DNA from: Antedon mediterranea
Lineage: Eukaryota; Animalia; Echinodermata
Assembly: GCF_964355755.1 (NCBI RefSeq)
Contig: NC_092673.1
Coordinates: forward strand, 16,340,948-16,404,947
Direction: 5' to 3'
DNA length: 64,000 nucleotides
Part shown: piece by piece, positions 1 through 64,000 of the stretch
How the letters are laid out: every line of letters starts with the position of its first letter
Numbering within the stretch: the first letter of the stretch is position 1
The notes under the pieces: generated by a model
Databases searched by the model: none
Seen by the model: the letters and a program-made list of their open reading frames with translations, nothing else
Told to the model about the DNA's origin: nothing
Made by a program: the position numbers and the translations under genes

Positions 1-645
1 TAATAATATAAATACACACTGATGATGGAGGTATAACCTGCATGCACTGATTAACAACATTAGGCTATAAATAATAATATAAATACACACTGATGATGGA
101 GGTATAACCTGCATGTACTGATTAACCACATTAGGCTATAAATAATAATATAAATACACACTGATGATGGGGGTATAACCTGCATGTACTGATTAACAAC
201 ATTAGGCTAAAAATAATAATATAAATACACAGATGATGGAGGTATAACCTGCATGTACTGATTAACAACATTAGGCTAAAAATAATAATATAAATACAAA
301 CTGATGATGGAGGTATAACCTGCATGCACTGATTAACCACATTAGGCTAAAAATAATAATATAAATACACACTGATGATGGAGGTATAACCTGCATGTAC
401 TGATTAACCACATTAGGCTAAAAATAATAATATAAATACACACTGATGATGGGGGTATAACCTGCATGCACTGATTAACAACATTAGGCTAAAAATAATA
501 ATATAAATACACACTGATGATGGGGGTATAACCTGCATGTACTGACTAACCACATTAGGCTAAAAATAATAATATAAATACACACTGATGATGGAGGTAT
601 AACCTGCATGCACTGATTAACAACATTAGGCTAAAAATAATAATA
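1..645. repeat. 71-bp tandem repeat (about 9 units visible, runs off the window start)
   Basis: Unit taataatataaatacacactgatgatggaggtataacctgcatgyactgattaacmacattaggctawaaa starts at 1, 72, 143 and onward. Confidence 0.95.
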
Positions 646-1485
646 TAATAAATCAAAGTTTAGCAGGATCTAAATGAAACATAACAAGACATGATTTTTT
701 TTGGAAAAATGTTACAATGAGAGAAAAAAGTAAGCACTTTATTAAAACAAACCAAATAAAAATAACTAAATAGTTTATATGATTTATAACTGATTTAAAG
801 TGTACGGTACCTAGCTGTCAAATACCATAAATCTTTAATCTACTTGTAATTATTTTGTATCAAGTGACAATGGTCTAATTAATTGTAAATATGAAATAAA
901 ATGGGACAACTAGATTGACCAATATAAAAGAACAAATAAAAAAATGGTTGTTAAAAAATGAATAGATTCTGATTTTAATAAAAAATAATTATTAATTAAT
1001 AACCTGCTCCCTCCCTTACCTTACAAAAAATTCTTCTGTCAGTCTATCCAGCTAATTATAAACATGGCCTTAAAGATATTTTTTTCCAACCTATTCTAGA
1101 AGTTGCATTTAATGTACTGACATTTCCCATTAACTAAATTTAAATATAAATTCATTTAACTGCTTATTGGCCTCATATTTTTAATATCTCAACATTTGTT
1201 TGTACAATTTTATAAAATATGTATTTTATTAATGTTCAAATTTTGTGATTGATTTTGTACAGCAAGTAGATTTTAATGATTACTTACATTAAGTAATAGC
1301 CTAACAATCACTACATCTGATCCATGGTAATATATTATATTTTGTTTTCATTTATCAATAATGATAATTAGGATTTTATCACATTATTTAGCAGTAATTG
1401 TTGTTGTTTGTATTGACAAAAAAAACAAATTTCACATAATGTCTGTTGTCAGTTTATAAACTTCATGATTATCATTCCTTTCCAG

Positions 1486-1530
1486 GATGGTGACACTCCA
1501 TTACATTCATATCTGTGGAGTGAATATCCA
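1486..1530 (+). pseudogene. Truncated ankyrin exon (DGDTPLHSYLWSEY, then joined to intron sequence)
   Basis: cctttccag acceptor and exon 5' half are present; at atccatg the sequence switches to a copy of the intron block and an in-frame TAA follows. Confidence 0.8.
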
Positions 1531-1665
1531 TGTTAAGATATTCTAGTTTGTTCTCATTTATCAATAGTTAACAATTAGGATTATTTACCACATTATTTAG
1601 CAGCAAAAAACAATTTCACATGTTTGTTGTCATTATTTATAAACTCCATTATGATTCCTTTCCAG

Positions 1666-1773
1666 GATTGTGACACTCCATTACATTCATATCTGAGGAA
1701 AGGATATACACCTACCTTAGCAATAGTGACGTGTCTCATTCAGCATGGGGCACCAGTAGCATTGCAAAATGAG
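1666..1773 (+). CDS. Ankyrin-repeat exon A, DCDTPLHSYLRKGYTPTLAIVTCLIQHGAPVALQNE (phase 0-0)
   Basis: ttccag|GAT ... GAG|gtaaat; 108 nt; TPLH and L-x-x-GA ankyrin motifs. Confidence 0.85.
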
Positions 1774-3242
1774 GTAAATGTACAAGGATTTGCTAGTCTA
1801 ATAGGCTAACATTATATAGATCTGCTGAAGTAAACCATTTAATGAGAGAAAAAAGTAAGCACATTAACAAAAATCAAATTTGATTAAAACAAACCAAATA
1901 AAAATAGTTATATATGATTTATGATCTGATTTAAAGTGTACAGTTACCTATCATATAACATAAATCTTTAATTTTCTTAATGAACAAAAAAAATTTTTTT
2001 TTTTATATATATTCAGTTAATATTAATTAACAATTATTGACAATGGTCTAATTAATTGTAAATATGAAATAAAATGTGACAACTACTAAACAACTAAAAA
2101 TGTTTATGTTAAAAAAATTTATATAAAATCTGATTTTAATAAAAAATAATTATTAATTAATAACCTGCTCCCTCCCTTACCTTACAAAAAATGCTTCTGT
2201 CATTCTATCCAGCTAATTATAAACATAGCCTTAAACTACATCTGGAGATCCTTTTCCAACCTAGGATCTTTTTGTGCAAATAATTTGCCACAAAAGGAAG
2301 AGAAATGTAAATAACGTTTAGCCTTTAGTTAGTGGTTTCCAAAATTTAAAATGTTTGAGCAATGCAATTTTAAAAAGAAAGCTAATATGAAATTATTCTT
2401 TTCAAACTGAATGCTTTAAGAACAGTTCCGTCTCTTATCTTATGCCTTTTTTGGGAAAAAATGACATTATTAAAGTTGCTATTTAAAATTTGATACTAGT
2501 AGTGCCAACAGATGGTTCTTAAATACATGACCTTTGGTAAATAACTGAAAATTGTTTAAGTACAAAGCAAATAAATACAGATATGTTGGAATTTATGTAG
2601 TCAAATATAATTGTCATCCTGAGAATTACCTTAATTTTGTTTATTGCATGGTATTGTTCACCAAATTCCTGTCTTGGTACATTTGATGATGGGATGGTAT
2701 CAGGCTTCATGATATATGATATTATTTTCATTGAGGCAAATGGTTTAAACTAAATTTGTTATCGTTAATAACTTAACTTAATTATGATATTGGTTTCATT
2801 GGGTGTTAAAAATCAGTACTGAAAGTATGTACCAACTTTCTCTACCATTGAGTATAAATTCTAGAAGTTGCACTTAATTTACTGAAATTTCCCATTGCCT
2901 AAATTTATATATAAATTAATTTAACTGCTTATCGTATTGTTAACATCTAAACATTTGTTTGTACAATTTTATGAAATATGTATTTTATTAATGTTAAAAT
3001 TTTGTGATTGATATTGTACAGTAAGTAGATTTTAATGATTACTTACATTAAGTAATAGGCTAACAATTACTAGATCTGATCCATGGTAATATATTATATT
3101 TTGTTTTCATTTATTAATAATGATAATTAGGATTTTATCACATTATTTAGCAGTAATTGTTGTTGTTTGTATTGACAAAAAAAACAAATTTCACATAGTC
3201 TGTTGTCAGTTTATAAACTTCATGATTATCATTCCTTTCCAG

Positions 3243-3353
3243 GATGGTGAAACTCCATTACATTCATATCTGTGGAGTGAATATACTGTACCTACCTTAG
3301 AAATAGTGACGTGTCTCATTCAGCATGGGGCACCAGTAGCATTGCAAAATAAG
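3243..3353 (+). CDS. Ankyrin-repeat exon B, DGETPLHSYLWSEYTVPTLEIVTCLIQHGAPVALQNK (phase 0-0)
   Basis: ttccag|GAT ... AAG|gtaaat; 111 nt. Confidence 0.87.
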
Positions 3354-4279
3354 GTAAATGTACAGGAATTTGTTAGTGTAATAAGCTAACATTATAGATC
3401 TGCTGAAGTAAACCATTTAATGAGAGAAAAAAGTAAGCATATTAACAAATATCAAATTTTATTAAAACAAACCAAATAAAAATAATAACTAAATAGTTTA
3501 TATGATTTATGATAACTGATTTAAAGTGTACAGTTACATATAAATCTTTATTTTTCTTAATGAACAAAAAAATCTATTTTTTTTTTTATATATTCAGTTA
3601 TTAATTAACATTTATTGACAATGGTCTAATTAATTGTAAATATGAAATAAAATGCGACAACTACACTGACTAATAATAAAATAGCAAATAAAAAATGTTT
3701 ATGATGTTAAGAAAATTAATAGAATCTGATTTTATTAATTGATTAAGGAAAATGGTTTAACCTAAATTTTTTTTAAGCGTTAATATCTAATATCTAAATT
3801 AGCTTAATTATGATATTGGTTTCATTGGGTGTTAAAAATCAGTACTGAAAGTATTTACCAACTTTCTCTACCATTGAGTATAAATTCTAGAAGTTGCACT
3901 TAATTTACTGAAATTTCTCATTACCTAAATTTATATGTAAATTCATTTAACTGCTTATTGGCCTCATATTGTTAACATCTAAACATTTGTTTGTACAATT
4001 TTATGAAATATGTATTTTATTAATGTTTACATTTTGTGATTGATATTGTACAGTAAGTAGATTTTAATGATTACTTACATTAAAGTAATAGGCTAACAAT
4101 CACTAGATCTGATCCATGGTAATATATTATATTTTGTTTTCATTTATCAATAATGATAATTAGGATTTTATCACATTATTTAGCAGTAATTGTTGTTGTT
4201 TGTATTAACAAAAAACCCCAATTTCACATAATATCTGTTGTCAGTATTTATAAACTTCATGATTATCATTCCTTTCCAG

Positions 4280-4390
4280 GATGGTGAAACTCTATTACAT
4301 TCATATCTGGGGAGTAGTATACATGTACCTACCTTAGAAATAGTGACGTGTCTCATTCAGCATGGGACACCAGTAGCATTGCAAAATAAG
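4280..4390 (+). CDS. Ankyrin-repeat exon C, DGETLLHSYLGSSIHVPTLEIVTCLIQHGTPVALQNK (phase 0-0)
   Basis: ttccag|GAT ... AAG|gtaaat; 111 nt. Confidence 0.87.
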
Positions 4391-5312
4391 GTAAATGTAC
4401 AGGGATTTGCTAATGTAATAAGCTAACATTATATAGATCTGCTGAAGTAAACCATTTAATGAGAGAAAAAAGTAAGCACATTAACAAAAATCAAATTTTA
4501 TTAAAACAAACCAAATAAAAATAATAACTAAATAGTTTATATGATTTATGATAACTGATTTAAAGTGTACAGTTACATATAAATCTTTATTTTTCTTAAT
4601 GAACAAAAAAATCTATTTTTTTTTTATATATTCAGTTATTAATTAACATTTATTGACAATGGTCTAATTAATTGTAAATATGAAATAAAATGCGACAACT
4701 ACACTGACTAATAATAAAATAGCAAATAAAAAATGTTTATGATGTTAAGAAAATTAATAGAATCTGATTTTATTAATTGATTAAGGAAAATGGTTTAACC
4801 TAAATTTTTTTTAAGCGTTAATATCTAATATCTTAATAGCTCAATTATGATATTGGTTTCATTGGGTGTTAAAAATCAGTACTGAAAGTATTTACCAATT
4901 TCTCTACCATTGAGTAAAAATTCTAGAAGCTGCACTTTATTTACTGAAATTTCCCTTTACCTAAATTTATATGTAAATTCATTAAACTGCTTATTGGCCT
5001 CATATTGTTAACATCTAAACATTTGTTTGTACAATTTTATGAAATATGTATTTTATTAATGTTCAAATTTTGTGATTGATATTGTACAGTAAGTAGATTT
5101 TAATGATTACTTACATTAAGTAATAGGCTAACAATTACTAGATCTGATCCATGGTAATATATTATATTTTGTTTTCATTTATCGATAATGATAATTAGGA
5201 TTTTATCACATTATTTAGCAGTAATTGTTGTTGTTTGTATTAACAAAAAAAAAACAATTTCACATAATGTCTGTTGTCAGTATTTATAAACTTCATTATG
5301 ATTCCTTTCCAG

Positions 5313-5420
5313 GATGGTGAAACTCTATTACATTCATATCTGAGTGGATATACTGTACCTACCTTAGAAATAGTGACTTGTCTCATTCAGCATGGGGCAC
5401 CAGTAGCATTGCAAAATAAG
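5313..5420 (+). CDS. Ankyrin-repeat exon D, DGETLLHSYLSGYTVPTLEIVTCLIQHGAPVALQNK (phase 0-0)
   Basis: ttccag|GAT ... AAG|gtaaat; 108 nt. Confidence 0.87.
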
Positions 5421-6373
5421 GTAAATGTACAGGAATTTGTTAGTGTAATAAGCTAACATTATAGATCTGCTGAAGTAAACCATTTAATGAGAGAAAAAAG
5501 TAAGCATTTAACAAAAATCAAATTTGATTAAAACAAACCAAATAAAAAAATAACTAAATAGTTATATATGATTTATGATAACTGAATAAAAGTGTACAGT
5601 TACCTATTATATAACATAAATCTTTAATTTTCTTAATGAACAAAAAAATCTATTTTTTGTATATATTAATTAATTGTATATTAAGTACAAAGCAAATAAA
5701 TACAGATATGTTGGAATTTATGTAGTCAAATATAATTGTCACCCAGAGAATTACCTTAATTTTGTTTATTTCATGGTATTGTTCACCAAATTCCTGTCTT
5801 GGTACATTTGATGATGGGATGGTATCAGACTTTATGATATGATTTTCATTGAGGCAAATGGTTTAAACTAAATTTGTTATCGTTAATATCTAACTTAGCT
5901 TAATTATGATATTGGTTTCATTGGGTGTTAAAAATCAGTACTGAAAGTATGTACCAACTTTCTCTACCATTGAGTATAAATTCTAGAAGTTGCACTTAAT
6001 TTACTGAAATTTCCCATTACCTAAATTTATATGTAAATTCATTAAACTGCTTATTGGCCTCATATTGTTAACATCTAAACATTTGTTTGTACAATTTTAT
6101 GAAATATGTATTTTATTAATGTTTACATTTTGTGATTGATATTGTACAGTAAGTAGATTTTAATGATTACTTACATTAAAGTAATAGGCTAACAATCACT
6201 AGATCTGATCCATGGTAATATATTATATTTTGTTTTCATTTATCAATAATGATAATTAGGATTTTATCACATTATTTAGCAGTAATTGTTGTTGTTTATA
6301 TTAACAAAAAAAAAACAATTTCACATAATGTCTGTTGTCAGTATTTATAAACTTCATTATGATTCCTTTCCAG

Positions 6374-6481
6374 TATGGTGACACTCCATTACATTCATAT
6401 CTGAGGAGTAGATATACACCTACCTTAGAAATAGTGACTTGTCTCATTCAGCATGGGGCACCAGTAGCATTGCAAAATGAG
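6374..6481 (+). CDS. Ankyrin-repeat exon E, YGDTPLHSYLRSRYTPTLEIVTCLIQHGAPVALQNE (phase 0-0; absent from the ORF track)
   Basis: ttccag|TAT ... GAG|gtaatg; 108 nt. Confidence 0.87.
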
Positions 6482-7143
6482 GTAATGTACAGGGATTTGC
6501 TAGTGTAATAAGCTAACATTATATACATCTGATGTGGTAAACCATTCTATTTTGTTCTGGTTTACCACATTATTTAGCAGTAATTTTTACTGTATTGTCT
6601 CATATTATGGTATATCTGCAGCATTGCAAAATAGGGTAATGTAGGCTTACAAAGAATTGTCAGGACAATTTCACATTTTATTGTTATCAGTATTTATAAA
6701 CTTCAACTTCAGTATCAATTAGCCTCCATATTAATCAATAATATTACTACCTCAAAGAGTAGTATTATTTAATCAGACTTACAGATATAGAATTCTCAAG
6801 TGTTTGATTTTTTTCACATTTTTCTCTTTTTACACATAGCACATTCTAACAAGTTTGTTTTGATTTAGATATTCATTTATAAGTCAACTATTATTGTAAT
6901 GTGTTGTTGTTTTAATATTTCATTTGTATCTGGATAGTATCCAAATATTATTTTCTTTGAAAGTTTATAGTAAAACTATTTGTTGTTTTATATTATGGCT
7001 CAAACATTTCAACACATCTACCTACTGTTCCAAAGTAAACTTTTATTCAATTTGATGCGATGTGATGCGTAATTAAAGTGTGTTATATTGTATATCAATA
7101 ATTTCTCAAAAACTACTAATAACTAAACCCATTTTTTTAATAG

Positions 7144-7228
7144 GATGGAAATACACTTGTCTCTCTTTTAGAAAGTAACAGGTGGATAGAGGAGCAAAGT
7201 AAAACTGAAATTTTAAACTTCTTAGAAG
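7144..7228 (+). CDS. Ankyrin C-cap-like exon DGNTLVSLLESNRWIEEQSKTEILNFLE (phase 0-1)
   Basis: tttaatag|GAT ... GAA G|gtaagt; DGNT start continues the ankyrin register; 85 nt. Confidence 0.8.
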
Positions 7229-7649
7229 GTAAGTGAAGTTTTAATTATTGAAATTTTAGGATCAACTAGTTTCATTGCAAACGATAAAGATTTGATAGGA
7301 GGCTTTACTTTAAACTAGTTACAATAATCGAACGGGGGATATGCATTGTTAAGGAATATTTGAACTTTATTAATTGCACATAAATGTAAAATGTAGATTT
7401 TTTTTTTTAAATGTAATCTATTTTATATATAATGCTATGTACAATTGGTATTCGCATTCAAGGCAAACAATTTACGATAGGAGGAGATAAATATTGAATA
7501 TAAAAATCTAATTTTCTTGTTAAATCCCAGTTTTTGTTTCCACAATGGATGAATTTCCTTCACACATTTTAAATAATAATTCGTCTTCTTCGAGGAGCTG
7601 AATCATCGGATTTTCAGCGCGCCGTGCGTACCAGGTTACTACCGTAAAT

Positions 7650-8306
7650 GATGGCGCTTAATTAAAAGTTCTTAGTAGATATAGCTCTATTATCTATTAG
7701 CCTTAAAAGTTATCCCCTTAATAGATATAGCTCTATTACCTATTAAGCACCTACTAATAAGTAGATTTTAGGTAGATTTTAGATAGTTCCTAATAGGTTT
7801 TACCTCATTAGCATAATTCAAAACCCCCACTAATAGTGTTAGATAGATTTTTCACTATTTTCAATCTGTGAGTAACACAGTTGTATGCATCTATCTATTG
7901 TCTACTTACAATAGCTATACCAAGGGCTACCAGCAACCTATTAATAGACATAAACAAACTGATAATAGCCAGTAACTGTTAATAAACTATATATTTTATA
8001 CAATAGATAGATATGGACTACCAGATAGCTATTAGAAATCTATGAGTATCATATCTATCAACTGTCTACTTATAATAGCTATACTAAGGCTACCAATAAC
8101 CTATCAATAGACTATAAAGAAACTGATAATAGCCAGTTAAATATTAATCAACTATCTATTTTATAGCTGGGAAGTAGTCGTTCCATCGTTGACTCATTGA
8201 GTTAAAATCCTTAGTAGGCGAGATAAAAAGGTCTGCTAAAAAACTACTAAAAATAGAGCTATTTCTACTTAAGTCTACTTAAATCTACTAATTTTTTTAC
8301 TATGGG
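7650..8306. mobile_element. One-ended non-autonomous DNA transposon fragment (CMC/EnSpm-like)
   Basis: Dense ctatta/taatag sub-repeats ending in tttttttactatggg, similar to the ttttacctggg end at 59775; lies between about 130-bp direct repeats at about 7449 and 8344. Confidence 0.4.
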
Positions 8307-9217
8307 TAAAACCAATAGACAAATTCAAACTCCTCCTTCCCACATTCGCATTCGAGGAAAACAATTTACGATAGGAGGAGATAAATATTGAATATAAAAA
8401 TAAAACATTTTCTTGTTAATCCCATTTTTTGTTTCCACAATGAATGAATTTTCTTCACACATTTTTAAGCCAGCTTAAGAATACTATTTTTCTGTATGTA
8501 AAATTAAGCATCCCACAAAGCATAACCAAGCTCTACCAAGTGTATAAAGAACAGTGCCCTTATTGTAGGCCTTTAAAAATGCAATTCCAGGTCTATATTG
8601 GCAAAATTCAGCCCAAACCATGGTGGGCTCAAGTTCAAGTTATCTTTATTGTGTTTTCACACAGGTATAAAAACAAATTGGTTACTGGTCATAAAACTGA
8701 ATATAAATAAAAACATTAAAAAAGTTCAAGGCATATTAAAAACTTACGATAGGTGGTCAATAATTCCTACTGCCAAATTGTGAATCATACCAGTTATTCA
8801 TTTCAGGATTACTTTATTTTCACTTTACACAGTGAAACCATCATAATTTGAACCGTATAGAAATGATTTAGATTCAGGATCTCTGTCAAAAAATGTTGCA
8901 TAACGCCTATATGTTTGGATGAGTTTGAGTTCCACACAATTTTTAGGACATAATTAATAACTTTAACTGTATACATTTTAGTTAAAAAAATACATTATTA
9001 TTATAGTATATCCAGAATGAATGAGGTTTACCATTTTCATGTATAGTCGATTGCTTGTACACAGTCACCCACAAGCTTTTATATAACCTTATACCATTGA
9101 AAAAGTTTAAAGATACCATATGACAATTCAAGAGTTTTGCCAAGCTGTGACTTTTAAAATAGTGTTTTTTATGAAAATATGTAATATGTAATATTTTTGT
9201 TTTGTGCATTTTTTTAG

Positions 9218-9310
9218 ATTTACCAAGTACTGTTGATGAGCAATTTCTAACACAATTTCAGAAACATACAAGTGACAAACAGAAAACAAAACTTCTTAAG
9301 CCAGAGAGTG
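9218..9310 (+). CDS. Linker exon 1, DLPSTVDEQFLTQFQKHTSDKQKTKLLKPES (phase 1-1)
   Basis: tttttttag|AT ... AGT G|gtgagt; 93 nt. Confidence 0.78.
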
Positions 9311-11224
9311 GTGAGTTTAAGAATAAGAGCTGCTGTATGTTTTATGATTGTATCTATATTATAATTTAACAGAATTGTGATTAAAATGGGATTTCAGTAA
9401 AGAGAGAATTAGACGCTAATGTTATTAAAAAAACATTTCTGAGCGGTACTGTAAAAAGGCGAAAAGTGTGCAACTGATAACAAATAACAAATGGAGAGAT
9501 TTTATTTATCATAAATAAAACAAACAGTTGATTGTTTCCATTTAAAATACTGTAATAATGGAATGAAGCTAGTTTGCAGATTAATTTATGTGGCATGCTT
9601 GCTTGATTTTTGCTTGATTGTTGATTTTTAGGTTATTTATATGCATTATCATGCGATCACGCACGTAGAACCTTTCTTTAATAATATCATCATATTTTAT
9701 TCACTTTTCAACTCGAATTTGCGTTATACGAGCACATCAAAAGTGACAGGCTACGCACGTGTAAATTAAAAAAATGGTGAAAATATGCTAAATTTTAAAA
9801 ATAATATAGATCGTCAGAAAGCTCGGGAACACATATTTTTTATTTCATTTTCTTGAAGTGTATGTATCATGTATGATTTATTATGAAATTAAGAGTACAA
9901 AAGTTGATAAGTCATCATTAATTGCATTTTAAATTTAAAAAAATTTTTTTCGACAATCAAAAAATTATGACATTTTCTTAGGCCAAAATAACAAACTTTA
10001 ACTTTCTTCTTTCAAAATAAAAGTTCATATATTAAAGTTAAAAGTATATAGTTTGACAGTGCATCATTTTTTAACATTTTTAAAGATGTCATCATAGTAA
10101 AAAATTATAACTCATTGCGGTATATAATAATCTATCTGCGCCAAAGTGGTTACTGCATAGTAAATACACGGAGGAATCTTTCTACAACTTTTAGTCAGTT
10201 GTGTATAGGCTAAAATAGTCCTTGGCTGTACTGCTAATAACTAATTGTACTGTATATTCATTACATTGGTGGTGGGGGGAGGGGAGGTGTTCTTCTAAAC
10301 ACTAAGCCCTTCAAAGTATAACTAATCTCTACCAAGTGTATAAAGTGTATATTTTACAAAATATTTATATTATACAAACATTTAGAGTGTTAATTGCATT
10401 TTAAGCAATAATACATTTAGAGAAATTATGACACATTGTACATTCTAGGCTGATGTTTAAATTTTTAATTTTTTTACTATTAATATTTACAAAAGTGTAG
10501 CGTACACACATAATGGGGAACTAACGACTGGGGACAGTGGGCACGTTTTCTGAGCGTGCTTTAGTAGGACCAGAAAAGCCTTTAAAGCTGCAATTCCAGG
10601 TCTATATTGACAAAATTGTTTGAAAACTTACGATAGATGTTTTTAATCGCATTTCCTACTGCCTAATTCTGAATCATACCAGTTATTCATTTCAGGATTA
10701 CTTTATTTTCACTTTACCCATTGAAACCATGCTAATCAACTGTATGTTGCTAGAATTTCAACGATTTAGATTCAGGATCGTTGTCAAAAAATGTTGCATA
10801 ACGTCTATATGTTTGGATGAGTTTGTGTTCATCATAGTAAAAAATTATAATTCATTGCGGTATGTAATAATCTATCTGCGCCAAAGTGGTTACTGCATAG
10901 TAAATACACAGAGGAATCTTTCTACAACTTCTAGTCAGTTGTGTATGGCTCGGTGGTCTGTGCTCGTGTCTATGGCATTCAAGGTACCGAGATCGAGTCT
11001 CACATTGGGAAACGAAATAAGATTTTTTTTTTATTATTCATATTGTTTGTTCAATTTTATTTTTTAGTGTATAGATTATACACATAATTTATAATGAAAT
11101 CTAGATAAAAAGTAAGTAATGTCTTTATTATTATGTAACAATGTGGTTTATGACATTATACGCAGAGGGATCTTTGATCGGATTGTGATACCGGCTATTG
11201 TATTCGGGTTAGCAAGATCCTATA

Positions 11225-11690
11225 TCTATATATAAATTTACGTACGGGCAAAATTCGATAAATCGCGGTTTATTTCTAGAATTTATACTCGATGGTATAT
11301 AAAGTTGGTTCGTACTTTCGGTACTCATTTTAACCATCTGATGTAACCCTGTTTACTAATTAAATTGAGTTAAATAATTAGTTATTGACAATTAAAACGA
11401 ATTTAGGTTCAACGATTTGCCCCAAATAGGGGTGTTTCGTGGTTGTGGTATACACTGTATAATGGATGTCAATCTTAATAAATACCCACACACAATAATA
11501 CGAGGATGCTTCGCATTTTCCTATCTCCTCCTCAATAATTGTTTTTAATAGCTGAAAACCGGTTGAACAGCTCGAGTACAGCATCATAATGTTGAAGATT
11601 TTCTTTAAAAAATACTATTTTGATAGATTTAAATTAATATACGTTTATACAAATGTTTTGATCTGGGATAAATAGAACATTCCAATCTCT
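11225..11690 (+). mobile_element. Helitron 5' fragment (same family as 20822 and 32955)
   Basis: Begins A|TCTATATATAAATTTACG and matches the first about 460 bp of the other copies. Confidence 0.8.
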
Positions 11691-12796
11691 GTTCCACAAG
11701 TTTCTATTCCCTCAGGCGTCGTAAAGACAAGTACAGTCATAACAGAAATTCGATCCATTTTTTTTCAATCTGTGCGGATTACCAATAAAAAAAAAACCCA
11801 AAAATCATATCTTTAACAACGTATTAACAGGAATACTATCAAGTTTCCAACTCTTAACCAACGGAGGAACTACTTTTATTGTATTTGTCTCTATAAATGT
11901 ATCAATGTGTCATTTGGGTCCTTTCTCCTTTCTTTATTTGATAATATTCATTTACCATTATGGGCCCTCAACAAGACAAAACAACAAACAAAAACAAAGA
12001 ATATAAAAATTAAAATAAAGATATCAACAAGATGATAATGTCAAAGAAGTTGGTGTTGATGAGAATGACATTACTCTAACATTAATAATTAGTATCATAT
12101 TTTAACACAAAGAATATAATGTTGATTATTAAGACAAACATAAAGTGGGTAGTTTTGTTGTACTGTAGTTGAATTTCTAAAGCTGATTATAGATATAGAA
12201 AGTTATTATAATGTTTCACAAATCTATCTGAAAACAATGATTTCAACAATAATTATAGCATAGCATAGTTAAATGTAGACAGTGAACAATTTTATTCCCT
12301 GGTGGTAGTGTTTTCTCTGCTTTGGCCCTCCTCAGCACTCCACATTTTGCTGAAACAAATAAAAATATAAATTTACATCATTGTGTGAACAGGTGCCATG
12401 TTAAAATATATTAAATATAAATTAGACAAATTTCACAAATTTCATATATATCTTGTTTTTAAAATAGACTTATATATATATTATATAAAAATCATAGATA
12501 AAATCTCATTGATAAGATGATAAGTGAGGGTAACAATGCCTATTATTGTAGATAAAGGTTATATATAATAATATGATTGTTATCATGATGATGATCAAGA
12601 TATGATAATGACACTCGGGCTATATTCAGACATAGCCTCACCAGCCTTTGTAACCTAGTTACACCAGTATAAAAATATAGAAATTATTATTATATGGTAG
12701 CATTATGAACATTAACAATTTTTGCCAAGTTGTGTCTTTTAATATTTCTTTTTATGAAAAATATGTGTTAAATATTTTGTATGTTACATTTTTTAG

Positions 12797-12874
12797 ATTT
12801 ACCAAGTCTTGTTAGTGAACAGTTTGAGAAACTAATGGTTGAAGAACAGAAAACAAAGCTTAAACCAGTGCTTG
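12797..12874 (+). CDS. Linker exon 2, DLPSLVSEQFEKLMVEEQKTKLKPVL (phase 1-1; paralogue of the 9218 exon)
   Basis: ttttttag|AT ... CTT G|gtgagt; 78 nt; shares DLPS..EQF..QKTKL and the downstream gtgagtttaagaat. Confidence 0.78.
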
Positions 12875-12922
12875 GTGAGTTTAAGAATCGTATAAGGAGT
12901 TGTATGGTTCAATGTAACATAT

Positions 12923-15900
12923 TAGACCGGGCGCCCAGAAGATTTATTCATGTGAAAAGCCACAAAAGGTCTGATGGGCTGATTATGTAGATATATGGCC
13001 AAGATTCAATAATCAATATTGCTGCCGGGTCCTATCCTGTAAATTTACCCTGGGGACACCAAATAGGAGGGGTAAAAAATGGATTTAATCATGTGAAAAG
13101 CCACACGGATAAAAGTTGTTGGACATTGTTCCCATATGTGTATACAATGTTAAAACAGCAATGACAGCAACTTTATCCTGTAAGTTGCCCGAGACAGTAG
13201 CCCCAAGTGACCACTAAAAAATGGTGTTATTCACCACACGGCTAATTCCTTTTGATTGCAACTGTTACACATTGGGGTGCACAAAAATATTATTGACAGC
13301 AACTTTATCCTGTAAGTTGCCCCAAACAGTAGCCCTAGACAGTAGCCAAGAAATGCCCGTTGGGCTATACAAAATTTAATCACACGAAGAGCCACACGGC
13401 CAATTCCTTTTTTATTGGAACTGTTACGTCTTGGGATAGACGAAAATACTGATGACAGCAACTTTATCCTGTAAGTTTCCCCAGACAGTAGCCCCAGACA
13501 GTAGCCCAGAAATGCCCGTTGGGTCTGGGCCTACAAGATTTAATCACACGAAGAGCCACACAGTCAATTCCTTTTTTATTGGAACTATTACGTCGTGGGA
13601 TAGACAAAAATACTCATGACAGTAACTTTATCTTGTAGGTTTTCTCAGACAGTAGCCCCAGACAGTAGCCACACGGCCAATTCCCTTTTTATTGGAATTG
13701 TTATGACTTGAAATATACGAATGTATTCACGACAACACGTCGGCAGGCTCCTTAACTTCAAGTTTACCCATCAAGTTACAATTTAAATTTACCACCATGT
13801 GACACGAATACGGTTTTGTCACCTATTATTGGACCATAGTGATCATTCTGGACATCGTTTATAAGAAACTGTGCTAGAACTTCCTTAAATTCTCCATTCT
13901 TTAATAGATCTATACCTTTCTTTTGCTGTTGTTGATCCGCTCCAGTTATAATGAATGTGTTCTTGGCGTTCTACTCTGCACCTCTCTTTAATCTTTCGAC
14001 ATCTTCTATTGATTGTTCTATATATTTGTCCAGCGACATGAGAACAGAATTTCCACTGGCTGAACATACCTTAATCATGATATCTAAAACAATTTTAAAT
14101 CGTTTTCCCATTATGTAGACACATTATGACGAGGTAAAATTTCATGCAGAACAAGTCCGCCATCAAAGAGAGTTGTGTCGGTCACAGGAGTATCTTCCTT
14201 ATGTGAACCAGATTGTCTTGTTTCTAAAATCTTCGCAAAAATTGCCTTCTCTGTTTTTGTTGGAGTACCATCGAATGTGCAATAGCTAGTGGTATTTCAG
14301 TGATCGTTAGTACATACTGTAATGCAAATCTGTAGTCGTCTTTGATAACAAGTATCCAAAAGCATCACGAACACCTTCAGCTGCACCAAGAGCTTTGTTG
14401 CATTTAACGATTTCTTCTTCATGTTTGAAGCAGTACAATTGCGTACCTTTATACGCTTTACCGTCTTTAATAATCTTGTTTCGTCTGAAACACATTCTTT
14501 GTAAAATAGCTGCCGTGATAGGTATCCTCTCTGTAGTGTTCCCAGCAAATATGTACTATAGTTATGTCATTTACAGCTTTACCTGTAGCAATATTTACTA
14601 ATGTGGTTGGTGAATCAGTGGGGAATGGATTGCATGTACTATTTAGCTTAATGAGAAACTTGTCTACATCATTATTATCTCTCTCAATCCTCCGTCGACG
14701 TAACTGGTTAGCTGGTGTTTCACCGGGTTGAATTCCACTCATGGACTTCATTTCAGACACAGGAATACTCCGTTGAGTGAGATTTACGCAACAACGACGA
14801 AATGCACTCTCTGAGTTCGCAAAAGCTGTATTTCCAGTTGCCGATGACGCAGCATCTCTGTTAACAGTTTGCTCTAATGTAAGATCTACGTTTTTTCGTT
14901 CGTCGTGTTGAAAAGGCACCGGCTTTTAAAACATCTAATGCTGCAGAGTCCAAATTCTTCATTTTTTTCAATAAAAAGTGACCCCCAACGAGCATAATTT
15001 GGCCGGTTCAGATTTCAACCAAATACGGTAGTACATTGATGTACAGAATCACATCATTCGTTATTACTGCACGCTGGAATTGACGATACAAGCGGTTGAT
15101 AAGGTACACGTAAATAGCCCAATATGCGGCAGTGTTGCCAAATTCACCCTTTATAGTACGATGTAAAAATTCTTCATATTCATTAGGAAGTATTAAGAAT
15201 TCGTCACTGTCGGCAATTTGATTAGGCGCATTAATGTCGTCCGTTGGTATTGCTCGAACACTTTGTAGCAAAGTATCATCTTTCATATAGTAGGTACCCA
15301 GGAATCGCTTAAACAATTCTTTCTCAAAGGCCATAGCAGTGATTTGATGTATTCTGGTGCATCGGTTGTATAATTTACCATGGATGAAACCATTATCAAT
15401 CAATCAATCAAATCAATCAATCAAATCAATCAAAGTAACATTTATTTCTCTTCTTTTCTTTCATAGAATATATAATTACAGTAAATATGATTAAAATATG
15501 AGGGGCAAGATTCCAAAAAAGCGAAGCTTGTATAAGGCAGCCCATAAAAACTGAAACAAAAAACAGGACAACACAGGAACCGGAAACAGGACAAAAACTG
15601 TAATGAAGACTTTTAGTTTCAGGGTACCGAAAAGACTAAATAAAGTCTTAAGTGACCTCTCTGCCAGTATACCCGATTCAGTTAGAATATATTCGATCCC
15701 AGAATCAGAAATGTATGTTCCAACCGCTCCAAAAAATGCCACTTCGATATGAAAGTGAAAAAGTGAGTGAGTGATGAAAGTGAGTAAAATTACAAGTCTA
15801 TCAAAAGCTTTAAGTGCCACGTCACTGGATGATACAGCATTTTTGTCTCATCTGCAACTTTACGAGATCGAATCATTGTCTCTTGCACAACATCATTTCT

Positions 15901-17989
15901 TGTTGTTGGTTATAAAATTTGGTCCATGTATGCAATGGCAGTTAAAGGAAATGGATCGTTAACGAACGTTGAGTATAAGCCATTGAACAGAGGAAGTTTT
16001 CAATTAGATGATAAGATTAGCCAAACTAAAGAGAATAACTTGCATCGGATTCACTTATTTTGTTCCTGGTCTTTTTCTTCAAATTTAAACTTGGCAAGTT
16101 TTAGATTTGAATAAAATAGTGGTACTATTTTCTCTGCTCCGTCAAATTTCCGCCTAGGTCTTCCAGTGACCAAACTGACCGGCAGTCCTTCCATCTCAGC
16201 GGTTTGCCCCTGAAGGACATTCTGATACGCAATGCGAACTGTAACATTGAGACTATTTTTACCATCCAGGGTTTCCATGTTTAAATCGTAATTGTCCCAC
16301 GCAGTACCTGTAAAAACAAAACATATCAATATATACACATAATGTACTGTGCAATTTGTCACCTTGATTATTGATACTAATTACTAATTTCATTTATATT
16401 TTTCATTAAATTAAAAATATTTATATTACCTGTAGCCAATAGAGGTTGCAACAATAAGCCAGTGGGTGTCTCCAATTCACTCAAAGAACATGTGTATGCT
16501 ATTTCGGTCTCCAGACGTTTACATTCATCATAGCTTATTGTATGACTGAGGCGATTTAAAATAGTGATTGCTCCCTTAGATCCAAGCATGGACGTTAAAC
16601 CATGGAGAAATAACTTATTTCTCCATGGTTAAACCAAGACCTAACGATGTATTCTTCCAGGGCCTGACAGTACCTCGTGAAGTTGCAAAAACAATATCCG
16701 GTGACAGTGATTGCGTTTTTCTCATAATTTTTCAGATAATCCACATACAAATGTTTGATAAAACAATTTAGTCAGAGGTGGTAGTGGTGAACATTGTTTC
16801 ATTGTGTGAATAGATTTCGGTGAAGGAATTTTTCTTTTTTTCCATTTTCAAGATTTCTGACCGAAGCGCTAAACCGCACATTGAATTGTTTCATCATTTT
16901 CATTGAGGTCTTTTAACCGTGATTTAGCTTTATTGACGCTCATGTCTTCAGGGTATAAAAAGTTTCCAGTCTTGTTTGAGTCTTTGCTAATATTTAATCT
17001 ATCTCTAAATGTGGTCATTAATTTAGTAACTAATGGCTGACAAGCAAAAGAACGAATATCATCGTCAGTACCTCCGACTGCTTTATACTGTTCTTTGTAC
17101 AAATCCATGATTTTAAAGGCATATTTTGGTATACGTTTACAAATTATTTCATTTTCAACGTACCTCACCAGCCCATTGTATGCTTCTTCGTGTGTTTTTC
17201 TGTTTCTACTTATTACTACTTTCTGGGGCTACTGTCTGGGGCAACTTACAGGATAATTTTGCTGTCATGTGTATTTTTGTCTATCCCAAGACGTAACAGT
17301 TCCAATAAAAAAGGAATTGGCCTTGTGGCTCTTCGTGTGATTAAATCTTGTAGGCCCGGACCTAATGGGCATTTCTGGGCTACTGGCTGGGGCTACTGTC
17401 TGGGGCGACTTACAGGATAAAGTTGCTGTCATGAGTATTTTTGTCTATCCCAAGACGTAACAGTTCCAATAAAAAAGGAATTGGCCGTGTGGCTCTTCGT
17501 GTGATTAAATGTTGTATGGTCCAACGGGCATTTCTGGGCTACTGTCTAGGGCTACTGTTTGGAGCAACTTACAGGATAAAGTTGCTGTCAATGATATTTT
17601 TGTGCACCCCAATGTGTAACAATCAACAATCAATCAACAGTTGCTATGCAAAAGGAATTAGCCGTGTGGCTCTTGACATGAATAACACCATTTTTTAGTG
17701 GTCACTTGGGGCTACTGTCTCGGGCAACTTACAGGATAAAGTTGCTGTCATTGCTGTTTTAACATTGTATACACATATGGGAACAATGTCCAACAACTTT
17801 TATCCGTGTGGCTTTTCACATGATTAAATCCATTTTTTACCCCTCCTATTTGGTTTTCCCAGGGTAAATTTACAGGATAGGACCCGGCAGCAATATTGAT
17901 TATTGAATCTTGGCCATATATCTACATAATCAGCCCATCAGACCTTTTGTGGCTTTTGACATGAATAAATCTTCTGGGCGCCCGGTCTA
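12923..17989 (-). mobile_element. Academ-type DNA transposon 1 (degenerate, about 750-bp TIRs)
   Basis: TAGACCGGGCGCCCAGAAG...CTTCTGGGCGCCCGGTCTA termini; 3-bp TSD TAT; internally repetitive long TIRs. Confidence 0.85.
13760..17200 (-). pseudogene. Fragmented Academ transposase (N-terminal/catalytic part), with one intron at 16308-16429
   Basis: Ordered motifs LNRLSHTISY, WDNYDLNMETLDGK, FHIE..F, GKLYNRCTRIH, DLTLEQTVN across frameshifted ORFs; a GT-AG intron joins LLATG to TAWDN. Confidence 0.75.
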
Positions 17990-19557
17990 TATTGTGATTA
18001 AAATGGTATTTCAGTATAGTAGAGTAGAACTAATGAAAAAAAGGGGCCAACCTCAAAAAAATTGCAACAAAAGGTTTTTCAACGGATTTTGGTAGTATTG
18101 GGTCTACTAAACAACAGAAAAAAAGTCTCAAGAATTTGCGACCCCCGGAAAGTGGTTTTTTTCAAGATGGCCGCCAAAATAGATAAAAAGTGAAAATGGC
18201 CATACCTCCTAAACTACTTGGTCTATTGATATAATTTTGGTACCAACATACTCAGAACATACATATTTATATTCGCTATAATAGAAAATTTTGGCCAAAA
18301 TTGACCGGAAATACCATTTCTGACAATTTGACCTTTGACCTTGATATGTTGTATCTTGGTAACAACTGACCGTAGGGAAACAAATGATGGCTCAAATTGT
18401 TCAGAATGTACATATTTACATTTATTGTAATGAGACATTTTGTCAAAAAATGGTTGGAAGTAAAGGTTATTGACCTTTAACTTTATCTATGTAGAATTTC
18501 CATATCTCGGCAACTATGTGTGGTAGAGATTTAAAATTGGGCTCTAAATACTGAGAAAATACTTATTTATATTTACTCTAATGAAACAGTTTGACAAAAA
18601 ATGACTAGAAACGACATGATTTGACCATTGACCTTGATGCTATATTTTGATAATGACTGACTGAGATACACTATTTATGGCTCAATTTGTTCAGAATATA
18701 ATTATTTTTATTTCGTATAATGGTCTAATCTACCCATGGAATTAAGAGCTTTCCTGGGAATCAAGTAAACTGTAATATTTATAAAGACTTTTAGAATATG
18801 AGTTCAAGTTCAAATTGTTCAGAACATACTGTATACATTCTTAATAATAATAGTGTATAAAAAACCCGAAAAGTAAACAAAAACAAATAATAATAATTTT
18901 AAATTTCTAATTACGGTATAGCAGCAGTTGATTGGATATTGTGCATGTATTTAGTACGGCATCCTAAACAACTGTTCCAACTTCGTCTTCATCGTCATCA
19001 ATCTCTCTATCTACGTTGTTCCATTCTTCTAGTTGACACACTCCACAAACTGAAGTACATGCCAATCCATAGCGTCTACAACTGCAACATACAGTTTTAC
19101 ATCCAGTAGTACAGTTACAAAGGATGATTTTCAAAGTTCTTCTGGAGCAGCAGTTTCAATCGTCATTATTGGCACAAATGTTTTATTAAAAACTTCCCCG
19201 ACTTGGCAGCATCCATGGTATTATCTTTCTTTATCCATTGCATGATTTGATAGTATACTCTAAGACTGTGACATTTTGTAGCAGATGAGGTTGGTGGTAG
19301 TAGTTGTTGAGGTTTGATAAATTATTTACCTTCAGCAACTTTCTTATTAAACAGCTTGCATCTGTAGCTATTTAGGAAATCCAGTGACTTGGCTCCAAAA
19401 AGAATAGACATGGCCTTTAATCCAAACTCCTCGATAGTTTGAAGTTTCTGATGCGGTTGAGTGAAAATATCGGCACACATCAGTGTCATATTCTAGGTTA
19501 CTTTCTATCAATTTATTGGTTTATTTGCCTTCCTAAAGATGTCTTTGGCTTCGAAGA

Positions 19558-20794
19558 GTGAGGGTGGAAACGAACTTAGTTCATATTTCATTACATCGTC
19601 CAGAGAGATTTGTCCTAACTGAATTTGATGGAAAGAAAGAAGAATTCCTGTCAAGGCATGAGAACAAACACAAATTTATCAACATGCTTTCATATGAGCT
19701 ACAGAAAAAAGAATGTCCTGTACGACATGCAGCCAACGAGTTATGGTTATGATGCTTGGCTACCACTCCAAGGGTCCTGAGTTCAAGTTCCGTCACATGT
19801 CAGGATTTTTTCTAAGGACCAAATTACTCCACTCCCAAAGACTTGTAATAAGACTTTGTTTTGTAGAGCATCTTGTGTATATGCTTGTCTTGATCAGCAA
19901 TAGCTGCATGGATCACCCACATTAAATATGGTTTAAAAAAAACAAAAAAAACAATGCCGATGTTGACATTGCTCTGGCAACAGTTGAAGTCTCTGAACAT
20001 AATACAGTAACTTTGATTGGAGAAGACACAGACTTTACTGGTACTTTTACTGTATCATGTAAATACAACAAACCGAGAAGTGTACTTCAGATTAGACAAA
20101 GGAAAAGATGGGCCTACTAGAGTGATTAATGTAACCAGTTTGAAATCTGTTTTAGGATATAAAATGTGAACTGCATTACCCATAGTGCATGCATTCACTG
20201 GTTGTGATTCGACGTCTAGGATTTTCGGAATCGGCAAGAAAGCGGCATTTAATAAATTGATTGAAAGTAACCCAGAATATGACATGTGTGCCGATATTTT
20301 CACTCAACCGCATCAGAAACTTTAAACTATCGAGGAGTTTGGACTGAAGGACATGTCTATTCTTTTTGGAGCCAAGTCACTGGATTCCCTGAATAGCTAC
20401 AGATGCAAGCTGTTTAATAAAAAAAGTTGTTGAGGGTAAATCATTTATCAAACCTAGCCTCAACAACTACCACCAACGTCATCTGCTACAGAATGTCAGT
20501 CAAATCATGCAATGGCTATAGAAAGATAATACCATGGATGCTACCAAGTGGGGATGGAAAGTTTGTAATAAAACATTTGTGCCAATAATGACGATGGAAA
20601 CTGCTGCTCCAGAAGAACTTTTGAAAATCATCCATTGTAACTGTACTACTGGATGTAAAACTGTATGTTGCAGTTGTAGACGCTATGGATTGGCATGTAC
20701 TTCAGTTTGTGGAGTGTGTCAACTTGAAGAATGGAACAACGTAGATAGAAAGATTGATGACGATGATGAAGACGAAGTTGGAACAGTTGTTTAA
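19558..20794 (+). pseudogene. Academ XPG/FEN1-like nuclease plus Cys-rich C-terminus remnant
   Basis: ADVDIA, GEDTD, HAFTGCDSTSRIFGIGKK, LPPT, WGW, APEELLKIIHCNC..C..C.C..CT..C motifs with stops and frameshifts. Confidence 0.75.
19739..19952 (+). mobile_element. tRNA-derived SINE-like insertion in the Academ coding remnant
   Basis: B-box-like gagttcaagt head and A-rich tail; interrupts HAAN|ADVDIA. Confidence 0.55.
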
Positions 20795-20821
20795 GATGCC
20801 GTACTAAATACATGCACACTA

Positions 20822-22140
20822 TCTATATATAAATTTACGTAAGGGCAAAATTCGGTAAATCGCGCCTTACTTTTAGAATTTTTACTCAATGGTATATAAA
20901 GTTGGTTCGTACTTTCGGTACTGATTTTAACCACCTGATTTAACCCTATTTACTAATTAAATTAAGTTAGATAATTAGTTATTGACGATTAAAACGAATT
21001 TAGGTTCAACGATTTGCCCCAAAGAGGGGTGTTTTCCGATCGTGGTATACACTGCCTAATGGATGTCCATCTTGAAAAATACCCGCCACAAAAATTCGAG
21101 GAGGCTTCGCATTTTCCTATCTCCTCCTACGATAATTGTTTTTAATAGCTGAAAACCGGTTGAACAGCTAGAGTACAGCATCATAATGTTGAAGACAGGC
21201 CGATTTTCTTTAAAAAATACTATTTTGATAGATTTAATATACGATTCTACAAATGTATTGATTTGCGATGAATGGAACATCCCAATCTCTCAGTCTGCCA
21301 GAGTTTAACACAAGTAGGTAAATTTATGAGCCCTTGGTTTAACACATACGGTAGGTAAATTGGGCCCTTTGAGAATATACTTGCAATACTTCGACAATAC
21401 TGTAAATACCTATTAACTATTGTTTGTCCTCATTTGAATCGAACATTTCTTACTGTGAATGTTCGTACTGTTAGATGTAATATAAAAATATATACAAATA
21501 AACTTTATTACTGAGATTGTGGATACTACTGTTAGATATATAAACACATTATTATATACAAATAAACTTTATACTGACAGTTCCTTCTCAACGTTTGTAT
21601 TAATTAATAATTACCAAAAATATAAACGTCGTAGTGGTGTATCGTGTACTTTAATATTTCAATCGATTATGACAGTGACAGTTTTAACAAAGTATTAAAT
21701 CGCAAATGTTTTACTGTATTTAGATGTAGGCCTATATTATTTATAGGCCTATAAAACATGAAAGAAATATTTCGTTACTGAGTGGATAAAGAATATATTT
21801 AAAAATTGTTCTTCTTTGTACCTATCCGCTTTCCCATCCCTCAACCCTAATGTTACATACAAAACACAAATTGGGTTTCTTTAAAAGAGTCCAAATCAAA
21901 AATTTGGACTCATTTTGTGATAAGTTTCTCCTTCGGAAGTAATTCCCAGGGTGCTAATTTTAGTTGACTACATAAATCATCGTGTCTATTTATTCGTTTC
22001 TGTAAACGACAATGTATTATAGTACTGCGGTACGTACATTTGAAATCGCCAGTTTTGTTACGCTGAAATTACTGTGTATTCGAGAACCATCTGTGGGTAC
22101 GACCTAGATGGTACGCGAGCGAAGCGAGCGTACCATCTAG
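20822..22140 (+). mobile_element. Non-autonomous Helitron
   Basis: 5' TC, 3' CTAG, inserted between A and T without TSD (the empty site is visible in the inverted arm near 18940); terminal hairpin. Confidence 0.9.
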
Positions 22141-23151
22141 TCTAATCAATTGCTGCTATACCGTAATTAGAAATTTAAAAGTTATAATTATATTCTGAAC
22201 AAATTGAGCCATAAATGGTGTATCTCAGTCAGTCATTATCGAAATATAGCATATCAAGGTCAATGGTCAAACATGTCGTTTCTGGTCATTTTTTGTCAAA
22301 CTGTTTCATTAGAGTAAATATAAATAAGTATATTCTCAGTATTTAGAGCCCAATTTTAAATCTCTACCACACATAGTTGCCGAGATATGGAAATTCTACA
22401 TAGATAAAGGTTAAAGGTCAATAACCTTTACTTCTAACCATTTTTTGACAAAATGTCTCATTACAATAAATGTAAATATGTACATTCTGAACAATTTGAG
22501 CCATCATTTGTTTCCCTACGGTCAGTTGTTGCCCAGATACAACATATCAAGGTCAAAGGTCAAATTGTCAGAAATGGTATTTCCGGTCAGTTTTGGCCAA
22601 AATGTTCTATTATAGCGAATATAAATATGTATGTTCTGAGTATGTTGGTACCAAAATTATATCAATAGACCAAGTAGTTTAGGAGGTATGGCCATTTTCA
22701 CTTTTTATCTATTTTGGCGGCCATCTTGAAAAAAACCACTTTCCGGGGGTCGAAATTCTTGAGACTTTTTTTCTGTTGTTTAGTACACCTAATACTACCA
22801 AAATCCGTTGAAAAACCTTTTGTTGCAATTTTTTGAGGTGAAACCTTATTTCTACTCTACTAGTAGTGGACTTGTAGTAATATAAGAATTTCATTCATTT
22901 AGTTTATCATATATTATATAATATACAAATTCTTATAATTGCGTGCAACTTCAATAGCTTAAATTGTCCTTGGCTGTATTGCTATGATTATTAGTTTCTC
23001 ACTCATGGTTCAAAATTTGGCACAAAACATTTTCAATGAGTTGAAAGATTAAGAGAATTATTTAATTGGTCAGATGTTTTGTCTTATTCTGACGTAATTG
23101 CACTGTATACTCAGTTCAATGAGAACACTTTGCGAACAAATTTAAAAGTAT

Positions 23152-23225
23152 TTGACAGATTGGACTCAAACCCATGACCTCCAGATTACTAGCATTGCGT
23201 ATATACCCCCAGACCACCGAGCTCA
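23152..23225 (-). mobile_element. tRNA-like SINE head fragment (related piece at about 10947-11010 on +)
   Basis: Reverse complement gagctcggtggtctgggggt...gggtttgagtcc resembles A/B boxes; no intact cloverleaf seen. Confidence 0.4.
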
Positions 23226-23726
23226 GTAGTATAGAGAGGTTTGAGTCCCATGCACACACTCCTTATAGTGTAAATATCTTTTTAAATGGTTACATATTAT
23301 TTTAGTTACTGTTCATGTATTTATTACAACAGATGGCATGGTAATGATACCACAACCAAAGTTGGCTGCAATAATATTAAAAACATGAAAAACTATTTTT
23401 GTTATAAAATTAAATAGAACTAACACTGTGCAAGTAAAGTTGAAATAAATGAATTGAGGAAAATAGACAATCTTACATTGCTGTATATAAATTGTTCTGC
23501 TAGTTAACTTAATGACATGTTCCAATATAAGCTGTATTATCTACTACTGTACAGTGTTAATATAATCTTGACAATAAAGATGATTTGGTACTATTTTTGT
23601 TAAGGAGTTATACTCTAAAGAGAGCTAACATAGTAAATTTGTCATGGAAGAAAGTATAATTGTATTATGAAGGAGATTGTAACAATTACTATATAAACAC
23701 AATTAAAATAATGTTTCATTCTGCAG

Positions 23727-24262
23727 ATCGAATGGAGTTAATTGTGGACTCTACAGGTGGAACTCTTCACCTTAAGGATGAAGGCATAAAGTTACAGATA
23801 CAACCTGGAGCAATAGAAGAAGGAAAGACAGTTAAAATATCACTAGAAAATATTTTGGAGGAAACAGACATGCCTGTACTTCATCCACTTGAATCAATAA
23901 TATCACCTATTGTTAAATGTGGACCAGAAGGCACCATCTTCAACAAGCCCTGTTTACTGTCATTTCCACACAATGCTGTAAATGAAGAGTTTTGGGAATT
24001 CTCTCTACTTTTTAAAGAATGCTTTCAAGATAAATGGAAAAACCTCACATTAGAAATTGATGAAAAGGACATGAATTTTACTTTAAACAAGGGCCGATGT
24101 TTTATAAATTTAAATCATTTCTGTTTTTCTGCAATTAAAGGTCGAGTAAGAAATATCTTTTATGCTAAAAAAAGTATAAAGTTGGGCGTTTTTGGAAAGG
24201 CGCTTGTAAATGAAAATGAATATCGACTTCGAGTAACATTTTTTAAGCCAGGAAAACAAAAG
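23727..24262 (+). CDS. ZU5 domain exon plus start of UPA (phase 1-0)
   Basis: ctgcag|AT ... AAG|gtaatt; VDSTGGTL, GIKLQIQPGAI, ISPIVKCGPEGTIFNKPCLLSFPH and LNHFC motifs typical of ZU5. Confidence 0.9.
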
Positions 24263-24908
24263 GTAATTGTTAATTTTTTAGTAAACTGTATTTGAATTCC
24301 AATTTCATGGAACTTTTATTTTGTAATCTTTTATGCACAAAAATGTTCCAAATCATTTATTAGATGATCGTTGCTTTTATAACTGATAAATTATTTTATT
24401 AACCTGCATAGGTATTTATATATATATGCATAGACAATTTAAGCAGAAGGTTTCCATTATTTTCATGAAAAGGGAAATAAATACACAGAAAATCTCATTT
24501 CTTTATTTTTTTCCCAGTTTTTTCACCTTTGTGTAATTTGTGTACAAATATATTTTTAAATATGTAAATATGCTTATATGATAGAAATATTTGTAAAAAC
24601 AGCTCAAATAAAATGTTTCTTATAATATATTTACTGTAGGGGCCTACCGGTGACATTGATTTCTTCAATAGAGTTGAAATTTTTTATTAAACTTTCTTGG
24701 GTTATCCTCAGTTCATTCAGTTAATATTGTTTTCTTGTACCTTTTCTTTTTTTTTCTAAATCTGTATCTGTACGTAAAATTGAATGAACTGAAATAAAAT
24801 GAATGAAATAAATAGAATAAATGAAGAGCCATGAGGTAAAAGAGATAAAATTGCCTCTGTTTGTGGTATAACCAGGAAAGAGACTTACTTTCCATGTATG
24901 AATTTCAG

Positions 24909-25043
24909 GAGGTTAATGAAGAACAAGCATACCAGGGCGACAAACTTTTAGAACCAGGTACAGTACGGTCTTTGTATAAAGACTTGGAAATAAGAGTTGA
25001 AATACCAAATCAGAAATGGAGAGTAGTGGATAAAAGAGTAAAA
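24909..25043 (+). CDS. UPA-like exon, EVNEEQAYQGDKLLEPG...WRVVDKRVK (phase 0-0)
   Basis: tttcag|GAG ... AAA|gtaagc; 135 nt; E...G.KLLE pattern as in UPA segments following ZU5. Confidence 0.8.
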
Positions 25044-25348
25044 GTAAGCAATTTGTTTTATTTATGAAATTATTTTCTTTTAAAAATTCACAAATCTGTG
25101 CAAATGCATTATTGTATATTATAGGTAGTCTGCTGATTATTGCTTGTTGAAACAGTAATTTGAGTAGCACACACTAGAATGAGAAAAAGTCTAAATTCCA
25201 CAGTGTTGCAATGTTTACAATTTTTGTAAGGCTCCATCCTTATATTGTTCACAAGAATTTCAACTCATCAATTGAATGTGTAGGCTGATGGCAACATAAC
25301 TTGTATTAAATTGTTTTTTATGTATTAAATGATTTAGTTAAAGAATGT

Positions 25349-26201
25349 CAGGGTCGTAGCCAGGGGGGATTTTATGGTTCGGGCAAAACCCCACTTTACA
25401 GCGAACCCCCTAACTGCGAACCCTACCCCAGACATGCCCACTACCTCACCCTCATCTCTGAAAATCCTCCAAATACGTGCCCCACAGTACAAAAGGTTAT
25501 TGGTAAATCAAAAAATTTGTAAACTCTTTCGTGAATAACTCGTACTTTCGTTCCTGTATGAGCATACGTTGAGCGATACCTGTCTGTAAATTTCTAAGAG
25601 TTGCAAATGAATTGCCGATTTTCACCTGAAAATAAATACAAATTTTTGATCCTTGGATGGACAGTAACATGATATTGACTCGTGTATCGTACTCATACAG
25701 TGAGCTGGGTCGATTCGTTTAGGTCACTGGCAGTCAATATGCATATGTATATAGCCTTCCGACGTACATCAAAAAATGGAATGCTGCGGTTACCTACAGT
25801 ATTTATGTGTGGCCAAGAAGTATAGTGTATCATCATTATAGAGGATTATAGTGAATATTAATATTTTACACTAAAATATCTATGGTATCATGTACTGTAG
25901 ATCCGATCCGATCCGATTATTTTTGTCTAGACCACCAACCGATACGTAGGCCTACTTAACTGTATCAATACCACCTATTTACATTGATATATTTAATTTC
26001 CTCAACAAATTGCTGTAAATAAATATAGATAGAGCTATAATAAGCATTGAATTTGTATTCTCACCCAAAGCATACTTTTTTCTGGGTTTCACGTACGTTT
26101 GCATTGAACTTGAACGCAAAACAAAATACCGAGTGAATGAGCTGTGACCCAAATAGTTAGTCTCCGAACTCCCCTCTTGACAGATCCTGGCTATGGCCCT
26201 G
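25349..26201. mobile_element. MITE with CAGGG termini and 5-bp TSD
   Basis: cagggtcgtagccagg ... cctggctatggccctg; AATGT on both flanks. Confidence 0.7.
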
Positions 26202-26584
26202 AATGTACTGTAGATTTTAAACAATTTGGGGTGCATACATATTTTGTTCACAAACTATGACGACGTAATTTGTGAGCCACCTGATTTGTCAGTGTTTGTA
26301 ATGTTAAAGTTGGCCTTGGTTTAACTTTAACGATTACAATTGTTAAATTGTTTTAATTGATACAATTTCAATGATCTGAATTACGCAAAGCGGCAATTAC
26401 CCTTTTCCTGTTAAGTTAAGTGATATTTATTTTAAGGCAAATTTATATAGGTAATTACTATGACTTTGGTCTATTTTGCTTACTGGTAATAAGCACCCGA
26501 AATACTTATTACATGGAGGTATACATGGTCCAAAGAACTGCTGTGAGCTAAACATACATATCCAATATATACTTTTTTTCCTAG

Positions 26585-26726
26585 ATTATCCTTGCTGAAT
26601 ACCTATGGTGTGAAAGACCATCAACAAAATTTTATTTAGAAAGAGTTAATTCATCAACAAATGATCTAAGGGCAACCTTATCACTAAAACAAGATTCAAA
26701 TGATATTCCTGAAGTGGAAGTGGATT
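26585..26726 (+). CDS. UPA-like C-terminal exon, IILAEYLWCERPSTKFYLERVNSSTNDLRATLSLKQDSNDIPEVEVD (phase 0-1)
   Basis: ttttttcctag|ATT ... GAT T|gtaagt; 142 nt, open. Confidence 0.8.
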
Positions 26727-26886
26727 GTAAGTATTTAAATGTTGTATAATTTAAGTAGTAAATTAAATCTATATATAAATAACACATTTATAATTCATAA
26801 AGATAGCAATTAAATCTCTAATCTTGTAACCACAAAGAATCTATTGTTTATCTATTATAAATAATTATATGTCTTATTTGTTACAG

Positions 26887-26910
26887 GTGATATCAGGTCT
26901 TCAATCGCAA
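26887..26910 (+). CDS. 24-nt micro-exon (phase 1-1)
   Basis: tttgttacag|GT GAT ATC AGG TCT TCA ATC GCA A|gtatgt. Confidence 0.6.
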
Positions 26911-27515
26911 GTATGTCATATTTATTATGTTGATTTTCAGTAGTAAACTGTAGCATTTACTTTTGTTTCTATGAACCCTTTTAATAAAGTGTCTATTTAT
27001 AATTTCTTTATGAAAACGGTATTTGTACAGAAGAGCCACTATTAAAGAGACACTTTTGTTTCCTTAATAGGGGTGTCCTCTTATTAGGCAGTGGTGGCAC
27101 CCGAGAGGCATCGGTTGACCAGATGGGGAGAAAAATGTTTTTCCTAATAGAGTATTGTTTTTACCCTATTGAGTGTGCCCAATCAAGGACTAAAACTAAC
27201 CTTACTGTAAAGTATAATATCGCCGTGATGGCCCAGCCAATGAATGCTAGCTTCGCACCTATGACCCACCATACCCTCCTCTGGGCGTTTGGCAAATCCT
27301 GGCACCACCACTAATAAGGGATTTCTTTTATATTATGGTATCATAAAGTAGGGGGTCTACTATATCAATGAATATTGAGTTGTTGAAAAGCATTATTGTT
27401 TTAGTAGAAATTCTATTTAACATGTGGTCTTGGCCTGTCATAATATGTTTCTTAATTACAACAAAATATGTGTTTTTTCTATTGAAACATTTATTGTATA
27501 CTGTATTTGTTACAG

Positions 27516-27545
27516 GAAATGTTGAACCACCCGTAACCAACCCAG
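27516..27545 (+). CDS. 30-nt micro-exon NVEPPVTNP (phase 1-1)
   Basis: tttgttacag|GA AAT ... CCA G|gtataa. Confidence 0.6.
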
Positions 27546-27984
27546 GTATAATATATTTATCATTCCAATTAAGTTAATTTAGCATTCAATTTGTATGATA
27601 CAAATACAAAATCATACAGTACCATCCTGAAAACATTTGTACTTAACTCGTAGTATCCATGGAAAAAAAATGTTGTTCCGTTAGTGGTTCATGAACTATT
27701 TAGCAGTTAATTCCTGGTAAAACTCGTACATCAATAAAAAAAAAGTGTAGAAACAATGCAAGGATTATTTAAATCGCTATACTCCTGCTTATTCATATAA
27801 ACATTTTCTGAGATGAGTTATCTTATACATTCATGTTTGGACAAAAATGGCAAAATTAAGCGAGATAATACACATATTATATCTGGTGGCAAGTCCACAC
27901 CTTCTATTGTTTTGCTCGGATGTAATTAAAAAAATTGAACTACAGTTTTAAAAACCAAAATGTTTACCATTTCTTTAAATAGTA

Positions 27985-28423
27985 CCGTAAATCTTCTAAT
28001 TGTAACCCTGGGTTATTATTCTTTGATTGTTTTTTATGGTGGGTTACTATTAGAAGAGAGGTTACTATTAGAGTAGTGGGTTACTATTACTAATCTTAAA
28101 TTAGGCACCTGAAAGTAGTAACCCACCCCAACTTTTCCGGTCAGCAAATCATAGCAAAATAATAAAACAGTACGAATAAACAAATTTGTTTGAACTCTAA
28201 CTTTATTTTATAAACTCAAAAACACTCTCCACACTCCCGAGATCAACATGCATTATCTCCTTATTTTCAAAATACTACTGCATCATAAACGACCAGTCTT
28301 CATAAATGTAATTTTGTCAATAGTTTTTGTGACTCTAATATTAACCCCCATGGGTTACTATTAGAGTAGTGGGTTATTATTATAGATTGACTTACAAGTG
28401 GGTTACTATTAGAAGATTTACGG
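27985..28423. mobile_element. Tc1/mariner (pogo/Tigger-like) MITE
   Basis: TA|CCGTAAATCTTCTAAT ... ATTAGAAGATTTACGG|TA; internal gggttactatta repeats. Confidence 0.8.
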
Positions 28424-28495
28424 TAATAGCTCAGATACATATATCTTGTATGTGTCAATAGGAATATAATACATTTTTCAACATTTTTTTTCCAG

Positions 28496-29020
28496 CAAAT
28501 TTCAATGTCTTGCAAGAAAAGTTCAGAAAGTTAAAACATGATCTTGGCTTAGTCTATGTTGGTGAAAGATACCTCTTGCCAAGATGTTGTCTCTTTGATG
28601 AAATAGATTTAGAGACCCTTGCTGATCCAAATTGCACAGCAAATGATCTATTTAACAACCTCCATGACAAAGATGACATCTCACCTGCTGATATTAATAT
28701 CTTGTCGGAGATTGCTGATTTGTCACAGCTTAAAGATGCTGAAAATCTTATAAATCTGTATGTGATAGAAAATAAGATTTCAAAAACCGATAAACATACA
28801 CTATCCACATATAGGAAACGATTATGTAAGGCATTGAAACAATTTGACCCAAATAAGTTAAAAGATGTAATTGCTTTCTATGGATTGAGGCCATTAAGAA
28901 ATAGCATAGAAACCATTTGGGATTTAGTGTTTCACTTGGAGAGCAATGGAAAATTAATAAATGAATCAGAAAGAAAGATTTTTGCTGATCTGCTTGGACC
29001 AATTGCAAAGAATATACTTG
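28496..29020 (+). CDS. Tandem death-effector-domain (DED-DED)-like exon (phase 1-1)
   Basis: ttttttccag|CA ... CTT G|gtatgt; 525 nt; DLFNNLHDKDDISPADINIL, LSTYRKRL and IWDLVFHLESNGKL match by eye the DED pattern of caspase-8/cFLIP prodomains. Confidence 0.8.
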
Positions 29021-29515
29021 GTATGTATGTTGTATATATATATATATATTATTACACCGGGCGGGTTGGAATTTATTTCTATGCCTGTTGTGTTTATATT
29101 ATTATTATATTATATATTTTTCAAGAATACAATTATGGCCCGTTTCTGCTGTGAAACAGAATCAGGACAAATTGCAAATAACCTTTTAAATGATGTTTTC
29201 AAAATAAGGGTTAATAACACCCAATTGGTTCTTTGTTAGAATGCCATTAGCCAATTTTTTCAAAATACTGTAGCATCTTGAACATTTGACTGCTTGAGCA
29301 TTTTTGGAAGCACAAACTTGCAGATATAAAGATATATATTTTCAAATAAACAGTTATTCAGTGTTATACAGCAGAAATAGGTATTACATGAACAATATGA
29401 TTGCCATACTTATTCAAATAAATGCCACCCCCTTCAATTTTTTCCTCAAATAAACGCCCCGTCACATGCATATACACACAATATTGAATTATAACTCATT
29501 TTTTTCTATTTTTAG

Positions 29516-29538
29516 CAGAATTCATTGACTTCCCATGA
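29516..29538 (+). CDS. Candidate short terminal exon (AEFIDFP-stop), NAGNAG acceptor
   Basis: Long pyrimidine tract ttttttctatttttagcag; in frame with the DED exon; aataaa at about 29648. Confidence 0.5.
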
Positions 29539-30214
29539 TCTACAATTGACCAAGCATTTTTATAGAATTCTTGATATTAATTGTGTTGTATTTTTTCATA
29601 TTTAGGGAGAATTAATTTGATTATACATGTTACCATATTACACCCCGAATAAATGCCTCTAAATCTTATTAAACTTCACAATTACATACTGATATTAGGA
29701 ACAGGAAGGAATTCATTTTTACCCCAACCCCCACCCATCCTGGCATCAAAGATATTGTATTCAAGATCCTACTTACTGTATAGTAATGCTGCATCAAGAT
29801 ATATTGTAATATTTCAACCACACCATTTGAAGTAAAAATATGTTTATTGTATAATAATTACAAGCTGATACCAATCGTACTATCTTTGACCTACCTGAAA
29901 CCTGAATATATAACATAAAGATAGGCAAGAATCGCCAAAAGTATTTTTCAATATATTGTGGTAAATCCCCATAAGACAGATATTCATAAACATAACTAAT
30001 ATGCATTTAATATATCACTGGCACTGGTATATTTTTATTCAATTTAAGAAATACATACAAATACAGTAGGCCTACATCTAAATATATAAAATCACTGAAT
30101 CATTAAATTTAGCAGCAGGAAAAAAAACTGGTGAACTGTTGGTCAGGTATGAATAAACAACTCAATTGTTTTCTCGCAATTTGTAATTCTTAATGATATT
30201 CATTGTTATTTCAG

Positions 30215-30245
30215 ATCCATACCAACAACAACACAACAACGACAG
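30215..30245 (+). CDS. Small exon DPYQQQHNND (phase 1-2)
   Basis: ttatttcag|AT ... GAC AG|gtatgc. Confidence 0.7.
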
Positions 30246-30598
30246 GTATGCAAGTGTTTTATTAATATTTTGTTTATGTAATGAAACAATGCTATTAATT
30301 AATAGTACTAATTAATTACTAATTGCTTTCAATCAGTGCGTTCACTCAGCATGATTTTGACAGTCACTACTGTAGTATTAATGACATTTGTAGTTATTTA
30401 TCGCAATTAGTAGTACTGATTAATGAGAAGAAGCTCATAAAATATCGTAAGTCATCAATATCATTAAAATGCTGCTGTTGACCTGCAATTTTATTTAAAA
30501 TCCAGAATCTGTCACTGTATATGTAACAAACTTAATTCAATAATTAATGCCTATATAAATAAGAGTTGTCATTATGTGTACAAATGTTCTTTTTACAG

Positions 30599-30633
30599 TA
30601 GCTTCATCAAAAGGATATATACATATTTGAAAG
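30599..30633 (+). CDS. Small exon SSFIKRIYTYLK (phase 2-1)
   Basis: ttctttttacag|T AGC ... AAA G|gtatta; phases match both neighbours. Confidence 0.7.
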
Positions 30634-30922
30634 GTATTACAATTTTTTTCTCTATTAAATCAAAGTGTTTTTTTTTTTCTATTGAAAGACTAAAAGAATA
30701 AAAAATATATTTTCTTCACCAATAAATAGCTAACAAATAGCTAACTATAGATGCTTTTGGTCCTCATTCCTTACAAAATAAAGCAATAAAATAAAATACC
30801 ATTTTAATAATGTAGATATTAACAAATCATAATGGAACTTGATATTCTTGAGATATCTTTTAAGTATTTAAAAATAAAAACAAAGTTGAATATTTATCAA
30901 AACATTTTTCTCTTGATTTCAG

Positions 30923-30996
30923 ATCACTGGTGGATGATTCCAGTTTGTATTATTTTAATTGCAGTCTTTGTAAAATTTGTATATGGACTAGTATAG
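30923..30996 (+). CDS. Terminal exon encoding a C-terminal transmembrane anchor, DHWWMIPVCIILIAVFVKFVYGLV-stop
   Basis: gatttcag|AT CAC TGG TGG ... GTA TAG; about 20 hydrophobic residues immediately before the stop. Confidence 0.75.
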
Positions 30997-31281
30997 CAAG
31001 AATTTTAAACTATAGTTTTGTACAATATTGCTTCACTGCACCTCCATCTCACTGGCACAAAATAAGAAAAAGAATTGTTATCAGAAACTGTAAACACCAC
31101 TATTAAAAATGTTAAAGAAACAATCATAAAATGTGGAAATTTCTCTCAAATCGATTTTATAAGAAAAAGAATAACAAATAATAATAAATAATTTTATTAT
31201 TATAATTATTTTTAAATCCAAATGTTGTTAGTAAGAAATATGTAAATTGCATTTGTTCTCCATTTGATGCAAATACTAATT

Positions 31282-31662
31282 GCAAGTATTTCACATCCAC
31301 TCAGAAGTTATTATGTTTATATATTTATGTGTACACACCACATCATTTGAAACATTATAATATGATAGAATAGTTTGTATTATATCAAGTATTTCACATC
31401 CACTCAGAGGTTATGTATGTTTATATATTTATGTGTACACACCACATCATTTGAAACATTATAATATGATAGAATAGTTTGTATTATATCAAGTATTTCA
31501 CATCCACTCAGAGGTTATGTATGTTTATATATTTATGTGTACACACCACATCATTTGAAACATTATAATATGATAGAATAGTTTTTATTATCAAGTATTT
31601 CACATCCACTCAGAGGTTATGTATGTTTATATATTTATGTGTACGCACCACATCATTTTAAA
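31282..31662. repeat. About 104-bp tandem repeat, about 3.6 copies (likely 3' UTR or just downstream)
   Basis: caagtatttcacatccactcag starts at about 31282, 31386, 31490, 31592. Confidence 0.9.
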
Positions 31663-32954
31663 CAGCATAGCATTACATAGCTCCATTCAATAACTTTTTA
31701 AAAATGAAAGTTGGCTAAAGATAAATCAATGGTTTTATTGGAGTACGAATGAAATAAATTTTAATCATCAGTGGAAAAAAAACGGACTAATCAAAGTTGT
31801 TAGGTAGATCGTTAATATAGAATAGGGGCCAAATCGTTAAATTACGTAAGGAGGAATTAGGACTTGCTGAGATTATATCTGTTGGACTGTATTTTTTAAG
31901 TAATCAGTAAACCAAATGAACAAGTTGATATAAACTACACTTTAAAAAAATTGTAAAAGAAAATATATTTAAACGTAGAACTGGGCCAAATCTCTAGTTA
32001 TTGTCTTTTCTATTCTGTAATCGTCGTTTGATTTTTGTCTTCCTTTGCTTTATATTTGTATTTTTGTATGCAGTGATGAATTCAAATGAATAAATAAAAT
32101 AATAATTGTCGGATTTCTTTAAATCAGACCATTTTTAAATTACTTTCATATATGCTGTTTATTTTTTTAAAATGTCATGGGAAGATATTTTTCAAATTAA
32201 GGTGATGCAAAATATTAATATAAAATAATAATGTAAACAAAATAATTTATTTGTGTATAAAAATACAATTTGCAATAAACTTGTTTCTATTTTTAATCAG
32301 TTGTATTTGTCATTGTGTGCATATGTTGTGGAGGTTTCCGGAAAAAAAAAATTAGCATGAAACAAATTCCCAAATGATGCTAAGATAACTTTTGATTATG
32401 ATAGTATTAATTCAAGTTTTATCTGACTGTGTATTCGGTTTACAAAGCAACCAATAATATCATAATTAGATGCAACTGATTTTCAGCGAGGCCGATTTCA
32501 TATGTCACCGTGTATTCTGCACATGAGTAGTTAATTAAAGAATTATTATACAAAAAAATGTATTTTTGATATAATTACATTATATAGGCCTTATAGTCAC
32601 TGTAGTATTTATTTTTTAGCATACCCTTGTAGCCCTTTAAAGTACTATGTTGTTTGAATGATGCGCCCTCTATAAAAAAGGATACCAATGCATGAAGATC
32701 GTATGTCAACAAAAACACATGTTAAACTGAACTTTTTTGTTGTTGCATAATATAATATAGGCCTATCCCCCCTCCCTAGCCTAGGCCTATTTTTTTTAAC
32801 GTAGGAAAATATCTTTAACAAAATGTTTAGCATTAGCATCACATTCTCACATTCATAACTGCAAACATGCCACCAAAAACTTCAGAAAAATTGACAGTAT
32901 ATATACTTTAAATTTGTTCGTAAATTTATGTTATGTAGCATTATACTGAACTCA

Positions 32955-35270
32955 TCTATATATAAATTTACGTAAATCGCGCGTTATTTCTAGAATGTTT
33001 ACTCGACGGTATATAAAGTTGGTTAGAATCTCGGTACTGATTTTAACCACCTGATGTAACCCTGTTTACTAATTAAATTGAGTTAGATAATTAGTTATTG
33101 ACAATTAAAACGAATTTAGATTCAACGATTTGCCCCAAATAGGGGTGTTTTCCGATCGTGGTATACACTGTCTAATGGATGTCCATCTTGGAAAATACCT
33201 GCACACAATAATATGAGGATGCTTCGAATTTTCCTATCTCCTCCTACGATAATTGTTTTTAATAGCTGAAAAACCGGTTGAACAGCTCGAGTACAGTATC
33301 ATAACAGGCCGATTTTCTTAACAAAATACTATTTTGATAGATTTAATATTCGTTTATACGAATGTATTGATTTGCGATGAATGGAACATTCCAATCTCTC
33401 AGACTCCCAGTTTGTTTGGTAAATTTATGAGCCCTTGGTTTAACACAAGTAGGTAAATTTATGGGCCCTTGGAGAATAAAACTTATATATACCTTTAAAC
33501 AAATGTATTGATTTGCGATGAATGGAACATTCCAATCTCTCAGACTCCCAGTTTGTACGTAAATTTATGAGCCATTGGTTTAACACAAGTAGGTAAATTT
33601 ATGGGCCCTTGGAGAATAAAACTTATATATAGTATTGCAATACTTTGACAATATTGTAAATACTGTACGTATTAACCATTTTTGTTCGCCATTATACAGA
33701 TATTGACTGCTTAGAGGTTAAATATAAGATTTGACATCCCCGAGGGAATGATATTAAGTTCGAGGGAATATATATTTCCCGAAGCGCCAGCTGAGGGAAA
33801 TATATATTCCCCGAGAACTTAATATCATTCCCGAGGGGATGTCAAATCTTATATTTAACCGATATAAAAGGCAATATCTGTTATATTATATAGCCAAGAA
33901 CAAGTCTGCTGGGTTGGGTGAAGATAGGCTAGCTACTGTAGGGCCTAGGCCTCCTTATTGTATTGTACTGCCTAGACACCTTACCTTGCGAAGAATAATA
34001 TACAGATAATTACTAATTAATGATTCCTTGGCAATAAAATATTCACTTAGGCCTAGGTCGTTTAAATTAACAGAAGAATTTCCATCAATAAGCCTATTAA
34101 TAATAATATTATAATCAGGTAGGCCGAATAAACAATTCGTCGTCTTCTCGATCTTCGAGGAGCCGAATCACCGGATGTTCAGCGCGTACTAGTTACTAGG
34201 TTACTACCGTGAGTATTGACCAATCATAAACGGTGTTTCATCACATTTAGGGTGGACTTATAACAAATGAGGGCGCTATGTATGCATAGCTTAAAAATAG
34301 TTTAGAAGATTAATTTCTTCAAGCAACTTCCATGGCCCAGCGGTTGAAGCGTTGTCTTGCGATGGAGTGACAATTCCACCCGAGTTCAAGATCGAGTAGA
34401 TGACTTTTGTTTATTTATCGGCAACGCGAGTGTTGGCACACGAAAATTACACAGTCAATATCATCGTACTCGAGAATCTATATGTTTAATGACAGGGGAC
34501 ACGATAATTACGCGAAAATTACACAGTCAATATCATCGTTCTCGAGAATATATACGATTTACGATCCTCGCAGCGGTAGTCATGTGATGCAGTTTCAACC
34601 AATCACGTTCGCGTATTTACATAGGCTATGTAATATTCTAAATTGTCTTACTGTGAATGTGGTTACTGTTAGATATATAAACAAAATATACAAAGAACAT
34701 TTATTACTGTGACTGTGGGTAGATTACTGACAGTTGCTTCTCAACGAGTTTGTATTAATTAATAATTATAAAAAATATAAACATCGTAGTGGTGTATCGT
34801 TATTCTTTACTCCATGCATGTACTTTACTATTTCAATCGACTATAACAGGGACAGTTTTAAAAAAGTATTATAAATTGTAAATGTTTTACTGTGTTTAGT
34901 GGTATATTATTGATAGGCCTATAAAACCTTTAAAACAATATTTCGTTACTGAGTGGATAGAGAATATATTTAAAAATTGTTCTTCCCATCCTCTTCCCCA
35001 TCCCTTAACTCTAATGTTATATACAAAACACAAATTGGGTTTGTTTAAATGAGTTCAAATAAAAAAATTGGACTCATTTTTAAGACAAGGCCTAATTCCC
35101 AGGGTGCTAATTTTACATAAATCATCGTGTCTATTTATTCGTTTCTGTAAACGACAATGTACTATAGTCCTGCGTTACGTACATTTTTTACGCTGAACTT
35201 ACTGTGTATTCGAGAACCATCTGTGGACACGACCTAGATGGTACGCGAGCGAAGCGAGCCTACCATCTAG
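32955..35270 (+). mobile_element. Non-autonomous Helitron copy carrying an internal insertion
   Basis: A|TC ... CTAG|T; colinear with 20822-22140; same terminal hairpin. Confidence 0.88.
33690..34636. mobile_element. Unclassified element with a long terminal palindrome, nested in the Helitron
   Basis: Absent from the 20822 copy; hairpin 33716-33860; second inverted pair tattatatagcc / ggctatgtaata. Confidence 0.65.
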
Positions 35271-35319
35271 TAATTATAATTATAACAATATTCCTGTAAA
35301 TTTAATTCTCACTCAGGGC

Positions 35320-35810
35320 TGCTTCTCAACGTTTGTAGTAATTAATAATTATAAAAAATATAAACGTCGTAGTAGTGTATCGTTACATGTACTTTACTAT
35401 TTCAATCGACTATAACACGGAAAGTTTTAAAAAAGCATTATAAATCGTAAATGTTTTACTGTGTTTAGTGGTATATTATTAATAGGCCTATAAAACATTT
35501 AAAACAATATTTCGTTACTGAGTGGATAGAGAATATATTTAAAAATTGTTCTTCCCATCCTCTTCCCCATCCCTCAACTCTAATGTTATATACAAAACAC
35601 AAATTGGGTTTGTTTAAATGAGTTCAGATAAAAAAAAATTTTTATTTTTATCATTTTTAAGACAAGGCCTAATTCCCAAGGTGCTAATTTTACATAAATC
35701 ATCATGTCTATTTATTCGTTTCTGTAAATGACAATGTACTATAGTCCTGGGGTACGTACATTTTTTAGGCTGAAATTACTGTGTATTCGAGAACCATCTG
35801 TGGGCACTAG
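35320..35810 (+). mobile_element. Duplicated Helitron 3' segment ending CTAG|T
   Basis: Repeats about 34736-35230 and ends gaaccatctgtgggcactag. Confidence 0.8.
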
Positions 35811-36036
35811 TTTATTATAATGTATCTTGATTTATATTACATTCTGTGATGAGCTGAATAGTTAAATAACATATTTATAGTTTTTTGTATTATATTGTTT
35901 TCAACAAATTTATAGTAGAAGGGAGAGAAAAACAAAAAAAACTGTAATATTAATCTTAACTCAAACTCATTTTGGTTGGAAACAATAATAATCATTGTTA
36001 AATTAATGACCAGTATTTTTATTTGCAGACAACACA

Positions 36037-36294
36037 ATGGCGTATTCTAAAACTGGGGATAGTTTCCAAAGTTTAAAAGCTGATCTTAGTAGGTACTTTA
36101 ACGGTGAAAAATACCGTTGGATAAGGTTCCTACTATTTGATCACTTGAGTGTCATTGAAATTACAAATCAAGATTTTAATGCAAATGACTTGCTCAATGA
36201 ACTTGAAGTCAAAGGTTTAAACTGGAAATTGAGGAAAAATTAGCAGATGATCCAAACAAAATTAAAAAGTTTGCAGGTTGTCTTGGAAAAAATC
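36037..36294 (+). pseudogene. Disrupted tandem-DED paralogue exon (internal deletion and frameshift)
   Basis: FQSLKADL..KYRWIRFLLFD..ANDLLNELEVKG aligns with the first half of the 28496 exon; a shifted frame then gives FKLEIEEKLADDPNKIKKFAGCLG, which aligns with its end. Confidence 0.7.
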
Positions 36295-37185
36295 AAACAA
36301 GGCCAACAGCCATTAAGTCACGTGCTACAATGCATAATGATACCGGACCAACCGACAGACAGACAGATCGACCGACCGACATAGTGAACTATAGTCGCGT
36401 CCACGCGACTAAAAAGGCATAATTTTGACGAATTTTTTAACTTTTTCATCAAAAACGTGCGCAAATTATCCAATTAGATGTGCTCGTATGACGTAATTTT
36501 AAGTCGAAATTGTTTAAAAGATGGTAAAATTATTAGAAAAGGCTGCAAAAACATAAATCACGCGAAAAAAGTATGTATTTAACGCTACGTGCGCACCACG
36601 CGCGTAAAAATTTGCGCGCGTATGGGAATTTTTGACATGCTTAAAATGACAAGAAACGCGTAGAAAGTTGATTAAAAATGAATTTTGCGCATTTTAAAAT
36701 TTTAAATGCGCGTGCGCGCGTAACTTTATGGCTTTGTGACTCATGGCAATTTTGTAAACGCTTAAAATTGCCTGAAACATACTCTTATTTCATCGAAAAT
36801 AAATTTTGAAAATTTTAAGCGCGCGTACGCATGCGTTACATGCGCTACGCACGTAATTGTATTGCCATATGATGATTTATGCCCTGAAATTTATGAGTAC
36901 CAAATTTTATTTAATTGTGATTCATGGTTGTGAAGATATGATTACAAACGTGATTTCGTTAAATCATGCGTAGACCGCGTAATTTTTTATTGCGCACCGT
37001 GAAAACATAACCACATCGATTCCTGGCCATAAGGAATATACTGTGAAAAATTGACTTATCTAGATTAAACTGATATCAATATAAGGTCAGAAAGCGATAA
37101 AACGCATAGTGATACCGGACCGACAGACAGACAGACCGACAGACCGACATAGTGAACTATAGAGTCGCTTCCACGCGACTAAAAA
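36295..37185. mobile_element. Helentron/DINE-like non-autonomous element(s)
   Basis: Two copies of a GACA/GACC microsatellite followed by hairpin agtcgc(g/t)tccacgcgact and an A-run (about 36340-36415 and 37115-37185). Confidence 0.6.
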
Positions 37186-37833
37186 CATACTACTTGGTAA
37201 TGGTATTTAATCTTCTTACAAAACTATTCCAAAGTTAATTGTAATGTAATTATTCATATCTTTCATTTATTTTAAAATTTTACATGATAGTATTTTAATT
37301 TAAATGATATCATTGTTGATACTATGCAAGTTGATAATGGAGTATTTTATTTATTAACTGATTATTTATAGGCGATAGTGGGAAGGATATTGCGTCATCA
37401 AGTCACCAATGTGAACAAAGTGAAGTTAATTATTCATAAAATAGTATAGAAAAACAAAAAGAATGATTATAATATTATGATTATTGTGATGATGATCAAC
37501 CAAATGATAATGACAATTGACAATAAAGATACTGTAAAAAATGTTGGATAATATGATACGATACGATAGTATTTATTGTCATTTTAACAAGGTAAAAATG
37601 AAATAAAAAAATAAATATATCGTCTTAATCATTTCAAATTAATTAATTAAATTTCAGAATATCACCGGGCGGTTTAGTTTTAATGTTCTGTTTATAATAA
37701 AACGTATTATAGATATAGATATTTGTATTTATGATGTTTGTTTAATCTACATTATTATTTTCTATTAAATTATCAAGTATACTACTGAATTCATTACCTA
37801 ATATTTGATACTTTGTTCTCTTCAACTGTGTAG

Positions 37834-38345
37834 CTCTCTCGAACGATGACTTTAAACAGTTGATTGCAGACTTTGCCAAATGGTTTGATGAACGGGGACT
37901 CCTTAACAGGCTAAAAGTTCTATTCATAGAAATAGTAGACGACATTAAAGAGTTGAAAAAGGTTACCAGTACAATTGATTTGTTAGCTCTTTTAATCAAT
38001 TCAGAGCTATTGAGTCGACAACGTCTTTCTGTCCTGTATGACACAATAAAAGTAACCGAACAATTTGACTTTCAGTCATCTATCACAAAAAAACTTTTTC
38101 CTTTCAGGAATATCAAGAAGTCTAAGGTAGTGTCACTACACACAGTAACTTTTTTTAATCTGGGAAAATCTCTTAGTGATCAAGATATAAAGGATCTTGA
38201 TAAACAATACAACTACCCTGTCCTTAAATATGCAGACAGCTGGAGTTTGATTTTGGATTTTGAAGCTCGAGGGTTGTTGGAGAAGACAGAATCAAATCAG
38301 TTAAGGTTTAAAAAAGATAAGAAAATAGAATTTTGGGAAGTTTAA
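37834..38345 (+). CDS. Second tandem-DED-like exon, terminal (may be part of the pseudogene)
   Basis: tgtgtag|CT phase-1 acceptor; open about 170 aa with LKVLF, IDLLALLINSELLS, FFNLGKSLSDQDIKDL, WSLILDFEARGLL. Confidence 0.65.
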
Positions 38346-38559
38346 TTTGTGATGTAATATTGCTTTAACTCTTGGTTTATGGAAGGCAACAAACAACTGG
38401 CAAAAACCACATTATAACAATGTCTTTATGGTCTATTTGAAATAACCCTTTTAAATTGAATTTTGAATAATTTCAACTGTATTATTACACCTTTGCGTCC
38501 TAAAACAATTGTCCCCTTTATAGAGGTTTTGGGGTGGGGGAAGGGGCTTGGGGGAAAAC

Positions 38560-38880
38560 CAATATACCAAAAACAATAATTTATCTGAACTCAAGAAATT
38601 GAGAGGGATTGAAAATTTAGCAGCCCACTTTTCACCAATTAAAAAGTCAAGTCAGAGAAAGTATCAGAATTTTTATAATAATTATTATATATATTATACA
38701 TTTTTTGATATAAATGAATAAGTATTTGGTTGTTTTTTTCAATGATATTTTGACATAAACTATCAATATTATTTTTCCATGAAAGAAATTTATCAAATTT
38801 TGCTTCAACAAGCAAGACTTCATCTAATTCATTGATTACATTCTCTCCAATATACAGAGATCCAATTTTGTTTTCTTCTG
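38560..38880 (-). mobile_element. Decayed LINE (CR1/L2-like) ORF2 3' remnant
   Basis: EAKF..DKFLSWKNNIDSLC resembles the post-RT KFLG..D..LSWK.HI..LC motif. Confidence 0.4.
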
Positions 38881-39239
38881 TTTTGAAAAATAATCCAAAG
38901 TCGAAATCCACTCGCCATTCTCCTCTTTATAAAAAACAATTTGTAAAAAAAATGTATTTATTTTCCCCTCAAGGAATTCAGCCTTTGTCTAATGAAACAA
39001 CATTGATTTCAAGATTTTTGTAAAATACAGTCAACTTTCATAAAACAGAACTTTCCAAATTCTATTATTGATTTTATAAAAAGAATAAAAAGAAAATTAT
39101 ACTTTTTAGTTTGCCTCAAGGAAATTGTGTAATTGACCAAAAAAGGACCAAAGAAAAAAGAAATCATTAAATGAAATAAAGTAGGTAATGCAATGCCAGT
39201 ATTATGTATGTTAATAATATATCATGTTTGTTTAGCTTG

Positions 39240-42200
39240 ACATGTCGTAATAGACAGTTGTCAACATATTGAAGTTGTAACTCAGTTGTCAATTGTCTAC
39301 TCAATGCCGTAGTAGAGAGTTGTCAACATATTGAAGCTGTAACTCAGTTGTCAATTGTGTACTCAATGCTGTAGTAGACAGTTGTCAACATATTGAAGCT
39401 GTAACTCAGTTGTCAATTGTGTACTCAATGCTATAGTAGACAGTTGTCAACATATTGAAGCTGTAACTCATTTGTCAATTGTCTACTCAATGCTATAGTA
39501 GACAGTTGTCAACATATTGAAGCTGTAACTCAGTTGTCAATTGTGTACTCAATGCTGTAGTAGACAGTTGTCAACATATTGAAGCTGTAACTCAGTTGTC
39601 AATTGTGTACTCAACGCTGTAGTAGACAGTTGTCAACATATTGAAGCTGTAACTCAGTTGTCAATTGTGTACTCAATGCTGTAGTAGACAGTTGTCAACA
39701 TATGTAAGCTGTAACTCAGTTGTCAATTGTGTACTCAATGTTGTAGTAGACAGTTGTCAACATATTGAAGCTGCAACTCAGTTGTCAATTGTCTACTCAA
39801 TGCTGTAGTAGACAGTTGTCAACATATTGAAGCTGTAACTCAGTTGTCAATTGTTTACTCAATGCTGTAGTAGACAGTTGTCAACATATTGAAGCTGTAA
39901 CTCAGTTGTCAATTGTGTACTCAATGTTGTAGTAGGCAGTTGTCAACATATTGAAGCTGTAACTCAGTTGTCAATTGTCTACTCAATGCTGTAGTAGACA
40001 GTTGTCAACATATTGAAGCTGTAACTCAGTTGTCAATTGTGTACTCAATGCTGTAGTAGACAGTTGTCAACATATTGAAGCTGTAACTGAGTTGTCAATT
40101 GTCTACTCAATGCTGTAGTAGGCAGTTGTCAACATATTGAAGCTGTAACTCAGTTGTCAATTGTGTACTCAATGCTGTAGTAGACAGTTGTCAACATATT
40201 GAAGCTGTAACTCAGTTGTCAATTGTGTACTCAATGCTGTAGTAGACAGTTGTCAACATATTGAAGCTGTAACTCAGTTGTCAATTGTGTACTCAATGCT
40301 ATAGTAGACAGTTGTCAACATATTGAAGCTGTAACTCAGTTGTCAATTGTCTACTCAATGCTATAGTAGACAGTTGTCAACATATTGAAGCTGTAACTCG
40401 TTGTCAATTGTGTACTCAATGCTGTAGTAGACAGTTGTCAACATATTGAAGCTGTAACTCAGTTGTCAATTGTGTACTCAATGCTGTAGTAGACAGTTGT
40501 CAACATATTGAAGCTGTAACTGAGTTGTCAATTGTGTACTCAATGCTGTAGTAGACAGTTGTCAACATATTGAAGCTGTAACTCAGTTGTCAATTGTGTA
40601 CTCAATGCTGTAGTAGACAGTTGTCAACATATTGAAGCTGTAACTCAGTTGTCAATTGTGTACTCAATGCCGTAGTAGACAGTTGTCAACATATTGAAGC
40701 TGTAACTCAGTTGTCAAATGTCTACTCAATGCCGTAGTAGACAGTTGTCAACATATTGAAGCTGTAACTCAGTTGTCAATGTGTACTCAATGCTGTAGTA
40801 GACAGTTGTCAACATATTGAAGCTGTAACTCAGTTGTCAATTGTGTACTCAATGCTGTAGTAGACAGTTGTCAACATATTGAAGCTGTAACTCAGTTGTC
40901 AATTATGTACTCAATGCTGTAGTAGACAGTTGTCAACATATTGAAGCTGTAACTCAGTTGTCAATTGTGTACTCAATGCTGTAGTAGACAGTTGTCAACA
41001 TATAGAAGCTGTAACTCAGTTGTCAATTGTGTACTCAATGCTATAGTAGACAGTTGTCAACATATTGAAGCTGTAACTCAGTTGTCAATTGTGTACTCAA
41101 TGCTGTAGTAGACAGTTGTCAACATATTGAAGCTGTAACTCAGTTGTCAATTGTGTACTCAATGCTGTAGTAGACAGTTGTCAACATATAGAAGCTGTAA
41201 CTCAGTTGTCAATTGTTTACTCAATGCTGTAGTAGACAGTTGTCAACATATAGAAGCTGTAACTCAGTTGTCAATTGTGTACTCAATGCTGTAGTAGACA
41301 GTTATCAACATATTGAAGCTGTAACTCAGTTGTCAATTGTGTACTCAATGCTGTAGTAGACAGTTGTCAACATATTGAAGCTGTAACTCAGTTGTCAATT
41401 GTGTACTCAATGCTGTAGTAGACAGTTGTCAACATATGTAAGCTGTAACTCAGTTGTCAATTGTGTACTCAATGTTGTAGTAGACAGTTGTCAACATATT
41501 GAAGCTGCAACTCAGTTGTCAATTGTCTACTCAATGCTGTAGTAGACAGTTGTCAACATATTGAAGCTGTAACTCAGTTGTCAATTGTTTACTCAATGCT
41601 GTAGTAGACCGTTGTCAACATATAGAAGCTGTAACTCAGTTGTTAATTGTGTACTCAATGTTGTAGTAGGCAGTTGTCAACATATTGAAGCTGTAACTCA
41701 GTTGTCAATTGTCTACTCAATGCTGTAGTAGACAGTTGTCAACATATTGAAGCTGTAACTCAGTTGTCAATTGTGTACTCAATGCTGTAGTAGACAGTTG
41801 TCAACATATTGAAGCTGTAACTGAGTTGTCAATTGTCTACTCAATGCTGTAGTAGGCAGTTGTCAACATATTGAAGCTGTAACTCAGTTGTCAATTGTCT
41901 ACTCAATGTTGTAGTTAGGCAGTTGTCAACATATTGAAGCTGTAACTCAGTTGTCAATTGTGTACTCAATGCTGTAGTAGACAGTTGTCAACATATTGAA
42001 GCTGTAACTCAGTTGTCAATTGTGTACTCAATGCTGTAGTAGACAGTTGTCAACATATTGAAGCTGTAACTCAGTTGTCAATTGTCTACTCAATGTTGTA
42101 GTAGACAGTTGTCAACATATTGAAGCTGTAACTCAGTTGTCAATTGTGTACTCAATGCTGTAGTAGACAGTTGTCAACATATTGAAGCTGTAACTCAGTT

Positions 42201-42277
42201 GTCAATTGTCTACTCAATGCTGTAGTAGACAGTTGTCAACATATTGAAGCTGTAACTCAGTTGTCAATTCTACTCAT
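39240..42277. repeat. 62-bp satellite, about 49 units
   Basis: Unit tgctgtagtagacagttgtcaacatattgaagctgtaactcagttgtcaattgtgtactcaa; period 62 (39801, 39863). Confidence 0.97.
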
Positions 42278-43021
42278 TTATTTTGTCATCATTTCATATT
42301 GAAAACCAATTAATCTTATAAAAATAGTAAGCATGTCTGTCTGTCTGTCCATTTTCAAATAGTATTGTATGATTACAGTTTAGATATCTGTTACATAATT
42401 AGCATGCACATTTTGATTGGTAGGATATGGGAACAAAAAGTGGGTTTTTTTTAATATTGATACAATATTTAGTTGGATGGAAAATTAGAGATTCCCCTGC
42501 AGCTATAAACATGTTAAAGTAAAATAAAAATTTGATAAATGAAGAAAATTCAAATTAATAAGAGGACGCGATGGGGTATGAGGGAAGCAAATGGGTGTTT
42601 GATAGTGATATAATGATACTGATGATAATAATGTTGCTATTTTTTTGTATTAATAATGCGGTAGTTATGATTAATGATGCTAAATTGTATTTTAAATCAA
42701 GAAATCCTGTAATAATTTAGACCCATGACAGTCTAAGTGTATTGTAACCAAGACAACAACATTTTCCACATAATTTGTTGTGGATAAATCCAAAAGCTGT
42801 AGGAATCACTGTATTTATAGTACAGGGATTTTAACAACACAATTTGTTGTGAATAATATCTAAAAGCTGTAGGAATCACTGAATTTATCATGGTAGAGGG
42901 ATTTTAACAACACAATTTGTTGTGGATAAATCTAAAAGCTGTAGGAATCACTGTATTTATAGTACAGGGATTTTAACAACACAATTTGTTGTGGATAAAT
43001 CTAAAAGCTGTAGGAATCACT

Positions 43022-44107
43022 GGTACTGGTACTGGTTCAAATAACCGTCTCACAGAGACATCTGGTAGCCATTGACTTGAAGTTGGCATTTGGATGTGTT
43101 ACTTTTAAATGTAGGCCTACAGTATGAGAGTGACTACTACCAAATTACACAGTCAAAAACAACTTATAAAACAGTTCATATATACAGTTAAAACATTGCT
43201 GGGAATTATAAATTTCTGTTGAAGCAGGCTCTAATGAAGTTGCATCTAGTAAGTTGACTTTGTTGTACAACTCTATCAAGTACTGATGGTATCTTCCGAC
43301 CTCTTCGTTTACTTTGTGTTGTGTGAAAAGTAAGAATTTTTGTAGGATCTTCATTTTCTTTTCTAATTACATGTCCGATCCAGTTGAATTGTTGCTTGTA
43401 GACATATTCTTCTAGCGGTTGACAGCCAGTAATTTTGTAGAGATCGTCATTATCAATTACGTAACGCCAGTCTATATAGTTTTCATCTGTTTCATCATCT
43501 GAGGATATGTCTACATGGTTTGGTGGGCAGACTCTTTGAAAGCCATTCACTAGCATTCTTCTTAGGAAGGTTTTGTATGTTGTGCTAAGTTTGGACATTT
43601 CACTTCCTGTTGCCCTCCAAGCATGGCAACCATAGGTGAGTCTACTCCTAACTAGACCATTAAGAAACATCATTCTTGTTTGTAGGTGGATCGTTCTGTT
43701 GGTAAGCAATGCCCTATTCTCTGCAAATGCTCCTTTGGCTGAATTGATTCTGTATTTTACTTCTTGATCTCCAATATGAACATCATTGTAGGTAGCCCAT
43801 ACACCAAGGTATCTAAAGTGTGTTACGTTGTTAATGTGTACGCCGCCAATTTGTATGATGCATCTTGGGTATTCTTCAACTTCCTCTTTCCAGTTCCATA
43901 TAATGGTTTCTGTTTTGGGGGCACTAATTCTTAGGCCAAATTCCAGACAAACTTTATTCAAGATGTTCACAATGGTTTGCAGTTCTTCTTGTGACCAGGA
44001 GCTTACAGCAAAGTCGTCAGCATAGCCACTTTCAAAGTCGTCATAGATGCCCCTTGATGGTGCTTTACATCTTTGAGCACGATTTGTAGCTTCAATAGGA
44101 ATTAGGT
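43022..44107 (-). mobile_element. 5'-truncated non-LTR retrotransposon (RTE-like) with an open RT C-terminal ORF
   Basis: ORF 43206-44111 with YADD, GLRISAPKTE, FRYLG, LTYGCHAW, WIGHVIR; 3' tail of CCAGTA repeats. Confidence 0.88.
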
Positions 44108-45274
44108 ACACAATTTGTTGTGGATAAATCTAAAAGCTGTAGAAATCACTGTATTATAGTACAGGGATTTTAACAACACAATTTGTGGGTGTCACGAAAG
44201 CTCAGACCACGAAAGCTCAGACCCCCTAAGACCTAAGATCACGAAAGCTAAGACCCAACACCTAAGATTACAAATACTAAGATATACTACAGATTAAAAA
44301 CAATACTTGTTAATCCATACATAATTTTAAACACAGTAGGTTTCATTTATTACCATAAATATAATTTAATACTACCGCAAAACATAGATAAACTCACATT
44401 ATTTTCGCCCGTTGAGTAAATGTATATTTTTTCTTTACAACAAACAAACTTGACGGGTTGTTTGTTGGTATATATTTACTCCATTGTGTTGGTTCAGAGG
44501 ATGTTTTTCTTACGCACCTGCCTTTCTTGTATTTTGACTCCAAATTTGTTGACTAACTTTATCCTGAACACCACACTTTAAAATTAGGACTTATAAGTAC
44601 TTTCAGAAGGAGAAACACATAATAACAAATAAATAAATCCTTTAAATTGATGATTTTACATATGTGTTTCTTTGTATACTGTAATGTAACTCCTCGAGCT
44701 CCCACCATGCTCAATGTTTTTGTTTCCATGGAGCGCCAAAAGAGCAACAATAATAGTACAAGCATAAAAACAGAAAGAAAACGAAACAAAAAAACTTATC
44801 ATGATTTTTAAATTAAAATTTATTTGCCAGTATTTATTTCTTCGTACTTGCATGATTATACTATTATCATTACAATTTTAATTTTACATTGTTCCATCCA
44901 CACTGTAGATGGACTCCACAGAGTTTTCAGCCCTCTATATAATTTTTGCTCTTTTGACGTTCCATAGAAACAAAAACATTGAACATGGGGTAGGCCGAGC
45001 TATATTGTGTAGTCGTTTTTTGATAACTGAGAGCTATCAGTGTGTATAATCCTCGTACATAATTGTTTCTTAGTTGTAATAAAGAACACATTATTATAAT
45101 ATCAAGCATGTTATTATGATATACAAATTTATAGGTATCAATACTGATATTTTTACTTTAAAAAATTTCAATAAGTTTTTTAATAACACAGAAACAACAT
45201 TCTTAATTTAACAAATGATATGTAGTACTACTAAATCAATGTCTAATTGCATAAGGACTATGTGTACAGTATTA

Positions 45275-47478
45275 TGATCAGTGTAGTTACAATTTGATAA
45301 CTGAGCACGCATCTCACATCTACCTCATCAATAATTATTATTAATAATCTATATCACGTTGTTGAATATGATGAGTGTAGTCATAATTTGATAACTGAGC
45401 ACGCATCTTTTAGAATCTACGTCATCAATTTTAATATTAATATCATATATCACATTGTTGGATATGATCAGTGTAGTCATAATTTGATAACTGAGCACGT
45501 ATCTTTTAATATCTACATCATCAATAATTATTATTAATAATCTATATCACATTGTTGGATATGATCAGTGTAGTCGTCATTTGATAACTGAGCACGCATC
45601 TTTAAATATCTACCGCATCAAAATTAATATAAATAATCTATATCACATTGTTGGATATGATCAGTGTAGTCGTAATTTGATAACTGAGCACGCATCTTTA
45701 AATATCTACCTCATTAATAATTTATATTAATATCATATATCACATTGTTGGATATGATCAGTGTAGTCAGAATTTGATAACTGAGCACGTATCCTTTAAT
45801 ATCTACCTCAATAATAATTTATATTAATATCATATATCACATTGTTGGATATGATCAGTGTAGTCAGAATTTGATAACTGAGCACGCATCTTTTAATATC
45901 TACCTCATTAATAATTTATATTAATATCATATATCACATTGTTGATGATATGATCAGTGTAGTCGTAATTTGATAACTGAGCACGCATCTTTAAATATCT
46001 ACCTCATTAATAATTTATATTAATATCATATATCACATTGTTGATGATATGATCAGTGTAGTCGTAATTTGATAACTGAGCACGCATCTTTAAATATCTA
46101 CCTCATTAATAATTTATATTAATATCATGCATATATCACATTGTTGGATATGATCAGTGTAGTCAGAATTTGATAACTGAGCACGTATCTTTTAATATCT
46201 ACCTCAATAATAATTTATATTAATATCATATATCACATTGTTGGATATGATCAGTGTAGTCAGAATTTGATAACTGAGCACGCATCTTTTAATATCTACC
46301 TCATTAATAATTTATATTAATATCATATATCACATTGTTGGATATGATCAGTGTAGTCAGAATTTGATAACTGAGCACGCATCTTTCAATATCTACCTCA
46401 TTAATAATTTATATTAATATCATATATCACATTGTTGGATATGATCAGTGTAGTCAGAATTTGATAACTGAGCACGCATCTTTTAATATCTACGTCATCA
46501 ATAATTTATATTAATATCATATATCACATTGTTGGATATGATCAGTGTAGTCGTCATTTGATAACTGATCACGTATCTTTCAATATCTACCACATCATTA
46601 ATTAATATTAATATCATATATCACATTGTTGGATATGATCAGTGTAGTCATAATTTGATAACTGAGCACGTATCTTTTAATATCTACCTCAATAATAATT
46701 TATATTAATATCATATATCACATTGTTGGATATGATCAGTGTAGTCAGAATTTGATAACTGAGCACGCATCTTTCAATATCTACCGCATCAATAATTCAT
46801 ATTAATATCATATATCACATTGTTGGATAGGATCAGTGTAGTCGTCATTTGATAACTGATCACGTATCTGTCAATATCTACCTCATTAATAATTTATATT
46901 AATATCATATATCACATTGTTGGATATGATCAGTGTAGTCGTCATTTGATAACTGATCACGTATCTGTCAATATCTACCTCATTAATAATTTATATTAAT
47001 ATCATATATCACATTGTTGGATATGATCAGTGTAGTCAGAATTTGATAACTGAGCACGCATCTTTCAATATCTACCTCATTAATAATTTATATTAATATC
47101 ATATATCACATTGTTGGATATGATCCGTGTAGTCAGAATTTGATAACTGAGGACGTATCTTTCAATATCTACCTCATTAAGAATTATTATTAATATCCTA
47201 TATCACATTGTTGAATATGATGAGTGCAGTCATAATTTGATAACTGAGCACGCATCTTTCAATATCTACCTCAATAATAATTTATATTAATATCATATAT
47301 CACATTGTTGGATATGATCAGTGTAGTCGTAATTTGATAACTGAGCACGCATCTTTAAATATCTACCTCATTAATAATTTATATTAATATCATATATCAC
47401 ATTGTTGGATATGATCAGTGTAGTCAGAAATTGATAACTGAGCACGTATCTTTTAATATCTACCTCAATAATAATTTA
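45275..47478. repeat. 97-bp tandem repeat, about 22 units, inside the TIR element
   Basis: gatatgatcagtgtagtc at 46341, 46438, 46535. Confidence 0.95.
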
Positions 47479-47479
47479 C

Positions 47480-48268
47480 CTAATCACTTCAAGAACAACA
47501 CGAAGAAGGTCCTAGTAACACATCACACGTCCATGATGGCAAACTGCAATCAGAAGTTATCATGATGTCAGAGATGACACACGGACAACACACATTGGAA
47601 GAAGGGGACCAACTGGTCTTATTGTATGCCTTTGATTGTATGAACAAAGACCCAAATGCCAATGTTGACATATTTTCTGTAGATACTGATGTCTTTATCC
47701 TTTTAACAGGAAGCTATCCTCTACTTCCTCCAATGACCACATTTTGTAGGAAAAGAGGGGAAAAAATACCTATATGGGAATGCTATTACCGACAAATATC
47801 AGCAGCACTGATTGGATGGTACTCATTTAAAGGTGCAGATAACACAGGTACATTTGCTGGAAAAGGAGTGTCCGCCCATTTCAAAACACTTATGAAATGT
47901 GACGATGAAATACTAGATGCATTTGCTGTATATGGACTGACCTCTGAAATACCAAATTGGATTTTCAGGCAAATGGAAAGATACGTTTGCATATTATACA
48001 TTATGTCACACACTTGAGATGGATGTTATTTTCACAGAAAGGCAAGGAAGGACAACAATTACCTCCAACCATGGGAACTCTCAGACCACACGTGGAAAGA
48101 GCATACTACATGTCTATTGTATGGAATTCATCATGCAAGCCAACTCCATCTATTCCACCAGCAACTGACTACTCCTGGCAACTAGAAGATGGTCAGTTGA
48201 AGCCGGTATTTTGCAACAATCCACCAGCACCAAAGCTCTTCTAGAAATTCGTCGATGTACCTGCAATG
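47480..48268 (+). pseudogene. Academ-type XPG nuclease domain remnant (third family)
   Basis: EEGD, VDTDVFILL, GADNTGTFAGKG, LPPTMGTLRPHVERAYY..W, PPAP..LLEIRRCTC. Confidence 0.75.
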
Positions 48269-48271
48269 GTT

Positions 48272-50343
48272 GAGTGTTGACAAAGTGCGAGGCAGCGAGG
48301 CACGCGAGGCAAGCGAGGCATGCGCGGCATGCCAAATATTTGTGCGAGGCATCATTTTATCATTTCCAAAAGTGCGAGGCATGCGAGGCATATAGTTTAC
48401 AATTTCAAAAAGGTGCGAGGCATATCTTAACGTGCTATTATGATATATTATAGGCCTAATAATCAATCGATACAAGCGTATCTAAATAGATTCGTGTATA
48501 CACTCATCATGTTGTTTATTTTTATGTAACGATTGTTTTTTCATTCAAGTCATATCGTGTCAAATTTTACTTTTACAAAAGTGCCCAAACTATACGGTTC
48601 AAAAATCTGAACGACAGTCTTCAACTTTCGATAAACAATAATTGTTATAGCGACACACTCATCAAATGACTGCAATGTTTGTTGGCATTTCGAGCGTGTT
48701 CACTCACATGTCTCTCGAACATAGCAGAGTGAAAATAATATTTTGTCACACCCCTGCGCCTAGATCCGGTAGACCCGAGAGATGGACAATCCCTCTTTAC
48801 TATTTAGCAGGTAGCGGAATGATTCAGCCCTCAGCTCAGAGGATCGTGGTGCATTCCACTCCTATAGCACGTGGTTTCAGCAGCAACGCACAGACTTCTC
48901 TCTGAGCGGCGTGCCAAAGACATTTTTGACATTCCATTCTCTAGGAACAACACGTGTACCTCTCTCGCAAATAAGGTGAACAGCGATTGCCAGGACAAGT
49001 TCAATAACTGGCGGTGAATAAAAGGTAACTGATATGCCGATCCAATAACATGCCGCAAAGAAAAAAATTGCGACAGAATTCTGGAGCGCGTGTGAAAAAA
49101 GACTTACGTCCGACAATTGTAATACTAGGCCTAAAATTAAACTTTAGCTAATATGCTTAGCCCTAACCTAGATAAGAGGCCTATGTAGAAAATAATTTAA
49201 TCAATTTTGATAAAATAATAATTGGTGTAATATTTAATAATGATACACTATTCCTGTTTTAGTAAGCTAGGTATATTACGAACGATTTTTATTTATTGTT
49301 GTCCATGTACGTACTAATAAACCTGGCGCTAGTTTCCTTCGCTTGTATTTTTACTCCAAATGTGATAACTAACTTTATCGTGTGAATACCACACCTTAGA
49401 AGTATACCTCATGAGTACTTTAATGAAAGAATCACATAAAAAGTAACAAATAAATCCTTAAATTAATGATTTTACAGGCGTGTTTCTCGCACACTGTTCG
49501 CGAATTTCACTTATTCAATGTTCAATATTTTTGTTTCTATGGAGCGCCAAAAGAGCAACGATAATAGAGGACTAAAACTCAGTGGAATGCGTCAATTTCT
49601 CATGCATTTATTGGTGAAAAACACGTTTTATTTCAATATATTTGTTAATTTGTCAATAAAAATGTTGTAATATGTTACTGCTGATACTGTTATGTTTTCA
49701 AAGAATAATAATCGATCCTAAATCAACATCACTACCTAGTCTAGACCTAGGACATCCTACTAAGGATATTATGATGAATTTTTCTATTTTATTCTTTAAA
49801 AGGTTAACGAAACCGTGTACATTATCAACAGTAACATTTTTCCTTACTGACAGTGACAAAATCTATTGAAATTGTACTTGATTTTCACCAAATAATGCGT
49901 TAAATATAAATGGATTCCACAGAGTTTTTAGCCCTCTAATTAATTTTGCTCTTTTGGCGTTCCATAGAAACCAAAATATTGAACATTGAGTGTGCGAAAT
50001 GTGCGAGAAAAACAACGTCTGTAAAATCACCAATTTAATGGATTTATTGTTACTTTTATGTGATTTTTCTTCATTAAAGTAGGCCTACTAATTCTAAGCT
50101 GTGGTATTCAGGATAAAGCCTTGGTTAAATTACAAGGCAGGTGCAAAAGGAAACTAGCCTAGCGGACCTAGGCCTAGGCTACTTCAATTTCGGTGATTTC
50201 CTGCCTTGCAATTTTGAGAAATGATAAAATGATGCCTCGCATTTTTTGATGATGGTAAAACGATGCCTCGCATAAATTTCTGACTTGCCTCGCATGCCTT
50301 CCCTGCCTCGCGTGCCTCGCTGCCTCGCACTTTGTTACTACCC
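48272..50343. mobile_element. Nested TIR element with gcgaggca sub-repeats
   Basis: acaaagtgcgaggcagcgaggcacgcgaggca is inverted at about 50300-50335; truncates the Academ remnant. Confidence 0.7.
49325..50160. mobile_element. Foldback MITE (same family as 61415-62303)
   Basis: ggcgctagtttccttcgc ... gcaaaaggaaactagcc; long inverted arms. Confidence 0.7.
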
Positions 50344-52178
50344 GGGTAGGCCTACTGTAGTACTGTAGGCTAGTCATTTTGTGTGCGAGAAAAACGTCTG
50401 TAAAATCATCAATTTAAAAATGTATTTGTTACTTTTTATGTGATTCTTTTTCATGAAAGTGCCAATTCTAAGGTGTGGTATTCAGAATAAATGTTGGGAG
50501 TTAAAATACAAGGCAGGTGCGAAAGATAAATATTTGTAATCTTAGGTGTTGGGTCTTAGCTTTCGTGATCTTAGGTCTTAGGGGGTCTGAGCTTTCGTGG
50601 TCTGAGCTTTCGTGACACCCGGATTTTAACAACACAATTTGTTGTGGATAAATCCAAAAGCTGTAGGAATCCCTGTATTTATAGTACAGGGATTTTAACA
50701 ACACAATTTGTTGTGGATAAATCTAAAAGCTGTAGGAATCCCTGTATTTATAGTACAGGGATTTTGACAAAACAATTTGTTGTGGATAAATCTAAAAGCT
50801 GTAGGAATCACTGTATTTATAGTACAGGGATTTTAACAACACAATTTGTTGTGGATAAATCTAAAAGCTGTAGGAATCCCTGTATTTATAGTACAGGGAT
50901 TTTAACAACACAATTTGTTGTGGATAAATCTAAAAGCTGTAGGAATCCCTGTATTTATAGTACAGGGATTTTAACAACACAATTTGTTGTGGATAAATCT
51001 AAAAGCTGTAGGGATCCCTGTATTTGTAGTACAGGGATTTTAACAACACAATTTGTTGTGGATTAATCTAAAAGCTGTAGGAATCCCTGTATTTATAGTA
51101 CAGGGATTTTAACAACACAATTTGTTGTGGATAAATCTAAAAGCTGTAGGAATCCCTGTATTTGTAGTACAGGGATTTTAACAACACAATTTGTTGTGGA
51201 TAAATCTAAAAGCTGTAGGAATCACTGTATTTATAGTACAGGGATTTTAACAACACAATTTGTTGTGGATAAATCTAAAAGCTGTAGGAATCACTGTATT
51301 TATAGTACAGGGATTTTAACAACACAATTTGTTGTGGATAAATCCAAAAGCTGTAGGAATCACTGTATTTATAGTACAGGGATTTTGACAACACAATTTG
51401 TTGTGGATAAATCTAAAAGCTGTAGGAATCACTGTATTTATAGTACAGGGATTTTAACAACACAATTTGTTGTGGATAAATCTAAAAGCTGTAGGAATCA
51501 CTGTATTTATAGTACAGGGATTTTAACAACACAATTTGTTGTGGATAAATCCAAAAGCTGTAGGAATCACTGTATTTATAGTACAGGGATTTTAACAACA
51601 CAATTTGTTGTGGATAAATCTAAAAGCTGTAGGAATCCCTGTATTTATAGTACAGGGATTTTAACAACACAATTTGTTGTGGATAAATCCAAAAGCTGTA
51701 GGAATCACTGTATTTATAGTACAGGGATTTTAACAACACAATTTGTTGTGGATAAATCTAAAAGCTGTAGGAATCACTGTATTTATAGTACAGGGATTTT
51801 AACAACACAATTTGTTGTGGATAAATCTAAAAGCTGTAGGAATCACTGTATTTATAGTACAGGGATTTTGACAACACAATTTGTTGTGGATAAATCTAAA
51901 AGCTGTAGGAATCCCTGTATTTATAGTACAGGGATTTTAACAACACAATTTGTTGTGGATAAATCTAAAAGCTGTAGGAATCACTGTATTTATAGTACAG
52001 GGATTTTGACAACACAATTTGTTGTGGATAATTCTAAAAGCTGTAGGAATCATCACTGTATTTATAGTACAGGGATTTTAACAACACAATTTGTTGTGGA
52101 TAAATCCAAAAGCTGTAGGAATCACTGTATTTATAGTACAGGGATTTTAACAACACAATTTGTTGTGGATAAATCCAA

Positions 52179-54893
52179 GTGAGTGAATTCAGTTCATCAG
52201 TTCATGGAGGGGTTATACCTCCATGATCAGTTTGGCAGCCTGCCTAGCCTCTAGGCCTAGCCTACCAGGCTATAGCCTAGCTATGCATGTGTGGCCTACT
52301 AGACTAGAGGCTAGCTATTGATAAGACTAGAGTAAAATAGTCAAGCTCAAAGCTTACAAATTAGTAGATTACAAATAAAAAAGATTGTTTTCCTACCTCA
52401 AAACATACTTATTTGACAATTTCAATGATGAGCCTTTTTTTTCTACACACCACTACTGCTGTAGGCCTAGCCTACGTCGAAGTAACTGAAATTACTGACA
52501 TGACACCAGTTTCAAAATTTTATCAAAACGAAACTAAACCAATGACAAGCTCGTATCTTATGAAATTTGATCTTGCATGAAAGGATCATTCAATTTTCAA
52601 CACAACTTCTAGAACATTTTTGTATTATACAGAGACAATAATATTTGCCAATCTAAAATTCCTAAATAACCAATAATCATTTGTTTTACAATAAAGGATG
52701 ATAAAATAAACCGCCAACTGAAATCTAATGTTAATTTAACGTTGAAACATCAATGGCAACGCACTTTAGTATTAAAAAATGTATTAGTATTAAAGTATTA
52801 AATAGAATTTATCTTTAATTTAACGTTTAATTAACATTGAAAAACAAAAATAATAATTGTTTGAAAAAACAACATAATTTCAAGAGTTTTTCAACGTTGA
52901 AAACATGTCATTTGAAAATGGCAACTGGATTTCAACGTTAAAATAACGTTGGAATAACATTGAAAAACAAAAATAATAATTGTTTGAAAACAATTATTAG
53001 TTAGAAATACAATGTTATTTCAACGTTGGATCAACATTGATAAATTAACGTCAATTACTAATTAGAAAGACAATGTTATTTCAACGTTGGAGCAACATTG
53101 ATAAATTAACGTAAATTTCTTGTTAAAAATACAATGTTATTTCAACGTTGGATCAACATTGATAAATTAACGTAAATTACTAGTTAAAAATACAATGTTA
53201 TTTCAACGTTGGATCAACATTGATAAATTAACGTAAATTTCTAGTTAGAAATACAATGTTATTTCAACGTTGGATCAACATTGATAAATTAACGTAAATT
53301 TCTAGTTAGAAATACAATGTTATTTCAACGTTGGATCAACATTGATAAATTAACGTAAATTTCTAGTTAAAAATACAATGTTATTGCAACGTTGGATCAA
53401 TATTGATAAATTAATGTAAATTTCTTGTTAAAAATACAATGTTATTTCAACGTTGGATCAACATTGATAAATTAACGTAAATTTCTAGATATAAAGACAA
53501 TGTTATTTCAACGTTGTATCAACATTGATAAATTAACGTAAATTACTAGTTAGAAAGACAATGTTATTTCAACGTTGGATCAACATTAATAAATTAACGT
53601 AAATTTCTAGTTAAAAATACAATGTTATTTCAACGTTGGATCAACATTGATAAATTAACGTAAATTACTAGTTAGAAATACAATGTTATTTCAACGTTGG
53701 ATCAACATTGATAAATTAACGTAAATTACTAGTTAAAAATACAATGTTATTTCAACGTTGGATCAACATTGATAAATTAACGTAAATTTCTAGTTAAAAA
53801 TACTATGTGATTTTAACGTTGGATCAACATTGATAAATTAACGTAAATTACTAGTTAAAAATACAATGTTATTTCAACGTTGGATCAACATTGATAAATT
53901 AACGTAAATTTCTAGTTAAAAATACTATGTGATTTTAACGTTGGATCAACATTGATAAATTAACGTAAATTACTAGTTAGAAAGACAATGTTATTTCAAC
54001 GTTGGATCAACAATGATAAATTAACTTAAATTACTAGTTAAAAAGACAATGTTTTTCAACGTTGGATTAACATTAATAAATTAACGTAAATTTCTAGTTA
54101 AAAATACAATGTTATTTCAACGTTGGATCAACATTAATAAATTAACGTAAATTTCTAGTTAAAAATACATTGTTATTTCAACGTTGGATCAACATTGATA
54201 AATTAACGTAAATTACTAGTTAAAAATACAATGTTATTTCAACGTTGGATCAACATTGATAAATTAACGTAAATTACTAGTTAAAAATACAATGTTATTT
54301 CAACGTTGGATCAACATTGATAATAAAACGAAAATTTCTAGTTAGAAATACAATGTTATTTCAACGTTGGATCAACATTGATAAATTAACGTAAATTTCT
54401 AGTTAGAAAGACAATGTTATTTCAACGTTGGATCAACATTGACAAATTAACGTAAATTACTAGTTAGAAAGACAATGTTATTTCAACGTTAAATCAACAT
54501 TGATAAATTAACGTAAATTACTAGTTAGAAGGACAATGTTATTTTAACGTTGGATCAACATTGATAAATTAACGTAAATTTCTAGTTAAAAATACAATGT
54601 TATTTCAACGTTGAATCAACATTTATAAATTAACGTAAAACATTTGTTTGAAAAACAATGTTATTTCAACGTTAAATCAACATTTATTAATTAACATAAA
54701 TTACTAGTTAAAAAGAAAATGTTATTTCAACGTTGATTCAATGTTTATTACTAAACGTAAAAAAAAGAGTTAGGGAAAAAATGTTATTTCAACGTTGATT
54801 CAACGTTTGAAATACGCTGACAACATGATTTCAACAAATCAACTATATTTCAACGTTGATTCAACGTTGAAATTATGTTCTGTGCCCACTGGG
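52179..54893. mobile_element. CMC/EnSpm-like non-autonomous element with an internal 61-bp tandem array (about 52990-54700)
   Basis: Right end gtgcccactggg; caacgttg-rich subterminal repeats; period 61 (53133, 53194); left terminus not clearly matched. Confidence 0.6.
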
Positions 54894-56305
54894 GTAGGAA
54901 TCCCTGTATTTATAGTACAGGGATTTTAACAACACAATTTGTTGTGGATAAATCTAAAAGCTGTAGGAATCCCTGTATTTATAGTACAGGGATTTTGACA
55001 ACACAATTTGTTGTGGATAAATCTAAAAGCTGTAGGAATCACTGTATTTATAGTACAGGGATTTTAACAACACAATTTGTTGTGGATAAATCCAAAAGCT
55101 GTAGGAATCACTGTATTTATAGTACAGGGATTTTAACAAAACACAATTTGTTGTGGATAAATCTAAAAGCTGTAGGAATCACTGTATTTATAGTACAGGG
55201 ATTTTAACAAAACACAATTTGTTGTGGATAAATCTAAAAGCTGTAGGAATCCCTGTATTTATAGTACAGGGATTTTAACAACACAATTTGTTGTGGATAA
55301 ATCCAAAAGCTGTAGGAATCACTGTATTTATAGTACAGGGATTTTAACAACACAATTTGTTGTGGATAAATCTAAAAGCTGTAGGAATCACTGTATTTAT
55401 AGTACAGGGATTTTAACAACACAATTTGTTGTGGATAAATCCAAAAGCTGTAGGAATCACTGTATTTATAGTACAGGGATTTTAACAACACAATTTGTTG
55501 TGGATAAATCTAAAAGCTGTAGGAATCACTGTATTTATAGTACAGGGATTTTAACAACACAATTTGTTGTGGATAAATCCAAAAGCTGTAGGAATCACTG
55601 TATTTGTAGTACAGGGATTTTAACAACACAATTTGTTGTGGATAAATCCAAAAGCTGTAGGAATCACTGTATTTATAGTACAGGGATTTTAACAACACAA
55701 TTTGTTGTGGATAAATCCAAAAGCTGTAGGAATCACTGTATTTATAGTACAGGGATTTTAACAACACAATTTGTTGTGGATAAATCTAAAAGCTGTAGGA
55801 ATCCCTGTATTTATAGTACAGGGATTTTAACAAAACACAATTTGTTGTGGATAAATCCAAAAGCTGTAGGAATCACTGTATTTATAGTACAGGGATTTTA
55901 ACAACACAATTTGTTGTGGATAAATCTAAAAGCTGTAGGAATCACTGTATTTATAGTACAGGGATTTTAACAACACAATTTGTTGTGGATAAATCTAAAA
56001 GCTGTAGGAATCACTGTATTTATAGTACAGGGATTTTAACAACACAATTTGTTGTGGATAAATCTAAAAGCTGTAGGAATCACTGTATTTATAGTACAGG
56101 GATTTTAACAACACAATTTGTTGTGGATAAATCTAAAAGCTGTAGGAATCACTGTATTTATAGTACAGGGATTTTAACAACACAATTTGTTGTGGATAAA
56201 TCTAAAAGCTGTAGGAATCCCTGTATTTATAGTACAGGGATTTTAACAACACAATTTGTTGTGGATAAATCTAAAAGCTGTAGGAATCACTGTATTTATA
56301 GTGCA

Positions 56306-59300
56306 CCCAGGTAAAAATTCCAGTTGAAGACCAGTTGGGAAATTTCCCAGTTGGGAATTTTCCCTGTTGTGAATTGAGACAATTACCAGTTGTGAATTTC
56401 CCAGTTGGTCTGATAATCCCAGTTGTAAATTTTACCAGTTGTAAATTTCTCAACTGGTCTGATAATCCCAGTTGTGAATTTTCCAACTGGTCTGATCAAT
56501 CCCAGTTGTAAATTTTCCCAGTTGTACATTTTTCCCAGTTGAGAATTTTCCCAACTGGTAAATTTCAGTACAAAAACAAATTACAAAAACTACAGAACTT
56601 ATTGTTTAACTGTTTATTTTATTAACTTTAATATTTACAATTACAGTAGTTACTTTCAATTCTGCAGTACTGTAGTTAATTACCCCACAAAGGTCTTAAC
56701 GACCTGCATAACCCCTACATCTACACAAATGTCAGCATATCCCTGCCGTTTCCTTTTTACAGGTCCATGAAAATGGAGATCTAGCATTTATTCAGTAATA
56801 TATTTATGAAGTTATGGCCACCTTCTTTATTTAGTCATGTTGACAAAATTAGTCCTGAAAGAGAAAAACCAAAACAAATTGATTAAATAAACAATATACT
56901 GGTAGTACAAGGAATAAATCAAATTCAAATCTCAAGTATCAATTTATATACTGTTTTACTGAAAAAGGAAGATGGAATCATATATTAATAGAAATGAAAG
57001 AATGATTATCCAAATTATGTTCTCTACAAGCAATAGAGAGAAATGGCGAACCGCGATGACGTCACTCAAATTTCACCGAGTGGGTATAGATTGTAAACAA
57101 ACCATTTCGCCACATGTTTTTGTATGGGAAATTCCGATGGGTTGAGTTAAAAAGGAAGGTAGAAAAGAACGTTTAAAACACACATAATAGCAGTATCTTT
57201 TTTTTTTGCAACACCCTTATCAATTTTAATGTTATATGGGCAAATCTTAACATATTTTATTTTAATTTGGATTGAATTAAGACGCGTTTTTGTTATATAC
57301 TGTACCCAGCTCTAGGCCCTAGATAGTTGGCATGTATGCTGTAGTACCTCGAGCCTAGCACGGATTATCGGTTATTATAATAATAATAATATTGGAAATT
57401 CGTTATTGCGTACTGTACTCACTACTACTACTTTAGCTAGGGTGCTGCTAGGCGTCTCCTAGCTAGGTAGTAAGACTAAATAGAGCCTCTCTAGTAGATG
57501 TAGGCCTAGCATTAGTTTCAGTTTGACAACTGCCATTTTGTTATGTGGCTAGTGATGCTTCCTGCAGGGGGGCTACCACCAGTAATGATGCTTGATAACA
57601 CCATTCTACTATAATACTATAGGCCAAGTCTAATGTAGACCTACAGATATGAGATATTTTTAGGAATATGATTGTGAATGATGGATGACTTTTATACATA
57701 TTTCATTGTTTTATTGTGTAAATACACAAATACAACAAGAATTATGAGCGTTACAGCAACAACATTGGTTAGACAACGCCATGATTCACGTGTATAAACA
57801 AAGGAAATGTGTCGCCCTCAACGGTTTGTTATGATTTTATACCCACTCGGATTTTAGACGTCGGTTCGCCATTTCTCTCTATTGAAGATGAGTATCATTT
57901 CACTTTAGTTTGTCCCTTTTATTCAGATATTAGAACTAAGTATATTTTCATTTTATACAAATAACCCCTCTAAATTAAAATATATTTATCTTATGTCTAC
58001 TACAAATATCTCATTATTAAGCTTGGAAAATATATATATTTTTTTTCATTTTAACGTAGAACAGATAAGTATACATAAATATATTTACCCTTCAAATTGT
58101 ACTGCTGTACTTTTTTGGTTGGTTTATAGCCTTGTTGGTTGTATTCAAGTAAACTGGAAATCACCTGCAATTGTGTATGAAAAAAATTGAAGGAAAATTA
58201 AAAAATATAGGATATTTAGTTTAAGGAAATGGAGACAGACTAAAACAGCATGGATTAGTTTGCTTTATTATTAGATTAGTAGGCTAGCCTAGGCTTTTAG
58301 GATATGTTAAAATAGCAGCCATGCATGTCATCACGACACTAGCTAGAGTAGTGATAATACAACATGCAGAACAGTAGTACTACTGTACCTAGTTACTTAG
58401 TTTGGGCCTACAACTACTAGAGGCCTAGGGCTAGACTTTAGAGGCCTAGGGCTAGACTTTAGAGGCCTAGGCCTAGCCTAATAGGCCAAAATAACAAAAG
58501 TGATCATGAATGAATGGAAATAAATCTCGTTTGTGTGGTAATGACATGTAGGCTAATAATAGGTTAATAATATAGTATTGTTGGGCTTTGTTTCTAGCCT
58601 ACTATAGGCTAGTACTATGTAGAGGCCAATAAGACAATTTGCGGTCGTACACAGCCATGTATTGTAATCAATCAGCTAGCAAGGTGGGGCAAGCCAAGGC
58701 TGAAGCGCCTAGCTTACTAGCCAGCATGCAGCGAGCGGCGAGGCCTCCATTTTGTTGTCGATCTTTGATCATAGTTTGTAGGCCTATGCCTATAGTAATA
58801 AGAGATAATAATAGACATATATGTCAGGCCTACCTTTTATAAAACAGCAAGATTTGTGCCTCATCCTTAATTTGATGCGATTAGCCAATAATACCCATTC
58901 TAGACCTGGCATCTCTGTGCTGCGTGATCGCCGATTTTGCCGCCGAGCTACACTGGCACAAAAACAAAGGGAGCCGTTTTTGGCTGTTGGCTTGCAGTTT
59001 TCTGATTGGTTGTTTACGGTCTGCCGGCCTATACGACGCATGCTCCATTATTTTCAAAAAGTTGTGCAGTATTTCTTATTCTTTACTCGATTTTATTTGA
59101 TTTAATTTAAATAATTGTTTGTTGCAATAATATAGGATTACAAATAATAATATTAATTATATTTTGAATGGTAATTACGGACCATGCTTCTATTCCCGTC
59201 ACCTCAACCCAGAACACCCCCCCCCCACCTCTCCCCTGGGTCCTCTCCCGTACTCCCACGACGTACACCCAGCCATCCGCTTTCGCTCTTCTCCGAATTC

Positions 59301-59775
59301 CCTTGGTTGTTAGGAAAAAAACTAGTTGCAAAACCAATTGAAACAACCAGTTGCCCGGTTGAAAAACCGATTGGACCAGTTGACAGTTGAACTCAGTTGA
59401 GCTTTGGGAATACCAGTTGGCCAGTTGGAAAAACCAGTTGACCTGTTGAAAAACCAGTTGACCAGTTTGAAAAACCAGTTGACCAGTTTGAAAAACCAGT
59501 TGACCAGTTTGAAAAATCAGTTGACCAGTTGAAAAACCAGTTGACCAGTTTGAAAAACCAGTTGACCAGTTGAAAAACCAGTTGACCAGTTGAAAAACCA
59601 GTTGACCAGTTGGAAAAACCAGTTGACCAGTTGGAAAAACCAGTTAGACCAGTTGAAAAACCAGTTGACCAGTTGTTAAAACCAGTTGAACCAGTTGGAA
59701 ACCAGTTAGACCAGTTGAAGACCAGTTGGACCAGTTGAAATTTCCAACTGTTCTCAACTGGAATTTTTACCTGGG
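56306..59775. mobile_element. CMC/EnSpm-like non-autonomous transposon
   Basis: CCCAGGTAAAAATTCCAGTTGA ... TCAACTGGAATTTTTACCTGGG; 2-bp TSD CA; ccagttg subterminal arrays at both ends. Confidence 0.85.
57035..57880. mobile_element. MITE with AT TSD (ISL2EU-like) inserted in a LINE 3' remnant
   Basis: AT|AGAGAGAAATGGCGAACC ... GGTTCGCCATTTCTCTCT|AT; the rejoined flanks read LCSLQAIEDEYHFTLVCPFYSDIRTKY (LINE C-terminal CCHC-like motif). Confidence 0.75.
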
Positions 59776-61414
59776 CAGGGATTTTAACAACACAATTTGT
59801 TGTGGATAAATCTAAAAGCTGTAGGAATCACTGTATTTATAGTACAGGGATTTTAACAACACAATTTGTTGTGGATAAATCCAAAAGCTGTAGGAATCAC
59901 TGTATTTATAGTACAGTGATTTTAACAACACAATTTGTTGTGGATAAATCTAAAAGCTGTAGGAATCCCTGTATTTATAGTACAGGGATTTTAACAACAC
60001 AATTTGTTGTGGATAAATCTAAAAGCTGTAGGAATCACTGTATTTATAGTACAGGGATTTTAACAACACAATTTGTTGTGGATAAATCTAAAAGCTGTAG
60101 GAATCCCTGTATTTATAGTACAGGGATTTTTACAAAAAATGACCAAATTGATAATGATGTTATTATATTAATGATGTGCATTCTGTGTTCTTTCACCCTT
60201 TTTAATTCATATTTTGCGATATCAATGTTGTCATCCTTCATGCTGCATTTTGGTTAAAGTGTGGCCTACTGTACTTAATTGGCCTAACAATAAATATAAT
60301 AAGTCAATTCACATTAATATTTTGTTCTTTCTTTTCTAAGTTTGCAAAATTACAAAACAAAACATGACAAACACATATGTGTTTGTTCTGTTTTGCTTTT
60401 GTAATTTTGAACATATTTATATTAATAAATAACTAACATGTGCATATTATGCAAATGAGAGTGCAGAACAATGTTTAAATATAGTGAATTGAATAAATAC
60501 ATTTTTTTGTACAGAACTGAATTATATTTTTTATATGAATGAATTTTCTAATACCTATTTGTTAAAAATGAAATGTTTTATATTTTGATATTTTTCACTT
60601 TTAATTCAATTTTGTAAATTAAAACTCAATTAAGTATTTATGCTGCTGTGTTTTAATGTTTATATTCATATATTTTTTAATAAATACTAATGAATGAAAA
60701 GCTTTTTTTTTATTTGTAAGGATTGTGTGTTTGTTTGGAAGGGGGAGATTTTAACATCGAGGAGATCATTATACTGTATCAAAATGTACGTGCTTTGCTA
60801 TTCATTGTATATTATACAAAATATCCATTCCACCAATCCAGAGAGTAATAAAATTCTTCCATATTATACATTACACAGCGATAATGTTACGTAGACAAAA
60901 ATGGTGATTGCGCCCTCTATAAAAATAAAAGTTTATTCACCCACAACAAACCACTCACAACATGTCGAAGAATGTCAAACAGAAGAAGTAAGTTTTTATT
61001 TCATTATTATCATTACTGTATCCTAGCCTAGGCCTACCAACTTAGTACTATATTATATCGGCTTAGATAGGCCTATAGGCCGGCCTAGCTAGGCTAGTTC
61101 TAACTAGCTGGGACAGGCCCTACCTCTATGCTATCAAAAAGGCTTTTAGCCCTTAGCTAGGCCTATTCTAAATATAGGCTAGGCCTAACTAGAGGCCTAG
61201 ACTATATAGTGGGCCTAACCAGTAGCTAGCTAGTAGTAGGCCTACTATAGTAGGTAGTACTAGTAGGCCCTAGGCGGAGGCTAGGCCCTAGTTACGTACA
61301 GTAGTAGTAGTACTAGTAGGGCATTGGTGGTTGCCTGTCAGTGTCTGTGTCTGCTGTATCATATGGGTCTGTTTGTATGTAGAGTAGTACTAGTAGTAGT
61401 AGCCTAGGCCTTAG

Positions 61415-62303
61415 GGCGCTAGTTCCGTTTCGCACCTGTTTTTATTTCGACTTCCTTTTGACTCCAAATTGTTAAGCAACTTATTGTGAATACCACACCT
61501 TAAAATTGGGCCTCATAAGTACTTTTATGAAGAAGAATCACATAAAAAGTAACAAATAAATCCTTAAATTGATGATTTTACAGACATGTTTCTCGCATAC
61601 CGTTCGCCGCCAATTTAGCATACTCGAAGTTCAATATTTTCCTTTCTATGGAGCGCCAAAAGAGCAACAACAATAGATGGTTAAAACCTCAGTGGAATGC
61701 GTCTTCTTTTAATGCATTTATTATTGAAATACACGTTTAATTGTAATATATTTTGTCAATAAAAATGCTGTAACATTTTACTGCTAATAATTTGCTGTTT
61801 TCAAATAGCAACCAACCTAAGAGTAAAACTAAGACTAAGAGGCATATTATTTAGATTAAGGTATACCCCTACAGTACATGTAATATGATGATGAATTTGT
61901 CGATTTTCATTCCTAACTAAAAGCTCCTGAAAAAACCATGTACAGTATCAACAGTAATATTTTTGTTGCATTGACAAAATATGATAAAATTGAACGTAAT
62001 TTTTACCAATAAATGCATTAAATATACACAATTTACTGAGTTTTTAGCCCTCTATTATGATTGCTCTTTTGGCGCTCCATAGAAACAACAACATTGAACA
62101 TCGAGTATGCGAAATTCACGAACCGATGTGCGAGAAATACATCTGTAAATTCATCAATTTAAAGGATTTATTTTTTACTTTTTGTGTGATCTCCTTCGTA
62201 AAAGTATTAAAGAGGCTTAATTCTAAGGTGTGGTACTCACGATAAAGTTACTTAACCAATTTTGAGTCGAAATAAACGACAGGTGCGAAACGGAACTAGC
62301 GCC
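61415..62303. mobile_element. Foldback MITE with about 300-bp inverted arms
   Basis: GGCGCTAGTTCCGTTTCGCACCTGT ... ACAGGTGCGAAACGGAACTAGCGCC. Confidence 0.85.
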
Positions 62304-62373
62304 GGCCTGCTTAGATTAGAGGCTAGTAGTAGTAGCCTGTACGAATACAGATTTGTGCAGTAGGGGGCCTATG

Positions 62374-63135
62374 GGTCACAGTGCATTTCGGCCGCCAATC
62401 ATTTCGGCCGCCGGTTATGGAACGCCCAAATTCATGAAACTCCAAAAAGGACAAAATATGGCATGATCATTTCGGCCGCCAGGTATGGCGCGCCAAATTG
62501 AAATAGCCAGAAATAACTCATTAACTGTACAGTATTAAAGTGAAAAAAAATAACTTTATCAAGTCTATGGAACGCCACAGAGAACTATGGTCATTTAAAC
62601 TAGAGATCAGTTGTGCAATGGGCTAAATACATTTTGTTTTTGCCGTAGGCATAGATTTAAAGGTATATTAGTTACAGTATTTTACCGTCTGAATATTTTG
62701 GTCAAAATGAATATTAATTTAATGTTTATTTTTTTATTTATTTTTAAGTCCCGAAGATGCGTGTGCTTTGTAAAAATGTGTTTCTTTTAATATGAATCAA
62801 GACAAGTGTTTTTGACTGGCACATAAAAAAAACTTCAGCATCACCTCCTTCTTATTAAAAAAATATCATTAATATTCACTGTAGTGATGGCAATGTGCAC
62901 GCTATAATATCGCAACTGTTTCTGGAATTGAAGACCGCCGATTCGGCTTAATAATACAGTATTTAGTAAAATATTAACATTTTAACACACATGGCGTGTC
63001 ATACATATTCAAGAATAATTACAATTCTGGCGGCCGAAATTAACAATACATATTTTGTCCTTTTTGGCGTTTCATGAATTTGGCAATTCCATAACCGGCG
63101 GCCGAAATGACTGGCGGCCGAAATGATCAGACACC
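62374..63135. mobile_element. MITE with GG..CC ends and 8-bp TSD GGCCTATG
   Basis: catttcggccgcc repeats inverted at both ends; TSD at 62366-62373 and 63136-63143. Confidence 0.85.
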
Positions 63136-63472
63136 GGCCTATGTGCTCTGCATGCTTCGTGTTATATTATTAATTTGACCAGAAGGCCCCTGCCTGTCCT
63201 GCTTCCCAAGATTACCAGATAATCCATGACCGCGTTTGAAATCGGTCATGTTTTGAATTGGCTGCTTTTCGAATCAGTTAGGTACCCAATATATAATTTA
63301 TTGATATTCTGGAAAAAATGATAAATAATAGGAAGATTAAATGAGACTTACCTGTAAGTTGAAGTTTGATCACTATTTTATGAATATGTGAGTGAGGTGT
63401 AAACTGAGATCCCGACACGCACGCGCACCTTCATACTTTAAATGTCCAGAGTCCAGTCAATCTAGTGATATT

Positions 63473-64000
63473 TAGAGGTAAACCCACCACAAATTGCAAT
63501 AGTAACGAAACATTGATTTTTTCATTCCAAATGTACTTTAGAATGACATATTAAAAGTCACCGAAAATTGAAGCATTGGAAAACATTATTTTTAACATAA
63601 TCTCAATAACTATAGCGATTTTATTCCGTAAATATTTTTGGGGTAGGGGGTAACATTTATGCCCATAACTTGTGGTTTTATAATCCAATCTCAATAATCT
63701 TGATATCAATGTGTAGAATATATATTTCTTTCTAATATGCAATTTAAAAAAACAAAATACAACACCTATTTATATAACTAGAGGTCAAAAGGTTATTGAC
63801 CTTTTACAAAAACTCATTTTTTTCCATAAAAAAATGATTAACTGTAATATCGTATGCCATAATTGTGGATGCATTTAATCAAAATTGTGTTTTTTCTGTA
63901 CCTACAAAATACAACACCTATTTATATAACTAGAGGTCAAAAGGTTATTGACCTTTTACAAAAACTCATTTTTTTCCATAAAAAAATGATTAACTGTAAT
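63473..64000. mobile_element. Possible start of another Academ-like TIR with about 151-bp tandem sub-repeats (runs off the window)
   Basis: Begins TAGAGG..aaattgcaa and contains ggttattgaccttt, both seen in the 18017 TIR; duplicated block at about 63755 and 63906. Confidence 0.4.

Follow-up and report, generated by a model that had tools for sequence, protein, structure and literature searches.

The 64,000-nucleotide window analysed here, from the crinoid Antedon mediterranea, holds on its forward strand a chain of 17 exons, all AG/GT-ended, which when joined gives exactly 2334 nt and a product of 777 aa with a single terminal stop. The phase-compatible open frame of the preliminary description was thereby recomputed exactly. 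From Met255 onward its sequence (the last 523 residues) equals that of XP_071948739.1 (P0002), a RefSeq model of the same species labelled 'UNC5C-like' that begins within exon 8 and is without exons 1-7 and the ANK repeats. A second open variant of 2364 nt uses acceptors 24876 and 30602. Exons 1-8 each match annotated paralogues at 73-88% (best tblastn matches), and because all eight do so we do not regard the chain as a product of chance. No start codon was found within the 64-kb window, and the chain opens with an internal phase-0 exon. Splice junctions were deduced from DNA and gene models, and the junction types are all covered by overlapping annotated models, themselves predictions: ANK-ANK-cap-L1 by P0012, L1-L2-ZU5-UPA-DED by P0003, and L2-ZU5 to tail by P0002 (L1 and L2 being linker exons). 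Four sequencing runs (X1-X4) cover introns and are therefore DNA, from one sample that is possibly the source of the assembly; in a fifth run, X5, guessed to be RNA, no exon-boundary joint appeared among the best 15 of the 93 matches listed, and intronic and inserted-element stretches were covered too, a result that weighs on neither side as regards expression.

The first five exons encode ankyrin repeats, one repeat per exon, at 1666..1773 (phase 0-0; Pfam Ank E 4.8e-4), 3243..3353 (E 1.1e-4), 4280..4390 and 5313..5420 (both by alignment) and 6374..6481 (E 5.5e-5). A broken ANK exon copy on the same strand at 1486..1536 has an intact acceptor, competing at 1486, and a 5′ half-repeat with an in-frame stop and without a donor. 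The tandem repeat at 1-648, with a 71-bp unit, was also considered and is not an ANK exon array. One loop per repeat, which follows helix 1 and lies on the face by which ankyrins bind, is much more variable than the framework or the introns: in the four full, non-independent units its substitutions number 9/87, with indels besides, if gaps are placed freely, and 34/93 if gaps must be of codon size, compared with 20/558 in the framework and 39/1656 in the flanking introns, which agrees with the variable array claimed earlier. A column-based Fisher test of the loop (11/15 vs 12/304, p 2e-11) was set aside because it hinges on gap placement and non-independent units. Across the family, 26 repeats carry 23 distinct loops, with entropy highest at repeat positions 3, 5, 10, 13 and 14; positions 3, 5, 10 and 13 are the randomised binding positions in a designed ankyrin library (PMC4308713). 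The repeat-exon organisation is like that which the available text of PMC3341825 describes for the LRR-ROCO candidate immune receptors of Ectocarpus, with each repeat in its own exon, introns that contain broken repeat exons, birth-and-death and diversifying repeats; those are LRR proteins of a brown alga without ZU5 or DED, and the likeness is one of analogy only.

Another reading is that birth-and-death shuffling in the cluster has only recently thrown up the fused gene as a by-product without function, transcribed or not, with loop variation due to local mutability or conversion and not to selection. The ANK units are recent duplicates with introns about 2-3% apart, and in the framework 7/8 segregating sites alter the residue, close to the neutral expectation, so that the young array, whose four units are not independent, gives no sign of purifying selection. 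However, every loop indel is in frame, the same loop is variable in genes across three chromosome-scale contigs, and the 17 exons run through their 2334 nt with no stop or frameshift. We consider such a by-product quite unlikely, and return below to further features that bear on it.

The array ends in a C-capping repeat exon (7144..7228, phase 0-1) common to the ANK-Roc protein P0012, to whose residues 76-103 it matches at 86%. It is followed by linker exon L1 (9218..9310, phase 1-1), which precedes Roc in P0012 and L2-ZU5 in P0003, and by L2 (exon 8, 12797..12874), a duplicate of L1 that contains the start Met of the RefSeq model. Two adjoining elements with terminal inverted repeats, at about 12923-17989 and 18018-22863 (no strand assigned), are inserted in intron 8 and span 9.9 kb of it (12923..22863); a contig skipping 12924-22861 was present in 4/4 DNA runs examined. 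These insertions, together with the pseudo-exons, would fit a non-functional by-product.

The start of P0002 at the Met of exon 8 suggests another arrangement, in which two neighbours adjoin: the ANK exons would be the orphaned or decaying remains of an ANK-ROCO gene, next to an independent ZU5-UPA-DED-DED-tail gene of 523 aa, the one that RefSeq annotates. The ANK-only models P0010 and P0011 and the broken copies around the locus point the same way, as does the finding that ANK and ZU5 occur together in 0/177 fetched proteins, a biased set; of the architecture that the preliminary description proposed to look for in paralogues, the multi-copy family was recovered and this combination was not. 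On the other hand, the acceptor of exon 8 is of the internal type and homologous to that of L1, L1-L2-ZU5 also occurs in P0003, the five ANK exons have kept their frame and splice sites in spite of indels, and the window offers no other 3′ end for the ANK block. Nor does it hold a Roc remnant: tblastn with the 177 fetched proteins gave no Roc or COR match in the window, including between L1 and ZU5, and P0002 contains none. Two separate genes thus seem to us unlikely, and we continue with a single gene, one of a multi-copy family and not the single-copy housekeeping gene that would have spoken against a sensor.

The following exon (23727..24262, phase 1-0) encodes ZU5 (Pfam E 9.8e-22, 77.5 bits) and the start of UPA, which continues at 24909..25043, with an alternative in-frame acceptor at 24876, and at 26585..26726 (phase 0-1; 100% to P0002), before two linker micro-exons of 24 nt (26887..26910) and 30 nt (27516..27545), both in P0002. 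The Pfam UPA match (E 6.5e-5 over 1-138/140) scores 23.1 bits, below the curated cut-off of 27; the position of UPA directly after ZU5 is supported by the UNC5B match, which extends through UPA, and by Atlas structure rows that name UPA. A His-Phe-Cys motif of the self-cleavage type lies at 24116-24124, the end of ZU5, and fits the pattern H/S-F-S/T/C of the self-cleaving proteins PIDD1, UNC5CL, NLRP1 and CARD8. Among 113 aligned ZU5 rows HF[S/T/C] is found in 67 and HFC in 12, Cys being the rarest of the three nucleophiles within the family; the available text of PMC3210808 states in general terms that S, T or C is able to act as nucleophile. From the sequence, the ZU5-UPA module is predicted to cut itself at the HF/C motif.

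The closest solved sequence is the UNC5B supramodule 3g5b (E 2.9e-15), and the best Atlas structure matches are likewise of UNC5B/UNC5CL type. As the UNC5B supramodule is non-cleaving, one may also imagine an uncleaved scaffold or decoy, similar to the UNC5/ankyrin supramodule or to cFLIP, that tethers ANK-bound cargo to a membrane or, rather than setting off DED signalling, damps that of the related ROCO and NLR receptors. However, UNC5B has QLG in place of the HFC found here, and a variable loop on the binding face suits a sensor more than a fixed scaffold.

A single exon (28496..29020, phase 1-1) encodes the tandem death effector domain claimed earlier. It models as a death-fold pair at pLDDT 96.9, with the caspase-8 tandem DED as best fold match (Z 14.5, rmsd 2.9, 157 aligned), and the top 7 VIA rows are all tandem DEDs (Z 14.5-12.2, 154-163 residues) while CARD rows score Z <=7.3; the top Foldseek rows are also tandem DEDs (TM about 0.7, E 3e-3). 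By sequence the Pfam DED match is E 1.3e-3 only, and a DED-alignment profile searched against PDB found no death-fold chain. The fold is thus like that of caspase-8 and cFLIP, whereas identity to them is 16-18%, P0002 has no caspase(-like) domain and the DED pair is C-terminal. Both cFLIP and viral FLIP rank with the best fold matches, and helix 2 of the first DED is atypical, with Pro and Cys at positions that are mostly Leu and Phe in the family; both features would be in keeping with an uncleaved scaffold or decoy, which we nevertheless regard as rather improbable. The pair is 39% diverged from its nearest relatives and yet folds with the above pLDDT, which speaks against a non-functional by-product. 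The same DED pair was found on NACHT-LRR, Roc-COR, URGCP-GTPase, RING-NHL, kinase and PARP14-like proteins.

Downstream lie a 31-nt tail micro-exon (30215..30245, phase 1-2) and an exon with a basic amphipathic stretch (30599..30633, phase 2-1; alternative acceptor 30602), both in P0002, and the last coding exon (30923..30996), in which one hydrophobic segment forms the extreme C-terminus. This segment (Kyte-Doolittle 2.59 over 19 residues, the chain maximum) is the sole hydrophobic one and a predicted tail anchor, as proposed before. A possible alternative last exon at 29516..29538 on the same strand, with a strong acceptor, 7 codons and a stop, would yield a protein that lacks the membrane tail. 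In paralogues the tail comprises two hydrophobic segments, and the copy at this locus ends after one, another feature compatible with a shuffling by-product. The domains expected from the preliminary description are all recovered (Ank and ZU5 by Pfam, UPA below the cut-off and in Atlas rows, two DEDs by fold, and the hydrophobic tail); its interpretation as a whole is supported in part, and what it had missed is that the nearest relatives of both the ANK part and the DEDs are ROCO proteins of this same species.

This kinship is seen at both ends of the protein. The ANK, cap and L1 part is 79% to P0012, and the DEDs cluster with those of P0003 and of P0164, a Roc-COR-DED protein (100/100), in a careful tree of 28 rows, which left out 53 rows of the 81-row quick tree, mostly more distant ones. 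The crinoid ANK-Roc-COR-DED models P0158-P0160, P0164, P0165, P0171, P0176 and P0177 have homologous ANK repeats, cap and linker and a sister DED pair, but carry Roc-COR where the locus has ZU5-UPA, and P0004 has the order Roc-COR-DED-ZU5-UPA-DED. What is newly recognised is that, by sequence comparison, the ANK exons together with cap and linker derive from this crinoid ROCO family. It looks as though ZU5-UPA had taken the place of the GTPase switch in a ROCO receptor via phase-1 exon shuffling, and the gene is likely a candidate immune sensor made by exchanging the GTPase switch of a related receptor family for a predicted self-cleaving one.

The domain order parallels that of ankyrins and of PIDD1/CARD8 and is as such of a known kind, ANK-ZU5-UPA-death fold being also the order of ankyrins. 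Ankyrins are built as ANK-ZU5-ZU5-UPA-DD with a long fixed ANK array; the locus, in contrast, has one ZU5 (the ankyrin ZU5 match is weak, E 0.016 or worse), a DED pair, hypervariable ANK with one repeat per exon, and a membrane tail. According to the available text of PMC3210808 and PMC7794386, PIDD1, NLRP1 and CARD8 have a repeat sensor in front of a ZU5-UPA that bears an HF/S-type motif and is followed by a death-fold output. The locus follows the same order with HF/C as the motif, but has ANK and not LRR/NACHT, a tandem DED and not DD/CARD, plus the C-terminal membrane tail, and P0002 gave no match to Pfam FIIND or CARD, which places it outside the NLRP1/CARD8 class, marked by a FIIND with SF/S and a CARD at the C-terminus. 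UNC5CL is described in the available text of PMC10084454 as membrane-bound and self-cleaving. In UNC5 and UNC5CL the membrane segment precedes ZU5 and there is one DD; because the only hydrophobic segment of the present protein is C-terminal, after the DED pair, and its death folds are DEDs, it does not belong with them.

The explanation we tentatively prefer, plausible if somewhat short of probable, is that the locus belongs as one gene to a cluster of immune-type receptors in crinoids, and that in it variable ANK exons of the ANK-Roc-COR-DED family are spliced to a predicted self-cutting ZU5-UPA, a tandem DED and a predicted tail. The protein would cut itself between Phe399 and Cys400, and the halves would remain together, inhibited. 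Binding of a foreign or altered-self ligand to the face of the ANK array, or removal of the ANK-ZU5 half, would then free the membrane-anchored UPA-DED-DED half, which may oligomerise and recruit a DED-bearing caspase or adaptor, like the UPA-CARD halves of NLRP1/CARD8.

Discussion of echinoderm innate receptors mostly concerns TLRs, NLRs and scavenger receptors. It is possible, although doubtful, that crinoids hold an undescribed set of modular immune receptors, with exon-shuffled ANK arrays bearing an antibody-like variable loop, tandem-DED outputs and interchangeable Roc-COR or ZU5-UPA switches, in which this locus would supply the form that cleaves itself and is anchored in a membrane, and would correspond in an invertebrate to NLRP1/CARD8 while signalling via DEDs. 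If expressed as modelled, the gene would add to these a class of receptors whose sensors are variable ankyrin repeats, and would be a natural case of a GTPase exchanged for a self-cleaving switch on one chassis. It would then offer a direct test of ROCO proteins as animal immune receptors, and of whether release as in NLRP1/CARD8 can also power DED signalling at a membrane.

Signs of decay near the locus comprise the broken ANK copy, the intron 8 insertions and broken DED exons, the last of these at 36-38 kb of the window.

The window has the composition of AT-rich animal DNA, and the feature in it is real. The 17 exons (1666-30996) proposed in a preliminary description were reproduced with AG/GT ends as a 2334-nt frame of 777 residues and one stop. 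This form depends on acceptors 24909 and 30599, and acceptors 24876 and 30602 give an alternative 2364-nt form that is equally open. From Met255 onward the product is 100% identical to XP_071948739.1 (P0002), labelled in RefSeq as an “UNC5C-like protein” of the feather star Antedon mediterranea, a model that begins within exon 8 and is without ankyrin (ANK) repeats. No start codon of the chain was found within the 64-kb window. Over 24009-31341 the listed pieces agree without differences in four DNA runs of one sample, which may be the assembly's own source and hence give no independent confirmation. At 29516-29538 (+) a strong acceptor precedes 7 codons and a stop codon, which may mark an alternative last exon; its use would yield a soluble form.

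The domains proposed earlier held in profile and structure comparisons, the membrane tail as a prediction. Pfam Ank matched all three scanned ANK exons (of five; E 5.5e-5 to 4.8e-4), and exon 23727 matched Pfam ZU5 (E 9.8e-22). As for UPA, the full-length profile matched P0002 at E 6.5e-5, below cut-off; the cytoplasmic module of UNC5B is its best solved relative (E 2.9e-15), and an Atlas structure search led to UNC5, UNC5CL and SH3BP4 modules. The proposed tandem death effector domain (DED; exon 28496-29020) has a weak Pfam DED match (E 1.3e-3) and models as a death fold (pLDDT 96.9). In VIA, its seven highest-ranked matches are all tandem DEDs, from caspase-8, cFLIP and viral FLIPs (157 aligned residues, rmsd 2.9 and Z 14.5 for the best), with single PYD, DD and CARD rows ranked below; Foldseek was concordant (TM ~0.7) but did not reach E 0.001. 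Hydrophobicity over 19 residues is highest (2.59) at the C-terminus of the chain, a predicted tail anchor. Tails of the paralogues P0007, P0016 and P0158 have two hydrophobic segments, and the window copy (30923-31070, +) ends after the first.

The five ANK exons are recent tandem duplicates in units of ~1-1.5 kb, all five different from one another over the 5-6 residues that follow helix 1, with helix 2 almost invariant. Across the four full units, differences in the loop amount to 9/87 nt and additional indels (free gaps) or 34/93 (codon-size gaps only), as against 20/558 in the framework outside it and 39/1656 in the flanking introns; all loop indels keep the frame. A pattern search of the window and seven paralogues, which missed one window repeat and some others, captured 26 family repeats. 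These have 23 different loops, 4-9 residues long, and the highest entropy falls on repeat positions 3, 5, 10, 13 and 14. In the structure model of P0010 (DARPin fold, pLDDT 90.2) the variable stretch is the helix 1 end and the inter-helix loop. According to the available text of PMC4308713, a designed ankyrin library randomises binding positions 2, 3, 5, 10, 13 and 33, picked because natural repeats vary there, so overlap with the entropy maxima alone is no proof of selection. The loop excess over framework and introns, taken from four units that are not independent, is compatible with the earlier proposal of a diversifying array; against selection, 7/8 framework segregating sites are non-synonymous, close to the neutral share of 76%. 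Brown-algal LRR-ROCO (Roc-COR GTPase) candidate receptors likewise have one repeat per exon and broken intronic copies (available text of PMC3341825). A short 3′ remnant of an ANK exon, donor kept, lies at 6617-6635 (+).

Judged from sequence, the ANK exons are probably spliced to ZU5 in one gene. Models overlap over each junction type (ANK-cap-L1 in the ANK-Roc protein P0012, L1-L2-ZU5 in the paralogue P0003, L2 onward in P0002), linker exon L2 (12797-12874) duplicates L1 (9218-9310), intron flanks included, and no alternative 3′ end of the ANK block was found within the window. A contig without the 9.9-kb insertion (12924-22861) occurs in 4/4 DNA runs, implying that other copies or alleles have an L2-to-ZU5 intron of ~0.9 kb; its depth, which is not copy number, is several times that of unique pieces (838 vs 141-155, run X1). 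At 12923-17989 and 18018-22863 lie neighbouring elements bounded by long terminal inverted repeats (311 nt at 99% and 349 nt at 98%, respectively), their decayed ORFs giving no Pfam match; the second also contains a nested inverted pair (18935-19480/20284-20823) with a Cys-rich ORF. The accessions of the ANK-only models differ by 3 and 6 from those of P0002 and P0003, as might be expected if annotations had been split. Against the join, ANK and ZU5 occur together in 0/177 fetched proteins (ZU5 with the DED pair in 8/177, ANK with it in 4/177; a biased set scanned with family-specific profiles), and a broken ANK copy at 1486 has a competing acceptor and in-frame stop. Two separate genes, the ANK block apart from ZU5-UPA-DED, appear unlikely.

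The ZU5 ends in His-Phe-Cys (24116-24124), where non-cleaving UNC5B has Gln-Leu-Gly in the alignment; of 113 ZU5 rows in the alignment, 67 have HF[S/T/C] (T in 36, S in 19 and C in 12) and 22 are gapped. In the available text of PMC3210808, PIDD is cleaved at HF/S and CARD8/NLRP1 at SF/S, and the nucleophile can be Ser, Thr or Cys; that of PMC10084454 has self-cleaving activity retained in UNC5CL and absent from canonical UNC5. We tentatively favour, as the most likely mechanism and with every step inferred, a self-cleaving ANK sensor. A constitutive cut at Phe399/Cys400 would leave both halves associated, and the membrane-anchored UPA-DED-DED half would be freed once a ligand binds or the ANK-ZU5 half is lost. 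UPA would then let the death folds assemble at a lower threshold, as in NLRP1/CARD8 (available text of PMC7794386), and the freed DEDs might recruit a DED caspase or adaptor. A decoy or uncleaved scaffold seems improbable.

An ANK-exon search returned three proteins, each an Antedon model from the 36.19-Mb contig that also carries P0002: P0010 and P0011, ANK-only with N-cap, and P0012, ANK-ANK-cap-L1 then Roc GTPase. A Roc-COR search gave 22 crinoid proteins (11 Antedon, 11 Anneissia japonica), several of them ANK-Roc-COR(-DED). The window DED pair has 61% identity to those of P0164 (Roc-COR-DED) and P0003. A 28-row tree unites these three pairs with support 100/100, and the grouping recurs in a quick 81-row tree. 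P0004 combines both switches (Roc-COR-DED-ZU5-UPA-DED), and other paralogues are (ZU5-UPA)2-DED, DED-ZU5-UPA, UPA-DED-DED and ZU5-UPA-tail. No Roc or COR remnant was found in the window by tblastn with all 177 fetched proteins. We infer that the window gene may be a ROCO receptor chassis with Roc-COR exchanged for ZU5-UPA. With the ANK block ending in phase 1 and both the ZU5-UPA block and the DED exon being 1-1, these modules could be swapped without frameshift. A non-functional product of shuffling seems improbable.

The domain order of the window gene is that of ankyrins and its logic that of PIDD1/CARD8; new against both are the DED pair, the tail anchor and the ROCO-derived variable array. 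No description of the ANK-ZU5-UPA-tandem DED-tail architecture was found in the literature searched, in the text available, which excluded most subscription journals and supplements with possible domain-architecture tables. Relatives of the DED pair also sit on NACHT-LRR, Roc-COR, URGCP-GTPase, RING-NHL, kinase, PARP14-like and ubiquitin proteins (56/150 listed matches and P0012 scanned, species checked for 10). This spread fits what the available text of PMC8195603 describes for sessile marine animals, in which immune families with death folds have expanded. The DED pair behaves as a promiscuous module, P0014 having four copies ahead of Roc, and P0014, P0026, P0020, P0042, P0060 and P0075 are DED-pair fusions including URGCP GTPase, RING-NHL, PARP14-like, NACHT-LRR and kinase.

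Elsewhere in the window, satellite arrays (units 71, 62, 97, 69, 61 and 69 bp) occupy 1-648, 39251-42269, 45273-47478, 50621-52175, 52992-54735, 54894-56302 and 59776-60135, the 69-bp unit giving long spurious ORFs, and a non-LTR-type reverse transcriptase fragment lies at 43209-44129 (-; Pfam RVT_1, E 7.9e-7). A broken second DED-pair/DED-pair gene at 36029-36330, 37362-37424 and 37833-38279 (+) resembles P0018/P0019 (72-81% and 67-77% identity) and has an internal deletion and a frameshift in its first exon.

Follow-up and report, generated by a model that had tools for sequence, protein, structure and literature searches.

The five-exon array and the gene downstream

The window, that is, the whole 64-kb stretch of Antedon mediterranea DNA that was analysed, carries five full exons (E1–E5) that each encode one ankyrin (ANK) repeat, accompanied by a truncated copy (E0) and followed by exons for a capping repeat, two linkers and a ZU5-UPA-DED-like tail (Table 1). 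All five full exons are bounded by CAG and GT, with splice sites present, keep the frame and contain no stops. Their repeats have a mean column identity of 88%, with 78–94% identity to E2, and Pfam Ank (PF00023) matched every one of them, exceeding the gathering score in E2 and E5. An initial annotation had described five phase 0-0, one-repeat exons with the loops listed in Table 1, and this anatomy was exactly as claimed; the count of five holds for the full exons, but the sixth, broken copy had been missed. The loop of E0 starts like that of E2 and then breaks, still inside the loop, into intron-derived sequence. When the E0 acceptor was computationally spliced to the E1 donor, 288 nt with two stops resulted; the E0 acceptor could compete for this donor and so yield stops. 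The E3 loop differs from the E2 loop by compensating one-base shifts. Upstream, the intron-like stretch is homologous to the sequence following each ANK donor, which suggests that another exon lies upstream of the window. The paralogs' N-cap exon had no match within the 64 kb, and the start exon lies outside the window.

Table 1. Features of the window, with positions counted from its first nucleotide.
Feature	Positions	Strand	Details	Basis
Intron-like stretch	716–981	+	BLAST self-match, 73–76% to 1841–2235, 3458–3738 and 4458–4776	
E0, truncated ANK pseudo-exon	1486–1531	+	Intact acceptor, first 14 codons	Self-comparison
E1, ANK exon	1666–1773	+	108 nt, loop RKGYT, phase 0-0	Self-comparison and Pfam Ank match
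E2, ANK exon	3243–3353	+	111 nt, loop WSEYTV, phase 0-0	Pfam Ank above gathering score
E3, ANK exon	4280–4390	+	111 nt, loop GSSIHV, phase 0-0	Self-comparison and Pfam Ank match
E4, ANK exon	5313–5420	+	108 nt, loop SGYTV, phase 0-0	Self-comparison and Pfam Ank match
E5, ANK exon	6374–6481	+	108 nt, loop RSRYT at 6404–6418, phase 0-0	Pfam Ank above gathering score
C-terminal capping-repeat exon	7144–7228	+	Phase 0-1; 86% identity with the cap in ANK-Roc paralog P0012	
Linker exon 1	9218–9310	+	Phase 1-1; common to ROCO paralogs P0012, P0014, P0016, P0017 and ZU5 paralog P0003	
Linker exon 2	12797–12874	+	Phase 1-1; diverged duplicate of linker 1	
ZU5 exon, start of UPA	23727–24262	+	HF-C at position of PIDD/Nup98 HF-S self-cleavage site; 100% to P0002	
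UPA exon	24909–25043	+		Paralog comparison and domain search
UPA exon	26585–26726	+		Paralog comparison and domain search
Small linker exon	26887–26910	+		Open-chain reconstruction
Small linker exon	27516–27545	+		Paralog comparison and open-chain reconstruction
Tandem DED-like (death-fold) exon	28496–29020	+	Pfam DED below cut-off; weak fold matches	
Small exon before tail	30215–30245	+		Paralog comparison and open-chain reconstruction
Small exon before tail	30599–30633	+		Paralog comparison and open-chain reconstruction
Last exon, hydrophobic C-terminal tail and stop	30923–30996	+	Predicted membrane anchor	

An assembly or sequencing artefact was considered for the array, which is spanned by no raw long read, the best run containing 0.39 of the sampled words. 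Against this, the letters by which the exons differ reappear in independent runs from several organisms and in paralog proteins, and the differences preserve the frame in all five exons. The probability of an artefact is next to negligible.

The ZU5 exon is identical to the A. mediterranea protein P0002, a RefSeq model that begins at a Met within linker 2 and omits the ANK exons. The chain of 17 exons reconstructed from E1 to the stop is open and encodes 777 aa, of which P0002 is an exact suffix. The ANK arm is probably spliced through the cap and linkers onto the ZU5-UPA-DED-like tail. A domain search of P0002 returned a single ZU5 (Pfam, E 6e-21) and no Death match; UPA (E 6e-5) and DED (E 0.016) were below cut-off, as was the DED match of the tandem DED-like exon taken alone (E 0.002). 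The predicted model of P0002 is poor (pLDDT 48), and the matches of its DED-like part to the DEDs of caspase-8 and cFLIP are weak (E 0.08–0.1) and come from a low-confidence model, so they are treated as leads only. The best 19-residue hydropathy of the C-terminal tail is 2.6, at residue 505 of 523. Among solved structures, the best match of the ZU5 domain was UNC5B (E 3e-15), with ankyrin-2 at E 0.016. The motif [HS]F[SCT] occurs in all eight distinct ZU5 copies of the family, as HFC at the window locus, and its F lines up with the leucine of UNC5B that PMC3210808 names. The 10.9-kb intron preceding the ZU5 exon is mostly filled by two inverted-repeat elements.

Variation in the loop, the framework and the introns

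Columns were compared in E2–E5, four of the five exons, E1 being left out because its upstream intron is truncated. In the loop after helix 1, 11 of 15 columns are variable, against 28 of 421 in the introns (Fisher P 7.5e-10), and none of 20,000 permutations reached 11 variable columns in any 15-column window. Divergence is 36–50% in the loop, compared with 2–6% in the upstream introns and 0–12% in the first 60 nt downstream. The exon-versus-intron check proposed with the initial annotation places the loop well above the introns, and its wording of "nearly identical" introns is apt relative to the loop but not in itself, given that divergence, many indels and lengths of 1469, 926, 922 and 953 nt. 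In the framework, which differs by seven non-synonymous changes and one synonymous change, 6 of 93 columns of E2–E5 vary, as in the introns (P 1.0), and consensus residues are altered in E1 (G to C) and in E3 and E4 (TPLH to TLLH). Framework variation is neither below nor above that of the introns, and purifying selection on E1–E5 lacks support; the framework described as near-invariant is so across window exons and paralogs, but it is no more conserved than the introns.

When window exons and paralogs were taken together, all ten loops were distinct and fell into four lengths, within repeats of 35–40 aa that share 18 invariant columns and an otherwise near-invariant framework; the next most variable positions were x3 (1.7 bits) and x5 (1.3). 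According to the available part of PMC4308713, positions 2, 3, 5, 10 and 13, at which natural ANK repeats show high entropy, make up an ANK library's binding surface; the numbering was mapped onto the crinoid repeats by us. In the model of paralog P0010 (pLDDT 93), which stands in for the spliced ANK arm of the window locus and matches DARPins with a TM of about 0.8, the variable segment spans the end of helix 74–83 and the loop to helix 91–99. The variable stretch, at the margin of the predicted binding face, would take in the last part of helix 1 and the turn leading to helix 2.

Between E1 and E5, seven framework and five to six loop positions vary in amino acid, with 1–2.5 synonymous changes depending on gap placement, in agreement with an earlier hand count of about 12 amino-acid-changing codon positions versus about two synonymous. 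Four gap placements gave 18.5–26 non-synonymous against 1–2.5 synonymous changes (P 0.096, 0.079, 0.013 and 0.024), an excess that is weak because 76% of sites are non-synonymous anyway. Family contigs aligned to E5 numbered 227, 175, 152 and 8 in four sequencing runs; copy number was not read from their summed depth, and the drop in depth across the loop was left out of the evidence. Among the 40 of 71 variant rows listed, 18 fall in the 15-nt loop and 2 in 143 nt of intron; one-base indels obscure the codon phase within the loop, and stops are read in two rows. Synonymous changes account for 3 of the 38 exon variants listed (P 0.0125–0.0012), a deficit drawn from 40 of the 71 rows that ten further synonymous rows would erase. 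Diversifying selection, as proposed initially, may underlie the loop excess and this family-wide deficit, but the five exons alone give alignment-dependent values (P 0.01–0.10). The concentration of diversity at the edge of the binding face is borne out by the loop excess, the ten distinct loops, the scarcity of synonymous changes among the exon variants listed and the place of the exons in an ANK-ROCO/ZU5-DED family.

The same pattern might arise through relaxed constraint at a mutable spot, with a permissive inter-helix loop accumulating slippage-type indels while concerted evolution homogenises the rest, and with neither selection for diversity nor an immune role. Compensating one-base indels do cluster in the loop, where the E0 break also lies, and the synonymous deficit of the loop alone is weak (1 of 18 among the variants listed, P 0.03–0.10). 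Relaxation alone, however, cannot lift divergence about tenfold over the introns; moreover, only 4 of the 38 exon variants listed are at third codon positions (P 0.001), and the same segment varies in subfamilies with different framework sequences (P0048, P0023 and P0106). We consider this explanation unlikely.

Unit recombination, spliced junctions and paralogs

All three incompatible 2:2 splits are present among the E2–E5 units, and exact tracts of 218–253 nt connect different intron pairs; the units are recombinant mosaics. Together with the broken E0, they support recombination as a means by which units are gained and lost. In run X5, presumed to be RNA although it also covers introns and repeats, exon-end to exon-start (repeat-to-repeat) junctions were found along with a step in depth at each of the two splice sites; both features were missing from X1 and X6. 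Most X5 junctions start with letters absent from all five exons, and one fits E4–E5 but paralog P0010 as well. Spliced repeat-to-repeat junctions exist for family members and are not assignable to the window locus. The 15 of 200 joints listed include no GT..AG joint of the window locus, which is neutral with regard to both exon skipping and the link between ANK and ZU5. The contigs are short and none spans the array; paralog models contain two to eight ANK repeats.

Diversity could also be generated in the cells of each animal, by skipping, re-ordering or conversion of cassettes. The symmetric phase leaves any subset of exons in frame, each run holds very many distinct contigs, and ROCO LRR exons are alternatively spliced in brown algae, as reported in the accessible portion of PMC11378527. 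Yet no skipping junction occurs among the 15 of 200 joints listed or among the four X5 joints listed, there is no recombination signal or inverted cassette within the window, and germ-line paralogs and alleles account for the observed diversity. Such a somatic or splice-level repertoire is very unlikely.

On sequence grounds, the window exons belong to a larger ANK-ROCO/ZU5-DED gene family. Paralog P0012 has the order ANK-cap-linker-Roc, P0023 and P0048 are Ncap-ANKn-cap-Roc-COR-DED, and P0015 is the same without a DED match; Roc-COR is carried by P0014–P0017, P0019, P0020, P0023 and P0048. Framework and Roc sequence were the grounds for placing P0048 and P0106 in the family, after examination of 8 of at least 150 matches, mostly unrelated ankyrin-rich proteins. 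Three memberships were rejected for the window locus itself: ROCO, as the paralogs' Roc-COR had no tblastn match within the window at E 0.1; NLR, as a scan of P0002 and 19 relatives found neither NACHT nor NB-ARC; and canonical ankyrin, in view of the one ZU5, the DED-like output and the missing Death match. P0003 has the same linker 1–linker 2–ZU5 layout, with a ZU5 80% identical, and its RefSeq model likewise comes without ANK. Other family members are broken up in RefSeq into models with ANK only (P0010, P0011) and models from the linker onward (P0014, P0016, P0017); RefSeq's omission of ANK at the window locus is therefore weak evidence, and the family is hidden in gene annotation because its genes are divided into separate models.

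These annotations bear on the alternative that the exons are an orphan array or a reservoir: left over from an ANK-ROCO gene after the loss of Roc-COR, they would not be spliced to the ZU5 gene, which would start in linker 2; gene conversion would have brought in their loop diversity from functional paralogs, and they would now drift or act as donors. It would account for P0002 and P0003 without ANK, for a framework that varies like intron, for the broken E0 and the changed consensus residues in three exons, and for X5 junctions that cannot be assigned to the window locus. It is countered by five full exons all in frame with splice sites kept, by the intact cap and linkers and the chain open to the stop, by the layout retained in P0003 and by the truncation of ROCO paralogs in RefSeq at the same linker. 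We regard an orphan array as doubtful, though deserving of serious consideration.

A candidate sensor and its relation to known systems

The explanation towards which we lean, with modest confidence, is a germ-line-diversified innate sensor in which an ANK arm sits on a ZU5-UPA-tandem DED-like-membrane tail, as a derivative without Roc-COR. The one-repeat cassettes would probably be the arm that senses ligand in a crinoid family of innate-immune receptors; unequal crossing-over, gene conversion and selection on the loop would diversify this family in the germ line, and the cap and both linker exons would join the arm to the tail. The ZU5 domain may cleave itself at HF/C, by analogy with PIDD, CARD8 and NLRP1 at HF/S or SF/S. 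Once the ANK part is bound or destroyed, the membrane-anchored UPA-DED part would be freed and could then form oligomers and recruit DED caspases or adaptors; for the ligand, a microbial protein serves as the working guess. A bolder version, which we deem quite unlikely, envisages a DARPin-like crinoid repertoire: dozens of one-exon ANK cassettes, whose CDR-like loop varies in length, would be shuffled anew inside clustered genes, from one such gene to another and, through exon skipping or conversion, in the individual animal. Plugged into Roc-COR-DED switches or self-cleaving ZU5-UPA-DED, they would provide an invertebrate deuterostome with an anticipatory intracellular sensor converging on NLRP1/CARD8 logic.

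Hypervariable repeat-per-exon ROCO sensors in brown algae and hypervariable ANK arms in fungal NLRs are already known, and for crinoid hypervariable ANK-exon receptors no paper was found in a literature search whose coverage left out most subscription journals. In Ectocarpus and other brown algae, genes encoding ROCO LRR and NB-ARC-TPR proteins are exon-shuffling candidate receptors (PMC3341825 and PMC11378527, in the parts accessible). As there, the Antedon family is clustered with fast turnover and a candidate function, has one repeat per symmetric exon, placed N-terminal to Roc-COR (in the Antedon paralogs only), and combines inactivated with live cassettes, inter-unit recombination and variation on the predicted binding face. 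The algal receptors, as far as these sources go, differ in using LRR or TPR instead of ankyrin and in belonging to an alga instead of an animal; repeat positions vary at fixed length there, whereas the Antedon loop varies in length. The Antedon outputs are death folds, with ZU5-UPA in place of Roc-COR at the window locus. Brown algae also have cassettes on the non-coding strand, whereas the window has no reverse-strand acceptor motif or ANK match. Fungal ANK NLRs such as Podospora Pa_3_8560 share near-identical ANK repeats and swappable signalling domains; in the accessible text of PMC4986451, selected sites lie on the inner helix and hairpin, repeat number changes by recombination, and the conservation criterion is about 85% over 100 aa, compared with the 88% mean column identity in Antedon. 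The Antedon proteins, by comparison, are without NACHT/NB-ARC, and each of their repeats occupies a separate exon flanked by introns of its own.

PIDD1, CARD8 and NLRP1, as covered by the available part of PMC3210808, similarly combine a sensor, a ZU5 with [HS]F[SCT], UPA and a death-fold output. Antedon differs from them in having an ANK arm where they have LRR or NACHT-LRR, in its single ZU5, its tandem DED-like part instead of DD or CARD, its added hydrophobic tail and its expanded family; the putative nucleophile position holds Cys, unlike their Ser, and cleavage is only predicted. UNC5B, the best solved-structure match of the Antedon ZU5, lacks the cleavage motif. Canonical ankyrins have the layout ANK-ZU5-ZU5-UPA-DD with 24 repeats. 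They share with Antedon the order ANK, ZU5, UPA and death fold, whereas Antedon has a single ZU5, a DED-like output and few, recently duplicated, hypervariable repeats derived from the ROCO family. This likeness is taken as convergent because the ZU5 is closer to UNC5B than to ankyrin-2.

If the favoured reading is true, invertebrate deuterostomes, here an echinoderm, gain a candidate intracellular immune-receptor family, and the exchange of an ANK arm between Roc-COR-DED and a PIDD/CARD8-like ZU5-UPA-DED tail ties ROCO proteins directly to death-fold signalling. The repeats would also supply a natural scaffold of ankyrin type in which a variable loop between the helices is tolerated. DARPins and ANK-N5C libraries, in the accessible parts of PMC4308713 and PMC8683736, likewise have an N-cap, self-compatible internal repeats and a C-cap, with a constant framework and variable positions in the beta-turn and helix 1; the Antedon repeats differ in being natural and in carrying their main diversity in a loop inserted between the helices of 35–40-aa repeats.

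Cassette exons and their variable loop

Self-comparison of the window confirmed the positions, loop sequences and phase 0-0 that the initial annotation had assigned to the five ankyrin (ANK) exons, E1–E5. These exons are 108 or 111 nt long, with a CAG acceptor and a GT donor, and are separated by introns of 1469, 926, 922 and 953 nt. Pfam Ank matched all five, above the cut-off in two. A sixth, broken copy retains its acceptor and 14 codons, after which the loop interior passes into intron-derived sequence; computed splicing of its acceptor to the E1 donor gave two stops. Across 6345–6480, sequencing runs X1, X5 and X6 contained family copies in which a deletion (joints 6345–6459, 6349–6419 and 6345–6480) has taken out the acceptor together with some or most of the exon, one of them breaking at the loop end. 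These copies are further dead cassettes.

Divergence in the loop (15 alignment columns after helix 1) was compared with that of the introns for E2–E5, excluding E1 because its upstream intron is truncated, and was higher, as the initial annotation had proposed: 11/15 columns varied vs 28/421 in the intron (P 7.5e-10). None of 20,000 permutations placed 11 variable columns in any 15-column window, and the top intron window held five. Mean pairwise difference per site was 0.36–0.50 in the loop, 0.043 in the framework and 0.02–0.06 in upstream introns, the framework (6/93 variable columns in E2–E5) not differing from intron. Loop variability thus exceeds chance. The loops of E3 and E2 differ by compensating one-base shifts. 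The cassette array with its hypervariable loop is real, and an artefact is scarcely credible. Ten of ten same-framework repeats (five from the window, five from paralogs) carry distinct loops of four lengths around 18 invariant columns.

The claim that changes are almost only non-synonymous held as a count, but such a count is mostly expected with 23.6% of sites synonymous; across E1–E5, four gap placements gave P values of 0.096, 0.079, 0.013 and 0.024. A tolerant, mutable loop is a reading we consider improbable. Contigs from four runs aligned to E5 (227, 175, 152 and 8), and among the 40 of 71 variant rows listed, 18 fell in the loop (15 nt), 20 in the framework (93 nt) and two in the intron (143 nt); loop density would still be five times higher if the other 31 were all intronic. 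Synonymous rows numbered 3 of the 38 exon rows listed (P 0.0125 to 0.0012), a deficit that would vanish with 10 synonymous rows among the remaining 31; codon phases in the loop are blurred by indels, and two listed rows read as stops. The selection proposed initially is supported for the loop, its combinatorial and immune parts standing as predictions.

Secondary variability was found at x3, x5, P7 and x10 of the ten same-framework repeats. In an ANK library, the high-entropy positions 2, 3, 5, 10 and 13, located within the beta-turn and within helix 1, make up the binding surface (PMC4308713); their correspondence to the window repeats is our own mapping. In a structure model of the paralog P0010 (pLDDT 93; TM about 0.8 to DARPins), the loop segment spans the final helix-1 turn and the loop leading to helix 2, which places the variable segment, as modelled, at the border of the groove, where it may contact ligand.

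Unit exchange and splicing

E2–E5 show all three incompatible 2:2 splits, with switches from one to another along the unit, while different intron pairs are linked by exact tracts of 218, 253, 120 and 118 nt; this sequence pattern argues for unequal crossing-over or conversion among the units. A joint from 6558 to 3107 was present in all four runs and suggests that tandem cassettes of a more compact layout exist elsewhere.

In X5, presumed to be RNA, junctions ran from exon end to exon start (with six loose ends) and depth stepped at both splice sites, a step missing from X1 and X6; family cassettes are therefore spliced repeat to repeat. Most X5 junctions do not match E1–E5, and one matches E4–E5 but equally P0010. 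A somatic or splice-generated repertoire we regard as very doubtful; no exon-skipping junction was found among the joints listed for the run contigs.

The downstream gene and its relatives

At 100% identity, the downstream ZU5 exon matches XP_071948739.1 (P0002, the RefSeq model of this gene in the crinoid Antedon mediterranea). E1–E5, the cap, two linkers and the P0002 exons can be joined in compatible phase into a chain of 17 exons, whose frame stays open over 777 aa and ends in the exact sequence of P0002; the order is ANK x5, cap, linkers, ZU5, UPA, tandem DED-like region and hydrophobic tail. The DED call lies below the Pfam cut-off, with weak fold matches from a poor model. P0002 itself begins in linker 2 and so lacks E1–E5 and the cap, and the N-cap exon of the paralogs was not found in the 64-kb window; the 5' end is therefore upstream or lost. 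An orphan or reservoir ANK array is a possible, though unlikely, reading. RefSeq probably often splits ANK family genes at the linker.

Two further tandem-DED-like exons of the same family lie beyond the stop and are remnants or alternative ends. The hydrophobic tail (19-residue hydropathy 2.6–3.4) ends 6 of 18 family proteins examined (P0002, P0007, P0015, P0019, P0020 and P0027) and is absent from the others, so the anchor itself is a modular exon.

A profile of E1–E5 retrieved four proteins from 3112 candidates, three being Antedon proteins with the same framework: two ANK-only models and the paralog P0012 (ANK-ANK-cap-linker 1-Roc). P0012 as query retrieved 28 longer proteins, including 13 Antedon Roc-COR (ROCO) proteins and one Anneissia ANK-Roc protein. 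Relatives P0015, P0023 and P0048 comprise an N-cap, 2 to 8 internal repeats, a cap and Roc-COR, with a DED match in two of the three; in P0048 and P0023 a long low-complexity tether of PKPES/PEPES type runs from COR to the tandem DED. Linker 1 is common to the ROCO proteins P0012, P0014, P0016 and P0017 and the ZU5 paralog P0003. We infer that the locus is a derivative with the ANK arm placed on ZU5-UPA-DED, perhaps through deletion between linker exons of a gene like P0004 (COR-DED-ZU5-UPA-DED).

Predicted receptor and surrounding elements

The window ZU5 has HF-C at the site that reads HF-S in PIDD and Nup98 and SF-S in CARD8; the nucleophile can be Ser, Thr or Cys (PMC3210808). As [HS]F[SCT] occurs in 8/8 distinct family ZU5 copies and the motif Phe aligns with a leucine of UNC5B, self-cleavage is predicted. 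Cleavage would separate ANK-ZU5 from a UPA-DED portion anchored by its tail, and the UPA-DED portion, once released, would signal to DED partners. As a whole, the locus is probably best explained, by a modest preference, as a germ-line-diversified innate sensor with an ANK arm on a predicted self-cleaving ZU5-UPA-DED.

The locus was likened to brown-algal ROCO LRR cassettes (PMC3341825; PMC11378527) and fungal ANK NLRs (PMC4986451), as far as the available parts of these sources describe them. ROCO identity was rejected, no Roc-COR remnant being found in the 64-kb window, as was NLR identity; likeness to canonical ankyrins is convergence only. Aplysia carries ROCO domains on TIR proteins (PMC9334734); their presence among the immune proteins of invertebrates thus has a precedent. 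No crinoid description of such ANK cassette receptors was found in the literature searched.

Several other elements occupy the window (Table). Minus-strand ORFs of the element after linker exon 2 are decayed and matched no Pfam family. The dispersed intron repeat is among the highest-depth sequence in 4/4 runs. Satellite units measure 71, 62, 97, 69 and 61 bp; that of 69 bp is found in four places and retains long open frames.

Table. Coordinates of features in the window
Feature	Position	Details
Broken ANK copy	1486–1531	
E1	1666–1773	Loop RKGYT
E2	3243–3353	Loop WSEYTV
E3	4280–4390	Loop GSSIHV
E4	5313–5420	Loop SGYTV
E5	6374–6481	Loop RSRYT
Cap exon	7144–7228	C-terminal capping repeat
Linker exon 1	9218–9310	
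Linker exon 2	12797–12874	
Element	12923–17989	311-nt terminal inverted repeats; inserted at TA directly after linker exon 2
Second large element	18056–22834	Nested inverted arms, 89–98% complementary; centre near 19480–20284
Dispersed repeat, ANK unit introns	2728–2916, 3747–3942, 4785–4978, 5846–6038	Fragment
Dispersed repeat, inverted	11224–11425, 20821–21025, 32964–33138	69–77% identity
Tandem-DED-like exon	36031–36375	Interrupted by inserted repeat
Tandem-DED-like exon	37809–38345	67% identical to C-terminus of relative P0001
Reverse-transcriptase ORF	43209–44129 (-)	307 aa; RVT_1 E 8e-7
Satellite arrays	1–648, 39247–42269, 45273–47478, 50621–52175, 52992–54735, 54894–56302, 59776–60135

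Follow-up and report, generated by a model that had tools for sequence, protein, structure and literature searches.

The window, a 64,000-nucleotide stretch of the genome of the feather star Antedon mediterranea, contains a gene on the forward strand whose exons are listed in Table 1. An AG/GT splice model running from the exon at 12797 to the stop codon at 30996 encodes 523 residues and reproduces P0002, the NCBI protein XP_071948739.1, which carries the name 'UNC5C-like', without a difference. In order, the protein has a ZU5 domain (residues ~14-154), a UPA domain (~160-291), two helical units (302-478) and a tail that is hydrophobic. When the whole protein was scanned with Pfam, ZU5 was matched with an E-value of 6.5e-21, followed by UPA at residues 160-287 with an E-value of 6.5e-5, a score under the curated cut-off.

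Table 1. Exons and motif of the ZU5-UPA gene and of the exons that lie upstream in the same frame
Feature	Position	Strand	Evidence
Five tandem single-ankyrin-repeat exons (1666-1773, 3243-3353, 4280-4390, 5313-5420, 6374-6481)	1666..6481	+	Phase 0
Exon after the ankyrin exons, in frame	7144..7228	+	AG/GT, phase fit; joint to 9218 in putative RNA run
Linker exon, also in Roc/Roc-COR paralogs	9218..9310	+	Joint 7228-to-9218 GT..AG in putative RNA run
Linker exon with start codon of NCBI model	12797..12874	+	Paralog P0003 has same exon joined to ZU5
Exon: ZU5 domain, its last strand, start of UPA	23727..24262	+	Pfam ZU5 E 9.8e-22; UNC5B 3g5b E 6e-13; AG/GT ends
His-Phe-Cys motif (H144, F145 and C146 in XP_071948739.1), with the cut predicted at F145↓C146	24116..24124	+	Structural homology to NLRP1 and latrophilin-1 cleaved bonds
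UPA exon 2	24909..25043	+	AG/GT; spliced model equals P0002
UPA exon 3	26585..26726	+	Spliced model equals P0002
24-base linker micro-exon	26887..26910	+	AG/GT; part of NCBI model
30-base linker micro-exon	27516..27545	+	AG/GT; part of NCBI model
Exon: likely tandem death effector domain pair	28496..29020	+	Weak Pfam DED; Foldseek of model
Tail micro-exon	30215..30245	+	Splice model
Tail micro-exon	30599..30633	+	Splice model
Final exon: stop codon and, by prediction, a transmembrane tail anchor	30923..30996	+	Kyte-Doolittle; model helix

The helical pair is likely a tandem death effector domain (DED), judging by its modelled fold. Pfam gave a DED match to this exon with an E-value of 0.002, under the cut-off, and a phmmer search of the exon against the PDB matched no DED structure. 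A model of the exon (mean pLDDT 64) was compared with solved structures by Foldseek, and ranks 1-10 were DED assemblies of caspase-8, cFLIP and FADD together with the tandem DEDs of vFLIP (probability 0.85-0.98, E 0.1-0.26). The tail is the sole hydrophobic segment in P0002, with a 19-residue Kyte-Doolittle mean of 2.6 at residue 505, and a helix was predicted at residues 502-522 in a low-confidence part of the AlphaFold2 model.

Two identities were considered and rejected. Neither an Ig/TSP1 ectodomain nor a transmembrane segment precedes ZU5 in P0002, by Pfam, or in the upstream in-frame exons, and the protein is therefore not a netrin receptor; its NCBI name reflects only similarity to the ZU5-UPA region of UNC5B. 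Pfam found one ZU5 only and no LRR or DD in P0002, so that it is not an orthologue of PIDD1 either. Pfam also found no CARD, the C-terminal domain of NLRP1 and CARD8; the C-terminal helical region matches DEDs in the Foldseek comparison.

The NCBI model is without ankyrin repeats. Upstream of its start codon, however, single-repeat exons are present (one of them was scanned and matched Pfam Ank at E 1e-4), and the frame is open without a stop through all 17 exons, with canonical splice sites, to give 777 amino acids. In a putative RNA run from another sample, for which paralogs may be the source of the contigs, GT..AG joints were found from 5420 to 6374 and from 7228 to 9218; the joint from 6481 to 7144 was absent among the 15 joints listed of 16. 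In paralog P0003 exons of the 9218 and 12797 types are joined to ZU5. Because the frame is open, some of the joints are seen in the putative RNA run and P0003 joins exons of the same types, the ankyrin exons are likely the N-terminus of the same gene. The gene start of this ankyrin-containing form was not found in the 64,000-nucleotide window. When the linker sequence was used as a query, two paralogs with Roc or Roc-COR were found, but among annotated proteins of 295-942 residues none combined ANK with ZU5.

Paralogs with Roc or Roc-COR (P0159, P0160 and P0004) have exons that share 80-90% identity with the linker exon at 9218-9310. P0004 has the order Roc-COR-DED-ZU5 followed by a DED-like pair, and carries HF↓C. 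Ankyrin, Roc-COR, ZU5-UPA and DED modules have apparently been shuffled as exons in Antedon. Between positions 1400 and 6500 the ankyrin exons lie within tandem repeat units that include the introns, and a further ankyrin exon copy at 1486 has a stop after 16 codons.

The depth of contigs over the ZU5 exon (23674-24221) was ~18-38 times that of neighbouring unique DNA, a summed depth that is not a true copy number. It suggests that there are more ZU5 paralogs than the 10 annotated Antedon domains found. The pieces listed from the putative RNA run on this exon differ from the window at 17-23 places and begin near the acceptor, and for these reasons look like paralogs. No piece specific to this copy was present among those listed from that run, which came from another sample and speaks neither for nor against transcription of this gene copy.

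Two more DED-like coding pieces lie downstream. The one at 36010-36330 is apparently frame-shifted, and the one at 37809-38342 shares 67% identity with the C-terminal end of P0001; both are likely paralog fragments. In the 10.8 kb intron that leads up to the ZU5 exon, broken transposon-like frames with a Cys-rich motif are present at ~13200-20800, which we take to resemble Academ elements. Pfam gave no match for four pieces of this region, and similar pieces occur at 47484-48241. A reverse transcriptase fragment of a LINE-like element is present on the minus strand at 43209-44129 (Pfam RVT_1 E 7.9e-7). Long tandem satellite arrays, recognized by repeated units in the sequence and its translations, occupy 1-650, ~50500-56300 and ~59700-60600.

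Within the ZU5 exon, CATTTCTGT encodes His-Phe-Cys in frame, 389 bases past the acceptor and 138 bases before the donor. The surrounding sequence, as it was given in the initial annotation, is FINLNHFCFSAI. A sequencing error or assembly slip at the Cys codon was ruled out because contigs of 701 bases from runs X1, X3 and X4 of one sample, whose kind of run is not recorded but which cover the introns, each match the window at every base of 24009-24709; that sample may itself be the source of the assembly. A chance motif was ruled out by the composition of the exon; His-Phe followed by Ser, Thr or Cys is expected 0.037 times anywhere in its 178 residues and with a frequency of ~2e-4 at one named site. 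The motif reported in the initial annotation is thus present, in frame and in the ZU5 exon of an intact spliced gene. It had been placed at the ZU5-UPA junction. The site is indeed near the end of ZU5 but not exactly at the boundary, since in the model the last ZU5 strand comprises residues 147-154 and UPA begins near residue 160. CARD8 is likewise cut just before the last ZU5 strand (PMC3210808).

The position of the motif was examined by sequence and by structure. In the sequence alignment, H-F-C is opposite Q-L-G of the uncleaved UNC5B (3g5b), and F145 falls on chain residue L137. The UNC5B numbering was obtained with an offset of 540, which was hand-checked on C123/E126/C130/H84 = C663/E666/C670/H624 (PMC3210808) and is consistent with a chain start at 541. 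L137 is then L677, the residue that has been equated with F296 of the CARD8 F296↓S297 cut (PMC3210808). The protein also retains, as H95, the counterpart of CARD8 H252. H144 lies at -2 to Cys146, in the place of the general-base His of PIDD1 and Nup98, whose role has been described (PMC9162469).

An AlphaFold2 model of the ZU5-UPA region was built from 75 selected sequences, with block pLDDT values of 84-98 over residues 11-290. The motif occupies the turn that joins strand 137-144 to strand 147-154, with F145 directly before the last ZU5 strand, matching UNC5B L677 and CARD8 F296. The closest solved structure by VIA was UNC5B (Z 25.2, 274 aligned residues, 2.5 A, 24% identity), followed by CARD8 (Z 16.3, 244 residues, 3.7 A) and rat NLRP1 (Z 15.7, 247 residues, 4.1 A); the autoproteolytic folds of GAIN and Nup98 gave Z-scores of 7-10. 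Chain B of the rat NLRP1 FIIND (7crv), whose crystals are described as fully autocleaved, aligns from model residue 146 by the ends of the aligned range. Furthermore, the end of latrophilin-1 GAIN chain 4dlq_A, residue 837, falls on model residue 145, again by range ends only, and latrophilin-1 is cut at L837↓T838 (PMC3321182). Profile searches of solved-structure sequences did not reach FIIND or the PIDD1 ZU5, and no PIDD1 ZU5 came up in the comparisons with solved structures.

The structure-based alignment, proposed in the initial annotation and here run on UNC5B, CARD8, rat NLRP1 and latrophilin-1, puts the Cys on the scissile position. Cys146 is the homologous self-cleavage position. The UNC5CL site has the letters HF↓S. 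The placing of the motif at a known scissile position is borne out by sequence for UNC5B and CARD8 and by structure for NLRP1 and latrophilin-1, and the sites with which it had been compared, HF↓S in PIDD1 and SF↓S in NLRP1 and CARD8, are confirmed in the literature (including PMC3210808 and PMC9162469).

A homologue search of 1.84 billion representatives gave 419 matches at E ≤ 0.001. The best 150 of the 419, together with P0001 and P0003, made a set of 152 proteins with 166 ZU5 rows; 45 rows without one or more motif columns were left out, as was 1 N-terminal fragment that had misaligned, and 120 rows were analysed. His-Phe was present in 84 of these rows, from the best 150 of 419, and the next residue was Thr in 49, Ser in 24 and Cys in 11, and nothing else; Ala, Gly, Pro, Asn and Arg were all absent. 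Where Phe was present without His, Ser, Thr or Cys followed in 18/21 rows, and where Phe was lost, in 8/15 (120 rows, best 150 of 419). The mean share of these three residues in the other alignment columns was 0.15. When 75 of the proteins were aligned independently with MAFFT, the picture agreed, with HFT 38 times, HFS 18 times and HFC 7 times. As the query itself has Cys, the count of Cys among the best 150 of 419 may be inflated.

The HF↓C rows from the best 150 of 419 comprise 5 of the 10 Antedon domains, 1 of Ptychodera flava, 2 of Patiria miniata and three further records. The remaining Antedon domains have Ser (3) or Thr (2), and Cys was found in 3 of the 4 Antedon subclades. The nearest paralog, P0003, is 82% identical over 163 columns and has HF↓S. 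Among the Antedon paralogs, XP_071948765.1 carries HF↓S and XP_071948780.1 carries HF↓T. The residue after Cys varies (F, S, C or Q). On a tree made without the motif columns, a single origin of all Cys variants was rejected; the 11 HFC rows do not form one clade (p-AU 6e-65) and 9 changes are needed. With Ser, Thr and Cys taken as one state, 21 changes were needed versus a shuffled mean of 30.7, with 0/500 shuffles as low, and this state is clearly inherited. The 9 changes for Cys compare with a shuffled mean of 10.5, with 45/500 shuffles as low. Cys is mostly at the tree tips, and its scatter near the shuffled expectation fits a state that is tolerated but short-lived.

Single-base changes that leave Ser and Thr lead to Cys with a share of 0.13 from Ser codons and 0 from Thr codons. 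Drift, or a site that need only be small, should also give Ala, Gly or Pro, and the lack of these in 84 rows argues that Cys was kept as a nucleophile. Selection would on this argument keep a nucleophile after His-Phe. Two further features of the alignment were noted. Thr outnumbers Ser at the position following His-Phe (49/84, best 150 of 419), and many rows are annotated 'UNC5C-like' or 'netrin receptor', whereas the human and rodent ZU5 sites characterised in the literature consulted are all Ser. Additionally, nine ZU5 rows (P0021, P0066, P0086, P0087, P0110, P0114, P0121, P0122 and P0134) end in His-Phe at the protein C-terminus, exactly where a cleaved N-fragment would end, as does the ZO-1 chain in 2kxr; these nine belong to the 45 rows left out of the count.

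If the nucleophile is kept by selection, self-cleavage driven by Cys is likely, and from the alignment and the model the Antedon protein probably cuts itself between Phe145 and Cys146. The acyl-shift chemistry of Ser, Thr and Cys is textbook knowledge. All three nucleophiles are standard for this reaction (PMC3210808, PMC9162469), and the initial suggestion that Cys could serve in an N-to-S acyl shift is well founded, in that Cys is chemically able (PMC9162469) and occurs naturally in 11/84 His-Phe rows from the best 150 of 419. By the chemistry of PIDD1, Nup98 and NLRP1, Phe145, presumably buried, would strain the bond at the turn and His144 would activate the Cys146 thiol. The N-to-S acyl shift would produce a thioester, and its hydrolysis by water would complete the cut at F145↓C146. 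The N-fragment, which would be ZU5 without its last strand, likely together with the ankyrin repeats, would remain clamped on the C-fragment. It is predicted to have 145 residues by the NCBI start and at least 399 with the ankyrin exons; the predicted C-fragment (last strand-UPA-DED-DED-TM) has 378 residues and a mass of 43.9 kDa. The C-fragment layout put forward in the initial annotation, UPA-DED-DED with a possible transmembrane segment, probably holds, judging by Pfam, Foldseek and the predicted tail anchor; the ankyrin part of the N-fragment is likely. Because the C-fragment holds the last ZU5 strand, the halves would stay together, as in CARD8, and an anchor at the C-terminus, as predicted, would hold the effector half on a membrane.

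The possibility was considered that Cys, the closest structural mimic of Ser and Thr, permits very slow cleavage or none, and that the protein acts uncleaved, as a ZU5-UPA-death-fold adaptor in the manner of UNC5B or ankyrin. UNC5B, which matches best in structure, is uncleaved, the Cys states lie mostly at the tree tips, and engineered Ser-to-Cys mutants of PIDD1, Nup98 or UNC5CL are said to cleave slowly or to need hydroxylamine. Moreover, the motif alone does not guarantee cleavage, as the correct H-X-S/T motif is insufficient in the GAIN domain of ADGRB2 (PMC13062082). However, UNC5B has Gln-Leu-Gly at the site, Cys recurs across the Antedon subclades, and if only size mattered at the site, Ala, Gly or Val would be expected there, none of which follows His-Phe in the 84 rows from the best 150 of 419. 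This explanation is a serious one that we consider rather unlikely.

A different outcome, which we regard as very improbable, is that the thioester forms but stalls or is put to use, as a thiol- or redox-gated switch or by passing the N-fragment to another nucleophile. Close paralogs swap Ser, Thr and Cys, as between this protein and P0003, which could tune the rate. A new N-terminal Cys can act as an oxygen-dependent degron, and the C-fragment would possibly begin with one. Inteins and Hedgehog do hand a (thio)ester to nucleophiles other than water. However, no sequence feature links Cys to a different partner or flank, and even the next residue varies. About as improbable is that the gene is decaying within a rapidly turning-over cluster of paralogs and that neutral drift replaced its Ser by Cys. 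A single base separates TGT from TCT or AGT, the read depth points to many copies, the truncated ankyrin exon at 1486 and the downstream DED-like fragments are signs of local decay, and the putative RNA run from the other sample lists no copy-specific piece, but the 777-residue frame is stop-free over 17 exons with canonical splice sites, Cys is common to five diverged Antedon domains, and drift would mostly yield other residues.

Taking self-cleavage by Cys146 as the favoured reading, the protein can be compared with known systems. PIDD1 (LRR-ZU5-ZU5-UPA-DD, with HF↓S at S446 and S588; PMC3210808, PMC9162469) similarly combines a repeat domain, likely ankyrin here, with ZU5-UPA, a death-fold effector, likely a tandem DED here, and a site near the end of ZU5 where His-Phe precedes the nucleophile, putatively Cys here. 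The Antedon protein differs in having one ZU5, Cys, likely ankyrin repeats rather than LRR, a likely tandem DED rather than a DD, and a predicted C-terminal membrane tail. With the FIIND of NLRP1 and CARD8 (ZU5-UPA-CARD, SF↓S) it shares the fold, the scissile position and the His equivalent to H252, although identity is only 7-8%, the -2 residue is His and not Ser, and a likely DED pair and a predicted TM replace CARD. UNC5CL (TM-ZU5-UPA-DD), which autocleaves according to reviews, is also a membrane-anchored ZU5-UPA-death-fold protein, as is predicted here, but its anchor precedes ZU5 and that of the Antedon protein would be C-terminal. The cytoplasmic ZU5-UPA-DD of UNC5B is closest in structure, whereas UNC5B has an ectodomain, lacks the nucleophile and is uncleaved. 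The GAIN/GPS of adhesion GPCRs and Nup98 have a related autoproteolytic fold; these are extracellular or a nucleoporin, without UPA or a death fold. By these analogies the protein would work like PIDD1, UNC5CL and the FIIND of NLRP1 and CARD8, but it is the orthologue of none of them.

A natural Cys has already been described in the wider superfamily, as GPS cuts at L↓T/S/C (PMC3321182), and a general prediction has been made that ZU5/FIIND fusions of invertebrates undergo autoproteolysis (PMC8195603). No description of a natural HF↓C ZU5 came up in the literature consulted, although the supplementary alignments of PMC3210808 and PMC3482391 may bear on it. Matches for ZU5 with HFC were papers on the Unc5 ectodomain only, unrelated by title and the start of the abstract, and among the matches listed for Ser-to-Cys mutant names no title concerned PIDD1, Nup98 or UNC5CL. 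No Cys ZU5 demonstrated to cleave appeared in the parts of the literature consulted, which also included PMC10084454, PMC7883297, bioRxiv 2025.06.23.660994 and bioRxiv 2020.08.13.250241.

Following self-cleavage, loss or displacement of the N-fragment might allow UPA to cluster the DEDs at a membrane, where a caspase-8-type DED caspase might be recruited. Release by N-fragment degradation with recruitment of a DED caspase is a tentative proposal by analogy, and on balance an unlikely one. The functional degradation suggested in the initial annotation, and control by DPP9 or sequestration by DPP8/9, would be carried over from NLRP1 and CARD8 purely by inference. A broader and more speculative scheme, to which we give little credence, is that feather stars have expanded tripwire sensors like NLRP1 and CARD8, in which ankyrin baits would be destroyed and the membrane-tethered UPA-tandem-DED freed to form caspase-8-type filaments. 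Members with Cys would then add a thiol-gated step, through the thioester and a new N-terminal Cys degron, that has no Ser or Thr counterpart.

Cys at the ZU5 self-cleavage site is thus a genuine variant that recurs in a crinoid family which has expanded. Should the Antedon protein cleave, a ZU5 that naturally uses Cys as its nucleophile would be at hand, and its paralogs offer Ser, Thr and Cys versions of nearly the same scaffold for tests of mechanism. The presence of a nucleophile, mostly Thr, at 84/84 His-Phe sites from the best 150 of 419 suggests that many invertebrate 'UNC5C-like' proteins self-cleave. These may be self-cleaving death-fold signalling proteins rather than netrin receptors, wired in this feather star to likely tandem DEDs and not to a CARD or DD.
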